Shown here one piece after another: positions 1 to 64,000 of a DNA stretch of 64,000 nucleotides. Position numbers and translations under genes: made by a program. Numbering within the stretch: the stretch's first letter is position 1; each line of letters opens with the position of its first letter. Source of the DNA: Candidatus Latescibacterota bacterium (GTDB lineage Bacteria > Latescibacterota > UBA2968 > UBA8231). The DNA lies in assembly GCA_965217585.1 (NCBI GenBank), contig OZ244561.1, positions 1,824,001 through 1,888,000 of the forward strand, read 5' to 3'. The notes under the pieces were generated by a model. That model saw only the letters and a list, made by a program, of their open reading frames with translations, was not told where the DNA came from and searched no databases.

Positions 1-218
1 CTTTCCAGCTCTACCACAGCCTGATGCTGGTGCAGGAATACGGAGTCTGGGACAAGCTGCTCTTTGGCAGCGACTATCCCTTTACAGCGATCGACGCCTC
101 CATTGAGGGTCTGTACGGATTGAACAAAATGCTCGATGGCACGGCCCTGCCGCGCTTGGACGAGCGCGAGATCGACGCTTTAATCCATCGCGATAGCCTC
201 GACATTTTGGGGCTTTAA
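1..218 (+). CDS. Amidohydrolase family protein, C-terminal part (5' truncated by window edge)
   Basis: KLLFGSDYPF motif typical of the amidohydro_2 C-terminus; frame is open to the window start. Confidence 0.8.
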   Translation, partial: FQLYHSLMLVQEYGVWDKLLFGSDYPFTAIDASIEGLYGLNKMLDGTALPRLDEREIDALIHRDSLDILGL

Positions 219-297
219 GGCTTGCGCCGGATCGCTTTTCCTCATTATGCTAGCTCTATCTCCCCACCTACCCACCCCTTCCCAAAGGAGTCGCTCT

Positions 298-2340
298 ATG
301 AAGCGTCTACTTTTCAGTGCGTTGTCCCTCTTCCTCGTCGGCGCACCCGTGGTGGCCGATGATGAAGCGGATGTCTATGAAATGGGAGAATTGATCATCA
401 CCGGCTCCAAGCTGCCGCAGACGCCGGGGAATGTGACCCAGAAAATCTCCATTATCACCGCCGATGAGATGAGCTCTTTAGTCCTCGGCAACGGCAACCT
501 AGCGGAGGTTCTCTCGTACAGCCCGGGCAACTTCGCCAACGTCCTCTCCCGCAATGACGCCAACTGGGGCTCTTCCGGCGGTCTGGCGCACACCTACAAG
601 GGGTACATGCTCGACGGCCTGCCAATTGACTCCTTCGTCGATCTCCAGAGCCTCGATTCGTGGGCCTTCCAGCGGATCGAAGACCAGCGCGGCTCGGCCT
701 CGGTGCTCTATCCGACCTATTTGGCCATGGACTTCGCCGGCAACCAGTCGCCGCTGGCGGGGACGGCCAACTTTATCCTCAAGGAGCGCGTCGAGAGCAC
801 CCGCACCAGAGCCTCGGCGTACTACGGCTCCTACAACACCATCGGCGGGCGCTTCTTCCACCAGCGCGCCGCCGGCAACCTGCACCTCTTCTTCGGAGGG
901 CACCACGAAGACTCGGACTATACCTACTACGGCACCTTCGACGACGACGGCAACAGAAACTCCTGGCTCAACATGCTTGAGGACGATTCCCCGAACTACG
1001 AGAAAACCAAGATGTACATGCGGGGAACTTACTTCCTCAACGACAGCGGCCAGCGGGCCTCCCTCTACGCTCACCGCACCTGGCACACCGGCGACGGCGG
1101 CCGTCCGAACCGGGACTTCGGCCACACCTATACCACCCTGAACGCCGGGTACACGAACCCGATCTCCGACAAGGCCACCCTCCAAGCCAAGGTCGGCTAC
1201 CGCGACTACGTGCGTCGCTGGGAGGAAGACAACTTCGCTCGCGATTCTCTTGGGGTGGTCATCCCCGAAAGCCTCGCCCTGCGCTCGGAGGACGGCGTCG
1301 ACCAGTCGGTGATGCCGGCCGATCTCTCCGTCTCGGTCATCACCCGTGATTCGGACGTGCTCACCGTAGGCGCCGACTACCAGCGCGCCTCGTACAAGAA
1401 CACGTCAGAGTCCGGGGTGCTGACCACCAACAACGACGGCACCGCCAACGCCCTCGGCTTCTACGCCCAGGAGGAGTTCCGCTTGAACGCGCTCATCCTG
1501 CGGGCCGGGGGGCGCTACACCAGCATCTCCCACGACATCGAGCTGTTGAGTGGCGCTCCTCCGGGAGAAGAGAGCAACTCCTGGAACAAGTTCCTCTACA
1601 GCGCCGGGGCGCGCTACAACCAAAGCGACGACCTCTCGGTGTTCACCAACATCGGCACCAGCTTCAAGGCTCCTTCCCAGAAGTCGGTTGGCGGCACCGT
1701 CCCCCTGGGTAGCACGGACAGCGGCCATCTTCCGAATCCGGACATCAAGCCGGAATCGGGGACCAGCATCGACCTGGGCATGAACTACCGGCCCATGGAG
1801 GGCCTCCAGGTCGGCGTGCGCGGTTTCAACATCGTCATTGACGACCAGATCGTGCAGCGGGCAGTGCCTGACGCCCCCCAGTCGCAAGACATTAACGCCG
1901 GCAACACCGCGACCAACGGGGTGGAGTTGGAGGTCACCCACCGCCTCGACAACAGGGTGGAGTGGTTCGCCAACTACACCTATACCAACGCCGAGGTGAA
2001 GGAGCACGAGGATGAGAGCAAGGTCGGTGCCAAAATCAACTTCGTGCCCGAGAGCGTCATCGGTGCCGGTGTCCACCTGACCCTGGCACAGGGCCTGCGG
2101 GCGACGATCACGGCGCAGTCCTACAGCGGCATCTACTCGGACATCAACAAGGATTCCGATCCTTTCGACGGGTACGTCCTGGTGAACGCCCACATCCAGT
2201 ACGGCGTCCGCACCCAGGACGGGTACGACCTGAGTCTCTATCTCGAACCGTACAACATCACCAACCAGACCTTCGAGATGCCGTGGCAGTTTCAAGACAC
2301 TGGCTTCTCGGTCAATGGCGGCCTGATGGTCTCCTTCTAG
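298..2340 (+). CDS. TonB-dependent outer membrane receptor
   Basis: AAGGAG RBS before ATG298; signal peptide; plug region (LIITGSK...ISIITADE, QRIEDQRGSASVLY); NPDIKPE motif; C-terminal Phe. Confidence 0.92.
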   Translation: MKRLLFSALSLFLVGAPVVADDEADVYEMGELIITGSKLPQTPGNVTQKISIITADEMSSLVLGNGNLAEVLSYSPGNFANVLSRNDANWGSSGGLAHTYKGYMLDGLPIDSFVDLQSLDSWAFQRIEDQRGSASVLYPTYLAMDFAGNQSPLAGTANFILKERVESTRTRASAYYGSYNTIGGRFFHQRAAGNLHLFFGGHHEDSDYTYYGTFDDDGNRNSWLNMLEDDSPNYEKTKMYMRGTYFLNDSGQRASLYAHRTWHTGDGGRPNRDFGHTYTTLNAGYTNPISDKATLQAKVGYRDYVRRWEEDNFARDSLGVVIPESLALRSEDGVDQSVMPADLSVSVITRDSDVLTVGADYQRASYKNTSESGVLTTNNDGTANALGFYAQEEFRLNALILRAGGRYTSISHDIELLSGAPPGEESNSWNKFLYSAGARYNQSDDLSVFTNIGTSFKAPSQKSVGGTVPLGSTDSGHLPNPDIKPESGTSIDLGMNYRPMEGLQVGVRGFNIVIDDQIVQRAVPDAPQSQDINAGNTATNGVELEVTHRLDNRVEWFANYTYTNAEVKEHEDESKVGAKINFVPESVIGAGVHLTLAQGLRATITAQSYSGIYSDINKDSDPFDGYVLVNAHIQYGVRTQDGYDLSLYLEPYNITNQTFEMPWQFQDTGFSVNGGLMVSF

Positions 2341-2343
2341 CCG

Positions 2344-3429
2344 ATGTCCGCTGTAGTTGGCTCTGCGGTGGTCCCTCCAACGAGGGTGGCCACCGCAGAG
2401 CGCCAGCGTCTCGTATTCTTCTTCCTGCTTCTCGCTTTCCTGCTCGCCGGTGCTCCGGCTCTCGCAGAAGGTGTGGCGGCCACGGACTTTCGCGGTCGCC
2501 GCATCGAACTGGACAAGCCGGCCGAGCGCATCATCTGCCTGCTCGAAAGCGCCCTCAGCGGCCTCTACATGCTCGGGGCTGAATCGCGTCTCGTCGGCAT
2601 TTCGACCAATATCTACCAAGAAAGCGTCTTCCCGTACTACGCGGCTATGGACGCACGCATCCGCGAGCGCACCCTGCCGACGCCGGGGAACTGGGACTTC
2701 GTCAACATCGAGAGCATGGTAGCGCTGCAGCCGGACCTAGTCATCCTTTGGTCGGGTCAGGAGGAGTCCATCGCCGCCCTCGAAGAGAAGGGGATCCCGG
2801 TCTTCGGGGTCTTTATCGAGCGCTTTGCGGACATTTACCGCGAGATCGTCGCCCTCGGCGAGCTGACCGGCACTCAGGAGCGAGCTGCCGAACTCCTCGC
2901 TATTGCCCAAGAGGAATTGGAGGCGGTGGAGCGCAAGACCGCCCTTGGCGAAGGAGAAGCCAAGCCGCGCGTGTACTTCATGTGGGACCAAGGGCCGCTG
3001 GAGACGGCCGGCCGCAACAGCACCGTGCAGGAGCTGATTGATCTGGCCGGGGGAACCAACGTGGCGGGCGACAGCGAGCTAGAGCACCTCGTCGTCAACC
3101 TCGAAAACGTCCTCGTCTGGAATCCAGAGCTGATCGTCATGTGGTGCAACGACCGGCTCGATGCCGAGGACATCGGCGAGCTGTCCGGTTGGCGCTCGCT
3201 CTCGGCGGTGCGCAGCGGTCAGGTACGCGAATTGCCCGATCCCTTCTCCTGCGACTTCTGGACCCTCAAGTACATCTTCACAGTTGATCTCGTCGCCCGC
3301 TGGTGCCATCCAGACCGCTTTTCCGCAAGAGACGTGGAAGACCTGCGAGGCGGCCTGCTGAACAAGCTGTACGGGGGGCGGCTCGGGGAGCTACCGCCGC
3401 TCTCTCTCGGAAAGGGAGAGCGGCCGTGA
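2344..3429 (+). CDS. ABC transporter substrate-binding protein, BtuF/FepB (Peripla_BP_2) family
   Basis: TDFRGRRIEL..PAERII, NIESMVALQPDLVI, LAGGTNV and NPELIV motifs; operon context. Confidence 0.9.
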   Translation: MSAVVGSAVVPPTRVATAERQRLVFFFLLLAFLLAGAPALAEGVAATDFRGRRIELDKPAERIICLLESALSGLYMLGAESRLVGISTNIYQESVFPYYAAMDARIRERTLPTPGNWDFVNIESMVALQPDLVILWSGQEESIAALEEKGIPVFGVFIERFADIYREIVALGELTGTQERAAELLAIAQEELEAVERKTALGEGEAKPRVYFMWDQGPLETAGRNSTVQELIDLAGGTNVAGDSELEHLVVNLENVLVWNPELIVMWCNDRLDAEDIGELSGWRSLSAVRSGQVRELPDPFSCDFWTLKYIFTVDLVARWCHPDRFSARDVEDLRGGLLNKLYGGRLGELPPLSLGKGERP

Positions 3430-4433
3430 ATAGCGCGTTCCGCCGCCGCCTTATTTACGCCCTGCCGCTGCCGATCCTCTTCGGCTCCTTGCTGCTCGGC
3501 CCTTCGGCCAGCGCCGAGGCGGGAAAGATTCTCGTCTGGCTCTACGGCCTGCTCTTTCGCGAAACGGCCGCCAGCCCCGAAGAAGCGCTGGTGGGGACGA
3601 TCGTGTGGGAGGTGCGCCTGCCGCGCATTCTCCTCACCTTTCTGGTGGGCGGTGCCTTGGCCGCGGCCGGCAACGCCTTACAGGCAATGTTTCGCAACCC
3701 TCTCGTGGCCCCCTACATCCTCGGTCTTTCCTCCGGTGCCGCCTTTGGCGCAGCGCTAGCGCTGGTCCTGCCGTTCCTGCCGATCCAGCCGACGGCCTTC
3801 GGCTTTGGCCTGCTCGCCGTGGGCTTGGCCTACTTCTTGGCCCGCACCCGCAAGACCGTGTCGGTGGTCTCCCTCATTCTCTCGGGGGTGATCGTCACCG
3901 GGATCTTCACCGCTCTGCTGACCATCGTCCAGTTCCTCACCGACCCCTACAAGCTGCAAACCATCGTCCACTGGACCATGGGCAACCTGCACAATTCGAG
4001 TTGGGCCAAGCTGCGCTCCGCGGCCCCAGGGGTGGGCATCGGCGTGATCTGGCTCTTCCTCTTCCGCTGGCGCATGAACGTGCTAGCCCAAGGCGACGAA
4101 GAAGCCCGCGCGGTCGGCCTGAACCCGGAGCGGGAGCGGGTGCTGATCCTCATTCCAGCGACCTTGGCCGCTTCGGCGGCGATTGCCGTGGCTGGCGTCA
4201 TCGGCATGATTGGCCTCGCCGTACCGCACATGGTGCGCATGATGCTGGGGCCGGACAACCGCCACACCCTGCCGGCCTCCTTTGCTTTTGGCGGGGCCTT
4301 TCTGCTGCTGGTCGATACCTGCTCGCGCACATTGGCCTCCTTTGAAATTCCGGTCGGGGTCTTCACCACCCTGCTCGGCGGGCCGTTCTTCATCTTCCTC
4401 CTCAAAAAGGCGCGAATCGGATGGGAGACCTAG
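3426..4433 (+). CDS. ABC transporter permease, FecCD/BtuC family
   Basis: GTG start overlapping upstream TGA; RLPRILL, FRNPLV, GDEEARAVG and EIPVGVFT motifs. Confidence 0.93.
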   Translation: MNSAFRRRLIYALPLPILFGSLLLGPSASAEAGKILVWLYGLLFRETAASPEEALVGTIVWEVRLPRILLTFLVGGALAAAGNALQAMFRNPLVAPYILGLSSGAAFGAALALVLPFLPIQPTAFGFGLLAVGLAYFLARTRKTVSVVSLILSGVIVTGIFTALLTIVQFLTDPYKLQTIVHWTMGNLHNSSWAKLRSAAPGVGIGVIWLFLFRWRMNVLAQGDEEARAVGLNPERERVLILIPATLAASAAIAVAGVIGMIGLAVPHMVRMMLGPDNRHTLPASFAFGGAFLLLVDTCSRTLASFEIPVGVFTTLLGGPFFIFLLKKARIGWET

Positions 4434-5194
4434 CGCCTGCCATCCAAGTCGAGAAGCTCTCCTTTGCCTACGAAGGGAGGCCGATCCTCAACGAGATCTC
4501 GCTGGAGATCCCGACTGGGCAGTTTACCGTTCTGCTCGGCAAGAACGGCAGCGGCAAATCGACGCTCATGCGCATTCTCGGCGGTCTGCTCGACTTCGAG
4601 CGCGGCAAAGTGCATATCATGGGAGAGGAAATCCGCTCCTTCTCATCCCGGCGGCGGGCCCGCGTCCTCGGCTATCTGCCCCAACACCACCGGCCGGTCT
4701 TCCCCTTTTCCGTGCAGGACGTGGTCCTGACCGGCCGCGCTAGCTACGTCACCTACGTCCCCAAGCAGGAGGACGTGGAGATCGGCATCGCCGCGCTGGA
4801 AAGAGTCGGCATTATCCACCTGAAGGAGCGCCCGTACACCGAGCTGTCGGGGGGGGAACAACAGCTCGTCCGCATCGCCCGGGTTCTGGCCCAGCAGCCC
4901 CGTCTCATCCTCCTCGACGAGCCGAGTTCGCACCTCGACTTCCTCAATCAAGCGCACCTGCTGCGCCTGATCCGCGAGTTGGTCGATGCCGACCTCACCG
5001 TCCTCGCCGTCCTGCACGACCCCAACAGCGCCTTCCTGTATGGGGACCACTTCATTTTCCTCAAGGATGGTGTGGTGGAGCGGCTATCAGCGGCCGAGCG
5101 GCCGTGGGACCGCGACTTTCTGGAGCGGATCTACGACACTGAGATGGATTCAATCCCCTATGGCGACCGCGCCTTCGTGGTGCCGAAGGGGTAA
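4421..5194 (+). CDS. ABC transporter ATP-binding protein (FepC/BtuD-like)
   Basis: Walker A GKNGSGKS, LSGGEQQ signature, Walker B LLDEP, HD switch. Confidence 0.95.
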   Translation: MGDLAPAIQVEKLSFAYEGRPILNEISLEIPTGQFTVLLGKNGSGKSTLMRILGGLLDFERGKVHIMGEEIRSFSSRRRARVLGYLPQHHRPVFPFSVQDVVLTGRASYVTYVPKQEDVEIGIAALERVGIIHLKERPYTELSGGEQQLVRIARVLAQQPRLILLDEPSSHLDFLNQAHLLRLIRELVDADLTVLAVLHDPNSAFLYGDHFIFLKDGVVERLSAAERPWDRDFLERIYDTEMDSIPYGDRAFVVPKG

Positions 5195-5201
5195 GCAGCC
5201 A

Positions 5202-6278
5202 TTAGCCGCTGTGCAGGATTATATCGCGGTCGTCGCCGCTCAGCGGCAGCTCGATCCAAGCACCGCCAGCGCGGTGGGAGGCGTGAAAGGCAATGATCGC
5301 CTCCAAGGTACGCACGGCTTCCCCCGCATCGTAGGAGAAGGATTTCTCCCCGTCGAGCCAATTGACGATCTCGGCAATGGCCCGGTCCATGCCGCTGTCC
5401 GGGGAATCGTCGGGCAGGCACTCGCGCTCGTCGCCGCGCACGATCTCAATGTCGCGGTTGCGGCAGATGGCGTAGCCCTCGGTGCCGTGGAAGCGGTGGC
5501 GCGGCAGCGCGGTGCCGTAGTCGGCAGCATCAACGGTGCAGATCAAGTCGCCCGACGGCGCGCCATCGGCCGCAGGCAAATCGCGTCCCAGTCTCAGCAG
5601 GCCCCAGCCGCCGGGATCGCTGAAGTCGTCGCCGCGACAGTCGAGTTTCCCCGACAGGTCGAGGGTGCCGGAGACGGCGGTCACCGGCAAGCCGGTGACC
5701 ATCTGCACGGCGTCGATCATGTGCGTACCGACGTTGCCGAGGCGGCCAGAGGTCCACTGGAGCGAGGCCGAGGTCAAGGTGCCGAGGGCACCGGAGACGA
5801 TGCGGTCGCGCAGCACCCGATAGCCGGGGTGGAAGCGCAGGTTGTGGTTGATGACGAGCAGGGCACCGGCCTTGTTGCAGGCAGACAACATGCCCTCGGC
5901 CTCGGCGACCGTCGCCGCAATGGGCTTCTCGCAGTAGATGGCGCGGGCACCGACTTCTACTGCTGCTTGGGTAATCTCGGCGTGGGCGGGGGTGTACGTG
6001 GCGACCGAGACGATGTCGAGGGGCGCGGCTGCGCGGAGCATCTCGCGCCAGTCGGCGAACACGGGCACACCGTAGCGCGCGTGGAAGCGCTCGCGCCGCC
6101 CGTCGTCGCGGCTGCTGCCAGCGACTAGATCAACCTGGTCGTGGTTGCGCAGTGCCCCCACGTGCGTGCCGTCGAGATCCTCGACGAGCTGGCCGAGGGC
6201 GTCGCCCGAGACCTGGTCCGCACCCCCGATAAAACCCAATCCCACGATCGCTGCACGGTATTTCGTTTCTCCTGCCAT
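5202..6278 (-). CDS. Gfo/Idh/MocA family oxidoreductase
   Basis: GLGFIG Rossmann motif, CEKPIA motif; AGGAGG RBS before ATG6278. Confidence 0.9.
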   Translation of the reverse strand: MAGETKYRAAIVGLGFIGGADQVSGDALGQLVEDLDGTHVGALRNHDQVDLVAGSSRDDGRRERFHARYGVPVFADWREMLRAAAPLDIVSVATYTPAHAEITQAAVEVGARAIYCEKPIAATVAEAEGMLSACNKAGALLVINHNLRFHPGYRVLRDRIVSGALGTLTSASLQWTSGRLGNVGTHMIDAVQMVTGLPVTAVSGTLDLSGKLDCRGDDFSDPGGWGLLRLGRDLPAADGAPSGDLICTVDAADYGTALPRHRFHGTEGYAICRNRDIEIVRGDERECLPDDSPDSGMDRAIAEIVNWLDGEKSFSYDAGEAVRTLEAIIAFHASHRAGGAWIELPLSGDDRDIILHSG

Positions 6279-6307
6279 GGTATTCCTCCTAGGCGTTGCT
6301 CCAAGCA

Positions 6308-7456
6308 TCAAATCCCGAGGCCAAGCACGCGCGCACAGGTCCCGCCCATGATCGCAGCCAGATCCTCGGCCGAGAGGAACTCACAGTAGTCCTCGATCCA
6401 GCGGCGCGACTGGCGATAGGTGCAAAAACGGTTCTGGAAGGGCATGTCAGTACCCCACAGCAGCCGCTCGGCACCGATGCGCTCGACCATCTGCTCAAGC
6501 GTCGGCCATAGCTCGCGGTACGGGTAGTCGAACAAGTCGCCGAGACGCACTGGGAAGCAGACCTCCAAGCTCAGGTTCGGATTGTCGAAGGGGACCCATA
6601 TCTCGTCGGGCAGTTCGATCCGACTCGGGGAGCCGGCAGGCTCGTCGTCGAGGAAGAGACGCCACGGGAAGCCGTGCGTAAGGCTGCACAGCACGTCCGG
6701 GTAGCGCTTCATCCAGCGCACCAAGATGTCGAGCTCGGCCAAGTAGCCGCGACGCTGGCTTTCCACGGTCTGCAACACCGACGCTTCGCCCGGCCCGGTG
6801 CCGAGCGTGAAGAACACGGGAACGCCGAGCGCGGCCACCGCCTCCCAGAAAGGACGCAGGTGCTCTCCGTCCCACGGGTCGGAGCGGTAGTAATAGGCGT
6901 GGGGCGGGTTAAACTTGATGGCGTGCAGGCCGTGTTTCTCGACGGCGGCGACAGTCTCGGCGATGACGGCATCGAGTTCGCCGACCAAGCGCCACTCATC
7001 GACGGGGGCCATCGAATAGATACGCTCTGGATCGACGGCGACCGATTCCGCCTGGAAGGCGGGATCGCGGCCCAGCATGGCATCGACGTGCAACAGAACC
7101 TTATCGACGCCAGCGTAGTCCATCTCGGCCAGCAGGTTGTGGGGCGTGCACTCCAAGTGGGGCAAGTTGGGCGGATAGAACTGCTTGGTAAAGTCCTCGC
7201 CGTCAATCGTCCACAACACCCGTCCCTTGTCGTGGTCAACGCGGAAGTTGACGTCGGGCAGGTTGTCGAAGTCCATGGCCCCACCGGGAGCTGCCAGCAC
7301 ATCCGAAGAGGCCGGTGCGCGGTCGCGGATGCGCCAAGCAGGCTGGTGGTGAGAGGCCTGACTGCCCTGAACCCACCGGAGGTGATCAGCAGCAGCAGGG
7401 TGGCCGGCGGGGGAGTCGGCGGGGGGGAAGCAGTAGGCGTGGGAGTCGATAATCAT
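6308..7456 (-). CDS. Amidohydrolase family protein
   Basis: N-terminal IIDSHAY and C-terminal LLWGTDMPF motifs. Confidence 0.88.
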   Translation of the reverse strand: MIIDSHAYCFPPADSPAGHPAAADHLRWVQGSQASHHQPAWRIRDRAPASSDVLAAPGGAMDFDNLPDVNFRVDHDKGRVLWTIDGEDFTKQFYPPNLPHLECTPHNLLAEMDYAGVDKVLLHVDAMLGRDPAFQAESVAVDPERIYSMAPVDEWRLVGELDAVIAETVAAVEKHGLHAIKFNPPHAYYYRSDPWDGEHLRPFWEAVAALGVPVFFTLGTGPGEASVLQTVESQRRGYLAELDILVRWMKRYPDVLCSLTHGFPWRLFLDDEPAGSPSRIELPDEIWVPFDNPNLSLEVCFPVRLGDLFDYPYRELWPTLEQMVERIGAERLLWGTDMPFQNRFCTYRQSRRWIEDYCEFLSAEDLAAIMGGTCARVLGLGI

Positions 7457-7486
7457 GGGCAGTGCCTTGTCAGTCGCGGCCGGAGG

Positions 7487-8425
7487 TCACGAGAGCTCTC
7501 GCGCAAATTCGTAGGTCCAATCGACGACCCGAAAACCGTGGTTGGTGTAAAACAGGAAGGCGCGGTCGTTGTCAAAAGCGGTGCTGATAGCACCGTGGCG
7601 ATAGCCGCGCTCGCGCGCCAAGTACATGGCGTGTGCCAGCAGGAAGCGTCCGAGGCCGCGGCCCTGGTGCTTCTCTTCCACGCCGAGCCACTCGCAGAAC
7701 GCGAAGTCGTGGGCCTCGTCGGCAGCGGAGGATTCGGCACCGCTGATCAACTCGCACTCGCCGATGCCGTCGCCATCCTGAACGGCCTGAAGCCGCAATC
7801 CCGGTCGGGAACCGGCCCCGGGGCAATCCTCGACGCGCAGCTCGTAGTCGAGGCCGCTAGAATCGCCAACCAGCTTCGGCTGCATGTCTAGCCAGTCGAG
7901 AAACACCTCGCCGCCGGTCTTGGTGTAGCCGCGGAAGCGCAGCAGGGCCTGCACGTGGTCGAGGTGATCGGATAGGTAGGCGTGGGGGAAGGCATAAAAC
8001 GGGTACCGCCAAGGTTGTGGCATGACGACGCTGCGCCGCAGATCCCGTTCGCGCATCCAAGATTCGGCGGCCGCCAGCAGCGCATCGCCCACGGCGCGCT
8101 CGCCGCGACGGTAGGCGAGGAAGCGGATCACGCCGATCTCGTTTTTCTGCCACTTGTTCGTCGCTTGGCGGCCAACATGGACGAACCCATCGCCACCTGA
8201 GTCTGCCACGAGGACAGCCTGCTCCAGAAGCTGCGGCTCGGCCTCACCTGTCTGCAGCGTTTCGTCTAGAGAAGATGGCGTCACCAGACCTGCCTGCAGC
8301 GTTTCGTCCAGAGAGGATGACATCACCGACCAGCAGTGGGGAACGCGGCCAACAACCAACGAATTGTAAAGGTCGAGGATGCGGGACAGGTCGTCCGGAG
8401 AGTAGGGTCGAATCGCGATTTTCAT
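7487..8425 (-). CDS. GNAT family N-acetyltransferase (tandem GNAT-like domains)
   Basis: Acetyl-CoA motif VEEKHQGRGLGRFLL; FYTNHGF. Confidence 0.85.
   Translation of the reverse strand: MKIAIRPYSPDDLSRILDLYNSLVVGRVPHCWSVMSSSLDETLQAGLVTPSSLDETLQTGEAEPQLLEQAVLVADSGGDGFVHVGRQATNKWQKNEIGVIRFLAYRRGERAVGDALLAAAESWMRERDLRRSVVMPQPWRYPFYAFPHAYLSDHLDHVQALLRFRGYTKTGGEVFLDWLDMQPKLVGDSSGLDYELRVEDCPGAGSRPGLRLQAVQDGDGIGECELISGAESSAADEAHDFAFCEWLGVEEKHQGRGLGRFLLAHAMYLARERGYRHGAISTAFDNDRAFLFYTNHGFRVVDWTYEFARELS
8246..8327. repeat. Imperfect 42-bp tandem duplication inside the GNAT gene
   Basis: acctg(t/c)ctgcagcgtttcgtc(t/c)agaga(a/g)gatg... twice with period 42; encodes SSLDETLQ twice. Confidence 0.85.
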
Positions 8426-8830
8426 GGCCAGCGAGAAAGGAGGTCGAGCGCGGCTTTGGCTCGCGTGAAACGCATGGGTATCAACACGATGCAGTCGTTT
8501 CTCCTAGGCACATCGAAATATCTGTGCCCATAAGGCAAAAACGGCTTTGGAAAGTTATGGAACGCTTATCCTGTGAGTACGGGGATACAAGGAAGAGTAT
8601 ATCTCTTAGAGAGTCAACCACCGCGCCCGAAAAGAGGCGACCCCGGTACCCCTAATTCAGCACGTGCGGGTGCCAGATCGAGCGCAGCTTGACCCACTAT
8701 CAGAAACGCCGTTTATTCGGTCCGATTCACTGTCGCCTCCAACCTTACCCAACCACGGCTCCCAACACCTCAAGACATTCTCTGCGCCGAAATCACCCGC
8801 CGGGTCACCCCCATACCGTGGAGGAAAACC

Positions 8831-9850
8831 ATGTCCGTAAAACGAGCGATACAGCTCATACTACTAGCACTAGTAGCGATGGCGATTGCAGTCCCGGCTT
8901 GGGGGGATGAAATCCACGAATCGGGACGGCTGCCAGAGGTCGGCGCTGAGGAGGGGGAAACGGACGCCCTCAGCGATATATTGCGCTCTGAAGAGCTGAG
9001 CCTAGGTCTGATCGCAGGGGCGTTGGCGCTGGCCCTTTTTCTTGGCGCGGCCCACGGCCTAGAGCCGGGACACGGCAAGACCATCGTTGCCGCCTATCTC
9101 ATCGGCTCGCGCGGCACGGTAGGCAATGCCCTTTTCCTCGGCGGGATAGTCACCTTCACGCATACTTTCAGCGTCATCCTGTTGGGCTTAGTGGCGCTCT
9201 TTGCTTCCCAGTACATCCTTCCCGAACAAATTTTCCCCTATCTCGGCACAGCGTCCGGTCTCCTAATCATAGGCCTAGGCACATGGCTTTTGGTCAATCA
9301 TCTCAGGGGACGAGGCTTTGGACACAGCCACGAAGAAGAGCACCACGGACACCACGATCACCCTCATGAAGAAGAGCACCACCACGATCACCCTCATGAA
9401 GAAGAGCACCACCACGATCACCCTCATGAAGAAGAGCACCACCACGATCACCCTCATGGGGAGCACCACCACAGCCATGAAGAAGAGCACCACGGCCACA
9501 GCCATGAGATACCCAGCAAAGTGACCCTCGGCAGTTTACTAACCTTGGGGATTTCCGGCGGTATCGTGCCTTGTCCAGGAGCGTTGGTGATCCTGTTGCT
9601 GGCCGTAGCCCTGCATCGCATTGCCTTTGGCTTGCTGCTTTTGGTGGCTTTCAGCGTCGGGCTAGCCGCAATCCTAATCGCCATCGGCGTGCTCATCGTC
9701 AAGGCGAGACCGCTCGTGGAGCGCTTCTCGGGTGACGGCCGCTGGATTCAGCGGCTACCCATTGCGAGTGCCGTGGTCATCATCGTCGTCGGCTGCGCCA
9801 TAACCCTCAGAACGCTGATGGACTCAGGGATTATTCTCATCAATGTATAG
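8831..9850 (+). CDS. RcnA/NiCoT-family nickel/cobalt transporter with His-rich loop
   Basis: HGLEPGHGKT, HTFSV and GIVPCPGA motifs; His/Glu-rich loop; GGAGG RBS. Confidence 0.88.
   Translation: MSVKRAIQLILLALVAMAIAVPAWGDEIHESGRLPEVGAEEGETDALSDILRSEELSLGLIAGALALALFLGAAHGLEPGHGKTIVAAYLIGSRGTVGNALFLGGIVTFTHTFSVILLGLVALFASQYILPEQIFPYLGTASGLLIIGLGTWLLVNHLRGRGFGHSHEEEHHGHHDHPHEEEHHHDHPHEEEHHHDHPHEEEHHHDHPHGEHHHSHEEEHHGHSHEIPSKVTLGSLLTLGISGGIVPCPGALVILLLAVALHRIAFGLLLLVAFSVGLAAILIAIGVLIVKARPLVERFSGDGRWIQRLPIASAVVIIVVGCAITLRTLMDSGIILINV
9350..9458. repeat. Perfect 30-bp tandem repeat (about 3.6 copies) encoding HHDHPHEEEH
   Basis: caccacgatcaccctcatgaagaagagcac repeated in frame; degenerate copies extend 9323-9508. 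Confidence 0.95.
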
Positions 9851-9931
9851 CGGAAGCGCCCATTGCACTTGGCGCTGATCCCCGCTCGAGGTTGCCAGAG
9901 GGAAATGAAGCCCAATCCCAGTCCCTCACAC

Positions 9932-9968
9932 AAAAAAAGGGGAACCTCTCAAGGAGGTTCCCCTTTTT
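9932..9968. terminator. Bidirectional rho-independent terminator
   Basis: aaaaaaaggggaacctc-tcaag-gaggttccccttttt hairpin with A and T tracts, between the convergent transporter and gltD genes. Confidence 0.9.
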
Positions 9969-9986
9969 CGTACAACCTATTGCCGC

Positions 9987-11480
9987 TTAAGGTAGCTGCG
10001 TGCTGCCCATCAGATAGCGGTCCACCTCGCGGGCGGCACCCCGGCCCTCGTTGATCGCCCACACGACCAAGCTCTGGCCGCGCCGCATATCGCCAGCGGC
10101 GAAAATACCTTCGACGCTGGTGGCGTATTCCTCGTGTTCAGCACGGGCGTTGGAGCGCTCATCGCGCTCGACGCCTAGCTGTTCGAGCATCGAGTCTTCT
10201 GGCCCGCGGAACCCCATCGCCAACAGCACCACGTCGGCCGGCCAGACCTTCTCGGTGCCCGCGACCGGCACGGGCGTGAAGCGACCGTTTTCATCCTTAT
10301 CCCACTCGATATTGACCGTATGTAGCTCCTTGACGCGGCCCTCGTCGTCGCCGACGAACCGCTGGGTCATAATCAGATAGGTGCGCGGATCATCGCCGAA
10401 GCGGGCTTTGGCCTCCTCTTGGCCGTAGTCGAGCTTATAGACGTTGGGCCACTGCGGCCAAGGGTTGTTGGGCGCGCGCTCGTCCGGTGGCCGGGGCATG
10501 ATCTCGAATTGCGAGAGCGTCTTGCATCCGTGGCGCATCGACGTGCCGACGCAGTCGGTGCCGGTGTCGCCGCCGCCGATGACGATCACGTGCTGGTCCT
10601 TGGCCGAGATGTAGTTGCCGTCCGCGTGATTGGAGTCGAGCAGGCTCTTGGTGTTGGCGTGCAAAAAGTTCATCGCAAAGTAGATGCCCTGCAGATCCCG
10701 CCCCTCAATCGGCAGATCGTTGGGCTTGGTGGCCCCGCCGCAAAGCACTAGCGCGTCGTTTCCTTCCACTAGCTGCGTCGCCGAAAGATCCACGCCGATT
10801 TCGGTGCGGGTGACGAACTTGACGCCCTCGGCCTCCATCAGATCGACGCGGCGCTGCACCACCTTTTTCTTGTCGAGCTTCATATTGGGTATCCCGTACA
10901 TCAGCAGGCCGCCGATGCGATCGGCCCGCTCGTACAAGGTCACCCAGTGGCCGGCGCGATTGAGTTGGGCGGCACAGGCCAAGCCCGCAGGACCTGAGCC
11001 GACGACAGCGACCTTCTTGCCGGTGCGCTTGTCGGGCGGCTCGGGCACCACCCAGCCCATCTCAAAGCCTTTATCGACAATGGCGCACTCGACGCTCTTG
11101 ATCGTCACCGGCGGGGCGTTGATCCCCAGCACGCAGGCCCCCTCGCAGGGTGCCGGGCAGACCCGGCCGGTAAACTCCGGGAAGTTGTTGGTCTTGTGCA
11201 GCCACTCCAGCGCTTCCTGCCACAACCCGCGATAGACTAAGTCGTTCCATTCGGGGATTAGGTTGTTGATCGGGCAGCCAGAGCCTTTGTCTCCCTGGCT
11301 GACGATGTCGCCCAAGTGGCAGAAGGGGATGCCGCAGTCCATGCAGCGCGCACCCTGATCGCGCAGGCGCTCGTCGGGGAAATGCTCGTGGAACTCGTCC
11401 CAGTCCGCGACGCGCTCTAACGGGTCGCGATCTTGCGGTAACTCGCGTGCAAATTCGATGAATCCGGTGGGTTTACCCAT
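9987..11480 (-). CDS. gltD: Glutamate synthase small (beta) subunit
   Basis: MGKPTGF start, [49 protein letters not shown]. Confidence 0.97.
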
Positions 11481-11506
11481 TGATTTTTTTCCTGTTCAGT
11501 ACCCTA

Positions 11507-16093
<4,587 letters not shown>

Positions 16094-16133
16094 TTTAATT
16101 TTCCCTTGCTTGATCTTCTAAAAAAGAAGGATT

Positions 16134-16161
16134 AATATATGAATTACGGCTACGTTGTCAA
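16134..16161 (-). promoter_or_regulatory. Putative sigma70 promoter for gltBD
   Basis: Minus-strand TTGACA-16 nt-TATATT upstream of gltB. Confidence 0.55.
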
Positions 16162-16202
16162 ACATCCTTACGCCAGTTTCCACAACTTTCTTCAAACATC
16201 CC

Positions 16203-16232
16203 TTGACAGCACTACCCTATATGGCCTAAATT
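16203..16232 (+). promoter_or_regulatory. Putative sigma70 promoter for the Lrp-like regulator
   Basis: TTGACA-18 nt-TAAATT upstream of ATG16269. Confidence 0.5.
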
Positions 16233-16268
16233 GCGCTAACCTTCACTTTAAAATGGACAATTCAGGCC

Positions 16269-16844
16269 ATGAGACGTTTTGACGAACAAGAGCGGCAGAT
16301 CGTCCGCACCCTCATCCGCAACCCCCGCTGCTCGGACAATCGCATCAGCACCTTAACCGGCGTGCCGGTGCGCACCGTCAGCCGCAAGCGCGCCCGCCTC
16401 GAACAGGAGGACATCCTCTTCTACTACGCGGCGGTCGATATGCAGGCCGAAGGCACGGGCCGCTTCTCGACCCAGCACATGCTAACCATCAAGTTCAAAT
16501 TGGGCATCACCCGCAGCCAGATCGTGCAGGAAATCCGCTCCGAACCCAACGTCGCCAACGTCTTCAGCGAGCTAATCCGCGACAGCTATATCGCCGAAGT
16601 AGATGGCCATATCGCGTTGGTGATGGTCGTCGAAGGCGAGTCCGACAGCGATGTGGCCGAAAGCGTCCAGGGCAAGATCATTCCCTCGCTGCAAAAAAAC
16701 CACGGCGAGGACTCGATCCAAGAGATGCAAACCATCCGCCTGTTGGACCCCATCAGGCGGCTGCACAACTATTTGCCCATGGTAAATACGAAGGCGGGTT
16801 TCATCGTCGACTCTTGGCCTGACGACGCTATTTTCGTCGAGTGA
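16269..16844 (+). CDS. Lrp/AsnC-like transcriptional regulator
   Basis: N-terminal HTH (DEQERQIVRTLIRNPRCSDNRISTLTGVPVRTVSRKRARLE) plus a RAM-like C-terminal domain; divergent from gltB. Confidence 0.75.
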   Translation: MRRFDEQERQIVRTLIRNPRCSDNRISTLTGVPVRTVSRKRARLEQEDILFYYAAVDMQAEGTGRFSTQHMLTIKFKLGITRSQIVQEIRSEPNVANVFSELIRDSYIAEVDGHIALVMVVEGESDSDVAESVQGKIIPSLQKNHGEDSIQEMQTIRLLDPIRRLHNYLPMVNTKAGFIVDSWPDDAIFVE

Positions 16845-16864
16845 CTACGGAAAAACAGCCCCTA

Positions 16865-18235
16865 TTAGCTCTCCTTTACCGCGGCCACCAAATCCAATAC
16901 CGCCTCCCGGGCATTGCCGAAAAACATCAGCGCATTTTCCGCGGCAAAAAGTGGATTGGGCAGCCCGGCAAACCCCGGGCTCAGGCTCCGCTTAATCACC
17001 ACCACTGTGCGCGCATTATCCACGTCGAGGATGGGCATTCCGGCAATCGGCCCGGAATCCGCGTCGCGGGCAAGGGGGTTGACCACATCGTTGGCGCCGA
17101 TGATTAGCGCCACATCGGTCTGCTGGAAGGTCGGGTTGATCCGGTCCATCTCCACCAGCTTGTCGTAGGGTACTTCGGCCTCGGCCAACAGCACGTTCAT
17201 GTGGCCCGGCATCCGACCCGCCACCGGATGAATCGCGTATTCGACCTCGACGCCGCGCTCTTCGAGCAAATTGGCCAAGTCCCGCACGGCGTGTTGCGCT
17301 TGGCCCACGGCCATGCCGTAGCCGGGGACCACCACCACGCGCCGGGCCGTGTCAAACAGCAACGCGATTTCCTCAGCCGAGGTTGACTTGATCTTGCCGG
17401 CATAGACCTCGTCGTCACTGGTGCCGCTGGCGACCTCGGCACCGACGCCGCCGAAGAATACATTACCCAGCGAGCGGTTCATGGCCCGGCACATGATTTG
17501 CGTCAAAATCAGCCCCGAGGCCCCCACCAGCGACCCCGCGATAATCAGCACGTTGTTGTCGAGCACAAAGCCGGTAGCCGCCGCCGCCAGACCCGAACAA
17601 GAATTGAGCAAAGCAATCACCACCGGCATATCGGCCCCGCCTATGGGCACCACGAGCAACACGCCCAACAGCGAGGCCACGCAGACCATAGCCCAGAAGG
17701 CGTCCGGCTCGCCCAGCACCAGCCAAGCAGCCAAGCCCGCGCTGCCGAGGGCCAGCACCCCGTTGCAAAACTGCTGGCCGGGAAACTGGATCAAGCCCTT
17801 GAGCACTTCCATCAGCTTGAGGAAGGCCACGATACTACCCCAGAAGGTCACCGCGCCGATGATCCCAGAGGCAGCCGTGGCAGCCGTGAATTGATAGGAA
17901 GGAGCCTGCGCCTCAATCAGCGCCGCGCCAGCCACCAACGCGGAGGCACCGCCACCCAAGCCGTTAAAAATCGCCACCAACTCGGGCATGGAGGTCAGGG
18001 GAATTTTTACCGCGAGGATCATGCCAACCAGCGCGCCGACGACGGCGCCGAGCAAAATGTATTCGCCGGAGAGGATCCGCTGATCCAGCAGGGTGGCGAC
18101 GACGGCCAACAACATCCCCAAGGCACCCAGCAAATTGCCGCGGACGGCCGTGCGTGGGTGCGTCAGCCCCTTGAGGCCGAGGATGAAGAGGACCGAGGCG
18201 ACCAGATAGGCGAAGTTAATCAGGGTCGCGCCCAT
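16865..18235 (-). CDS. pntB: NAD(P) transhydrogenase beta subunit
   Basis: GGADMPVVIALLNS, PGYGMAV, HPVAGRMPGHMNVLLAEA, GANDVVNP. Confidence 0.97.
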   Translation of the reverse strand: MGATLINFAYLVASVLFILGLKGLTHPRTAVRGNLLGALGMLLAVVATLLDQRILSGEYILLGAVVGALVGMILAVKIPLTSMPELVAIFNGLGGGASALVAGAALIEAQAPSYQFTAATAASGIIGAVTFWGSIVAFLKLMEVLKGLIQFPGQQFCNGVLALGSAGLAAWLVLGEPDAFWAMVCVASLLGVLLVVPIGGADMPVVIALLNSCSGLAAAATGFVLDNNVLIIAGSLVGASGLILTQIMCRAMNRSLGNVFFGGVGAEVASGTSDDEVYAGKIKSTSAEEIALLFDTARRVVVVPGYGMAVGQAQHAVRDLANLLEERGVEVEYAIHPVAGRMPGHMNVLLAEAEVPYDKLVEMDRINPTFQQTDVALIIGANDVVNPLARDADSGPIAGMPILDVDNARTVVVIKRSLSPGFAGLPNPLFAAENALMFFGNAREAVLDLVAAVKES

Positions 18236-18238
18236 GCG

Positions 18239-18520
18239 CTAGTCCCGCCTCCTGAACATCCCCAACATGCGGTGCGTCACCATGAATCCACCCACCACGT
18301 TGATAGTGGCGAAGACGACGGCCGCCAACCCCAAATAGGTCGCCAAGGCCGAGTGCTCGGAACCGGCCGAAAGCAGCGCACCGATTAGGGTGATACCGGA
18401 GATGGCGTTGGAGCCGGACATCAGCGGCGTGTGCAGGGTCGGTGGGATCTTGGTGATAATTTCAAAGCCGACGAAGACAGCTAGTGCAAACACCGTCAGC
18501 GCGGTTACGAGGACATCCAC
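18239..18520 (-). CDS. pntAb: NAD(P) transhydrogenase alpha subunit, membrane part (alpha-2)
   Basis: PPTLHTPLMSGSNAISG, INVVGGF..T.RML.MF. Confidence 0.93.
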   Translation of the reverse strand: MDVLVTALTVFALAVFVGFEIITKIPPTLHTPLMSGSNAISGITLIGALLSAGSEHSALATYLGLAAVVFATINVVGGFMVTHRMLGMFRRRD

Positions 18521-19668
18521 TATAAGGCTCCTTTGCGGATGCGCGGATGGACGATCTCACCATCGCGCAATACCAAAGTCTCGCGCGTGATTTCGTCTTC
18601 CATGTCGAATTGCAACTCACCTTCGCCCGCCAAATGCCGGAAGAAGGTCGCTATATTGTGCGAGTACATTTGGCTGGCGTGGTGCGGCACGGTCGCCGGC
18701 AGATTGAGCGGCCCCATGATCTGCACTCCGTCCTCTACGACCGTCTCCCCAGGACGCGTCAGCTCGCAGTTGCCACCGCGCTCGGCGGCCAAATCGACGA
18801 TGACCGACCCCGGCCCCATGCTCTGCACGGCCGCGGCCGTAATCAACAAAGGGGCAGGTTGCCCCGGTATCGCAGCCGTGGTGATGACCACGTCGCTCTG
18901 GCCGGCAACTTTGGCTAACTCCTCGCGCTGGCGACGGTAGAAAACCTCGTCTTGCGCCCGCGCGTACCCCCCCGCGTCCTCAGAGTCACCAGCGTCGATG
19001 TCCAATTCCACGAACTCGGCCCCGAGGCTCTCGACCTGTTCTTTAACCGCTGGCCGCACGTCGTACGCCCGGATGACCGCTCCTAGGCGCCGGGCCGTGG
19101 CAATGGCTTGGAGACCGGCGACCCCTGCGCCAATGACCAGTACCCGGGCCGGGGTCAACGTACCAGCGGCTGTCATCAAGAGCGGAAACATGCGCGGCAG
19201 GGCCGCAGCGGCCAAGAGCACCGCTTTGTAGCCAGCGATCGTGGCCATAGACGAGAGCACATCCATGCTCTGGGCGCGGGTAATGCGCGGAATCAGTTCC
19301 ATGGCGAACAGGGTCGCTCCGGCATCGGCCAGCGCAGATAGTTGGGGACCAGCGGTCAGCGGGTCCGAAGCCCCAATGAGGACTTGACCAGAGCGGATCC
19401 GGGCCAAATCGGCGCGGCCAGCCTCCAGATTCGCGCCGAGCGTGCGCACCTGTAGCACCACGTCGGCGCGGGCGAACACCTCATCGCGGTCGGCGGCGAT
19501 CTCAGCACCGCGGTCGGCATAGGCCGCATCGGCATATCCGGCTGCGGCACCCGCGCCCGGCTCTATTAGGAGGTCCGCGTTGCAGGCCGACAACCCGGAC
19601 ACAGCCTCCGGGACCAAGGCGACCCGATGCTCTCCAGCGAAGGTCTCTCGTGCGATACCAACGATCAT
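18520..19668 (-). CDS. pntAa: NAD(P) transhydrogenase alpha subunit, NAD-binding domain I (alpha-1)
   Basis: EHRVALVP, RAQSMDVLSS, GAGVAGL, GGYA, DLAAERGGNC. Confidence 0.95.
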   Translation of the reverse strand: MIVGIARETFAGEHRVALVPEAVSGLSACNADLLIEPGAGAAAGYADAAYADRGAEIAADRDEVFARADVVLQVRTLGANLEAGRADLARIRSGQVLIGASDPLTAGPQLSALADAGATLFAMELIPRITRAQSMDVLSSMATIAGYKAVLLAAAALPRMFPLLMTAAGTLTPARVLVIGAGVAGLQAIATARRLGAVIRAYDVRPAVKEQVESLGAEFVELDIDAGDSEDAGGYARAQDEVFYRRQREELAKVAGQSDVVITTAAIPGQPAPLLITAAAVQSMGPGSVIVDLAAERGGNCELTRPGETVVEDGVQIMGPLNLPATVPHHASQMYSHNIATFFRHLAGEGELQFDMEDEITRETLVLRDGEIVHPRIRKGAL

Positions 19669-19671
19669 TTA

Positions 19672-19962
19672 TTAGTGATGGGACACCAGCTTGTCGTGGT
19701 GCTTTTTGAGCTGGCTTTCGATTTTGGACTCGGCTTCGGCGAGGGCCTTGTAGAGATTGTCCGCCGCCCCTGTGGCCGCGAACGTACGGTGCGGTACCTT
19801 GACGATAATTTCCACTTTGTCGTCGTGTTTTTCCTTGTCGAGGACGACTTCGCAATCCACGATGCGGTCGAAGTAGTTTTCGAGCTTATTACAAGAACTA
19901 GCAATGTGCGCTTTGGTTTCTTCTGAAATCTTGCCGTGGCGCATACTGATTCTGGTCTGCAT
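19672..19962 (-). CDS. hpf: Ribosome hibernation promoting factor (short HPF/RaiA)
   Basis: 96 aa; ISMRHG..S, KLENYFD, DNLYKAL..A..KIESQLKKH. Confidence 0.88.
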   Translation of the reverse strand: MQTRISMRHGKISEETKAHIASSCNKLENYFDRIVDCEVVLDKEKHDDKVEIIVKVPHRTFAATGAADNLYKALAEAESKIESQLKKHHDKLVSHH

Positions 19963-20012
19963 CCCCTAATCCTTTCTCAATTATTTAGACAAAATTTAAT
20001 CGCCGACCCGCC

Positions 20013-21296
20013 TTAGGGCCGCTCTGCGAGAGGCTGATAGGTGCGCTGAACCGAGCCGGTGTAAACCTGACGCGGGCGGCTGATTTTGGTGGCTTTGCTC
20101 TCCTCGTACCAATGCGCGATCCAGCCCGGCATGCGGCCGATGGCGAAGATCACGGTGAACATCTCCTTGGGAATGCCGAGGGCGCGGAGAATGACGCCGC
20201 TGTAGAAATCCACGTTGGGATAGAGCTTGCGCTGGATGAAGTAATCGTCCCCCAGCGCCACAGCTTCCAGCTCTTTCGCGATGTCGAGCAGGGGGTCGTT
20301 GATGTGGAGCTTAGCCAACACTTTCTCGCAGCTCTTTTTGATGATCTTAGCGCGCGGGTCAAAATTCTTGTACACCCGATGCCCAAACCCCATCAAGCGG
20401 ATCCCGGCTTTCTTGTCCTTGACCTGAGCGACGTAGTCGCCGACCGAAACGTTTTCGTCGCGGAATTTCTCTAGCATGTCCACCACCGCCACATTGGCCC
20501 CGCCGTGCAGCGGCCCCCATAGAGCGGAGACGCCCGCCGCCACCGAGGCGAAGAGGTTGGCTTCGCTGCTGCCGACCATCCGCACCGTCGAGGTGCTGCA
20601 ATTCTGCTCGTGGTCGGCGTGGAGGAGGAAGATCAAATCCAGCGCGTCGACCAGCACGGGGTCCGCCTCAAACTCGTTGTACGGCTGGCTGAACATCATG
20701 TGCAGGAAATTCTCTGCGTACCTTTTTTTTGGATGCGGGTACTCGATGTGGTGGCCTAGCTGCTGGCGATGGGAATAGGCGGCAATGGTGCGGACCTTGG
20801 ACATGATGCGCGCGGCTGCTTCGATGAAGGTCTCCTCGTCCTGAATCTCCAACAGCTCGGGATAGTAGCAGCTCAAGGCATTGAGCACCGAGGACAAGAC
20901 GGCCATTGGCGGCGAGTTGGGCGGAAAGAGGCTGAAGTGTTGCTTTAGTTCCTCGCGCAGCATCTGGTGCTTGGTCAATAGCGCGCTGAACTCGTCTAGC
21001 TGCGCGGCGTTGGGCAACTCACCCCAGATCAGCAAATAGGCGACCTCGATGAAGCGGCTGTACTCGGCCAAGTCCTCGATCGCATAGCCTCGGTAGCGCA
21101 AAATGCCCGCATCGCCGTCGATAAAGGTGATATCGCTCTGACAGGAGCCCGTATTGCCGTAGCCGGGATCTAGGGCGATGTACCCGGTTTCGGCGCGCAG
21201 TTTGGCAATATCGAGTGCCTTTTCGCCCTCGCTGCCGACGACGACAGGCAGTTCGACGGTCTGGTCCCCGACCTGCAAGCGGGCGGTTTCCGCCAT
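20013..21296 (-). CDS. gltA: Citrate synthase (type II)
   Basis: DPGYGNT, LRYRGY, HADHEQNCST, GPLHGGAN, LMGFGHRVYK, YPNVDFYSG. Confidence 0.97.
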   Translation of the reverse strand: MAETARLQVGDQTVELPVVVGSEGEKALDIAKLRAETGYIALDPGYGNTGSCQSDITFIDGDAGILRYRGYAIEDLAEYSRFIEVAYLLIWGELPNAAQLDEFSALLTKHQMLREELKQHFSLFPPNSPPMAVLSSVLNALSCYYPELLEIQDEETFIEAAARIMSKVRTIAAYSHRQQLGHHIEYPHPKKRYAENFLHMMFSQPYNEFEADPVLVDALDLIFLLHADHEQNCSTSTVRMVGSSEANLFASVAAGVSALWGPLHGGANVAVVDMLEKFRDENVSVGDYVAQVKDKKAGIRLMGFGHRVYKNFDPRAKIIKKSCEKVLAKLHINDPLLDIAKELEAVALGDDYFIQRKLYPNVDFYSGVILRALGIPKEMFTVIFAIGRMPGWIAHWYEESKATKISRPRQVYTGSVQRTYQPLAERP

Positions 21297-21378
21297 GTCT
21301 TGTTCTCCTTTATATTAACTCGGTCGCCGGGTGCGCTGAGTCGCGCCCCAAGCGCGGTAGGTGTGCTGTTTTTATCAG

Positions 21379-21407
21379 ATAGTAGGCTCTAAAATTTGCA
21401 CTGTCAA
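21379..21407 (-). promoter_or_regulatory. Sigma70 promoter for the gltA-hpf-pnt operon
   Basis: Minus-strand TTGACA-17 nt-TACTAT, about 80 nt upstream of gltA. Confidence 0.7.
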
Positions 21408-21580
21408 TATGGCTGAGGCAGCCATTCTGGGAACCGGTCTCCCCCTCCGACCCGCCCCCGCTTCCCTTTCTCGTCTGCCTTTTCGCTGCCCTGTCCGGCG
21501 CGAGCGCAACGGCGCGGGTCCTCGCGGCGGAGTACACCCTTTTCCCCATTTATCAACTGATGTTACGTACCTTCCCATTT

Positions 21581-21655
21581 GAGGGTGGTCAGCGAGGCGT
21601 TAAAACGAAAGTCTAAGCGGGCTTGATCCCGCACTTGCGCATCCGTCAAGCCAGT
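21581..21655 (-). pseudogene. Short transposase remnant (IS4/DDE-like C-terminal motif)
   Basis: Translates TGLTDAQVRDQARLDFRFNASLTTL, resembling the TGLxxCQARxxxxLxFHFNASL motif of DDE transposases. Confidence 0.55.
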
Positions 21656-21706
21656 AGTATCAAATGTTTTATTCAATTCCACGTCTTCCAGATTAGAGGC
21701 CTTCCC

Positions 21707-22864
21707 ATGGTTGCGCCAGGAGTCATTGTCTTGTTGATGTTTGCCACAGGGGCTGCAGGAGCCGACGGCCAGGTCCGAGATGGCGAATTTCACGGCCAGT
21801 CAGCCCTGATCCTCTCAAACGACAGGATTGAATTGAGCATATTGCCCAATGGCGGGTCGATTGCTAGGCTAGTTTTGAAAGATGATCCAGAGCAGATGAA
21901 TCCCCTGTGGGACTCGGTTCGCGCCAGCGAAGAAGCCGGACACCCAGCCCAGCCGGGAGGTGCAGTGGGACACTTCGTTTGCGTCGATGGGTTCGGCCCG
22001 GTTTCAGATGAGGAGAGGACCGCAGGACTGCCCGGGCACGGGGAAGCCCATACGCTGCCTTGGGTAACTCAGTCTTTCGGGATGGAGGGCAATGTTGCAA
22101 GCCTGACGCAGGCCGTGCAATTGCCGCGCGTCCACGAAGTGTATACCCGCACGATCAAGATGGTTGAGGGGGAAAACGTGGTCTATGTGCAGAGCACGCT
22201 CCAGAGCCTGCTGGGATTTGACCGCCCTGTCTGTTGGGCCGAGCACGCGACGATTGGATCGCCCTTCCTAGAGGCTGGTGTCACTGTGGTGGATATCTCC
22301 GAAAATCGCGCCGTGACGAGGCCGCATGAGAACAAAAATTCGTTGTACCGGCTGCCGTCGAATCAGGAGTTCACCTGGCCGCTGCTCACCACACCGGACG
22401 ATGGGCAGATCGATTTGCGCGCAGCCCCAGTTCCGCCGAATTCCTTGGAAGACCATACCGCGCATCGGCTCGACCCGAATCGGCAGTACGCCTTTGTGAC
22501 GGCGCTTCATCCCGGAAAACGCCTCCTGCTCGGTTACCTCTTTCCAACCGAGCAGTTCCCCTGGCTACAGATCTGGGAGCACTATCCGCCGTCGGGCATC
22601 ATGGCCCGCGGGTTGGAGTTCGGCAGTCAGGCGTTTGATCTACCGCGCCGCACGGTCGTCACTCAGAACAAGCTCTTCGACCAGTTGCTCTATCGCTGGC
22701 TGCCTGCCCAGTCGTCGATTGAAGGGAATTTCCTGATGTTCTGGACGCGGACCCCGGAGGGGTTCCAGGGAGTTGACGACATACAGTGGAAAGATAACGA
22801 GTTGCGCATAGAGGATCGACGTACAGGAAAGCGTCTGATCCTGAAAGCTTCGCTCCGATTATGA
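21707..22864 (+). CDS. Secreted galactose mutarotase/aldose epimerase-like protein
   Basis: Signal peptide; LSNDRIELSILP.GG.I, HGEAH, WAEHAT, PWLQIW and GLEFG motifs. Confidence 0.6.
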   Translation: MVAPGVIVLLMFATGAAGADGQVRDGEFHGQSALILSNDRIELSILPNGGSIARLVLKDDPEQMNPLWDSVRASEEAGHPAQPGGAVGHFVCVDGFGPVSDEERTAGLPGHGEAHTLPWVTQSFGMEGNVASLTQAVQLPRVHEVYTRTIKMVEGENVVYVQSTLQSLLGFDRPVCWAEHATIGSPFLEAGVTVVDISENRAVTRPHENKNSLYRLPSNQEFTWPLLTTPDDGQIDLRAAPVPPNSLEDHTAHRLDPNRQYAFVTALHPGKRLLLGYLFPTEQFPWLQIWEHYPPSGIMARGLEFGSQAFDLPRRTVVTQNKLFDQLLYRWLPAQSSIEGNFLMFWTRTPEGFQGVDDIQWKDNELRIEDRRTGKRLILKASLRL

Positions 22865-23982
22865 AACCGCTTCTCAAAATGTTACTCCGGTATTCCGGGG
22901 GCGAATTTATTTGGAGTTTATTTGCGCATAGGCATAGGAAGACTGAAGGAAGACCTCCTGCTGGATTTCTCTGGGTCTTTGTTTTTTATCTTGCTTTGTT
23001 TGGAATTGCTTCATTAAGGTACGAAAATAGAATTGATATGGCAGAGAATAGACTGGCTGATTTTAATACGCAGTTACAATCCAGCTACAAATCAGCCTTT
23101 GAATTTTTACCTGCTATGCAAAAAATACAAATCCCAGTTACACCTAATCTAGTCGCTCCATCCTCTGTCTTTAGATCTTTTATTGAAGAAATCTTGGATG
23201 TGAATGTTGCCTATAAACTAAAGGCAACAATGGAAGCCTGGAAGGATTCTCTAAGTTATATTGGTTTGGATTTGGTTGATTTAAGTAATACGAATCTGAG
23301 TGGAGCAAACCTGAGAGAGGCAAGTTTGATAGGAGCTAATCTTGATTCGGCTCTTCTGGCCAAGGCCGATTTGAGAGAGGCTTATATGCTTTATGCGAAT
23401 TTGCAAGATGCGAATTTGCAAGATGCAGATCTGCGGCAAGCGTATCTGCGGGAAGTGAATCTGCAAAAAGCAAATCTGAGCGGAGCGGACCTGCAAAAAG
23501 CAAATCTGGAAAGAGTGAATCTGTGGCGGGCGAATCTGCAAAAAGCAAATCTGAGCGGAGCGAATCTACAAAAAGCAAATCTGGAAAGAGTGAATCTGCA
23601 AAAAGCAAATCTGAGCGGAGCGGACCTGCAAAAAGCAAATCTGGAAAGAGCAAATCTAGTGGGAGCAAATCTGCAAAAAGCAAATCTGAGCGGAGCGGAC
23701 CTGCAAAAAGCAAATCTGCGAGGAGTGGACCTGCGAAAAGCAAATCTGGAAAGAGCAAATCTAGTGGGAGCAAATCTGCAAAAAGCGGACCTTGGGGGGA
23801 CTAATCTGGCGGGAACGAATCTGCAAAAAGCAAATCTGAGCGGAACCTCTTCAAGAGGTTTAACTATTGGTCAGCTACTGCAAGTCAAGTCCCTGTATAA
23901 TGCCTTTGGGCTAGGACAAGAAATTATGGGACAATTACAGGAACAGGCACCTGATCTTTTGACCGCCAAGTCCCTGCGCTGA
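22861..23982 (+). CDS. Membrane-anchored pentapeptide repeat protein
   Basis: Hydrophobic N-terminal segments; long A(N/D)L(Q/E/S)x repeat tract; AT-richer than its neighbours. Confidence 0.9.
   Translation: MKPLLKMLLRYSGGEFIWSLFAHRHRKTEGRPPAGFLWVFVFYLALFGIASLRYENRIDMAENRLADFNTQLQSSYKSAFEFLPAMQKIQIPVTPNLVAPSSVFRSFIEEILDVNVAYKLKATMEAWKDSLSYIGLDLVDLSNTNLSGANLREASLIGANLDSALLAKADLREAYMLYANLQDANLQDADLRQAYLREVNLQKANLSGADLQKANLERVNLWRANLQKANLSGANLQKANLERVNLQKANLSGADLQKANLERANLVGANLQKANLSGADLQKANLRGVDLRKANLERANLVGANLQKADLGGTNLAGTNLQKANLSGTSSRGLTIGQLLQVKSLYNAFGLGQEIMGQLQEQAPDLLTAKSLR
23290..23845 (+). repeat. 15-bp-periodic pentapeptide-coding repeat tract
   Basis: Many near-identical copies of ctgcaaaaagcaaatctg. 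Confidence 0.9.
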
Positions 23983-24016
23983 AGGGCTTGCAAGAAGCCG
24001 TCGGACACTCACGGCG

Positions 24017-24335
24017 CTACTCGCTTGTGAGTCGATCCAATATCGGCGGCAACAGAGCCCAGGGACAGCCGGTTTTGGTCCGATACAAAAGGCCCTTGAT
24101 GATCTGGCGTGGATCCCGCCGCGGGCGGCCCGCCCCGCCGGGATGCCAAGTGGGGGTGGGCCGTAGCGGCTCGATCAGACCCCATTGCGCGTCGGTTATA
24201 TCGGTGGCATACTCGTCGGCAGGCGTACTCATCATAGGGCCTTTCTGTTCAGATTTTGTGGTGAAAGCTGAATATGGCCCGATGAGTACGCCGCTTCAAG
24301 CGCTCGATACTGTATAAGGACTTTCAGACAGCTTC
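24017..24335 (-). mobile_element. IS5-family (IS1031/IS427-like) remnant: left end plus truncated transposase N-terminus
   Basis: ORF 24017-24235 YATDITDAQWGLIEPL..GRPR..DPRQII.GLLYRTKTGCPWALLP; terminal IR GAAGCTGTCTGAAAGTCC at 24335-24318 next to TAA. Confidence 0.85.
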
Positions 24336-24365
24336 TAAGAGCAGAATTCCCATTCATGGTCTCAT

Positions 24366-25769
24366 CTAGGGTACTCTTTTACAAGCTTCATCAAAGCCGA
24401 GGTTGCAGGCCTTCAGGAAATACCTGGCCGCACCCGATGGTGACCTCTGGATGATCTTGCCCTCATCTAGGATCACGGCTAGTTCACTACAAGCCTCGCC
24501 AACGTCTTGATTGTTGCAGTCGCCTGCCAGTTCGATTATCAGATTCCGGCAACCGTTCCGCGATCCATCGTTGCATTCCTGACGCCAGAATGATATTTTT
24601 TCACCTTCGCGTTCCTTGCCCAGAAATTCCGTCGAATAGAGAAAGAAAAAAAACAATGCCCAAATACCGATGTGGGCAATATTTGATTGAATGACACGGC
24701 GAAGGCCGTATAGTGAAGAAATTCGCAGAAACCTGTTCTCGATTAACCCGCTCCATCGATCGAGTATTTGAATTACCAGATTGAGAAAAGGCACGCACAG
24801 CAACTTGTCGTAAAATGATGGGGCTTGTATCCATTCCAGCATTCCGTACAGGGCGAACACAGAGACTCCGTACAGGGATCCGAATATCATCCGGCCCAAC
24901 CCAGAACGCGGCGACGTCGAAGGATCGGTTACCAGCAAATGAAGACCGAGGAAGACGGCAATAGGGATGTTGATATCTATAAAATAATAGACGCCGGTCG
25001 CACTGGTATAAATTACGTTCAGAAGATATAGCGCGGTTACGGCAGCCAGTGTCATCAAGGTGACTGAGAAGAAATACTGAACGACCAGACCCAGCAGAAA
25101 TATCACTACATAGATGGAGTCTGGGCTGAGCAATGTCTTGGCGATTTCTCTACCCCAGGTAAGCTCGGTATTTCCAGTTGCAAGTAAACCGATGGAAAAA
25201 ACCGTGAGAGAAAAGCCGGAAGGGTTGAAAATATGGGTAACACGACCGTCCTTGGTCCATCTGAAAAATTCTTTCCCCAATTGTCCGACCGCAATCATCG
25301 CAAATTGCCAGATAAACCAGTCGTCTTTGAACCATAAAAACAGATTCGTACTTAACACAATCGGGAATTGCCCGAAACCTAGGATCCACTGGCTTCTTCT
25401 GGACCAGCAAAGTAGCATATCAAATACATAGGCAAACACTAACTGAGCTAGAATCAGTGTAGCCTGATCGTAGACACTGCGCCAGTACCATCCCCAGTAG
25501 AGATAAATACACAATTGTACCATTGCCTGAACATAATGCGCCCTGGTAATACGAATCTGAATTTCCAGCGACCGACCGACCGCCGCCGAGCGGTACAATA
25601 GCCACAATTGCCAAATAAGCAGCGATAAAGAGACCCCCCAGAAACTCCAGCGCAACTGGATATTCACATAAATTTCTGGATCTAACAAGAAGAGCATCAA
25701 ACACAGGGTCAAAAAAAACGGCAACTTGAAAGCGGACGGTATGTGAAACCGGTTGTCGTCAGTAGACAT
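24366..25769 (-). CDS. UnbU/RnfD-like multi-pass membrane protein with C-terminal Cys-rich Sel1-like repeats
   Basis: HIFNPSGF and TDPSTSP motifs of the RnfD/NqrB/UnbU family; about 10 TM segments; ACSEL...AARYFLKACNLGFDEAC tail. Confidence 0.7.
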   Translation of the reverse strand: MSTDDNRFHIPSAFKLPFFLTLCLMLFLLDPEIYVNIQLRWSFWGVSLSLLIWQLWLLYRSAAVGRSLEIQIRITRAHYVQAMVQLCIYLYWGWYWRSVYDQATLILAQLVFAYVFDMLLCWSRRSQWILGFGQFPIVLSTNLFLWFKDDWFIWQFAMIAVGQLGKEFFRWTKDGRVTHIFNPSGFSLTVFSIGLLATGNTELTWGREIAKTLLSPDSIYVVIFLLGLVVQYFFSVTLMTLAAVTALYLLNVIYTSATGVYYFIDINIPIAVFLGLHLLVTDPSTSPRSGLGRMIFGSLYGVSVFALYGMLEWIQAPSFYDKLLCVPFLNLVIQILDRWSGLIENRFLRISSLYGLRRVIQSNIAHIGIWALFFFFLYSTEFLGKEREGEKISFWRQECNDGSRNGCRNLIIELAGDCNNQDVGEACSELAVILDEGKIIQRSPSGAARYFLKACNLGFDEACKRVP

Positions 25770-25794
25770 CAGCTATCTTTCACATCAACCCTTC

Positions 25795-25989
25795 TTACTG
25801 ACCCCGCCCCCGTCCGGTCACTTCCCAGATGTCCACCACCTCTCTGTTGAGCATGGGGTACAGGCGATCGTGGAGGTTGGTGGTCATGCCTCCGTGGAGG
25901 GGATGCACTTCGCCCACTTTGAATTTGTGGGATGATTGGGTGATATCTACATGTCCGTGTTCCACGGACATGCCTTTGACAACTAAACC
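25795..25989 (-). pseudogene. C-terminal remnant of a D-threonine aldolase/DSD1-like PLP enzyme
   Basis: Translates GLVVKGMSVEHGHV...KVGEVHPLHGGMTTNLHDRLY...VVDIWEVTGRG-stop; cut upstream by a MITE. Confidence 0.65.
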
Positions 25990-26121
25990 GTATCGGTCTT
26001 AAAACCCGGCTCAGGTAACGATTCGCTTGAGTAACAGATGGATTATGGCAATATGGATAGGTCGCCTAAAGTACGTCCTTCCAAGGCCTTTCTATACCAG
26101 AACGAGTTTTGAGACGGCTTC
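25990..26121. mobile_element. MITE-like element with IS5-type terminal inverted repeats
   Basis: Degenerate left IR gtatcggtcttaaaacccgg and right IR (rc GAAGCCGTCTCAAAACTCG) followed by TTA; about 60 bp inverted homology to 30132-30190. Confidence 0.7.
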
Positions 26122-26154
26122 TTAGAAGTTAACCGGCGGCGGTAATGTCTGGGG

Positions 26155-28119
26155 TTAGGTGAGCCCTAGCTGATTCCCTTTCATGCCGGTGAAATGATCG
26201 ATGATCAGCCATATTCCCATGACCACGAATTGACCGGCGATCAGCCCCAGGAAAAAGGGGCGGGCCTTGGTGAACAGCCTGGGCCCGCCGTACTTCAGAA
26301 TGACCAGTTTGGATAACCAGGCTATGAAGACACTGACCCATACGGTCAACACGGGATAGCCGAGCACACTGATTGGAAAGCCAAGCGGATGCAGAGGCCA
26401 CCACAGGTAGTGCCGCCGGGCGATCATGAGAAGAGACATCAGAGCGGCCCCTATTCCTTTGAATATCCACCCTCCCGGATGTGGATCAACCGGCGAGTTT
26501 ATCACCTGGCTGGCAAACTCAAAGGGATACTTTGCGCCGGGGATGAAACTCCATCTGCCCTGACCGACGAAGTTTATGCCCCCGTGTTCATAAGCCTGAC
26601 TGACGAGCAGCCAGAAGGAAGACACGAACGTCACGACGATGGCCAGCATCATCGACCAAAATATCAGCCGCTTTGGTTTGCCTGGACTCGTCACGGAGAT
26701 GAGTTTTAGTCCGTTGGCAGAGGAAGCCATAACGAAGGTGCTGATGTCGGCGGACCAGATAAATGTGAAAGCCAGCGACAAAAGGTCCCCCGATCCGAGC
26801 GCTGAGCTGCCCACGCTGAGGATGAGGAAATCGCTGCCAATCATCGGGGATCTGGCCACGGCCACCCCGCCCTGAACGACGATGCGCGTCAAGCCCAGGT
26901 ACGCGATAAAGGTGCCGAACAGGAAGAGGAGGATGAACCACCAAGTAGAAAGACCCGATTTCCAGAGCCAGATCGACATGACCAGGAGTCCCCCCACCAA
27001 ACCCAGAACGGCCGCTCTGTATGAGAGAATCTCTTCGCCGTCGTCTTCGCCGTCGTCCTTGCCCAGCGCGGCTCTCCAGACGCCCTTCAGGTGCTTCCGC
27101 CCCACCCACAGCCCGAACAATACGAGCACGATCATGGCACCCATGCCCTGATGGGCCAAGAAGGGGTAGGCGGGCAAACCGTACGCACTGCTGATTTCGG
27201 GGCTATGGAAGCCGATGGTGTCGAAGAGTCCTTTCTCCAGGACGGCCAGCAGGTTGAAGACCCAGAGTCCCAGGGCGATATCGAGATTGATTAGATAGGA
27301 GAAGCCGATGGTCGGGAAGCTCAGGTAGAAGGGGAGCGCCTGCGTTCCCCCAAAAATGGACACTTGGTAGCTCAGCGGGACCTCCGGCAGATATCCATAG
27401 TAATCGTGCAGTGCGTTTACCGACTGAATGGTGAACGGAATGAGGAATCCCGCCCACATCAGCTTGCTCTTGAAAAAGGAGTTGATAACGCCCGACGTTT
27501 CCTCGCCCTTGATAATATCGAGGGGTACCTGGACGATGGGATAGATCAGGCGTTCGTGGTCCATCCACTGTTTTCGCAGGATTACGGTCATGCAGATCAT
27601 CGTCAGAAACAAAGCCAACACAAAGATACCCCAAGCCAACAACGGCATGACCCATAGATCCCAGGGGACGCTCGCGCCTTTGGGAAGCCCCTCGTATAGC
27701 CCCTTGGCCGCAGCGGGGTCGGGAACCATCCAGGCGGGGATAATCGGCTGGATGCTTTCGACCCAGTTGTTCTCCGGGGTAGCGTAGTAGAAGGGCGCTG
27801 TCAGGACGGGTGGTATATAACCCATCAGCCCCACCGTAGGGATCGTGGAGGCGATCATCATCATTACATAGATCACTGCCAACTCCCCGCCCTTCAGCGC
27901 AGAGGACCGCCTGACGATCCGCAGAAGGGTGTTTACACCCCCCACCAGAAAGAAGAACAGAAAGAAGCCAGCCCCTGTGGTGAAGTTCGCAGCGAGCATA
28001 GAACCGCCGATGACATTGGACCCATAGGTGGCTCCCGCGCCGACAGCGGCGCACAGTACCGTACCGATCACCAGAGACCGCAGAGTGATGCCCGACGTGT
28101 TATTGTCCAACTCACTCAT
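26155..28119 (-). CDS. OPT-like polytopic membrane transporter (DUF6785/DUF6784-type)
   Basis: GITLRSLVIG start, QWMDHERLIYPIVQVP, WWPLHPLGF and PFFLGLIAG motifs; many TM helices; ATGA overlap with upstream gene. Confidence 0.75.
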   Translation of the reverse strand: MSELDNNTSGITLRSLVIGTVLCAAVGAGATYGSNVIGGSMLAANFTTGAGFFLFFFLVGGVNTLLRIVRRSSALKGGELAVIYVMMMIASTIPTVGLMGYIPPVLTAPFYYATPENNWVESIQPIIPAWMVPDPAAAKGLYEGLPKGASVPWDLWVMPLLAWGIFVLALFLTMICMTVILRKQWMDHERLIYPIVQVPLDIIKGEETSGVINSFFKSKLMWAGFLIPFTIQSVNALHDYYGYLPEVPLSYQVSIFGGTQALPFYLSFPTIGFSYLINLDIALGLWVFNLLAVLEKGLFDTIGFHSPEISSAYGLPAYPFLAHQGMGAMIVLVLFGLWVGRKHLKGVWRAALGKDDGEDDGEEILSYRAAVLGLVGGLLVMSIWLWKSGLSTWWFILLFLFGTFIAYLGLTRIVVQGGVAVARSPMIGSDFLILSVGSSALGSGDLLSLAFTFIWSADISTFVMASSANGLKLISVTSPGKPKRLIFWSMMLAIVVTFVSSFWLLVSQAYEHGGINFVGQGRWSFIPGAKYPFEFASQVINSPVDPHPGGWIFKGIGAALMSLLMIARRHYLWWPLHPLGFPISVLGYPVLTVWVSVFIAWLSKLVILKYGGPRLFTKARPFFLGLIAGQFVVMGIWLIIDHFTGMKGNQLGLT

Positions 28120-29852
28120 ATCCCGCCCCCTTGAATCGACTGCCTCCGTCCTGTGCTGGATTTCGGTATCTCTGCATCTGGCGGTGTAGAAAGGGCCGAT
28201 TCCGCTTCCTCGATTATGTTGTAGGTATTGATCGGCACATCCGCCAATCGCTGCACTATGCCACTCGGCCACCGCACTTCCACAGAATCGATACGTGTGG
28301 CCGGGCCCAGCCCGAAGTGCGCCCGGCGGTCTTCACTGCACAGAAAACTGCTGCCGCAAAGTATGTCTCGCACCTGGCTGTTGCCGCCGGCGAAGAGTCG
28401 CACCCGAGCGCCGATGGCGTCCCGGTTACTGAAAGAGCCCAACAGCTGGAAGGCCACCCAGTTTTGGCTGTTGCCGGCATCGTTTCGCAGCATAACAGGG
28501 CGATCGTTGAGGTTGGAGACGAAGAGGTCGAGATCCCCATCGTCGTCGAGATCCCCTGCACAGGAACCTCGGCTGACCCGCATCGTCGCCGTGTCGTCGG
28601 TCACAGGAGATAGCAGAGCGAAGCTTCCATTGCCCAGATTTTCAAACAGATGATCCGCTTGGGCGTAGGTAGCGCCGGTGCCGCCCGTGCCGATGGCCGG
28701 ATAGACATGCCCATTGGCGACGAAGATATCGAGATCGCCGTCGTTGTCAAAATCCATAAAATTCGTGCCGAAACCGACGTAGTTGAGACTCGGTTGCGCA
28801 ACTCCGGCGGCGAAACTGACATCTGTGAAGCGACCTCCTCCGTTATTGTGGTACAGAGTATTGTAATCATCCTCGAAATTCGTGACGAAAATGTCAGGGC
28901 ACCCGTCGCCGTTGAAGTCGCCCCAGCTAGCTCCCATGCCGGCCTGTGAATTCCCCATCTCCCCGTAGGCGGTACTGGTGCGGAGAGACTGGTCGCTGAA
29001 TCTGCCCGAGCCCTCGTTGCGAAAAAGAAAATTGGGGCTCGAGTCATTCGCCACGAAGATATCCGGGTCTCCGTCGTCGTCGTAGTCGGCAAAGAGCACG
29101 GCGAATCCATACCCCGGTGTCGGCACTTTGAGGTCGACCTCAGCGGTCATATCGACAAAAGTGCCGTCTCCCCGATTGCGATAGAACACATCGGGCACTG
29201 GCTCGAGCCCGAGGGGGCCCACGAAAGCAGCTACTCCCTTCCACTGGGTTCCTAGGGGGGCGATTTCACTGGTGTCGAGAACGGCGTAACTGGCCACGTA
29301 GAGGTCGAGATCCCCGTCGAGGTCGTAGTCGGCAAAAGCGCCCCCGGTGCTCCATCGCGACATGGCTACGTCGGCCAAGCCGGAGACGTCGGCGAAACCT
29401 CTTTCACGTCCGTCATTGCGATAGAGGATATTATCCCGCAGGTTGGTCACATAGAGGTCAGCGTCTCCATCGTTATCGTAATCGGCGCTAATTGCGCCCA
29501 TGCCCCAGCCTCTTCCCAGTACCTTCTGGGCTGCGGCTACGTCGGCAAATCCTCCTGTGGCATCATTGCGATACAGGGCGTTGCCCGCACCACTGTCAGG
29601 TGCTTCAAGGGTGGTGCCATTGACCCAGTAAATATCCAGATCGCCATCGTCATCAAAATCCAAGAGGGCAGCTCCGCCGCCCTTTGCCTCGATGATGTAA
29701 TGCTTCTCGGGCCCGCCGCCCGTGTGCGGCCTAGTCAGTCCGAGATGGGGTGCCACATCGACAAAACGGCCCGAGGAGGGAGATGGATCGTCGATTTCGG
29801 GTGCCGAGCAATTGGCGAGGAAGAGTACGAACCAGATGAGCAGTAGGGTAAC
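28116..29852 (-). CDS. ASPIC/UnbV (CRTAC1-like) FG-GAP repeat lipoprotein; start uncertain
   Basis: Repeated D(F/Y)DxDGDxDL motifs; C-terminal SNRDAIGARV...HFGLG...VEVRWPSG; in-frame lipoprotein signal upstream of the tracked GTG29756. Confidence 0.85.
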   Translation of the reverse strand, partial: VTLLLIWFVLFLANCSAPEIDDPSPSSGRFVDVAPHLGLTRPHTGGGPEKHYIIEAKGGGAALLDFDDDGDLDIYWVNGTTLEAPDSGAGNALYRNDATGGFADVAAAQKVLGRGWGMGAISADYDNDGDADLYVTNLRDNILYRNDGRERGFADVSGLADVAMSRWSTGGAFADYDLDGDLDLYVASYAVLDTSEIAPLGTQWKGVAAFVGPLGLEPVPDVFYRNRGDGTFVDMTAEVDLKVPTPGYGFAVLFADYDDDGDPDIFVANDSSPNFLFRNEGSGRFSDQSLRTSTAYGEMGNSQAGMGASWGDFNGDGCPDIFVTNFEDDYNTLYHNNGGGRFTDVSFAAGVAQPSLNYVGFGTNFMDFDNDGDLDIFVANGHVYPAIGTGGTGATYAQADHLFENLGNGSFALLSPVTDDTATMRVSRGSCAGDLDDDGDLDLFVSNLNDRPVMLRNDAGNSQNWVAFQLLGSFSNRDAIGARVRLFAGGNSQVRDILCGSSFLCSEDRRAHFGLGPATRIDSVEVRWPSGIVQRLADVPINTYNIIEEAESALSTPPDAEIPKSSTGRRQSIQGGGI

Positions 29853-29957
29853 GGTAGATTCCTCCTCGCAGGGGGATTTGAATATCTATAATTCAAGCAA
29901 TATAGACCGATTTATTGTAGCTGATCAATTATTTTTTCTATATATTATTTGCTTTAA

Positions 29958-30201
29958 GACGCTGTCTTAAGACCAATGCGGTTTAGTAAGCATGACAATA
30001 GCTTAGTGATTGGTTTTAAGACAGCTTTGGGGGTCGGCAAGGACTTGCCGAAAGCGTATTCACCGACCCCCTTCAGGTTTCGAACAAGAACCCTGAGCGA
30101 AAAACCTCCGATGTGAGTACGCCCGATCAATTATCCACATTGCCATGATCCATCAGTTACTCAAGCGAACCGCCACCTGAGCCGGGTTTTCAGACAGCAT
30201 C
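29958..30201. mobile_element. MITE-like element flanked by TAA/TAA, with an extra internal IR
   Basis: TAA-GACGCTGTCTTAAGACCA ... (rc) GATGCTGTCTGAAAACCCGG-TAA; internal IR at 30011-30028. Confidence 0.7.
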
Positions 30202-30234
30202 TAAGAACTTTGCAAAAGCCGCCGGAGTGTTGCG

Positions 30235-32358
30235 ATGATCGGATCGAGTCATTTGCAGCGTTACCTATCAATTATGCTAGGGCTAATCTGGTTCTTTTTT
30301 GAGCCGCTGGCCGCCGTCGAGTCGGTCTCCATCGGCCAAGGCGGCGATTTTGACTGGCGGTTCAACGGCTCGGCCGCCATCAACACGATCCAGGCCGAAT
30401 ATCTCGCGCCATCAGATCCCGACAATATAGGGGCGACGCCCGATTTTCTGCTGGGCAATACCCCCGGTGACCTGCTCGAAATTGACGATCCCGACCCGCC
30501 GCTGAGTATCCATCCCGTCCGCATCCAAGAGTGCCTTGAGGGCACCTGTCCGGAGGCGAATATCGCCGACGCCACAGTGGAGCGAGGGGGCAAGTTCCGA
30601 GTGCCCACCTTTACCTCCTTCTCTCTTCAGTACAAGACCAGTGATTTCGAGACCGACCTAGAGGAGGTCATTTCCAGCCAGCCTGGCGGCGAAGAGGGGG
30701 CAATCGAGTTCAAGAGTCGGAATGCCTTCGGGCAGCTACTTATACTCGACATGGGAGCTCGCTTCGGGGTCAATCGGATCCGTTTCTACCCCCGCGACAC
30801 CGTCCAGAAATCGCCCGGAACTCCCTTTGCCAGTGACTTTCTGAGGGCCTACGAGTCGTTCACCAATGACGGCGTAGACCTGACGCAGGCGGGGAACCAG
30901 ATTTGGGTGCCCCTCAATTCCGAAACCGACAACAAGCAGCCTGTTGTCGACATCCTCGTCGATCCGCCCAGATACGTGCAGTCAATCCGCCTGAAGTCTC
31001 TGACCCAGTTCGAGTTTGAGATCGACGAGATCGAAGTATATGGTCGGGGCTACCTCCCCACTGCCACCTACCTGTCGAATATCTTCGACGCCGGCGAGCC
31101 GGTTGCGTGGATCGACTTGAACTGGGTAGAGGATATAGTCGGCGATCCAGATTTTTCCGGGCTGCAGATACGCACGCGCACGGGTACGGATGATTCGCCC
31201 TTCAGGTTCACCCGCAAGTTGAGGGGCAAGCCCGGCACCGACGAGTTGTTTAGTTCATTGGAAGATACTTCTAGGGACATGACAAGGACCGAATACCAAC
31301 GCTTGCCCCAATTCGACGAGGAAGGTCGCGAGTGGGAGCCCGGCTCTGTGCAGAGCGATTTGGTCAACTGGAGTCCCTTCAGCACGCCCTTTGACGCTGC
31401 CTTTGCCAATGGCCCAAGCAGTGCTATCGTCTCGCCCAGCCCGCGTCGCTACTTTCAGTTTCAGGTGGAGTTTCAGAGCAAGGATCTGGACTCGGCGCGT
31501 ATCCTGCGCTCATTGACCTTCAATTTTTCCCAACCCATTGCCGACACCATCATCGGTGAGATCTTTCCGCGTCGGGCCGAGCCCTCGAAGTCGCTCTCCT
31601 TCGTCTACGCCCTTAGATCAAACATACAGACCCCCGGGGTTCTCGGCTTCGATACAGTGCAGATAGCCACCCAGGCTCGCATCGAGGGCATAGATCGCCT
31701 GGAGCTTCTGGACCGCGACGACCAGCTTCTGGCCGCCCGCGATTTCACCAGCCTTGATGATACACTCCTAGTAGACGGCTTCCAGATTCTCATCGCAGAG
31801 GAGGAGGCCTTTGCAGTGCGCTTTCCACTGATCCGCGAAGACGGCACCCAGTTGAGAATTCACTTCCGCACCAACCTCCTGACCTACAGCACCAATTTTT
31901 CGGCCCATGCCAGCGTTTCAAGCGAGCCTGGAGCCGCTCAGTCAATCACCTCCGGCAATGCGGCATCGCTCGGCCTAGAGGACAATCCCGATTTTTCGGG
32001 TACCACGGTCCTGAGTCCGCAGATTCTGGGCGGCAGATTACTCGCCCAAGTTGCGCTAGTGCCCGACGTCTTCACCCCCAACGGAGACGACATCAACGAT
32101 GAAGTCTCCGTGCGCTACAGCCTGCTGTCCGTGAGCGCACTCCGCCCCGTCAATATCTCGGTATACGATCTCAGCGGCCAGCTCGTACGAGTCCTGCACG
32201 ATACCCCTGAAATTAACGGACGCTACGAAGACAAGTCGTGGGATGGCCGCGACGAGAACGACCAACTCGTCGCACCGGGCGTCTATCTTGTGCGGATCTC
32301 TGTCGAGGGGGACGCCAAAGCCGACGAACTGTTGCGCCTAGTCGCCGTCGCCTATTGA
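30235..32358 (+). CDS. Secreted protein, paralog 1: discoidin-like domain plus C-terminal FlgD-Ig/CTD-like domain ending VAY
   Basis: Signal peptide; DMGARFGVNRIRFYPR, EIEVYG, TRTG...WSPFS...SPRRYFQ, GEIFP, FTPNGDDIND, YDLSG, WDGRD, PGVY, VAVAY-stop. Confidence 0.75.
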   Translation: MIGSSHLQRYLSIMLGLIWFFFEPLAAVESVSIGQGGDFDWRFNGSAAINTIQAEYLAPSDPDNIGATPDFLLGNTPGDLLEIDDPDPPLSIHPVRIQECLEGTCPEANIADATVERGGKFRVPTFTSFSLQYKTSDFETDLEEVISSQPGGEEGAIEFKSRNAFGQLLILDMGARFGVNRIRFYPRDTVQKSPGTPFASDFLRAYESFTNDGVDLTQAGNQIWVPLNSETDNKQPVVDILVDPPRYVQSIRLKSLTQFEFEIDEIEVYGRGYLPTATYLSNIFDAGEPVAWIDLNWVEDIVGDPDFSGLQIRTRTGTDDSPFRFTRKLRGKPGTDELFSSLEDTSRDMTRTEYQRLPQFDEEGREWEPGSVQSDLVNWSPFSTPFDAAFANGPSSAIVSPSPRRYFQFQVEFQSKDLDSARILRSLTFNFSQPIADTIIGEIFPRRAEPSKSLSFVYALRSNIQTPGVLGFDTVQIATQARIEGIDRLELLDRDDQLLAARDFTSLDDTLLVDGFQILIAEEEAFAVRFPLIREDGTQLRIHFRTNLLTYSTNFSAHASVSSEPGAAQSITSGNAASLGLEDNPDFSGTTVLSPQILGGRLLAQVALVPDVFTPNGDDINDEVSVRYSLLSVSALRPVNISVYDLSGQLVRVLHDTPEINGRYEDKSWDGRDENDQLVAPGVYLVRISVEGDAKADELLRLVAVAY

Positions 32359-32443
32359 CCCCACCTCACACCATCCCAATGACAACTCCAGATTGGTACG
32401 TTGTTCCAAATCGCGGGCCTGCGTACCTCGGAGTGATGGAAAT

Positions 32444-34102
32444 ATGAAGATCCCATCGGCAGTGAGACTGCTAATCGCCGTTATCCCGGCTGGGTGTGAG
32501 CCGTCCGAGGATGAGTTAGTCGCCCGGGTTGGGACATATCCGATCACCTCCAACGCGCTGAGGACCTTTGTTGAAGGGCTTCCAGTAGACCTGCGCGTTC
32601 AAGAGACAGGTGATGTCGCTCGCCGCCGTTACCTGCAGGATATGGTCGATCGCTACCTGATGCTCATCGAGGCTCGGGCCCGGGGGTTGGACACCACACA
32701 GGTGATGCGCACGGCGGTCAGCGAAGCAGTCGACAGCCGGGCTCGGAGTCGCTATAGGGCCCGTAAGATGACTTCCACTAAAGAGATTACTCCGCAGGAG
32801 GGGCGTCGGTACTTTGCCAGCGAGGGATATGACCAGGAGCGCAAACTGACCGCTATCCTGCTTAAAAATCGAGCCCAGATCGAAGCGGCATTGGTCGAGC
32901 TGAAGGCGGGAAAAGCTTTCGAGGATATTGCCCAGGCGCAGTCTCTGGACAAGGCGGCGGCGGTAAAAGGTGGTGAATTGGGATGGGTAGACAGGGATAT
33001 GGCACTGCGGCTCTACATCCCGCAGGAAGTCTTCACCGACCTGCCAACCGGGCAGGTTTCAGAGCCTCTGCCGGCGGGCAAACACTGGCACCTAGTCCGC
33101 TTTATAGAGGAGCGACCGACGCAGTATGAGAAGAACCGGCTGGTGATTGCATCCCGCCTTCGCGCCGAGCGCACAAAGCAGCTCTCCGAAGAGCACTTCG
33201 AGCAACTCGAAGCAACCTTCGATATACAGTTGGGAATAGACGGCTTCAAGGAACTGGCAGCGGCCTATCGCCAGAGGACGCCGGAAGTCCTCGCCGACAG
33301 TCCGACTCCACTCTACATATACGACCAGGGCCAGATCAGTGTGGGCCAGGCACAGCAGACGCTGAAGCCCCTGAAAGAGGCCCGCGCCTTGGCTGACGGT
33401 GACCGGGCCAAGGCGATCACCGTTCTGCAAAAATACGTTTTGCGCCCGTTTCTGCTGGAAGAAGCCGCCCGACGCGCAGGTATTTATGACGAGCCCGATA
33501 TCAAGCGTTTTGCAGCTAATTACCGAGAAGATGTTGTCTTGGAAATCTTGAGAAAAGTCGCCATTTCCCAGAGAGTAAAACTGTCTGAGGAAGAGGTGCG
33601 CCAATACTACGACGAGCACCTCGAAATGTTCTTCCACGAAGGTGCGACCTGGGTCGAAGAATTGCTGCTACCCACCGAGGCAGCGGCTCAGGACGCGAGA
33701 AAACAGCTAGAGGCCGGAGCGCAGTTCGAGGCGTTGGCCAGCCTTAGTCTGCGCCCTGGAGCGGTCGGAGTCAAAGCGAAATTTCACTTCCATGCTCTGG
33801 AAAAGGTCCGCTATCCCCAACTGATACCGGCAATTTTAGAAGCGCAAAAAGGTCAGCTCGTCGGACCCCTTAAACTGGAGTCGGGCTTCTCTGTATTCAA
33901 AGTTTTTAAGAGGGAGGAGGGCGCTGTAGAACCCTTCGCCACTGCTAGGCGTAGAGCCCAAGGCCTGCTCCGCATGCAGCGGCAGAAAGGTATGTTTCAG
34001 AACCTGATGGACACCCTGAGAAAACGCCACGCCGACCAAGTCGATATTTTCGAGGATCGACTGCGGGCGGCTCTGCCCGACAGCCTTGTGGGAACTGATT
34101 GA
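32444..34102 (+). CDS. PrsA/SurA-like foldase lipoprotein with two parvulin-like PPIase domains
   Basis: Lipobox-like PAG-C; FEDIAQAQSLD..AVKGGELGW, GQVSEP, WHLVR; second domain FEALA..S, GQLVGP. Confidence 0.8.
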   Translation: MKIPSAVRLLIAVIPAGCEPSEDELVARVGTYPITSNALRTFVEGLPVDLRVQETGDVARRRYLQDMVDRYLMLIEARARGLDTTQVMRTAVSEAVDSRARSRYRARKMTSTKEITPQEGRRYFASEGYDQERKLTAILLKNRAQIEAALVELKAGKAFEDIAQAQSLDKAAAVKGGELGWVDRDMALRLYIPQEVFTDLPTGQVSEPLPAGKHWHLVRFIEERPTQYEKNRLVIASRLRAERTKQLSEEHFEQLEATFDIQLGIDGFKELAAAYRQRTPEVLADSPTPLYIYDQGQISVGQAQQTLKPLKEARALADGDRAKAITVLQKYVLRPFLLEEAARRAGIYDEPDIKRFAANYREDVVLEILRKVAISQRVKLSEEEVRQYYDEHLEMFFHEGATWVEELLLPTEAAAQDARKQLEAGAQFEALASLSLRPGAVGVKAKFHFHALEKVRYPQLIPAILEAQKGQLVGPLKLESGFSVFKVFKREEGAVEPFATARRRAQGLLRMQRQKGMFQNLMDTLRKRHADQVDIFEDRLRAALPDSLVGTD

Positions 34103-35635
34103 GTGCGCCAGATCTTCGCCTGTAGCCTCTGTGGCGCAGCGATCCTTTCCCTGAGTGTGGGATGCGGTCTTGGGCAGGAGCCCGACGGCAGTTCCCCAGA
34201 GCAGGACGCCAGGCGACAGAAAGGCCTCTTGTTGACGGGCAGAGGGCTTCTCTTGCTGCAGCAGGGGCGACCAACCCGGGCGCTGGCCGTTTCCAAGGAA
34301 GCCCAGCAGTTCATTCCAGAGGCACCGGAACCCTACTTCAATATGGGGCTCGCCTACTCTCGTCTCGGTCGCCATGCAGAAGCCATAAAAGCCTTCGAGC
34401 TAGCCCAAGCTCGGGGATCTCCAAATGCCGCCCAGTTTTTCGCTCTAGGCTTGTCGCTGCGCGCCCAGAACCACGATCTGGAGGCAGCTAGCGAGTTTCG
34501 CAAAGCCATAGATTTAGCCCCCGACCGAGCCGACTACCACTATGCTCTGGGTGAAGTGCTCAGGTCCATGAGCGATTTCCCCGGCGCAGTCGCGGCCTTC
34601 GAAACGGCTATCCGGCTCGATTCCACCCACATCGAAGCCCACTTTTACCGCAGTGATCTTCTTGCCCGAGGCCAGCGGCTGGACGAAGCCGAAGCCGGAT
34701 ACAGGCGCACCCTGGCGCTGGATCCGGAGCGGACGGCCACTTATCTGGGCCTGGGCCGACTACTCTCCAAACAGAGGCGTTTTGCCGAGGCCATCGACAT
34801 GCTGCAACGAGCCATCGCGATCAACCCGAAGGGCTCCAATGTCTATTATTTTTTGAGTCAGGTTCAGCGCCAAGCCGGAAATGAACAGGGGGCAGAATCA
34901 GCGCTCGCCACGTTTCAACACTTGTACGCAGTTGAACAGCATCTGGACCAGGGGGACCTATATGCGGTGCGCGGTAAGTGGGAACTGGCCATCGCGGCCT
35001 GGTTGCAGGCTATCGCCGTCGACTCCGCCTCCGTCGATGCCTATATACGGGTGAGTGAGACGCACCTGCGACAGGAAGATTTGGAGGCAGCACTGCCCGT
35101 GTTAAAAAGGGGACTAGCCGTGAGGCCGCAGAATTTGGTCCTGCGCTGCCTGTTGGGCGAGGCCTATCTCGTCGCCGATAATCCGACGGCCGCGGCGCAG
35201 ACATTTGAGCAGGCCCTACGCCAGGATCCGACCTTACTGCGGGCGCTGTATGGGCTCGGACGCGCCGATCTGGCAGCCGGAAATCTCCAGAGCGCTGTTG
35301 CTTGGTTCCGACGAGGTCTGGACATTGATCCAGATGACGTGGAATCGCACTACCACCTCGGACTTGCCTACGTCAGACAAAGGCGCTATGTCGAGGCTCT
35401 GACCTGCTTTCAGCAGAGCGTGGCTATCGACCCGTCCCACGTGCGGGCCCATTACGCCCTAGGCCGATTGCATGTGGAGCAGGCAGCAGATGTCGAGGCC
35501 AGAGCCGCTTTTGCCACAGTCTTGGAACTGGACCCCGATCACTCCAGAGCCCGAGAGGGTCTGGCGCGCCTAGATGAGGGTGGTGATTTGATTGGCCAAG
35601 GTGCTGCGGGAATGCCCGGCGAGGGGAGAAAATAA
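34103..35635 (+). CDS. TPR repeat lipoprotein
   Basis: LSVG-C lipobox; many TPRs (YFNMGLAY, HYALGEVL, HYHLGLAY). Confidence 0.88.
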   Translation: MRQIFACSLCGAAILSLSVGCGLGQEPDGSSPEQDARRQKGLLLTGRGLLLLQQGRPTRALAVSKEAQQFIPEAPEPYFNMGLAYSRLGRHAEAIKAFELAQARGSPNAAQFFALGLSLRAQNHDLEAASEFRKAIDLAPDRADYHYALGEVLRSMSDFPGAVAAFETAIRLDSTHIEAHFYRSDLLARGQRLDEAEAGYRRTLALDPERTATYLGLGRLLSKQRRFAEAIDMLQRAIAINPKGSNVYYFLSQVQRQAGNEQGAESALATFQHLYAVEQHLDQGDLYAVRGKWELAIAAWLQAIAVDSASVDAYIRVSETHLRQEDLEAALPVLKRGLAVRPQNLVLRCLLGEAYLVADNPTAAAQTFEQALRQDPTLLRALYGLGRADLAAGNLQSAVAWFRRGLDIDPDDVESHYHLGLAYVRQRRYVEALTCFQQSVAIDPSHVRAHYALGRLHVEQAADVEARAAFATVLELDPDHSRAREGLARLDEGGDLIGQGAAGMPGEGRK

Positions 35636-35760
35636 CTTACTCGTGAACCGGAATGGTATTACATTCTCCAAAGTCACCGATGGGGTCGAGGTTTCGCGGG
35701 ACGGCCTTGATGAGGAGTAGCTTCTTACCTGCTGGATCTTATAAATGATGGAGGTACCTT

Positions 35761-38421
35761 GTGCGACAACGCGAGTACTCTGTAGCATCCATTCTGTTCT
35801 GTATGGCCCTTGGGGCCCTTCCGATCAGTGCACAGGACTACGGTGCCCGCTTAGGAACCGAAAGGGGTGGAGAAGTCACTTTCGAACCGCAGGGCCCTGG
35901 GGTTATGTTTGGTGCATTGGATCCGGCGGTGCGCCGGTGGTACGTCCCCCAGGAGCTCTATAGAGAATTCGGCTGGAAGCAGTGGGAATACTCAAACTAT
36001 GCCAGAGAACACTATCAGCGTTACGTCGACATCAGCCTAGAAGGCGACTATTTTTACGATCTATATGGTGATTTCGTCGGTCGCGGATGGCTCATTTTTA
36101 ACACCTCCCAGATCCAGCCCGAACAGTTTGGCAGCTCAATCTTCAAGTCCACGAGGTTTTCTGAGTGGTTCTCCGGGCTTCTCATCTCCGCCGACAGAAA
36201 AGGGCAGTACCAATATGCGGTGACGATCAGCAACGAGCTCCGCACCACGCTGACCCCCATGACCTTTTCCAAGCCTCGCTGGGACGGCATCCAGATCGAT
36301 TTCGCCTCGGATGCATACGAATCCACCCTAATCTTTTCGCGTTTGAGCACTCCAGGAGGCTCCAGTACGCGAGACCTCGAGAACCTCGTGACAAACCTCA
36401 CTACACTGCTCGGTGGCCGTTTTACCATCCAGGTGGGGGATTTTGCGACGGTAGGTTTAACCACCGTCAATACCCACCAGTCCAACACGTTGGTCGACGG
36501 CTTCAAGGGCAACCCCATCCACGGCGAGCTGACCATCGACCAGAGAGCGACGATTGGCGCCATCGAAATTGTTCTGCGCGACGATTCCCCTGAAGACGGG
36601 ATCGGGGGGGCGGCCTTTTTTTCTGCCGGCTCCGACATCATCATTACCTATGTAGACGGCAAGGTGGACAGGGGTAAGAATATCCGTTTCGAACCCGTTA
36701 TCCAGGGTGGTTTTATCCGTGAGGGCTTCATCGCCGCCGATGGCACCGAGCAGATAAGCCTGCGCTATGACTTCGACAGTGCAGCCTTTCTCAATCGGGC
36801 AAATGGCACCAAAGAGGAGATCAAAAAGGTCGAGTTTGAGCTCGTTCTGGGCAATGACTACCAGGTGTGGGTGACATCCGACCGACAGTTGAACAGCGCC
36901 TCTACCTCCGTCCTCCTCATGGTGACCCAAGCAGAGGGCAACGTACAGGACAATACCAACCTCAGAGTCGTCAGCTTTGAATACGGTCTGCCTACGGCTA
37001 CCCAGATCTGGGGCACCACCCTTGAACTTAAAGAGGTTTTCGGGTTTAAATTCTACGGCGAATACGACCTGAGCCACAGCTACACAAAATTTCCCAGTAT
37101 AACGCGCAATAGCCACTCTGTTTTCTCGGGCATCAAAGGCGAGCGATCTGCGCCGGCGTGGATGATGAATGTTTCGCGCGTTGATTTTCCCTGGTTCTTC
37201 TTCGGCGAGGCGTACAGCATGGACCCACGCTACAACACCAGTAGCTTCGCTGCTGAGGCCTCCGGGTTTATCGACTACGAGGATCCGCGCGTTTCCACTA
37301 TCGACTTGGTCACCGACAACGATGACCAGGATCGATTCGCCGACGCCATTCGCAGAGATACGCGGAGAGGAGACAATGCCGTTTTTCCCGGCTGGGACGA
37401 GAACAACGACTTTGTGTCCGACTTTAACCAGAACGACAATTCCGTACTGTCGAATTCGACACCGGATTACGAGGAGGCCTTTCTGCGCCATCACGTCGAC
37501 CGGCCGGAATTTCTCTTCGGTATCGATTTGAACAACAATCTTTGGATCGACCGATTTGAGAATGATGATCAGCCGGACTATCCATACAAAAAAGATCGCC
37601 GTGGCTTCAATGTGTATGGAGGCTTGAACTTGCTTGCCGATGTTCAGCTCACGGTCGGGCTGCTGCGGGAAGAGCTGATCTCATCTGATAAGAAGAATCA
37701 TACCAACTACCTGCTGCTCACCATGGATCGCGATATGGCCGAATGGGGACGTCTGCGCTTCTTCGAGTCGCTGAAGTCCGTAAAAGACAATATTGAAGAC
37801 GAACTTCTCCAGTGGCTGCCAAATACGATATTGCGCACCGGAGAGCCGACGCGCTTGCAGGACCCGATTATAGCGCCCGATACCTGGATCAACACGCTGT
37901 GGACAGGACACGACTACTCCAGGGGAGCCCTGCAAGCAAAAAATCTGGTAAAATACAAAATCTATCACCAACGTCTCAACAAAGAAGAGAGAACGCTGCT
38001 CAGTAGGCGTAAACGGGACTACTTCTTCGGCCTTATCAACAAGGCTAGCTACCGCATCGATTGGGGCCGACTGCGAATCGAGCCGCGCTGGAAAAGCGAG
38101 TTCCGCAAGCAGACGCTGGACCTGCTTTCTACCGACAATCGGGAGGAATTGACCGAGATTGGTGGTGTTCTTGTATCCGTACCGTTCCTCCTGCACACTA
38201 CTTTAATGACGGGCATAGAGTACACGTCCTTCAATGATTTCAAGCGCGATTCCAACGATTTCAACGGTATCGCCACGGCGTTTCAGGTCACCAATGAATC
38301 CTCCTATCTGGGGTACAACCTGATTATGCAGGGTGGTGTGAAAATCAACCGCCGAGATTTTAAGGGTCAGGATTCAGACACTTTGACGCAGGGCTTTCTC
38401 ACAATGTACGCCGGGTTATAA
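35761..38421 (+). CDS. 886-aa exported protein, predicted outer-membrane beta-barrel with acidic Ca-binding-like loops
   Basis: GGAGGT RBS plus GTG; signal peptide; runs of amphipathic beta-strands in the C-terminal third; DxDxD-like motifs. The fold is inferred. Confidence 0.6.
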   Translation: MRQREYSVASILFCMALGALPISAQDYGARLGTERGGEVTFEPQGPGVMFGALDPAVRRWYVPQELYREFGWKQWEYSNYAREHYQRYVDISLEGDYFYDLYGDFVGRGWLIFNTSQIQPEQFGSSIFKSTRFSEWFSGLLISADRKGQYQYAVTISNELRTTLTPMTFSKPRWDGIQIDFASDAYESTLIFSRLSTPGGSSTRDLENLVTNLTTLLGGRFTIQVGDFATVGLTTVNTHQSNTLVDGFKGNPIHGELTIDQRATIGAIEIVLRDDSPEDGIGGAAFFSAGSDIIITYVDGKVDRGKNIRFEPVIQGGFIREGFIAADGTEQISLRYDFDSAAFLNRANGTKEEIKKVEFELVLGNDYQVWVTSDRQLNSASTSVLLMVTQAEGNVQDNTNLRVVSFEYGLPTATQIWGTTLELKEVFGFKFYGEYDLSHSYTKFPSITRNSHSVFSGIKGERSAPAWMMNVSRVDFPWFFFGEAYSMDPRYNTSSFAAEASGFIDYEDPRVSTIDLVTDNDDQDRFADAIRRDTRRGDNAVFPGWDENNDFVSDFNQNDNSVLSNSTPDYEEAFLRHHVDRPEFLFGIDLNNNLWIDRFENDDQPDYPYKKDRRGFNVYGGLNLLADVQLTVGLLREELISSDKKNHTNYLLLTMDRDMAEWGRLRFFESLKSVKDNIEDELLQWLPNTILRTGEPTRLQDPIIAPDTWINTLWTGHDYSRGALQAKNLVKYKIYHQRLNKEERTLLSRRKRDYFFGLINKASYRIDWGRLRIEPRWKSEFRKQTLDLLSTDNREELTEIGGVLVSVPFLLHTTLMTGIEYTSFNDFKRDSNDFNGIATAFQVTNESSYLGYNLIMQGGVKINRRDFKGQDSDTLTQGFLTMYAGL

Positions 38422-38434
38422 GGTATAGAAGCTG

Positions 38435-40765
38435 TTGGGAAAATCCATTGGCTGGATCGCCTCTGCCAGAAGGCTCCTATCAGGTCGCTGTTTCTGGGCA
38501 GCACTGATTGCCCTGACTGCGCTCGCCCTGCGGATTGCCCACGTTCAAGACAGCACTTCCAGCCCGCTCTTCGATGCCCCTGTGGGCAACGCGCGGATGT
38601 ACGCGGAGGTGGCGACAGACCTAGTTGCAGGCAACTGGGCAGGTAAGCCCGAACCGTACTGGCAGCCTCCTCTGTACTCGTACTATCTGGCCATGATTTT
38701 CTGGATGACTGAACAGAGCTATTTTCTGCCGCGGCTTATTCAGGCGATCCTGGGCGCGGCCATCTGCGTGTTAATCTACTTCCTGGGGCTTATTGCCTTT
38801 CCAGATTCGGTGGCGCGGGGCGCAGGGGTCGGTGCCGCACTGTATGGCCCGCTCATCTACTTTGGCGGCGAGCTGCTGCCGACCATTGTGGCGATTTTTC
38901 TGTTCCTGCTCTTTCTGCTCTTTCTGCTCAGAAGCTGTCTGAAAACCCCCGGCGGCCGTCGCTCAGCTATCAAGGCTGCGGGGCTGCGTTGGCTGATTGC
39001 CGGATTCCTGTTGGGACTTTCAGCGCTGGCCGCAGTAAATATGCTTGTCTTCCTGCCGTTGCTCCTCCTGTGGCTCTACGCCTGCGCTGATCTGCCCAGA
39101 GGGCACACTAGGGCAGGACGCGCCCTCTTTGTGCTGCTCGGCTGCAGCCTGACCATTGCCCCGGTGACAGTGCGCAACTACATCGTCGGCCACGACCGAG
39201 TGCTCATCTCTGCCAATGCCGGCTTCGACTTTTATCTGGGCAACAACGCCAATTACGCCCGCACCGTTCAGATGCAACCCGGATTCGAGTGGCAGGAACA
39301 GGTGGAGAGCCCCGCAACATCCGAAAAGTCGCGTTATTTTCTGGCTAAACCCTGGCACTTTATCCGCCATGAACCCTTGCGGTATCTAACCCTGTCGCTG
39401 CACAAGCTTTACTTATTCTGGCACGGCGACGAGTTGCGCCGGAATCTCGATCCGTACTACGCCCGCAACGACTCGACGATTCTGCGCTTGCTAATGTGGA
39501 AATATGGACTTGCGTTCCCCTTTGGCCTTGTCGCTCCCTTGGCGCTGGTGGGTATGGTCTGCTACTGGAGAAGTGCACCCAGCTCATCCTCCGGTCGACT
39601 CCTCCTGCTGTTCTTGCTGGTTTACATGTTATCAGTAGTGGTGTTTTCCGCGACGGCCCAACATCGCCTTCCGGCGGTGCCTCTGGCCCTGCTCTTTGCC
39701 TGTTCTGGTCTGCGGGAGATCCTCGTGCGGCGGGGAAGCAACAGGCTCAGATTGCTCGTTGCAGTGGTGGTCCTGCTGGTAGCAACCAATGTGGGGGCGG
39801 GCACAATGAACATGGAAGGAAGCGGTTCCCAGCACTTTGTGTTGGGAACCGCCTATGAGACACTGGGGATGGAGGCCAACGCCATGCGGGAATATAGGGC
39901 CGCCCTGGAGTGCCTGCCCGATTACCGCGAGTCCGTGGTACGCCTAGGCCACCTCCACACCTCTCGCCAGGAACATGACCGCGCCATTCGGGTTTACGAG
40001 GCTTTCCTCCGGCGTTATCCAGAGACCGAATCCATCCGCTTCCTGTTGGCCAACGCCCATCTGGCGGCAGGACATCTCAAGAGGGCGATAGCTGGTTACG
40101 AAAGCCTGATCCCGCAGCGCCCGCAGTGGGCAGCTCTGCACGGCACCCTCGGCTATGCCTACCTGCGGGATGGGCGGCCCTCAATGGCGATCTCGGCCTA
40201 CCGACGAACGCTTGAACTGCAGCCAGATTCGAGCCTGGTACGCTACCAGCTAGCGCGGCTCTACGCGGTCCAGGACAGCTTGCGAGCTGCCACTGAACAA
40301 TTTAGCACGCTCCTGGAGAAAGACCCCGACAATGCAGAATTCCACACCCGCATTGCAGATCTTCTTATCCAGCGGGAAAGTGCGGGGGAAAACACCTTCG
40401 CCCTGCCGCAGAACGCGGCAACAGAGGCGGCCGAGATTCATCTACAGGAGGCGATTCGGCTAGCGCCGAATCGCCCTGAATCGCACTGGAGTCTGGGCAC
40501 GATGTTGGCCCGGCAAGCACGCTACGACGAAGCCACGAAGCACTTCGAACGGCTTTCTCAGCTCGAGTCCGACAATAACGAATTGTTTGTCTGGTTGGCC
40601 AACCTCAGCCAGCGAACCGGACACAACGACAGAGCGCAGGAGTACATGGCCCGTTATGCTAGGGCCGAACGCGAACGGCGACGCCAGCATCAGGTCCAGC
40701 GGGAAATGGACGATATGTTAAAAAAAACGTTCGGGAGGAAGACGACGCCAAAGAAAGATTTCTGA
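38435..40765 (+). CDS. GT-C fold glycosyltransferase (GT39/ArnT/PMT-like) fused to C-terminal TPRs
   Basis: YWQPPLYSYYLA, YFGGELL, PVTVRNY..GHD..LIS.NAG..FYLGNN, HRLP; about 11 TM helices; TPR tail. Start uncertain. Confidence 0.82.
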   Translation: MGKSIGWIASARRLLSGRCFWAALIALTALALRIAHVQDSTSSPLFDAPVGNARMYAEVATDLVAGNWAGKPEPYWQPPLYSYYLAMIFWMTEQSYFLPRLIQAILGAAICVLIYFLGLIAFPDSVARGAGVGAALYGPLIYFGGELLPTIVAIFLFLLFLLFLLRSCLKTPGGRRSAIKAAGLRWLIAGFLLGLSALAAVNMLVFLPLLLLWLYACADLPRGHTRAGRALFVLLGCSLTIAPVTVRNYIVGHDRVLISANAGFDFYLGNNANYARTVQMQPGFEWQEQVESPATSEKSRYFLAKPWHFIRHEPLRYLTLSLHKLYLFWHGDELRRNLDPYYARNDSTILRLLMWKYGLAFPFGLVAPLALVGMVCYWRSAPSSSSGRLLLLFLLVYMLSVVVFSATAQHRLPAVPLALLFACSGLREILVRRGSNRLRLLVAVVVLLVATNVGAGTMNMEGSGSQHFVLGTAYETLGMEANAMREYRAALECLPDYRESVVRLGHLHTSRQEHDRAIRVYEAFLRRYPETESIRFLLANAHLAAGHLKRAIAGYESLIPQRPQWAALHGTLGYAYLRDGRPSMAISAYRRTLELQPDSSLVRYQLARLYAVQDSLRAATEQFSTLLEKDPDNAEFHTRIADLLIQRESAGENTFALPQNAATEAAEIHLQEAIRLAPNRPESHWSLGTMLARQARYDEATKHFERLSQLESDNNELFVWLANLSQRTGHNDRAQEYMARYARAERERRRQHQVQREMDDMLKKTFGRKTTPKKDF
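38931..38948 (+). mobile_element. Isolated IS5-type terminal IR embedded in the glycosyltransferase CDS
   Basis: TCA-GAAGCTGTCTGAAAACCC matches the IRs at 24335 and 30201. Confidence 0.55.
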
Positions 40766-40784
40766 TGGTTGCAGGTGAGGGGAT

Positions 40785-42707
40785 TCACGGCTCCCACACT
40801 TCGACGAGCACATTGGCCGCTAGGGGGCCGGGCAGTGTCTGTACCTGCCCCGATGGCCAGCGGACCTCGATCTGTTCGATGGTCGCCGCATTGTCGAGAC
40901 CAAAGTAAAGGGGATAGAGACTTTGGGTAAGATAGCCCGATTTGCCGTCGTGGACTTTGGTGTAGGTCTGTGCACCTGCTTTGACGATGACCACCGCACC
41001 CAGCCCGCCGCGGTTTGATTGGGTGCCGATCAAGCGCACTTTGAGAAAGTGAATGTCTTTTCTGGTGGACAGGTCGCTGATCAGCACCATCGGCTCCGAG
41101 TTGAAGTCGTTGGTGACTATGTCCAGGTCGCCGTCGTTGTCCAGATCGAAGATAGCCGACGAGCGCGAACCCAGCGCTCCCCAGACGACAAAGCACCCTT
41201 TGCGGTTCTTGCAGAGACTGTGATGCTGGTCGTCGTTGGAGCAATCGAGTTCGAACCAGGGTTGGGCAGTGCGCCCATCCCGGCGCGGTTCAACGCCCAG
41301 GATGAATTCGCTGTCCAAGAACCCAACTCCTTTATTGTTCAACAGGAGGGAGTTGATTCCGTAGCGCCAGGGAGAATTCATGCTCGCAGTGATAAAGACA
41401 TCCTCGTAGCCATCGGCGTTGAAGTCTCCCACGCTCAACCCCCAAGGCCAGTAGTTCTCGGCACCGATCTGGTCCGAAATTTCCTCGAAGCGCCCGTTGC
41501 CGGCATTGCGATAGAACGCATTGCCGAAGATACTGTTGCCTCCACTGAGAAGGAACTCTTCTTCCTGTTTGACATCGGCCTTTAGCTTTTCTCGTTCCGG
41601 GCCGATATTCTCGGTCATATCCGAGTGCATGTCGGTTACATAAAGATCCATGTGACCGTCGTTGTTGTAATCGAATACCTTGACCCCCATGGATCCCCAG
41701 GGCGTTTTGGGAAAGACCTGGCGACTCTTCTTGATGAAGTATTGTCCCCGAACATTTTCGTAGTATTGGTCGTTCCCCTGCATATTCAATACATACAGAT
41801 CGGTCCAACCGTCCTCGTTCGCATCAATCGGGGTAGCATCCCCCGTCCAACTGGTATCCTCCAGTTTTACCTCAGTGGTCATGTCGCCAAAGCGCTTGTC
41901 GCCCAGATTCCTGAATAGCAGACTGCGCTCAAAGCGCTCGGGAAAAAGGTGTCCAGAGAAGGCGTCGCTCAAGCCGACGTAATAATTGTATTCCTCTCGA
42001 TCCTGACCGGCAGCATAGTGGGAAGAGGGTATCAGTACATCGCTGGTATAGGTGCCGACGTTGGTCAGGAACAGGTCCAGCAACCCGTCTCGGTCGTAGT
42101 CGAAGAAAATGGCCCCGGAGGAATAGCCTTTATAGTCGAGCCCGGACGACTCGGAGATGTCCTTGAAGCGCTCCTCGCCGTGGTTCTCGAACAGATGATT
42201 GCCTTCCCTGATAGTGGTCACATACAGGTCTGGATCGCCATCGTTGTCGATATCCGCGAACGAAGCGGTTACGCCAATAGGTTCGGCAAGACCCACGCCC
42301 GCAGTCGCAGTCACGTCTTCAAAGGTGCCATCGCCCTTGTTTTTCCACAGTTGATTGCTGCCCACTTGGTTGACAAAGTAAATGTCGTACAGGCCGTCCC
42401 CGTTCACATCGGCGATTGCGAGCCCGTTGCCGTGATCGTAGTGAACCGGTTGCCAGTATTTCCCCGAGTCGTCTACGACCTTGTTGCGAAAGTGGATACC
42501 GCTCCGGGCAATTTGATCGGAGAAATTGAAATGGCAGAAAACCTCGAACTGGTCAATGGTTGCCAGTTGAGCCTGTCTGCGACTTTCGAGCCATGGAGGA
42601 TCGATAATCTCCGGTGGTTCAGCAAGCATCTGTGGCTCTTGCGAGGAAGCTACTTCTAAGGTGGTTGCGAAAAAGGGTATTGCCATCCATATCGGGAGGT
42701 ATTTCAC
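40785..42707 (-). CDS. ASPIC/UnbV (CRTAC1-like) FG-GAP repeat protein
   Basis: GTG42707 with AAAGGA RBS and signal peptide; DVNGDG/DIDNDGD/DYDRDG repeats; SNRGGLGA..SGYLTQS..LYFGL..IEVRWPSG. Confidence 0.88.
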   Translation of the reverse strand: MKYLPIWMAIPFFATTLEVASSQEPQMLAEPPEIIDPPWLESRRQAQLATIDQFEVFCHFNFSDQIARSGIHFRNKVVDDSGKYWQPVHYDHGNGLAIADVNGDGLYDIYFVNQVGSNQLWKNKGDGTFEDVTATAGVGLAEPIGVTASFADIDNDGDPDLYVTTIREGNHLFENHGEERFKDISESSGLDYKGYSSGAIFFDYDRDGLLDLFLTNVGTYTSDVLIPSSHYAAGQDREEYNYYVGLSDAFSGHLFPERFERSLLFRNLGDKRFGDMTTEVKLEDTSWTGDATPIDANEDGWTDLYVLNMQGNDQYYENVRGQYFIKKSRQVFPKTPWGSMGVKVFDYNNDGHMDLYVTDMHSDMTENIGPEREKLKADVKQEEEFLLSGGNSIFGNAFYRNAGNGRFEEISDQIGAENYWPWGLSVGDFNADGYEDVFITASMNSPWRYGINSLLLNNKGVGFLDSEFILGVEPRRDGRTAQPWFELDCSNDDQHHSLCKNRKGCFVVWGALGSRSSAIFDLDNDGDLDIVTNDFNSEPMVLISDLSTRKDIHFLKVRLIGTQSNRGGLGAVVIVKAGAQTYTKVHDGKSGYLTQSLYPLYFGLDNAATIEQIEVRWPSGQVQTLPGPLAANVLVEVWEP

Positions 42708-43058
42708 AGGGGTAATTCCTTTGTTTTGGATTTTGGATTGAGTCCCAATAGAAGTAAAATATGAAAAGTCTTTCCATCTACCAATAATATCTGCAAAGTC
42801 CATTGGGTTTGCCCCGACCGATTGTTTATATTGCTTGAAAACGACAGGTTTGCTCCAAATCGGGGTATTCTGGAAATGCTTCTCATAGGGAATCCCGAAG
42901 AATATCGGCTGAAATTCGGGATTTTTCATTTGCAAGATTTCATCTATGCAACTCGTTGTCGAACAGGAACCTGCCGTTTTCAAGTATATTATCAATACTT
43001 CACTAAATCGGCGACCCATCCTCGGTTCATCCAGGGCAGTTATAGGGAGGACAACTTA

Positions 43059-45179
43059 ATGAGTACACGCCTACTGCTTTGCTATTGTGGCCTGCTCCTT
43101 ACAGCCTCTGTCGCTTCGGGCCTGAGCGAGTACCGGCTCGGCGGGAACGACGGCAATGCTTGGCAGAGCGCCCTGTCCCTTGACAGCGCGGGAGAATACC
43201 TAGTCCTCGACAATAACAACCAGCTACAGAGGACGGTCGTGGTGGGGACGACGACGCACGGTGCCGGCACGGATACGCTGATCGATTTCTCCGATACGTC
43301 TATCCGCCCTCGTTTCATTGAACAGGATGTAAACCTGTCGGTTCTTGGTTCCGGAGATTCGTCAGTGCTGCCATACATCGGCGGCAGAGTACACAGTTCG
43401 ACTAATTGCGCAAATGCCGATTCGGATATTCTCACCATCAGACGAATGTTCGACGGAGACCAGACTACAGCGATGTTCCGGCCCTTCACCCGGCATCCAG
43501 ACGCACCACCGGGCTACTGCGGCGGTTACTGCGAGGGAGTAGGGTGGGGGGTGAGGCAAGCGGCGGTGATCGATTTTCGCGCCGTCGTGCCGGTGAACCG
43601 CATCCGCTTTTACCCGCGCCTGAGCCCGAGCGAAGATGCGCTGCTAATTGAGGAACTCGCCGAGCCCCGTCCCCCGCAGGAGGCGTACGGAGTAGACAGC
43701 TTCTCCGGCAACTTCATAACCGGGTATGAGCTCCGTTCAAGTGACAATACGGTCAAATACAGAAATAGCCCCTGCGATGAAATCGGTCGGCTGACGGGTC
43801 TGCCATGGGTGAGGCGAATGGATCCCCGGTTGGATGTATTAAAAAGCGAACCTGAAAACCTAGATATCGTCGTCGATCTGCATTTTCCTACCCAGTCAAT
43901 CCGCTGGTTGACCTTCCAGGCCTTCGGCGGCAGCACATTTGAGGTCGCCGAGATGGAAGTCTATGGCGAGGGCTTTGTCGAAGAGACGGTCTTTGTCACC
44001 CAGATTCTCGACTTCGGCAAATCGGTAAACTGGGGCAAGCTCCGGTGGGCCGGCGATCAGCCTCCGGGCACGCGCGTGGAGATTCAAACGCGCAGCGGCA
44101 ATACGCCGGATCCAAACCTGTATTACGCCGAAAGTGAAAATCTGGATATCGTCCCCGTTTCCCTGGACGAATACGAGGGCATCAACATTCTCGACCGGCA
44201 GCCGGTAGCTTACGACGTGGCGAACTGGAGTATCTGGTCACCGCCCTACAACTTCGCCGCCGGACTACGCGATTCTTCGTTATCCGCAGAGGCATGGCAA
44301 GACGGCACCCCGATGGTGTCACCGGGGCCTAGCCGCTACCTGCAGGTCCTGGTTCGGTTTCATTCCACCCTTACGACGGCATCTCGGTTGGATCAGCTAA
44401 CGCTGCAATTCGGCGACTCTCCCTCAGCCCAAGAGCTATTCGGCGAGATCTGGCCCATCGAAGTTGAAACCATTGAGCCTACCACTTTTACCTACGTTGT
44501 GCGGCCTAAATTCCAAGAAGGAGACATCGGCTTCGACCGGCTGGAAGTTCTCACCCCCACTCGCGTTGCCCACATTCACTCAGTGAAACTGGGCGGAGAG
44601 GAGATCAATCCCGATCTCTATCCCATCGATGTGGAGGAGGATCGGTTTGTGGTCGCATTTCCCCATCTCGTCGGCCAGGACAACAATCTGGTGCAACTGG
44701 AAGTGGTCTTTGATGCGCCGGTGCTGCGCTATGGCACCGAGTTCCGCGGTTGGGTCTTCAACAGCGAGGAGGCGCGGCCGATCAAACAGCAGGTGAAGCC
44801 AGGCGACGCCACGTTCCGATTTTCCGGCAATATCCTGGCCGTGAGAACACCGCTGGGGGGTGCTCTTCTGGTAGATGTGGAACCGGTACCGGGCATCTTT
44901 TCGCCCAATGGCGACGGCATCAATGAAACGATGACAATTTCCTACAAACTGCGCGAAATTACGGCGGAGCGGCTCGTCTTCCTGCGTATCTACAATCTGG
45001 CCGGCGAGCTGATGTATGAGTCGCCGTCTCGGCTGGTCAAGAGCGGTGAATTCGCTCACGAGTGGGGGGGGCTGGATCGCAACGGCCATCTGGTGTCGCC
45101 GGGCATCTATATCTACGAACTCAGCATTCAGGCTGAGGCAGAAGAGACCAAAATGGGTACATTCGCGGTAGCCTACTGA
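43059..45179 (+). CDS. Secreted protein, paralog 2 (FlgD-Ig/CTD-like C-terminus ending VAY)
   Basis: GGAGG RBS plus ATG43059; signal peptide; VNRIRFYPR, EMEVYGEG, TRSG, WSIWS, SPGPSRYLQ, GEIWP, FSPNGDGIN, PGIY, AVAY-stop. Confidence 0.75.
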   Translation: MSTRLLLCYCGLLLTASVASGLSEYRLGGNDGNAWQSALSLDSAGEYLVLDNNNQLQRTVVVGTTTHGAGTDTLIDFSDTSIRPRFIEQDVNLSVLGSGDSSVLPYIGGRVHSSTNCANADSDILTIRRMFDGDQTTAMFRPFTRHPDAPPGYCGGYCEGVGWGVRQAAVIDFRAVVPVNRIRFYPRLSPSEDALLIEELAEPRPPQEAYGVDSFSGNFITGYELRSSDNTVKYRNSPCDEIGRLTGLPWVRRMDPRLDVLKSEPENLDIVVDLHFPTQSIRWLTFQAFGGSTFEVAEMEVYGEGFVEETVFVTQILDFGKSVNWGKLRWAGDQPPGTRVEIQTRSGNTPDPNLYYAESENLDIVPVSLDEYEGINILDRQPVAYDVANWSIWSPPYNFAAGLRDSSLSAEAWQDGTPMVSPGPSRYLQVLVRFHSTLTTASRLDQLTLQFGDSPSAQELFGEIWPIEVETIEPTTFTYVVRPKFQEGDIGFDRLEVLTPTRVAHIHSVKLGGEEINPDLYPIDVEEDRFVVAFPHLVGQDNNLVQLEVVFDAPVLRYGTEFRGWVFNSEEARPIKQQVKPGDATFRFSGNILAVRTPLGGALLVDVEPVPGIFSPNGDGINETMTISYKLREITAERLVFLRIYNLAGELMYESPSRLVKSGEFAHEWGGLDRNGHLVSPGIYIYELSIQAEAEETKMGTFAVAY

Positions 45180-45472
45180 CCGCCAGATAGCATGGGTGGA
45201 TAATGCTTCAAGCGAAATACTGCCTAAAGGCGACTCTTCCCCGTGCCGGATCAACCTGCGGGCGATACTGACGGGGATGGTGCTGTATTCGGAATGGTCC
45301 TGGGACAGTTTGTGGTGGATGATGACCGGCAATTCGATTTAGCTGACCTGGAAAATATCTTGACAGCTATAATTTTATTATTTAGCGTACTATATAATAT
45401 ATACGGATTAAGAGTAGCTGGTAAATTACCGGCTGAACTCTCTCCATCGTCCTCATCCATGGGAGTTATATC

Positions 45473-46375
45473 ATGCGTAGAAGGACAGCATTGACGCTCA
45501 GCGCGATCATGGTCTTGGCGTTTGCGATATCCGTTTCAGGCCATGTACCTGTGGGCGAGACGTTTTTCGCCGCCCAGTTTCCCGACGAAGCCGTCCCCAG
45601 CATAGATGGTGACCCCAGCGATTGGGACATCGTCCCAGAGACGCCTTATCATATCAGAAATGATCGCATGCAGGGAAGCGACCCGTCTATCGGATTGAGA
45701 GATCCAGGCTCCACCGATCCCAGCGATTTAAGTATGAACAGCGTCATTGGTTGGAATGAAAGTGCCAACAAGGTTTACTTCTTGGTTGAGGTGTTTGACG
45801 ATATCCACAACGTAGATCGCGATGACGTGTCGGTGTTCTGGGAAGATGACGATGTCGAGATCAACTTGAACGGCGACCATACCGGACAGGATGAGGCCAA
45901 TGTGGAAGGCGAGCCGTGGAACAACCAATATTACGGCCTAGTAGTGCCGCCGGTAGAGGGACAGTTTTTCTATCCCCAGCCTGGCCCCGAGTGGTTTCAG
46001 GCCGGCACCGACTGGCTCCAATTCGGCTGGAGTTTCACTGGCGAACAGTTTGGCGAAAGTACCTATTACTACGAGACGGCGATGCAGGTGTACCTCAGCA
46101 TTCCCAGAGTGGAAAGTCCCTCTGAAGATGACGTTGAGATTCTCGACCTCGAAGAGGGCGAAGTCATCCACTTTAGCATCGATATTGGCGACTTCGATGA
46201 GCCGGGCCGGACCTATGACACTTTCTGGTCCGTGAGCGACGACAGAGCCTGTTGCAGCGCCAACTCCGATCTGTTCTTGGCTGAAGTCGATCCTCTGCTT
46301 GAAGAGGCGCTGGCCAATCGCCCCACAGCAGTTGAAGAAGCGAGCTGGGGCCGTATCAAAGCTGCCCACCACTAA
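45473..46375 (+). CDS. Secreted CBM9/DOMON-like protein with C-terminal AVEEASWGRIK tail
   Basis: Signal peptide; PSIDGDPSDW, GWNE...VYF..EVFDD, WEDDDVEI motifs; acidic. Confidence 0.65.
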   Translation: MRRRTALTLSAIMVLAFAISVSGHVPVGETFFAAQFPDEAVPSIDGDPSDWDIVPETPYHIRNDRMQGSDPSIGLRDPGSTDPSDLSMNSVIGWNESANKVYFLVEVFDDIHNVDRDDVSVFWEDDDVEINLNGDHTGQDEANVEGEPWNNQYYGLVVPPVEGQFFYPQPGPEWFQAGTDWLQFGWSFTGEQFGESTYYYETAMQVYLSIPRVESPSEDDVEILDLEEGEVIHFSIDIGDFDEPGRTYDTFWSVSDDRACCSANSDLFLAEVDPLLEEALANRPTAVEEASWGRIKAAHH

Positions 46376-46519
46376 GCTGCATTCTGCCAGCCTGCCGCTG
46401 TAGTCTGGCTCAGGCAGAGTGTTTGTTTTGATCTACCCCCTGTTCCGACCGGCTGGACCACTGGATCGGAACAGGGGGTTTTTTATAGCGTACTGCCAAT
46501 CGTCCGCAGAGGAGGTGAT

Positions 46520-49500
46520 GTGAAACACGCTATCGCCGCACGACAGTCTTGGATATGGATCGCGTTGCTGTATCTGCACACCGGCGTCGGGATCAATGTC
46601 CATCCGGCCGCCGCACAAAGCGGCAAAGGATACCAACTGATTGGCGATCACATCGTCGTCAATGCGCCGTCTGAATGGGTCAACTGGAGTTTGCCACTCC
46701 ACGCGGTCGAGGTCACGGACGAGGGCGTTGCGCCCCATCTGTTTCGCCAGCGCTACAACTTGCTCGACGATCGCGAGACCTTTGTTCGCACACTCCCGGG
46801 GATAAAGCTGAAGAGAAAAGAGCACTTTATTCTCAATGTCGACAGCACCGAGACCCTGGATGTGAGGGGCAATATTATCACCAAGAAGTCGAAGGGCAAG
46901 TCGGTGCCTGTCTGGACCTACCAGCTACGGATGGGTATCAGCCGGGTGGGGTCCAACACAAATGCGGCGGCAAATATACTGGACGGCGATCCCAACACTT
47001 ACTGGGAGCCAGACCCGGACGATCCCATCGACGATTGGTGGGTAGAGGTGGATCTGGGTCGCGTGGTACCCATCGATTCGCTGGTGGTGCAATTCGTAGA
47101 CGAAAAACTGGGGGATCCGTTCGCTAAGTTTCGCCTGCTGACCTCTCCGTGGCAGGTCCCGGTCCTTGAAAAGTCCAGAGACATTGGCTTCGAGCTTTCG
47201 GGTCTGACGACGATACCCAACAAAGATCAACGGCAGTTCGATTTCGCCCTGACGCAACAACGCGCCGATCCGGGATGGACCGGGCAGTTGGTGGAGACCA
47301 TCCGCATTGTAGTCAGCGATACGCGCGGTGGCCGCGGCAGCCTAATCAGCGAGGAAGAGTGGCTGGCGCTAGCCCCCAACGAGCGGGGTGACATCGTCTA
47401 TTTCGCCGTAGACAAGGTGGGGTTTGAAGAGCCTATAGTGGAGGAGGAGAAAAGCGAGGAGAAGGCGGTATTCGAGGCCCTGCCACCGGAACGTCAGGGC
47501 CGCAAGGAATTCTACGTCCGCGAGCGCCCCCGGCTCGCCGACATCGAGGTATGGGGATGGGGCGATAACCTGAGTACAGGCATCATCTCCGGCGGCGGCA
47601 ACCTCACTGTTACCGGCAGCAGCGCCACTAGTCCGGGAGCGGCCTTCGACGGCGACTTCAAATCCATCTTTCAGCACGCCATCCGGGAGAAGATTTCCTT
47701 CATCGAGCGCGGCATCCTCACCATCGACCTGGGCGCGACGTTCTGGCTCGACTCTATGCGGCTGGCCTCAGCTGGCACTGACCAGTCGGAGGGCTACGCA
47801 GTGCGCAGTTCCCTGGGTGACTTCGATACCAACGGTCTGCTGCGCTGGCGAAAATTGAGTCCGCTCATGCGGGAAGACAACACGTTGGAACGCTACAACA
47901 ATATCCTCGACGCCTACGATCCGCCGACAAAAATGAGGCTGTTGGAGGTCGTTCAGCTCAACCCCGTTTCCAGAGGCGGGTACTATCTTGGTCCCAACGT
48001 TTCGGAGTATATGCTGTTTTCAGAGGGCTATGCCGCCGAGGTCGTACTCACCTCGGATTTGATCGAAGTCCCTATTGGCCGCAATTTAGGTGCCATCACC
48101 TGGGAGGCAGAAACACCTCCGGGCACCCAAGTGGAGATCCGCACTCGTTCCGGCGATCAGACCCAGGAAATCATTCGCTATTTTAACGCTACAGGCAGCG
48201 AGCTGACGCTTAAACAGTGGAATAATCTGCTCGGCTCCCTAAAGGGGCCCGTCGATACTTCGCTGGTCGTGGGCACCGACTGGAGTAACTGGAGCCGCCA
48301 ATACGCGCAATCTGGAGACCGGGTGACATCGCCGTCGCGCAAGAGCCTGCTGCAAATCCAGATAAAGCTGAAGACGGAGGATCGCTTTACGGCCGCCGCC
48401 ATCAAATTCGTCGACATTGAGCTGCTCGACCCGGCGGCCGACCGGCTCGTCGCCGAGCTATGGCCTGTTGCGGTGAACGCCGCTGGACGGCTGGACACCT
48501 TCGAGGTCTTCGCGCGGCCCTTCTTTATCGAGAGCCCCGTGCCCGAACGCAGCAGCGGCTTCGACGAGATCCTGCTCAGCTTCTCGGGTGCCGAAATGGA
48601 ACTGCTCGAATTGGATCTCGGCTTTGACGACAACGGCCAGCCCCTGACCTCCTTCCGAGCCAGCGAGCCCGGCTTTGACGGCCTGGAGTTGCTGCAAAAC
48701 CAATCCGATTCCATTCACGTCCGACTACCCAACATCATCCATGCGCTAACTGGCGGCGAGGGCCAGCGGCTCTATCACCGCATCACTGTCGAAGGGGACC
48801 AGGTTCCAACCGCCAGAAACGGCGAGCTGCTGACCAGCGCCACGTGGGGCCTGCTACTGCCCGAAGAGCGGGGCGACCGGCGTTTCTTCCGCAAGTTCGT
48901 CAACGCTAATGGACAGGTCGAGCTAACAGCTATCTCCGAGGACACGTACGACGAGCTGGAGGAGGAACAACGCCTAGGACGCTACTTCCGCATTCTCGTC
49001 GACGGAGGGGGCCAGTTCCCCTTCGCCGCCGGCGGTGACACGCTTGGCCGCAGCGCCCATTCGGCGCTCTCCTTCAGTGCCCGCGGACGTGTTGTCGGCG
49101 AAGGTCCACTCATGCGGCTGCGCTTTGCCTCCCCGGTTTTCGTCAACGGTACCACCCTGGACATGGCGGTGCGCAACACCAACGGCGGTGCTGATCTGGA
49201 GGTCGCTTGGCAGGGCGTCGAGTCGGGTGATGCCACACCTTTGATCGCCAGCGAATCGCTGTCCATTCAGATGCCTCTCGACGCCAGACCGTTGGATGAT
49301 TTCAGCATCACTCCCAATCCCTTTACGCCCAACGGCGATGATATCAACGACCAAGCGAACATCGAGGTTCTCGTTGTCAAACTCAGCGCCGCCCGCGAGG
49401 CCACGGTGCGCATCTTCGACCTAGGTGGCCGACGCGTCTGGGAACAGCAGCAGATGGTAAGCAGCGGCCTCGCCAGCATCGCCTGGAACGGCACCGACAA

Positions 49501-49609
49501 CGGGGGCAACCTCGTGGCACCGGGCATTTACATCTGCCAGTTCAAGCTTGCCGTCGATAACGACAATGCAAATACGGTGCTGTCCAGACTCGTTCACGTT
49601 GCATACTAG
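46520..49609 (+). CDS. Secreted protein, paralog 3 (1029 aa; two discoidin-like domains; FlgD-Ig/CTD-like C-terminus ending VAY)
   Basis: GAGGAGG RBS plus GTG; LDGDPNTYW..WVEVDLG, AFDGD..IDLG, TRSG, WSNWS, ELWP, NPFTPNGDDIND, FDLGG, WNGTD, PGIY, HVAY-stop. Confidence 0.75.
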   Translation: MKHAIAARQSWIWIALLYLHTGVGINVHPAAAQSGKGYQLIGDHIVVNAPSEWVNWSLPLHAVEVTDEGVAPHLFRQRYNLLDDRETFVRTLPGIKLKRKEHFILNVDSTETLDVRGNIITKKSKGKSVPVWTYQLRMGISRVGSNTNAAANILDGDPNTYWEPDPDDPIDDWWVEVDLGRVVPIDSLVVQFVDEKLGDPFAKFRLLTSPWQVPVLEKSRDIGFELSGLTTIPNKDQRQFDFALTQQRADPGWTGQLVETIRIVVSDTRGGRGSLISEEEWLALAPNERGDIVYFAVDKVGFEEPIVEEEKSEEKAVFEALPPERQGRKEFYVRERPRLADIEVWGWGDNLSTGIISGGGNLTVTGSSATSPGAAFDGDFKSIFQHAIREKISFIERGILTIDLGATFWLDSMRLASAGTDQSEGYAVRSSLGDFDTNGLLRWRKLSPLMREDNTLERYNNILDAYDPPTKMRLLEVVQLNPVSRGGYYLGPNVSEYMLFSEGYAAEVVLTSDLIEVPIGRNLGAITWEAETPPGTQVEIRTRSGDQTQEIIRYFNATGSELTLKQWNNLLGSLKGPVDTSLVVGTDWSNWSRQYAQSGDRVTSPSRKSLLQIQIKLKTEDRFTAAAIKFVDIELLDPAADRLVAELWPVAVNAAGRLDTFEVFARPFFIESPVPERSSGFDEILLSFSGAEMELLELDLGFDDNGQPLTSFRASEPGFDGLELLQNQSDSIHVRLPNIIHALTGGEGQRLYHRITVEGDQVPTARNGELLTSATWGLLLPEERGDRRFFRKFVNANGQVELTAISEDTYDELEEEQRLGRYFRILVDGGGQFPFAAGGDTLGRSAHSALSFSARGRVVGEGPLMRLRFASPVFVNGTTLDMAVRNTNGGADLEVAWQGVESGDATPLIASESLSIQMPLDARPLDDFSITPNPFTPNGDDINDQANIEVLVVKLSAAREATVRIFDLGGRRVWEQQQMVSSGLASIAWNGTDNGGNLVAPGIYICQFKLAVDNDNANTVLSRLVHVAY

Positions 49610-49652
49610 CGCTGAGAAGCCTTCTTACAATTTCCGGCGGCTGTCGCGCGGC

Positions 49653-52640
49653 TCACTCGGTGTCAATTTTATAGTGAATCTCGCGACTCGTGCCCGCCGT
49701 CGCCGCAGGCTCAGAGTCACTCTCAGCCATCAGGCCCTGCCATTCTCGCCTAGCTTCATCAAAGCGCTTTTCCGAGGCATAGAGGTCGATCAGTGCTTTC
49801 TGGGTACCCATCAACTCCGGATTCAATTCCAGCGCCGCTTTGTAGTGAGCGACGGCTTCTTCCGGCTTGCCTTGGGCGGCGTAGAGGGCACCTAAATTGC
49901 TGCTGGAAAGGGCGAGATCTGGCCTCAGAGCCAGCGCTTTTTGGTATGTAGCCAGCGCCTCTTCCACGCGCCCCGCTTGGTGATAGGCAAGGCCTAAATC
50001 GTTGAGAACCACCACCAAGTGCGGAGCGCAGCGATAAGCTTGCTGGTAGGCCTCGATGGCTTCCTCGAGGCGGCCTCTGGAATGGAGCAAAGCTCCCCAG
50101 CCGTAATGCCCTAGTCCAAAATTCGGGTCTAGCTGCACTGCACGGCGAAAGTGCCATATGGCCCGGTCGAGGCGGTCCTGCCGGAAGTAAATGCGCCCGA
50201 GATGGAAATGTGACTCGACGTCTGTTGAATCCTCGTCAATTTTTGCCAAATATCGCTCTTCGTCAAGCTGCCAGTCCCGCAGGCGCTCAAAGATTCGCCG
50301 CTCGCTCTCGGCAGCATTGAGGTATCCTTGTTGTCTGTAGAGGCGGGCGAGATTGAGGTGTGGATGCGGTTCCCATGGAGCCCGGAGAGCAGCCTGTCGA
50401 AAAGCTGCGGTCGCCGCCGCCACGGCCCCTTCGCGGCGGTGCACCAGCCCCAGAAGGTTCTGACTCTCCCAGTCGGCTGGAGCCAGAGCGGAGATGCGTT
50501 CAAGCACCTGTTTGGCCCGGTCTGTTCGGTTGAGGCTGAGGTAGATGTCGCTGAGTAGCTTGTAGATTTTCACCGACGACGAATCTCGCAAAATAGCCAT
50601 TTCGAGGACCGCTGTCGCCTCTTCTGCTTTACCCAACCCCCCGAAGAGAACAGCGGCGACAGCGTATCTGATATCGAGGGAATCGGGCTGCAACTCAATG
50701 GCCGGTCGCAGGACATTGAGCGCCTCTTCGTAGCGTCCCTGTTCATAGAGCTCGACCCCTTTTCTCAGGTGGTCGGTTGCGGTCCAGCCAGGGGACGCGG
50801 CAATTCGAGGAGGATGAGGTTGCGCCTCGATCTCTGCGGCGGCCAGCGAAGCGACAAGGGGCTGTTGATTTTCAGGTTTTGCGCCGCCGTAACTGGAGAG
50901 GATGGCTTCAGCCGCTTCCACGACCACATGGTAGCGACCCAACGGGGGATGTTCGAGCCTCTGAGTGCGTCCGCTGGGCCAGTGTATCTCGATGTGGTCG
51001 ATCTGTGCTGCGCTCCCAAGCCCGAAGAGTAGCCGGGTGTCGTGCTGTGACAGATAGCCGTAGCCCCTGTGTACTTCGCGGGTCTGAATTTGCTCGCCGA
51101 CTGCCAACTGCACTCGGGCACCTATCGCATCGCGATTGCTTTCCACACCGACCAACTCCAATCCCAGCCAGTTGTTGCGGTTGTCGCGCCGATTTTCGAG
51201 CAAAGTCGGTGTGTCGTTCAGGTTTACCACGAGGATGTCGACGTCTCCGTCGTTGTCGTAATCGCCAAAGGCCGCGCCTCGACTGACTTTCACCAGCTCT
51301 AGTCCGATACTGGATGCACTCGATCGAAACAGACCGCCGACATTGCGATAGAACAGATTGCGCTGGGCGTAGCCAATGTCGGCGGTATTCAGGTCGGTCT
51401 GAGGATAGATGTGGCCGTTGGCCACGAACAGGTCCAGCCAACCATCGTTATCGCTGTCGAAAAAGGACGTGCTCCAACCCAGATACGGCCTTACCTCGCC
51501 GTCCAATCCAACCGCCGCCGTGGCATCGAAAAACGAACCATCGCCTTGGTTTTGATACAGGGTATTGGCGTCATCGGAGAAGTTGGTGACGAAGAGATCG
51601 AGATCGCCATCGTTGTCGTAGTCTCCGGAGGCGACGCCCATCCCCGCCTGCTCACGTCCATTCTCACTGAAGGCAACGCCGGCGAGCATGCCGACCTCGG
51701 TCAGGCTCCATTGGCCGTCGTTGCGGTAAAGCAAATTTGGCATCGAGTCATTGGCGACGTAGATGTCCTGATCTGCGTCGCCATCGAAATCCCCGAAGAC
51801 GATTCCGAGCGAGGGCTGCTTGTGGCGGGTAACTCCCGTCCTCTCGCTGACGTCCACAAAACCGCCAGCACGGTCATTGCGATACAGGACATTGGCCTGT
51901 GGCTCTAGGCCCATAGGTCCGCAGAAGACATCCAGTCCTTTCCAGACACACGGCCGCCATTCTTCCGAGGGATCTGGCAGATCAAATACGAGGTAATTGG
52001 CGACGAAGAGATCGAGGAATCCATCTGCGTCGACATCGCCGAAAGCGGCACTGGCCCCCCAACCGTCATCGCCCACTGCCGCCTGGACGGTCACTTCGGT
52101 GAAGTGCCCGCTACCCTCATTGCGGTACAGAACATTGGGGCCCCAGTAGGTGACGTAGATATCTACATCGCCGTCGTTGTCATAGTCTCCTATGGCACAT
52201 CCCATGCCCCAGCCCAAATAGCCTACTCCAGCCTCCTCGGTCACGTCTGCAAACAGGTCATCCGGTCCCTGGCCGGTGTTGCGATAGAGCCGGTTGCCCT
52301 TTTCAGGCAACGCCTCCACAGCCCCGCCGTTGACTAGGAAAAGGTCGAGGAGTCCGTCTCCGTCATAGTCGAAAAAAGCGCCCCCGCCCGCCATCGACTC
52401 GAGGATGAATCGCTGTTGCCGGGTTCCCGATGTATGGACAAAATCCACGCCGCTCTGGTCAGTGACATCAACGAATCGAAGAGCCGCCGGAGCCGCCGGC
52501 TCCGAGTGCCGCTGCACCTGAGTCTGTGCCGGGCTGCCCGCGAAAATCAGCTCTTCGCGGTTGGGCGAGCACGCTGCTCCGAGCCAGATGAAGACAAAGG
52601 CGCTTGAAATTCCGAGAGCATATCTCAAGTATTGCGTCAT
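49653..52640 (-). CDS. ASPIC/UnbV (CRTAC1-like) FG-GAP lipoprotein fused to C-terminal TPRs
   Basis: LGAA-C lipobox; DYDNDGD repeats; SNRDAIGARV..GYLSQ..LFGLG..IEIHWPSG; TPR tail. Confidence 0.9.
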   Translation of the reverse strand: MTQYLRYALGISSAFVFIWLGAACSPNREELIFAGSPAQTQVQRHSEPAAPAALRFVDVTDQSGVDFVHTSGTRQQRFILESMAGGGAFFDYDGDGLLDLFLVNGGAVEALPEKGNRLYRNTGQGPDDLFADVTEEAGVGYLGWGMGCAIGDYDNDGDVDIYVTYWGPNVLYRNEGSGHFTEVTVQAAVGDDGWGASAAFGDVDADGFLDLFVANYLVFDLPDPSEEWRPCVWKGLDVFCGPMGLEPQANVLYRNDRAGGFVDVSERTGVTRHKQPSLGIVFGDFDGDADQDIYVANDSMPNLLYRNDGQWSLTEVGMLAGVAFSENGREQAGMGVASGDYDNDGDLDLFVTNFSDDANTLYQNQGDGSFFDATAAVGLDGEVRPYLGWSTSFFDSDNDGWLDLFVANGHIYPQTDLNTADIGYAQRNLFYRNVGGLFRSSASSIGLELVKVSRGAAFGDYDNDGDVDILVVNLNDTPTLLENRRDNRNNWLGLELVGVESNRDAIGARVQLAVGEQIQTREVHRGYGYLSQHDTRLLFGLGSAAQIDHIEIHWPSGRTQRLEHPPLGRYHVVVEAAEAILSSYGGAKPENQQPLVASLAAAEIEAQPHPPRIAASPGWTATDHLRKGVELYEQGRYEEALNVLRPAIELQPDSLDIRYAVAAVLFGGLGKAEEATAVLEMAILRDSSSVKIYKLLSDIYLSLNRTDRAKQVLERISALAPADWESQNLLGLVHRREGAVAAATAAFRQAALRAPWEPHPHLNLARLYRQQGYLNAAESERRIFERLRDWQLDEERYLAKIDEDSTDVESHFHLGRIYFRQDRLDRAIWHFRRAVQLDPNFGLGHYGWGALLHSRGRLEEAIEAYQQAYRCAPHLVVVLNDLGLAYHQAGRVEEALATYQKALALRPDLALSSSNLGALYAAQGKPEEAVAHYKAALELNPELMGTQKALIDLYASEKRFDEARREWQGLMAESDSEPAATAGTSREIHYKIDTE

Positions 52641-52795
52641 AGCAGGCTACATTGCCGATTTTCCCAAGATTTCATCCGCCCTCGCTGCCGACGACGGGCA
52701 GTTCGACGGTCTGGCCCCCAGCCTGCAAGCGGGCAGTTTCCTCCATGTCTTGCTCTACTTTACCCCCTCTCGTAACCCCCTCTCGTAGTCGCTAA

Positions 52796-54475
52796 CTACT
52801 GGTGCGGAATCACCGGCAAGAGTACATGAGACGGATGTGTTCTGGAGTGTTGCACTGTCTGTTGCGCGCTGCGCATTTCAGTGTCCGTGCCGAGGTCGTT
52901 GCCAGTGTTGTGGTTTCTGTCGAAGCGCGGGAAATTGGACGAGGACACTTCGACTCTGATCCTGTGTCCCTGCTTGAAGACATTGCCGGTGACGGCGAGA
53001 TCGATCTCATACTGGTAGGTTTGATCGGGCTGGAGCAACTTGGGGGAGGTGAAGCCCTCGCGGTAGCGCGCCCGGACGATGCCATCGCAGAGATTCTTGG
53101 CGTATCCGCTGGTTGACACGTCCACCAGCTTGGCAGCCCAGTCGGTATCTAGCCCGTCTGTAGCCGCGTATAGAACGAGCTTGATCGGCCCCGTCACCTC
53201 AAGATCGGCTGCCAACGGCTCGCTGGTGTAACAGAGCACGTCGCCCCTCATCTCCACATCGCGCTGGTCGTACGGCCCCCAGGGCACAATATGGGGCGAG
53301 CAACAGTTGTTTCCGCCCACGGTCTGCACGGGAAAATCGGGATCGTACACAAAGTGATCCGCAGGCTCGTCGCCCAGCTCAACCGGCGACAGGCCACCGT
53401 CGCCCAACAGCGAGTTGGCGTTTCCAGCAGAGTGCAGATACCACTTTTGCCAGTCGGTCCTAGCCAGCGGCCATTCGCACTCATCTCTCCATTCATTGAC
53501 GCCCATTATGAAGAGCCGCAGCGGAGCCTCGCCAACGATGCCGTTGTCAATGCCCTTCAGCCAATAATCAAACCAACGCAACTCCAACGCCTCCAGGTCG
53601 TACAGCGAGTTCGCGCCAAAGTCGATGTCTCCCGTCTTGGTAGAAACACTGAGCGCGTGCGGCCAAGGACCGACGATGAGCTGACTTTGCCTAGCCTCGG
53701 GCGTCCGCCCATGCAGCCTTAGACCGTTGAAGTTGATAAAGGTGTTGTGGGAGTAGAGGTCGTACCAGCCTCCCATTATCAGGGCAGGGGCCGCGATTTC
53801 GCCCCACTTGTTTTCGACGTTGACCGAGTCCCAGTAGGAATCGTATTCGGTGTGCGTTACCCAATCCCGCCAAAACTGTAGGGTTCGGCCCGCCTGTTGG
53901 TCCATGTCGATGAGTGGGATAGCGCGAAAGGCCTCCGTCCAGTTGTGGTACTCAATGCTCTGAGCGGTGCGGCCATTGGTCCGCATTCCCCACGTGAGGG
54001 CGACGTTGAGTTGGAACGCCCCGCCGGGGTGAATGAGGCCCGAGTACAGATCGCCGCACATGACCCTTGGTGCCATGCACGTCAGGTGCTGGTTGCGGTG
54101 CGGCGCGCTCTGCCACTGCACCCATCCAAGGTAGGAGCCCCCGGCCATGCCGATTTTGCCGTCGCTCCACTCCTGCTGGCCAATCCATTCCTGCGTATCA
54201 AAACCGTCCGGGCCGTGGTTGAACAGCGCGTAGTGAACGCCGTCGGAGTCCCAGCGCCCCCGCACGTCTTGGATGACGCAGGCATAGCCGTTATTGGCGA
54301 GCCGCATGGCCTTCTCAATCATGAGTGGAGTGTTGTTGTCGTACGGCGTGCGCATTAACACGGTCGGGAACCTACCCGATACCCTCGGCAGATAGAGGTC
54401 GGAAGAAAGATCGACGCCGTCCCGCATACGCGTTGGGATGTTCAATCTCATATCGACTTCGTAGTTTGGCTGCAT
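52796..54475 (-). CDS. CocE/NonD family hydrolase
   Basis: MRDGVDL, RTPY, QDVRGRWDSDG, GGSYLG nucleophile, GGWYD, GPWPH, SSNFPRFDRN. Confidence 0.93.
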   Translation of the reverse strand: MQPNYEVDMRLNIPTRMRDGVDLSSDLYLPRVSGRFPTVLMRTPYDNNTPLMIEKAMRLANNGYACVIQDVRGRWDSDGVHYALFNHGPDGFDTQEWIGQQEWSDGKIGMAGGSYLGWVQWQSAPHRNQHLTCMAPRVMCGDLYSGLIHPGGAFQLNVALTWGMRTNGRTAQSIEYHNWTEAFRAIPLIDMDQQAGRTLQFWRDWVTHTEYDSYWDSVNVENKWGEIAAPALIMGGWYDLYSHNTFINFNGLRLHGRTPEARQSQLIVGPWPHALSVSTKTGDIDFGANSLYDLEALELRWFDYWLKGIDNGIVGEAPLRLFIMGVNEWRDECEWPLARTDWQKWYLHSAGNANSLLGDGGLSPVELGDEPADHFVYDPDFPVQTVGGNNCCSPHIVPWGPYDQRDVEMRGDVLCYTSEPLAADLEVTGPIKLVLYAATDGLDTDWAAKLVDVSTSGYAKNLCDGIVRARYREGFTSPKLLQPDQTYQYEIDLAVTGNVFKQGHRIRVEVSSSNFPRFDRNHNTGNDLGTDTEMRSAQQTVQHSRTHPSHVLLPVIPHQ

Positions 54476-54509
54476 AGTTGGCTCCGGTGGGTTGAAGTGT
54501 AGTCGTATC

Positions 54510-54803
54510 CTACTGGTTGCGAATCGCCTCGATTTTGGCATCGCGTTCGGCAAAGAGTTCGTTGCGGACTTTGCTCATTTGCTCCTGCACTTGGCGGCGC
54601 GCTTCGACGAGGGCCTGCGGGTCTGCACCCGTGGCCTGCTCTAGCTGCCCCTTGAGCGCGATCTCCTGCTCGGCCCACTTGGCCTCGTACTGCTTGCGCA
54701 CTTGGTCTATGGCCTCTTTCTGCTCGTCTGTCAGCTTGATCCCCTCTGCGCCCCCGACCGCCTCGTTGGCCTTTTCCATGGCCAGTTCAAGTGCCGATTT
54801 CAT
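54510..54803 (-). CDS. Small coiled-coil hypothetical protein
   Basis: AGGAG RBS; MKSALELAMEK start; helical composition. Confidence 0.75.
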   Translation of the reverse strand: MKSALELAMEKANEAVGGAEGIKLTDEQKEAIDQVRKQYEAKWAEQEIALKGQLEQATGADPQALVEARRQVQEQMSKVRNELFAERDAKIEAIRNQ

Positions 54804-54958
54804 CGCAAACTCTCCTGTGTTGACATCGCCTGACAACGGGCTTAACATCGCAAAAAGATAGAGGCTGGCCGCAATCGCGACAAATTGCGTTACTCACCCT
54901 CTACCATCCGAGCAGGCAGCGACCTGCCGCTCCAACTCACCACGCCAAAAGGAACCCC

Positions 54959-55402
54959 ATGTCCAAACAGTGGAAAGTCTATCTATCCGGCGAGATTCAC
55001 AGCGACTGGCGCGAGCGCATCGTCCAAGCGGCCAGCGACCTGCCGGTCGAGTTCACCGCTCCGGTCACCGATCACTCAGCCAGCGACAACTGCGGCATCG
55101 ACATGCTCGGGCCGGAGGAAAGCAGCTTTTGGAAGGATCACAAAGGCGCGCAGCTCAACGCCATCCGCACCCGCACCCTAATCCGCGACGCCGACTTGGT
55201 GGTGGTGCGCTTCGGCGACCAGTACCGCCAGTGGAACGCGGCTTTTGACGCGGGGTTTGCCGCCGCCTGCAACAAGCCGCTGATCGTCCTCCACCCGCCC
55301 GAGTTGCAACACGCGCTCAAAGAGGTGGATGCGGCCGCGCTCGCCGTGGCCAATGCGCCCGAGCAAGTCGCGGCCGTACTGCGCTATGTCATTGAAGGGT
55401 AA
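54959..55402 (+). CDS. YtoQ family protein
   Basis: VYLSGEIHSDWRE, HSASD, N.IRTRT, YRQWNAAFDAG, HALKEVDAAA. Confidence 0.9.
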   Translation: MSKQWKVYLSGEIHSDWRERIVQAASDLPVEFTAPVTDHSASDNCGIDMLGPEESSFWKDHKGAQLNAIRTRTLIRDADLVVVRFGDQYRQWNAAFDAGFAAACNKPLIVLHPPELQHALKEVDAAALAVANAPEQVAAVLRYVIEG

Positions 55403-55408
55403 AACAGG

Positions 55409-57958
55409 TCAGCGCAGCAAAATCATCTTGCGCTGCGCGCGGTAGGAATCGGCTTTGAGCACGTAAAAGTAGAGGCCGCTCCGGTAGCCGGCCGCGTCCC
55501 ACTCCACCTCGTGCCGCCCTGGCGGCATCTGCCTCTCCACCAGCCGCGCGACCTCCTGCCCCAAGACGTTGTACACCGTTAGTTGCACCAAGCCGGCAAT
55601 GGGCAAATCAAAGCGGATTTTGGTCGTCGGATTGAACGGGTTGGGTGCGTTGGGGTGCAGGGCGTAGCGCTCGGGACGCGGCTGCGCCCCCTTTTGCGCT
55701 TCGACTTGCGGGTCAGATCGCAGCTCTAACGTCCCCTCGCCCGCTAGCTCCAACACGATCATTTCGCCTTCTACGGCTGTGCCCAGCCATGTGCCGCCGA
55801 GCAAGCGCGCCGCGGTCCACTCGTTCCCCGCGTGGGGCATTTTTAACTGATAGCCCGCGCCGGGGCCGCGCACGAAACCCGCATAATCGTCTCGCTCCAT
55901 GCTCACGTCTATCATTTCGCTGGCGCGGAAGACCGTCTCTCCGTCGGCCAAAAGGTAGGTCGCGTCTTGGGCTGCAAAGCGGGTGAGCTTTCCATCGACA
56001 TAGCGGACATAGCCGAAGCGGGCGTCGCTGACCAAGTGCGCATCCGGCCCGGCTACAGTGCCCTCGGACGCATTGCCGTTGCGGAGCCAAGCCAAATCCC
56101 GCACCCCGGCCAACGTCACCACGGCCGCCTCGGCTCCTTGCGCGGATGCGGTCTCAAACGCCGGCTCGGCCTCCCCAATCGCCCGCGGATACAGCACCGC
56201 GAGGTAGCGCCCATCGACGCCCTCTTGCTGCACCCGCAATACCGCGTGGGTCTGCTCTTGGCGATAGTCAAAGGAGTGGATCGCCTCGCTCTCCAGCGCA
56301 ACCCGACCGGGTTGATCGGGCAAAAACGCCAGCAACTCGGCTTTTTCCCGCGTCCAACGCGCCAAGTTCCCCGCGCGGGCATACGCGCCCCCGCTGGTGC
56401 CACCGCCGTTGCCGTGCAGCCGCCACTCGTAGTCGTGGCGACGGCCCCGGTCGTCGATTTCGTCGGCTACGAGGAAGTAGCTGTGGTCGGCAAAAAAGAC
56501 CCGTCGCCTTAGCTCGACACCCCGGTAGGCAGTGCAGACTTCCGCGTAATCCCCAGCGGCACTCGTGAAGAATGCCTCGATAAAAGCGTCGTTGCGGTCG
56601 CCGCTGGTCCCCACCACGGGCAAGATCCGGCGCGGCGGTCCATTCCCATCGACCAGCACCACGTTGTGATTGCGGCCTTTGTTGACCTTGTCGTGGTTGT
56701 CAAAATTGATGTAACCCGCATCTAGGGCCAGCATTTCGCCGGCGGCGTAGAGCACAAAGCTGGTTCCGTCGGGGTGCTCGTGCGCGAACCCGTGCTCGCG
56801 TGCCGTGCCGTTTTCGCCGCGCAAGAGCATGTAGGTAGCTGCGGCCGACCAGTCGCTGCGGAAGACGGCGTCTCCAGCCCCTGGCATAAAAACCGACGGA
56901 CCGTGCGTCGGCTCTTGCGCGGGCACGCTGTCGTCGTACAGGGCGATGGCGTCCATCTCGGAGAACTGGCGCACGTACAAGCCGCGCTCGTTATTTTCCC
57001 AGTCCCAGCGATGGATTCCACCGCTGGCTTGCACGGCCGCTAGGTAATGCCCGTAGAAATCGTCTAAGTGGCCGTCGTCGATGTTGGGCCGCCGGCCATT
57101 GGGCAGCCGCAGGTTCAGGGACCACTCGTGCATCTTCTCGATCTTGGGATCGGCAAACAGGTCCAAGCCGGTGCGGTTCTTGAGCGCGAATAAGTAGGGC
57201 AAATAGACATCCGCGGCGTAGCGGCTGTAGAACGGCCCCTCTGCGTACCCCCCGTCCCGCTCTTCGATCTGGAAGTCGAGGCTGCTGGTGACCATCTCCA
57301 AGGCGCGGTCAGCCCATTCCAGCGGCGTGCCCTCGCCGCTGGAGTACTCGCTCAAGGCCATGGCCGCTAGCCCGAGGCCGCCGTACGCGCGGATGTGCCA
57401 GTTGTCGAGATGCGGGGTCTCGTGCAAGCGAACTTTGACCTTGAACGGCCCCAACCCCACCTTGCCAATCACGATGCCCTTCCACAGGCGGTCGGCTTCC
57501 TCGCCGAGAATCGACCGCATCGCTTGCAGGGCCTGGGGGTCGTTGTCCGCAGCATAGGAGTGCAGGATGTCGTAGGCCACGGCGTACTGGGCCACGACCT
57601 CGCCCTCGTTGTGCGGCTCGCCCAAATCGCCTCCCCTCGGCGGGAACGCGACTCCCTGCATCACTTCCAACGCGCGCTCGGCAAACGCGGCATCGGCGGT
57701 CATCAGCCAAGCGAAGGCGAGGGACTTGGCGTAGCGGACCTCGGCGCGCTCGTCGGCAAAGGTCGCCGGAGCGTTTTGCGCCCGCTGCAACACGGTCTGC
57801 CACCACGTGACATACGGTTCGCGCTGGATGCGCTCTTTGAGTAGGGGAATGTCTTCGGCGGAAAAAAGCAGGCCCGGATGCACTTCGGCAGATAGCGTCT
57901 GCGCGGCAGCGCCCACAGGCACGAGAGCCAAGGTGGCGCAAAGGGCCAAGGCGATCAT
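55409..57958 (-). CDS. Heparinase II/III-like polysaccharide lyase with T9SS type-A-like C-terminal domain
   Basis: Signal peptide; HPGLLF, DNW, DGGYAEGPFY, FRSDW, HEHPD..SF, HNVVLVDG; CTD PNPFNPTT..YNVLGQEV..SGLYFY..KMILLR. Confidence 0.8.
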   Translation of the reverse strand: MIALALCATLALVPVGAAAQTLSAEVHPGLLFSAEDIPLLKERIQREPYVTWWQTVLQRAQNAPATFADERAEVRYAKSLAFAWLMTADAAFAERALEVMQGVAFPPRGGDLGEPHNEGEVVAQYAVAYDILHSYAADNDPQALQAMRSILGEEADRLWKGIVIGKVGLGPFKVKVRLHETPHLDNWHIRAYGGLGLAAMALSEYSSGEGTPLEWADRALEMVTSSLDFQIEERDGGYAEGPFYSRYAADVYLPYLFALKNRTGLDLFADPKIEKMHEWSLNLRLPNGRRPNIDDGHLDDFYGHYLAAVQASGGIHRWDWENNERGLYVRQFSEMDAIALYDDSVPAQEPTHGPSVFMPGAGDAVFRSDWSAAATYMLLRGENGTAREHGFAHEHPDGTSFVLYAAGEMLALDAGYINFDNHDKVNKGRNHNVVLVDGNGPPRRILPVVGTSGDRNDAFIEAFFTSAAGDYAEVCTAYRGVELRRRVFFADHSYFLVADEIDDRGRRHDYEWRLHGNGGGTSGGAYARAGNLARWTREKAELLAFLPDQPGRVALESEAIHSFDYRQEQTHAVLRVQQEGVDGRYLAVLYPRAIGEAEPAFETASAQGAEAAVVTLAGVRDLAWLRNGNASEGTVAGPDAHLVSDARFGYVRYVDGKLTRFAAQDATYLLADGETVFRASEMIDVSMERDDYAGFVRGPGAGYQLKMPHAGNEWTAARLLGGTWLGTAVEGEMIVLELAGEGTLELRSDPQVEAQKGAQPRPERYALHPNAPNPFNPTTKIRFDLPIAGLVQLTVYNVLGQEVARLVERQMPPGRHEVEWDAAGYRSGLYFYVLKADSYRAQRKMILLR

Positions 57959-57965
57959 AAACCCT

Positions 57966-58598
57966 CTAAAAGACGCGGCGCAAATCAAAGCCCCACAGCA
58001 GGCCCAAGGTGATGTAGCCCTTGCCGACTAGGATCTTGAAGCCGCCGACGGTCCGGCCCGGAGCATCGAAAAACAACCCCAAGGTTCCATACGCCGTCCC
58101 TGGGTTTAGGTGGCGGTAGCCCAACCCGGCGAACAGCTTGCCCGGTCGGCCGGCAATCCACACTTCGTCGAGGACAATATAGGCCAGATCCGCACTGAGC
58201 GAGCGGAGCCAATCCGTGCCGCCCGAGCAGCGGTAGTCCGCCACGCGGTATCCAGTCCGCGCATCGTAGCAGTAGCTGCGGGTGGGAAAAGGCCGGACGT
58301 AACGCGGGTCGTAATCGTCGCCTTCGTGAAAGCTCACATCGAGCATATTGGCCGAGCAGATGAGGCGCAAGCGGTTGAAGACCGCCCTAAACCCCAAGGG
58401 AACGCGCACGCCCGCGCCGCGATGATCCAAGTTGATGAAACCTACCCCTACCGCAGCATAGTAGCCGTCGCGCTGTCGCTTGGGCACTTCCTCGGGCACG
58501 GCGTCTTGGATGCGCACGGCCTCGGCTCCGCCTGCCAACAGCAAGCCGATCCAGATGAGTTGTATGTATCCGCGCTGTATCACCCGTTTGTCCTCCAC
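57966..58598 (-). CDS. Exported hypothetical protein (possible small beta-barrel)
   Basis: Signal peptide, Gly/aromatic beta-strand patterns, terminal Phe; co-oriented with the lyase. Confidence 0.6.
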   Translation of the reverse strand: MEDKRVIQRGYIQLIWIGLLLAGGAEAVRIQDAVPEEVPKRQRDGYYAAVGVGFINLDHRGAGVRVPLGFRAVFNRLRLICSANMLDVSFHEGDDYDPRYVRPFPTRSYCYDARTGYRVADYRCSGGTDWLRSLSADLAYIVLDEVWIAGRPGKLFAGLGYRHLNPGTAYGTLGLFFDAPGRTVGGFKILVGKGYITLGLLWGFDLRRVF

Positions 58599-58657
58599 CT
58601 ATACAATCTATAAGTCACTGCAAAAATGCCAATGGCCCCGTAGGGATGCGCACACGG

Positions 58658-58880
58658 CTACCTGTAGGTCAAGTCGAACACGGCGTCCGTCAGCCAGCGC
58701 TTGAAGCCCTCGTCGTCCGCGAATTTTTTAAATAACTGAGTATCGTCGTTGATCATGGAGTACATCACGCGCGACACCGCTTTGTCCAGCTCAATGCGTG
58801 CGTTCTGCCGGTCGGAGTTTTCCCGCGCGTTGCGGTACGCCGCATCCGCCGCCACGCGCTCTGGAATATCTTCGGTAATT
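58658..58880 (-). pseudogene. hsdR: C-terminal remnant of type I restriction subunit R
   Basis: ITEDIPERVAADAAYRNA..NSDRQNARIE.DKA..RV...DDTQLFK.F.DD..FKRWL...F..TY matches an HsdR C-terminus; the rest of the gene is absent. Confidence 0.75.
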
Positions 58881-58895
58881 TTTAAAAAAATGATC

Positions 58896-60137
58896 TTAAA
58901 AAAACATTAGAACTATTCCCCCAGGATACCAGCGAGCGGCGCTAGTGTTCCCTACTTTGTGGATCTGTCCCTTAATCCTCAACTCTTGAAGTAATTTCTG
59001 AACTTGGACGTACGAGAGGGCTGGCAACACCTGCCTCAGTTCCCGCAACTGACTCCCTTCTTTCCGGTTATCTTGAATGTGCTTCAGTAGCAACTCTTTG
59101 TGCGTGAGCCATACGAAGTGGTCATCCGTGTGGGAGACGTCGGGCAACGGCTTACTCTGCTGAATGCACTCGCGGAAGATGCGGTCAAACCCCTGCCCGG
59201 CCCGTTCGACCAAGCCGCATTTGCCGAGGACTTCGGCGATACGGCGATTGCGCGGATTTTGTTGCCGAAGGACGTTCTCAGGGGTGATGCCTGCTGGAAA
59301 GCCGCCAGGGCTGACGATCTCGATGCGTCGAGAATACTGGCGCACAAAGATGGAGCCTCCGTGGCGATAATCGCGGTGACTCACTGCGTTCAAGACGGCC
59401 TCGCGAACCACGCGCTCGTTGAACGTGGGCACATCCCAAATAAAGAGTCCTTGCTGAAAGTGTTGCAGGTCATTGCGCTGGTTGATGAGTCGCCAGATCC
59501 CGTCGAGTACAGGAAGAAAGCCCTGTCTGAACTCATGTCGTTCCGCCGCCGGTCCCGGCACTTCGTTAGATCGGTATTCAAAAATAAGCTCCGCTTGGGC
59601 GAAGTATTTGCCTAGGGCTTTGCGCGTGCCCAGCAGGATCAGCGCCGCGTACGTCACCTCGCCATCGACGAGCAATTCCGCATCTGTTAGGAGTTGCTCT
59701 ACGGGGCGGGCCGAAATGTCTTGGTCTGGTGACTTCCGCTGCCAGAGTTGACGCAGAACCTCCACGGCGATTGGATCAAGATCGTCCAATTGGGCAGACG
59801 TACAAATCTCAGACGAGAAATCGGGGCTGGCCTCGGCAAAGATGCGTTGGAGTTGATCTGGTGTCATGGGAACAAGAGCCTCGCCACCACGCATCCAATA
59901 CGCGCCTTTATACTGTATAGGCGTACCGATCGGACGGGCGGGGATTTGAAAGACCAGAACCCGACCGTTTCGGTGCTGAATTTCCTCGACATCAAAGCGC
60001 AACCGCAGTCGCTCAATCAGACCAGCCTTCGTCCGTTCGAGATTGGGAAAAGCTCGGCTACCAACCACCGTGCGCGGCAACTTGCACAGCTCGCGCACCA
60101 AACCGGCGAAATAGTCGCTGTCGCGGCCGGGGGTCAT
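58896..60137 (-). pseudogene. AlbA_2/Schlafen-HATPase-wHTH protein (RecG-like regulator), apparently with internal deletions
   Basis: REAVLNAVSHRDY, IEIVSPGGFP, PRNRRIA..L...GLVERAGQG; the expected ExxxxEFK AlbA motif is missing after ELCKLPR. Confidence 0.65.
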
Positions 60138-60951
60138 GCTTCGGCCTCTGCGGGGACGATGTCGAGGGCGGCGGGCGCATCACTAAGTGCATCCCCATCG
60201 TCGAGCGGTTCCGGCTCCTCGTCGGGCAGATTGGCCGCCGCCTCGCGCATGTCCAGTTGGCCGGTGACCACATCGGCGATCAGGCGGGTGCGGTATTCCT
60301 GGAGCAGCTCGATTTGGCGGCAGGCGCGGCTGATGGCGGTGTCGATGTCGGCGGTTGCCTTGTCGAGGAAGCGGACGATAGAGGATTGTTCGGGGAGGGG
60401 CGGGAGGGCGATTTGTCTAGAGCCAATCCGGTCAACATTGAGATTGCCTTGCGTATTTACAGGTGCCTCACTCATCAATTCGGCTTTCATTGCTATAAAT
60501 AGGTGGTATAAGTAGTCGCGATCAACGTTCTGGCGCGGGACGAATCCAACCACGCTATCGGGGAAACACGCTTCAAAATCAAGAACGGCTACACGACATC
60601 ACGGGGACGTAATACCAGAAATTCACCGACGCACAAGCCGTCGTAATCGGGGCGCACCACCTTTGCCAAATAAGGGCGCAATTTTCCAAACAACACATCT
60701 CCAGCCTGAAACCGCTTTACTTGGCTATCAAGGCTCACATCCAGGCCAGGGTCCCTAATCCTGCCCGTCCAACTTTCGACGCGTTCCAAGGCGATACATA
60801 CTTCATCTTGGCGTCGTCCGTTACTCTGGTCAATTATATCCGCAACATTCACCTTCAACCGCCGCACCTCCCAATGTGTCGGCACATCGCCCAGCCACTC
60901 GACGCCGGAGGGTTTATAGTTGGGGTAGGATTTGATATTGGAGTCAATCAT
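60134..60951 (-). pseudogene. hsdS: Type I RM specificity subunit, internally deleted and frameshifted
   Basis: YKPSGVEWLGDVP.HW, FGKLRPYL; then another frame gives PPLPEQ..IV.FLD, LLQEYRTRLIADVVTG; break near 60590. Confidence 0.85.
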
Positions 60952-60957
60952 CAGGTC

Positions 60958-61662
60958 TCATGTTCCTCTTCTCAATATCCGAGGAATAGTCAACTGAACA
61001 GAGCATTGCGGAGTTTGAAAAGGATCTAATGGCAGATTGTACAATTCGCACATTTGCGCTAAAAATTGTGTCTGTCCACCATAGCTAGGGTGCCGTACTT
61101 GAAAGACTCTGTGCTGATACATTAAACGAGGTGCTGTTCGTGAAGCATCGTTGCCGATTGCAACTAGTCGGCGCGGCTTTAGAAGAAGGATGAGTTGAGA
61201 GAGAAATTTCTCCCCGGTCCTACGCTCAAGAGAATTATGAGATCGATTGCTGAAGGGATTACCGGGTTCGTGAGGGTGTAATGGGAAGACATTCCACAGA
61301 AAGACAGACACCTCGATTTGTGAGAGAGCACTCCAGATGACAGCAGCCGTCCTCTCGGCAGCTACGTCGCCTTTCGTTGGCCTCTGAATAGATAACCCCC
61401 ACCGTGCGGCGTATTCGTGAATATGAACATCGTCTGTTAAAGCAAGCCCTGTTCGCCTACCGCCGCGATAGCCAAGATCGCGCCCAATCCATATAGAATC
61501 AATATCCTGTTTTGTTGCAGCCTCAAGTACAGTCAATAACGTTTGTAAGCGACGTTGCGGCGCATCATCTAGGTCGTGAACAACACATCGATTTGAATAA
61601 GGGTTAAAGGCATTCTCAAATTTTAGCTTACTCAATGCCTCTACAAATTGCACTGGCTCCAC
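60958..61662 (-). CDS. Uracil-DNA glycosylase superfamily protein
   Basis: FNPY, IGRDLGYRGGRRTG..LTD, ERTA..IW, WNVFPLHPH, SNR, VAIG, VRHPSYGG. Confidence 0.82.
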   Translation of the reverse strand: MEPVQFVEALSKLKFENAFNPYSNRCVVHDLDDAPQRRLQTLLTVLEAATKQDIDSIWIGRDLGYRGGRRTGLALTDDVHIHEYAARWGLSIQRPTKGDVAAERTAAVIWSALSQIEVSVFLWNVFPLHPHEPGNPFSNRSHNSLERRTGEKFLSQLILLLKPRRLVAIGNDASRTAPRLMYQHRVFQVRHPSYGGQTQFLAQMCELYNLPLDPFQTPQCSVQLTIPRILRRGT

Positions 61663-61696
61663 GGTCTATTCTCCATCAACTAACATGTTGTACTTT

Positions 61697-61834
61697 GGCC
61701 GTCACGCCGCGCCGCTCGCGAACGATTTCATGGAGCCTCGTGGCGGGCAGGTTGATGTCCTGCGCCAATCCGTTGACGGTCAGCCCCATTTCCTCAATCT
61801 GCTCTAGAAGAAACGCGCCGGGATGAGTGGCAAT
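61697..61834 (-). repeat. 138-bp diverged partial copy of the higA gene (62523-62660)
   Basis: Direct repeat with scattered substitutions; lacks start and C-terminus. Confidence 0.9.
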
Positions 61835-61929
61835 TCCTCTTTCATCCGTTGGTCTAGACGATTGACCATTCTGGCGAACTTGCGGCTCGGCGTTTCAAAC
61901 CCGGTAATTCGCACCTGTCGTGGGGCCAT
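61804..61929 (-). pseudogene. Possible truncated RelE/ParE-like toxin N-terminus
   Basis: MAPRQVRITGFETPSRKFARMVNRLDQRMKEE, then runs out of frame into the higA copy; starts 3 nt after the 144-aa ORF. Confidence 0.35.
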
Positions 61930-61932
61930 GGC

Positions 61933-62367
61933 CTATGGATTTTCCATTGACGCCATAAATTCTGAGCCGCTGGCGCATGTTCCGCCTGTGCTTGGAGCGA
62001 GTGCCCCGTCGTGGATCATTATAGCCCAGCGAAGCTCTTGGAGCGACGCAACGAGATATTCAAACAGCTTGTCTAGGCGTTCCAATGCTGCGAAGACCTC
62101 GGCTCCATATGCTTCTGCGCCTCCTATCCGCTGCAAGGCGTCCCGGACATCGTGCAATTCTTCTCTTTCCTTACGGAAGTATCCCTCGCTTTTCTCCAGC
62201 TCGGGCACCACGATGCCGTCAGGGTCCATTGCACGGCCCAGAGGAAAACCTTCAGCCGCTTTCTGGAGTCGCCCCTGAAAGGCGGTACAGACATTGGCTA
62301 CAGCATCGTGGCGTTCACGAAAACTTTCGGTTAATTCCTCAGTCGGATTTTGACGCCAGCAGGTCAT
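61933..62367 (-). CDS. Helical hypothetical protein (possible antitoxin-like)
   Basis: 144-aa ORF with ATGA overlap to higA. Confidence 0.55.
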   Translation of the reverse strand: MTCWRQNPTEELTESFRERHDAVANVCTAFQGRLQKAAEGFPLGRAMDPDGIVVPELEKSEGYFRKEREELHDVRDALQRIGGAEAYGAEVFAALERLDKLFEYLVASLQELRWAIMIHDGALAPSTGGTCASGSEFMASMENP

Positions 62368-62681
62368 ACTGCCGTAGCCCGATCCTTAGCGCGACGGCGG
62401 ACCCTCGAACGAATCTCCTTGCCATTCTCGACCAATTCTCTTGATAACTCATAAACCTTCTGGGCATTCATCCAAAACTCTGGAGTCTGGCCGAAGTACT
62501 CGCCAAGGGCGATCGCCGTCTCGGCCGTCACGCCGCGTCGCTCGTGAACGATTTCATGGAGCCTCGTGGCGGGCAGGTCGATGTCCTGCGCCAATCCGTT
62601 GACGGTCAGCCCCATCTCCTCGATCTGCTCCAGAAGAAACGCACCGGGATGGGTGGCGATCCGATTTGTGGGTACATTCAT
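62364..62681 (-). CDS. higA: HigA family addiction-module antitoxin
   Basis: THPG.FL.E, LTVNGLA..I.LPATRLHEIV..RRGVTAETA..L..YFG.TPEFWMNAQ. Confidence 0.9.
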   Translation of the reverse strand: MNVPTNRIATHPGAFLLEQIEEMGLTVNGLAQDIDLPATRLHEIVHERRGVTAETAIALGEYFGQTPEFWMNAQKVYELSRELVENGKEIRSRVRRRAKDRATAV

Positions 62682-62719
62682 AATATTACCTCTCCATTCC
62701 TCATTCATAGTGGTTACTC

Positions 62720-64000
62720 AACTCAACCCGCTGGCATCGATGAGCTGTACCTTGCCGCGCCGATGCTCTAACTTGCGATTGCTGAGCACCCAGATGTAGG
62801 TGGCAATGCCCGTGTTGAAAACATGTTGAGCGGCAGCGCGACAATGGCCTCCAGATAGTCGTTCTCAATGATCCAGCGGCGGATATTGCTCTCACCTTGG
62901 CCGGCGTCGCCGGTGAACAGGGAGCTGCCGTTGTGGACCTCGGCGATGCGGCTGCCGAGCAGGGTCTGCTGCTTCATCTTACTCAGCATGTTGGCGAGGA
63001 ACAGCATCTGACCATCGCTGGAGCGGGTGACCAGCGAGTATTCGGGATCGCCCGCGTGCTCAAAGAGAAAGCGCGGGTCGCGCATGTCGCTCTTGCCGCC
63101 CAAGCGGTCGAGGTCGCTCTTCCAACTCTTGCCGTACGGCGGATTGGAGAGCATGAAGTCGAACTCGTGGGTCAGGAACGCGTCGTTGGCCAGCGTCGAG
63201 TACGCCGGGCCACCGACAATGTTATCGGCCGCGTCGCCTTCGCCCTTGAGCAGCAGATCGGCCTTGCAGATGGCGTAGGTTTCGGCGTTGATCTCCTGCC
63301 CGTAGAGGTGCGTCGCCACCTGCTTGCCGCGCTCGCGGGCGATCTCTTGCAGCGTCTCTTCGGCGACCGTCAACATGCCGCCGGTGCCGCAGGCGCCATC
63401 GTAGAGCAGGTAGGTGCTGGACTCGATCTGGTCGGCGACCGGCAAGAAAATGAGCTTGGCCATCAGCTTGACGGCATCGCGCGGCGTCCAGTGCTCGCCC
63501 GCCTCCTCGTTGTTCTCCTCGTTGAAGCGCCTGACCAGTTCCTCAAAGACCGTGCCCATGCCGTGATTGTCGAGGCCGGGCAGCTTCACCGAGCCGTCGG
63601 CGTTTTTGACCGAGTGCGGGCTTAGGTTGACGTCGGGCGACGTCAGCTTCTCGATCAGCGTACCGAGCGCATCAGCGCTAGAGAGGCGCGAGATCTGGTT
63701 GCGGAACTCGAAGCAGTCGAGAATGTCCTGCACGTTGGACGAGAAGCCGTCGAGGTACGCCTCGAAATCGGCGCGGAGCTGCTGCTGGTTGGCGCGGGAT
63801 CTCAGGTCCCGCAGAGTGAACGGGGAAGTGTTGTAGAAGGCTTGCCCGGCCGCGTCGCGCAGCGGCCCCTCCTGCTCCACCACGCCCGCCTTGTCGAGCA
63901 GATCACGTCGCTCCAGAACGTCCGCCTTGCTGTCTTCGAGCACTGCATCCAAGCGGCGCAGCACCGTCATAGGCAGAATCACGTCGCGGTACTTGCCGCG
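62720..64000 (-). pseudogene. hsdM: Type I RM methyltransferase subunit, frameshifted and 3'-truncated (5' end beyond window)
   Basis: ILPMTVLRRLD, AGEHWTPRD, YDGACGTGG, NPPYG; one-base loss near 62817 (MFS instead of MFYNTGIATY); shifted frame ends at VQLIDASG. Confidence 0.9.

What the first reader, a model, noticed from the sequence alone, without database searches (positions are those of the whole stretch)
30235..49609. Candidate undescribed export/assembly system for 'VAY-tailed' surface proteins
Seen: a co-oriented run of cargo-like paralog 1 (30235), a two-domain PPIase lipoprotein, a TPR lipoprotein, an 886-aa predicted beta-barrel and a GT-C/TPR glycosyltransferase. Two more paralogs (43059, 46520) and a CBM9-like exported protein follow. 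The three paralogs share an ordered motif set (VNRIRFYP/DLG, E.EV[YW]G.G, TR[ST]G, WS..S, SP...Q, [GA]E[IL][FW]P, GFD, F[TS]PNGD.IN[DE], PG[VI]Y). Inference: this matches a dedicated pathway with folding catalyst, scaffold, OM channel or anchor, glycosylation enzyme and repeated cargo, e.g. an S-layer-like or adhesin coat. I do not recognise it as T2SS, T5SS, chaperone-usher, curli or canonical T9SS machinery, and no por/gld/spr genes are in the window.
Basis: partly seen in the sequence, partly recalled or inferred. Interest (0 to 1): 0.85.

Follow-up and report, generated by a model that had tools for sequence, protein, structure and literature searches.

The report
T9SS cargo modules with novel barrel
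This locus is one of about 48 copies of a gene module in a Latescibacterota genome that pairs an unannotated 900-residue outer-membrane barrel with surface proteins carrying an ordinary type IX secretion tail, so it is an undescribed add-on to a known secretion system and not a new one.

Summary
The genes and shared motifs are real. The "VAY tail" is a T9SS C-terminal domain of the type-B kind: Pfam CHU_C scores above its cut-off in all 3 paralogs and matches 19 of 20 randomly drawn relatives. The same 7.3-Mb Latescibacterota genome encodes SprA, PorU and PorV elsewhere.

The module itself appears undescribed:
- The 886-aa protein has no Pfam, NCBIfam or PDB sequence relative and is predicted to be a large beta-barrel.
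- It has 80 paralogs in this genome, spread over 48 loci.
- 138 of 173 cargo paralogs lie within 10 kb of one.
- 168 cargo CTDs end in an aromatic residue in 166 cases; only 1 of 97 other CTD proteins does.
- No PorP/SprF, the usual type-B partner, was found.
- The barrel, the cargo and this CTD class co-occur across Latescibacterota families. T9SS is also present where they are not.

Best reading (0.5): the barrel is the cognate outer-membrane partner of the cargo, as anchor and/or channel, in a PUL-like surface module.

The parts
26155..28272 (-). Polytopic membrane protein (DUF6785 + DUF6784); a recurrent neighbour of the module
   Evidence: Pfam scores 422 and 98.5 bits. A hydropathy scan gives 11 hydrophobic segments. 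The genome has 78 paralogues; 36 lie within 10 kb and 54 within 20 kb of a barrel gene, against a 17% background at 10 kb.
28116..29756 (-). FG-GAP/ASPIC (UnbV) repeat protein
   Evidence: Pfam FG-GAP_3 165.8 bits, UnbV_ASPIC 77.2 bits. 56 ORFs in the genome are best assigned to this family (query P0006); 24 lie within 10 kb of a barrel gene.
30235..32358 (+). Cargo paralogue A: chain of beta-sandwich domains plus a type-B-like T9SS CTD ending VAY
   Evidence: CHU_C 30 bits against a cut-off of 27. AF2 pLDDT 82.3, almost all beta. Foldseek matches are multi-Ig/FN3/MG proteins, galactose oxidase and PorU, with TM<=0.17.
32444..34102 (+). Lipoprotein with two parvulin-type PPIase domains (SurA/PrsA-like); ORF opens at 32393, likely start Met at 32444
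   Evidence: Rotamase_2 85.8 bits, Rotamase 51.5 bits. Lipobox-like IPAGC read. 44 paralogues, 32 within 10 kb of a barrel gene.
34103..35635 (+). TPR lipoprotein
   Evidence: TPR_2 202.5 bits. LSVGC lipobox-like N-terminus.
35761..38421 (+). 886-aa predicted outer-membrane beta-barrel of an unannotated family ('BIG'): signal peptide, inserted beta-sandwich about 267-400, conserved Asp/Asn-rich loop 519-601
   Evidence: No Pfam or NCBIfam hit. No PDB sequence relative. AF2 pLDDT 64.7, pTM 0.61, long beta hairpins. Fold matches are all OM barrels. 80 paralogues in the genome.
38435..40765 (+). Polytopic membrane domain (about 1-455) fused to TPR repeats; PMT_2/GT-C-like by language-model features only
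   Evidence: Only TPR Pfam hits. PDB searches give only TPR. In the ESM Atlas, all 30 named nearest clusters carry PMT_2 and the listed rows score 0.98. Directly downstream of the barrel in 68 of 77 related loci.
40785..43019 (-). FG-GAP/ASPIC repeat protein on the opposite strand
   Evidence: FG-GAP_3 157.3 bits, UnbV_ASPIC 54.3 bits.
43059..45179 (+). Cargo paralogue B with a type-B-like CTD ending VAY
   Evidence: CHU_C 39 bits against 27. 29% identical to A over 596 aa.
45473..46375 (+). Exported CBM9-like protein with a conserved C-terminal TAVE..SWGRIK tail and a His right after the predicted signal-peptide cut
   Evidence: CBM9_1 19.4 bits, below the 23.4 cut-off; 11 of 22 orthologues match at E<=0.01. 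H24 and H112 are invariant in 22 sequences. Tail counts.
46520..49609 (+). Cargo paralogue C: discoidin (F5/8 type C) domain, beta-rich middle, type-B-like CTD ending VAY
   Evidence: F5_F8_type_C 40.3 bits against 28.2; CHU_C 38.1 against 27. In 58 of the 77 related loci printed, a C gene sits directly upstream of the barrel (my count of the printed gene orders).
49653..52640 (-). FG-GAP/ASPIC + TPR protein flanking the module
   Evidence: FG-GAP_3 156.1 bits, UnbV_ASPIC 74.3 bits, TPR families.

Best explanation
The region is one rearranged copy of a Latescibacterota-specific, heavily amplified cell-envelope module.

The three 'VAY-tailed' paralogues are Sec-exported chains of beta-sandwich/discoidin domains. 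They carry a type-B-like T9SS C-terminal domain and cross the outer membrane through the genome's ordinary T9SS (SprA translocon, PorV, PorU), not through a new secretion system.

The 886-aa protein is a large outer-membrane beta-barrel of a family with no annotated relative. It is encoded next to the cargo. I infer that it is their cognate outer-membrane partner: it receives and holds the type-B-like CTD cargo on the cell surface, the role that small PorP/SprF barrels play in Bacteroidota. It may also pass captured substrate inward.

The double-parvulin lipoprotein and the TPR lipoprotein would be periplasmic folding or assembly helpers. The PMT_2-like/TPR membrane protein is a possible periplasmic glycosyltransferase for these proteins.

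Shown: CTD class, T9SS genes, barrel prediction, co-localisation, co-occurrence, co-diversification. Inferred: barrel-cargo binding, anchoring, and every helper role.
For: 1. The tail is a T9SS CTD. CHU_C scores 30, 39 and 38.1 bits against a cut-off of 27. Of 20 randomly drawn family CTDs, 19 match CHU_C and 1 matches Por_Secre_tail. Of 20 randomly drawn other CTDs, 19 match Por_Secre_tail. HMMs built from the two sets separate 168 of 168 and 96 of 97.

2. T9SS genes are present in the genome. SprA_N 80.3 bits in a 2153-aa frame. PorU 627.5 bits against 420. Next to PorU, a PorV-family protein at 239 bits against 90.

3. The tail class is exclusive to the family. Of 168 family CTDs, 162 end in Y, 3 in F and 1 in W. 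Of 97 other CTD proteins, 1 ends in Y.

4. Linkage. 138 of 173 cargo genes lie within 10 kb of a barrel gene, against 17 of 97 other CTD genes; 17% of the genome lies that close. There are 48 loci in this genome. Of 77 loci from other genomes, 76 hold a barrel gene and 76 hold cargo.

5. No PorP/SprF match was found: TIGR03519 and PF11751 at E<=0.1. In Bacteroidota, type-B cargo pair with adjacent PorP/SprF barrels for secretion and anchorage (PMC9143113, abstract; PMC12618676, abstract and section 10).

6. Co-occurrence in 150 other genomes of the phylum, by family:
- Barrel: f1 63/63, f2 0/30, f3 0/19, f4 0/2.
- Type-B-like CTD: 63/63, 0/30, 0/19, 0/2.
- SprA: 62/63, 29/30, 19/19, 2/2.

7. 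Modules diverge as units. Distance matrices of barrels correlate with those of the adjacent A (r 0.86, 34 pairs), C (0.71, 39), CBM9-like (0.80, 18) and PPIase (0.60, 28). None of 1000 permutations reaches the observed value.

8. Barrel fold. Long beta hairpins. Foldseek hits are MtrB, SlpA, SprA and TonB-dependent transporters. VIA hits are FimD Z 10.3, PapC 9.4 and SlpA 9.4.
Against: - No direct evidence that barrel and cargo touch.
- The barrel model is only moderate (pLDDT 64.7). TM-scores to known barrels are 0.09-0.30 and the VIA Z-scores are in the range the tool calls common.
- The barrel is three times the size of PorP/SprF and shows no sequence likeness to it.
- The NCBIfam type-B model TIGR04131 stays below its cut-off: 21.9, 16.7 and 23.8 bits against 35.
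- GldK gave only partial hits (80.6 bits against 350). GldL, GldM and GldN models found nothing, though their control genomes were silent too. A complete canonical T9SS is therefore not shown.
- Whole-locus duplication alone would give the distance correlations.
- Two families are discordant: f10 has the barrel in 12/13 genomes but the CTD in 1/13, and f7 has 1/1 against 0/1. The barrel hits listed for f10 and f7 are distant (best E 1e-28 to 1e-74).
- 35 of 173 cargo genes lie more than 10 kb from any barrel gene.
Confidence: 0.5

Rival explanations
1. PUL-like nutrient-capture locus. The barrel is mainly a TonB-independent import channel for oligomers. The T9SS-exported discoidin and CBM9-like proteins bind substrate at the surface, as SusD/SGBP do. 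The DUF6785/6784 membrane proteins carry products across the inner membrane. The CTD class has no special tie to the barrel.
For: Discoidin domain in cargo C (40.3 bits). CBM9_1 in 11 of 22 orthologues. About 48 diversified loci, like the polysaccharide utilisation loci of Bacteroidota (recalled knowledge). The loci recurrently hold GFO/IDH/MocA, enolase-superfamily and aldo-keto reductase genes and DUF6785/6784 polytopic proteins. The genome has 80 barrels against 25 Plug-domain receptors. A heparinase-like T9SS enzyme and an S15 peptidase flank the window's locus.
Against: The barrel has no Plug or TonB-receptor match even at E<=1, while the same library finds the window's own TonB receptor. 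No glycoside hydrolase turned up among the recurrent families that I sampled; I annotated only 10 representatives. This reading does not explain why the aromatic-ended CTD class is confined to these cargo. It is compatible with the best explanation rather than exclusive of it.
Confidence: 0.25
2. One reading: a self-contained, undescribed export/assembly pathway. The barrel is the translocon (usher-like), the PPIase is its periplasmic chaperone, and the VAY-ended strand is the recognition signal, independent of T9SS.
For: The best VIA fold matches are the ushers FimD (Z 10.3) and PapC (Z 9.4). A dedicated periplasmic folding catalyst sits in 65 of 77 related loci. GldL, GldM and GldN were not found. 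The aromatic C-terminus is distinct from the other CTDs.
Against: The tail is a full CTD domain of about 100 aa matching CHU_C and FlgD_ig, not just an end motif. SprA, PorU and PorV are present. Of the 93 other sampled genomes with a barrel match, at most 7 lack a SprA match, and those 7 are 64-96% complete by the listed figures. The usher Z-scores align 231-287 residues at rmsd 5.8-6.0 and sit among generic porins. No Pfam usher or PapD-like hit appears in the locus.
Confidence: 0.07
3. Structural coat. The barrel is an abundant SlpA-like envelope protein and the cargo form a variable S-layer-like or adhesin coat. The many diverged copies serve surface variation against phages or grazers, or host interaction, rather than nutrient capture.
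For: SlpA structures rank 2, 5 and 7 in Foldseek and Z 9.4 in VIA. 3 of 7 distant paralogues give sub-threshold SlpA_C hits, E 8e-4 to 9e-3. Cargo A has no enzyme domain and resembles Ig/FN3 chains, with an archaeal S-layer protein among the hits.
Against: SlpA_C scores of 15-18 bits are far below the cut-off of 35, and P0004 itself has none. No SLH domain was found. The profile search of PDB sequences does not find SlpA. Paralogues are 36-66% identical and each sits in its own full locus, unlike cassette-type variation.
Confidence: 0.1

Closest known systems
T9SS type-B CTD cargo with cognate PorP/SprF-like outer-membrane shuttle/anchor (SprB-SprF in Flavobacterium johnsoniae; PG1035-PorP in Porphyromonas gingivalis)
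   Same: The cargo carry a CHU_C-type CTD distinct from the genome's type-A CTDs. They are genetically linked to an outer-membrane barrel gene. SprA, PorV and PorU are encoded elsewhere. The pairing logic follows PMC9143113 (abstract) and PMC12618676 (abstract, section 10).
   Different: The linked barrel is about 900 aa, not about 300, with no sequence match to PorP/SprF. It has an inserted beta-sandwich and an Asp/Asn-rich loop. There are 168 such cargo and 80 barrels in one genome, against 12 type-B substrates reported for F. johnsoniae (PMC12618676, abstract). The CTD ends in an aromatic residue in 166 of 168 cases. The lineage is outside Bacteroidota.
Polysaccharide utilisation loci (SusC/SusD with surface glycan-binding proteins) of Bacteroidota
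   Same: Dozens of diversified loci per genome, each with a large outer-membrane barrel plus surface-exposed binding-type proteins (discoidin, CBM9-like). Sugar-catabolic genes occur nearby.
   Different: The barrel has no Plug or TonB-receptor domain. The surface proteins are T9SS cargo, not lipoproteins. There is no SusD homologue among the locus proteins scanned. I did not identify regulators or glycoside hydrolases in the core. The PUL description here is recalled knowledge.
SlpA/OmpM-type large envelope barrels (Deinococcus SlpA, PDB 8ae1/7zgx)
   Same: Large barrel fold, among the best structural matches. Weak SlpA_C hits in 3 of 7 distant paralogues.
   Different: No SLH domain and no coiled coil. 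Scores are below the Pfam cut-off. No PDB sequence match.
Chaperone-usher pathway ushers (FimD, PapC)
   Same: Top VIA fold matches (Z 10.3 and 9.4). A periplasmic folding helper is encoded alongside.
   Different: No usher or PapD-like Pfam match. The helper is a parvulin PPIase. The cargo are multi-domain T9SS substrates, not pilins.

Membership tests
T9SS cargo, type-B CTD class | C-terminal domain matching the CHU_C / TIGR04131 models | tested here: met
   Pfam CHU_C is above its cut-off in A, B and C: 30, 39 and 38.1 bits against 27. 19 of 20 random family CTDs match at E<=0.01 and only 1 of 20 matches Por_Secre_tail. NCBIfam TIGR04131 is below its cut-off: 21.9, 16.7 and 23.8 bits against 35.
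T9SS cargo, type-B CTD class | Cognate PorP/SprF-family barrel encoded nearby | tested here: not met
   No TIGR03519 match (its control genomes were silent). No PF11751 match at E<=0.1 in the whole genome. The linked barrel (P0004) has no NCBIfam hit.
T9SS (system present in the genome) | SprA/Sov translocon, PorV shuttle, PorU sortase | tested here: met
   SprA_N 80.3 bits against 27. PorU 627.5 against 420. PorV_fam 239.2 against 90; the PorV equivalog model scores 160.9, below its 250 cut-off.
T9SS (system present in the genome) | PorK/L/M/N (GldK/L/M/N) motor and ring | tested here: inconclusive
   GldK: partial hits only, best 80.6 bits against 350. GldM, GldN and GldL: no match. In those three searches no control genome matched either, so absence is not shown.
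TonB-dependent transporter / SusC | Plug domain and TonB-dependent receptor barrel | tested here: not met
   P0004 and 7 distant paralogues have no such Pfam hit at E<=1. The window's own receptor at 247-2340 scores 159.8 and 39.1 bits in the same library.
SlpA-type S-layer/envelope barrel | SlpA_C barrel domain plus N-terminal SLH domain | tested here: not met
   P0004 has no hit. 3 of 7 distant paralogues score 14.9-18.3 bits against a cut-off of 35. No SLH hit. Fold likeness is moderate.
Chaperone-usher usher | Usher Pfam domains and a PapD-like chaperone in the operon | tested here: not met
   No such Pfam hits among the nine locus proteins. Only fold-level barrel likeness, Z 10.3.
GT-C glycosyltransferase (PMT_2 / GT39-like) | Match to the PMT_2/PMT models and the catalytic first-loop acidic motif | tested here: inconclusive
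   No Pfam hit for residues 1-462 even at E<=10. PDB searches give only TPR. In the ESM Atlas, all 30 named nearest clusters carry PMT_2 (listed rows score 0.98, 205-213 shared features). I did not examine the catalytic motif.
Parvulin PPIase (SurA/PrsA-like) | PPIC-type rotamase domain(s) | tested here: met
   Rotamase_2 85.8 bits against 27; Rotamase 51.5 against 21.7; two separate domains.
CBM9 | Match to CBM9_1 above the cut-off | tested here: inconclusive
   P0008 scores 19.4 bits against 23.4. 11 of 22 orthologues match at E<=0.01, best 3.7e-6. No PDB sequence relative.
Discoidin (F5/8 type C) domain | Match to F5_F8_type_C | tested here: met
   Cargo C scores 40.3 bits against 28.2. A and B have no Pfam hit for it. 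Their VNRIRFYP...E.EVYG stretch looks discoidin-like from recall only.

The most novel reading that the evidence does not exclude
Latescibacterota have replaced the small PorP/SprF shuttle with a new family of about 900-residue outer-membrane barrels. Each barrel receives two or three cognate type-B-like T9SS cargo by their aromatic-ended CTDs. It holds them, together with a His-1 CBM9-like protein, as a surface 'utilisome' whose barrel also imports the captured substrate, handing it to a DUF6785/6784 inner-membrane protein. That would be a T9SS-built analogue of SusCD, amplified to about 50 loci per genome.
Probability: 0.25. Interest if true: 0.8.

Novelty: new variant of a known kind. Interest (0 to 1): 0.6.

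Why it matters
In this genome about 17% of the bases lie within 10 kb of a barrel gene of this unannotated module, and the phylum is uncultured. All homologues with a source name are called 'hypothetical protein' and none has a Pfam domain.

If the barrel is the partner of type-B-like T9SS cargo, it shows that sorting of cargo after the T9SS translocon can be solved by a protein family unrelated to PorP/SprF. It would also extend T9SS biology beyond Bacteroidota.

If the modules capture polymers, they would be the main substrate-acquisition apparatus of Latescibacterota. The 2015 genome study assumed non-specific porins (PMC4454575; passages found).

The module also offers a large natural set of cognate CTD-barrel pairs for studying recognition specificity.

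Tried and rejected
- **Complex prediction**, barrel residues 25-886 with the CTD of cargo C (925-1029), both as alignments: no verdict (ipSAE 0.00 in two runs, controls not folded). This counts neither for nor against binding.

I used no earlier findings.

- **Sequence links of the barrel to known families** all failed:
  - Pfam and NCBIfam.
  - PDB profile search: one spurious nanobody hit at E 0.12.
  - ESM Atlas: nearest named cluster DUF6029 at 0.89, a lead only.

- **GT-C assignment by HMM** failed.

- **GldL, GldM and GldN** searches were negative with silent controls. They do not show absence.

- **Literature.** No paper in the held library combines:
  - Latescibacteria with 'type IX secretion';
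  - Latescibacter* with T9SS.

  None holds DUF6785. The listings for 'Latescibacteria + polysaccharide utilization', 'Latescibacterota + outer membrane' and 'T9SS + Gemmatimonadota/Fibrobacterota/C-terminal domain' showed nothing on this module by title and abstract. Subscription journals are not covered. Supplements were closed, so the CTD alignments and AlphaFold3 models in the supplements of PMC12618676 were not seen.

- **RNA-library contigs.** Four metatranscriptome runs from two studies, at 95-99% likeness, cover 28-30 of 30 bins of window 30001-50000. One 3.5-kb contig bridges the CBM9-like gene and cargo C. The tool warns that contigs in RNA libraries do not prove transcription and cannot rank genes, so I take this only as a hint that close strains occur in those samples.

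- **Antigenic-variation cassettes** were considered and set aside, because each paralogue sits in a full locus and identities are 36-66%.

- **Gene calling.** My ORF sets are crude (longest ORF from the first ATG/GTG/TTG, at least 80 aa). Family counts may include a few spurious or split ORFs; for example, 2 barrel ORFs are fragments of 262 and 680-701 aa.

Full report
**What is there.** The window is bases 1,824,001-1,888,000 of a single-contig 7.32-Mb genome. Named homologues place it in Candidatus Latescibacterota.

| Gene | Window coordinates |
|---|---|
| cargo A | 30235-32358 |
| two-parvulin PPIase | 32393-34102 |
| TPR protein | 34103-35635 |
| 886-aa protein | 35761-38421 |
| membrane + TPR protein | 38435-40765 |
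| FG-GAP/ASPIC, opposite strand | 40785-43019 |
| cargo B | 43059-45179 |
| CBM9-like protein | 45473-46375 |
| cargo C | 46520-49609 |

A and B are 29% identical over 596 residues. C shares the last ~170-190 residues with both, plus a middle stretch with B. The ordered motifs are present with small deviations.

**The tail is a T9SS signal.**
- All three C-termini match Pfam CHU_C, the type-B T9SS sorting domain, above its cut-off. They also match the CTD of PorU.
- An iterated search finds 265 ORFs in the genome with this domain at the C-terminus.
- These split cleanly. The 168 CTD-bearing members of the cargo family end in Y (162), F (3) or W (1). Of the 97 other CTD proteins, 1 ends in Y; the rest end mostly in K, R, E or P.
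- I drew 20 of each class at random. The non-family CTDs have an NYPNPFNP-type start, and 19 of 20 match Por_Secre_tail (type A). The family CTDs start FTPNGDG.ND; 19 of 20 match CHU_C and 1 of 20 matches Por_Secre_tail.
- HMMs built from the two samples classify 168 of 168 and 96 of 97 correctly.

**T9SS machinery elsewhere.**
- SprA: 80.3 bits in a 2153-aa frame.
- PorU: 627.5 bits against a cut-off of 420.
- A PorV-family protein next to PorU: 239 bits against 90.
- GldK gave partial hits only. The GldL, GldM and GldN models found nothing, but their controls were silent, so the motor is unresolved.
- PorP/SprF was not found with either model.

**The 886-aa protein.**
- It has no Pfam or NCBIfam hit. 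A family profile finds no PDB sequence relative.
- Homologues that carry a source name are all called 'hypothetical protein', and none has a Pfam domain.
- An exhaustive profile search finds 1254 cluster representatives at E<=1e-3 among 1.84 billion.
- AF2 with 50 homologues gives pLDDT 64.7 and pTM 0.61. The model has long beta hairpins, a confident inserted beta-sandwich (about 267-400) and a disordered loop at 519-601. That loop holds the family's most conserved Asp/Asn motifs.
- Foldseek and VIA return only outer-membrane barrels: MtrB, SlpA, SprA, TonB-dependent receptors, and FimD/PapC at Z 9.4-10.3. Overlap is low, so I accept 'large OM barrel' but no family.

**Amplification and linkage.**
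- The genome has 80 barrel ORFs, 54 of them close to P0004 (at least 426 bits).
- It also has 173 cargo-family ORFs, 45 CBM9-like and 44 PPIase paralogues. Barrel genes fall in 48 loci.
- 138 of 173 cargo genes lie within 10 kb of a barrel gene. For other CTD genes the figure is 17 of 97. The genome background is 17%.
- In 77 loci from other genomes, 76 hold a barrel gene and 76 cargo, 68 the membrane/TPR gene, 65 the PPIase and 43 the CBM9-like gene. The common order is PPIase-C-barrel-membrane/TPR-A-B-(barrel)-CBM9-like. The window's copy is rearranged.
- Barrel distances correlate with those of the adjacent A, C, CBM9-like and PPIase genes (r 0.60-0.86; none of 1000 permutations reaches these values). 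Modules therefore duplicate and diverge as units. This does not prove contact.
- Further recurrent neighbours are DUF6785/6784 polytopic proteins (78 copies; one in the window at 26155-28272), a ~250-aa lipoprotein family (24 copies, 21 within 10 kb), long TPR proteins and sugar-catabolic enzymes.

**Distribution.** In 150 other genomes of the phylum, counts by family are:

| | f1 | f2 | f3 | f4 |
|---|---|---|---|---|
| Barrel | 63/63 | 0/30 | 0/19 | 0/2 |
| Cargo-A profile | 62/63 | 0/30 | 0/19 | 0/2 |
| Type-B-like CTD | 63/63 | 0/30 | 0/19 | 0/2 |
| SprA | 62/63 | 29/30 | 19/19 | 2/2 |

- The barrel and the type-B-like CTD also match most genomes of f5, f6, f9 and f11-f14; the cargo-A profile found nothing in f5 or f14.
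- f10 and f7 are discordant. They have distant barrel hits with few or no CTD or cargo hits.
- The module is thus an accessory that rides on T9SS. These genomes are related, so the counts are lineage patterns and not independent tests.

**How it most likely works.** The cargo enter the periplasm by Sec and cross the outer membrane through SprA. That step is shown only by signal type and gene presence.

In Bacteroidota, type-B cargo are handed to adjacent PorP/SprF barrels that secrete and anchor them (PMC9143113, abstract; PMC12618676, abstract and section 10). Here there are 168 type-B-like cargo, no detectable PorP/SprF, and 80 linked barrels of a new family. I infer the barrel takes that partner role (0.5). 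It may also serve as a channel in a PUL-like capture module (rival, 0.25, not exclusive). An independent secretion system (0.07) and a structural coat (0.1) are less likely.

The complex prediction gave no verdict (see Tried and rejected).

**Novelty.** This is a new variant of a known kind: T9SS cargo plus a cognate outer-membrane partner, or a PUL-like locus, built around an undescribed barrel family. My searches of the held library found no description of it.

Noticed in passing
window 45473-46375 and paralogues genome-wide: The CBM9-like family ends in a conserved tail, TAVE..SWG.IK plus 0-12 residues. 62 called genes in the genome carry such a tail: 33 are CBM9-like and 29 belong to other exported families, among them a tandem array at G000:C1:6837388-6852960. 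29 of the 33 lie within 10 kb of a barrel gene, against 8 of the 29 others. It looks like a second, unrecognised C-terminal sorting or attachment signal.
   Followed up: partly
window 45473-46375 (residues 24 and 112): The predicted signal-peptide cut (A-x-A) is followed directly by an invariant His. H24 and H112 are invariant in 22 orthologues, and 33 of 45 genome paralogues show a small-x-small-His pattern in the first 70 residues. An N-terminal His plus a second conserved His recalls the copper 'histidine brace' of LPMO-like proteins. That is recall only; I tested neither fold nor metal binding.
   Followed up: partly
window 26155-28272 (-): A DUF6785+DUF6784 polytopic membrane protein. This family has 78 copies in the genome, about as many as the barrel (80). 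54 of the 78 lie within 20 kb of a barrel gene. No paper in the held library mentions DUF6785.
   Followed up: partly
G000:C1:3752202-3760726, 4386437-4397201, 7032218-7042853 and similar: The distant subfamily of the barrel (23-27% identical to P0004) occurs as tandem arrays of three barrel genes. These often sit beside a ~1090-aa TPR protein and a single cargo-like gene.
   Followed up: no
window 55409-57988 (-) and 52796-54553 (-): A heparinase II/III-like protein with a type-A-like T9SS tail (Por_Secre_tail 26.3 bits against a cut-off of 27) and an S15 X-Pro dipeptidyl peptidase flank the module.
   Followed up: no
G000:C1:575259-578000 (L114:4259-7000, -): Directly downstream of PorU and PorV lies a protein matching the 'T9SS-dependent M6-like inactivated metalloprotease' model at 286 bits, below its cut-off of 600.
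   Followed up: no
window 35761-38421, residues 519-601: The most conserved part of the barrel family is a run of Asp/Asn motifs (DNDDQD, WDENND, NQND, D.NNN, END..PDYPY). They are invariant even in paralogues 23-27% identical, yet the stretch is disordered in the AF2 model. It looks like a calcium-binding loop; I did not test this.
   Followed up: no
records behind L035, L038, L043, L045, L095 and others: Several public MAG contigs that carry near-identical modules are labelled Gemmatimonadetes, Bryobacterales or Woeseia. One homologue is labelled Myxococcota. Given the family's otherwise Latescibacterota-only names, these labels may reflect binning or older taxonomy.
   Followed up: no
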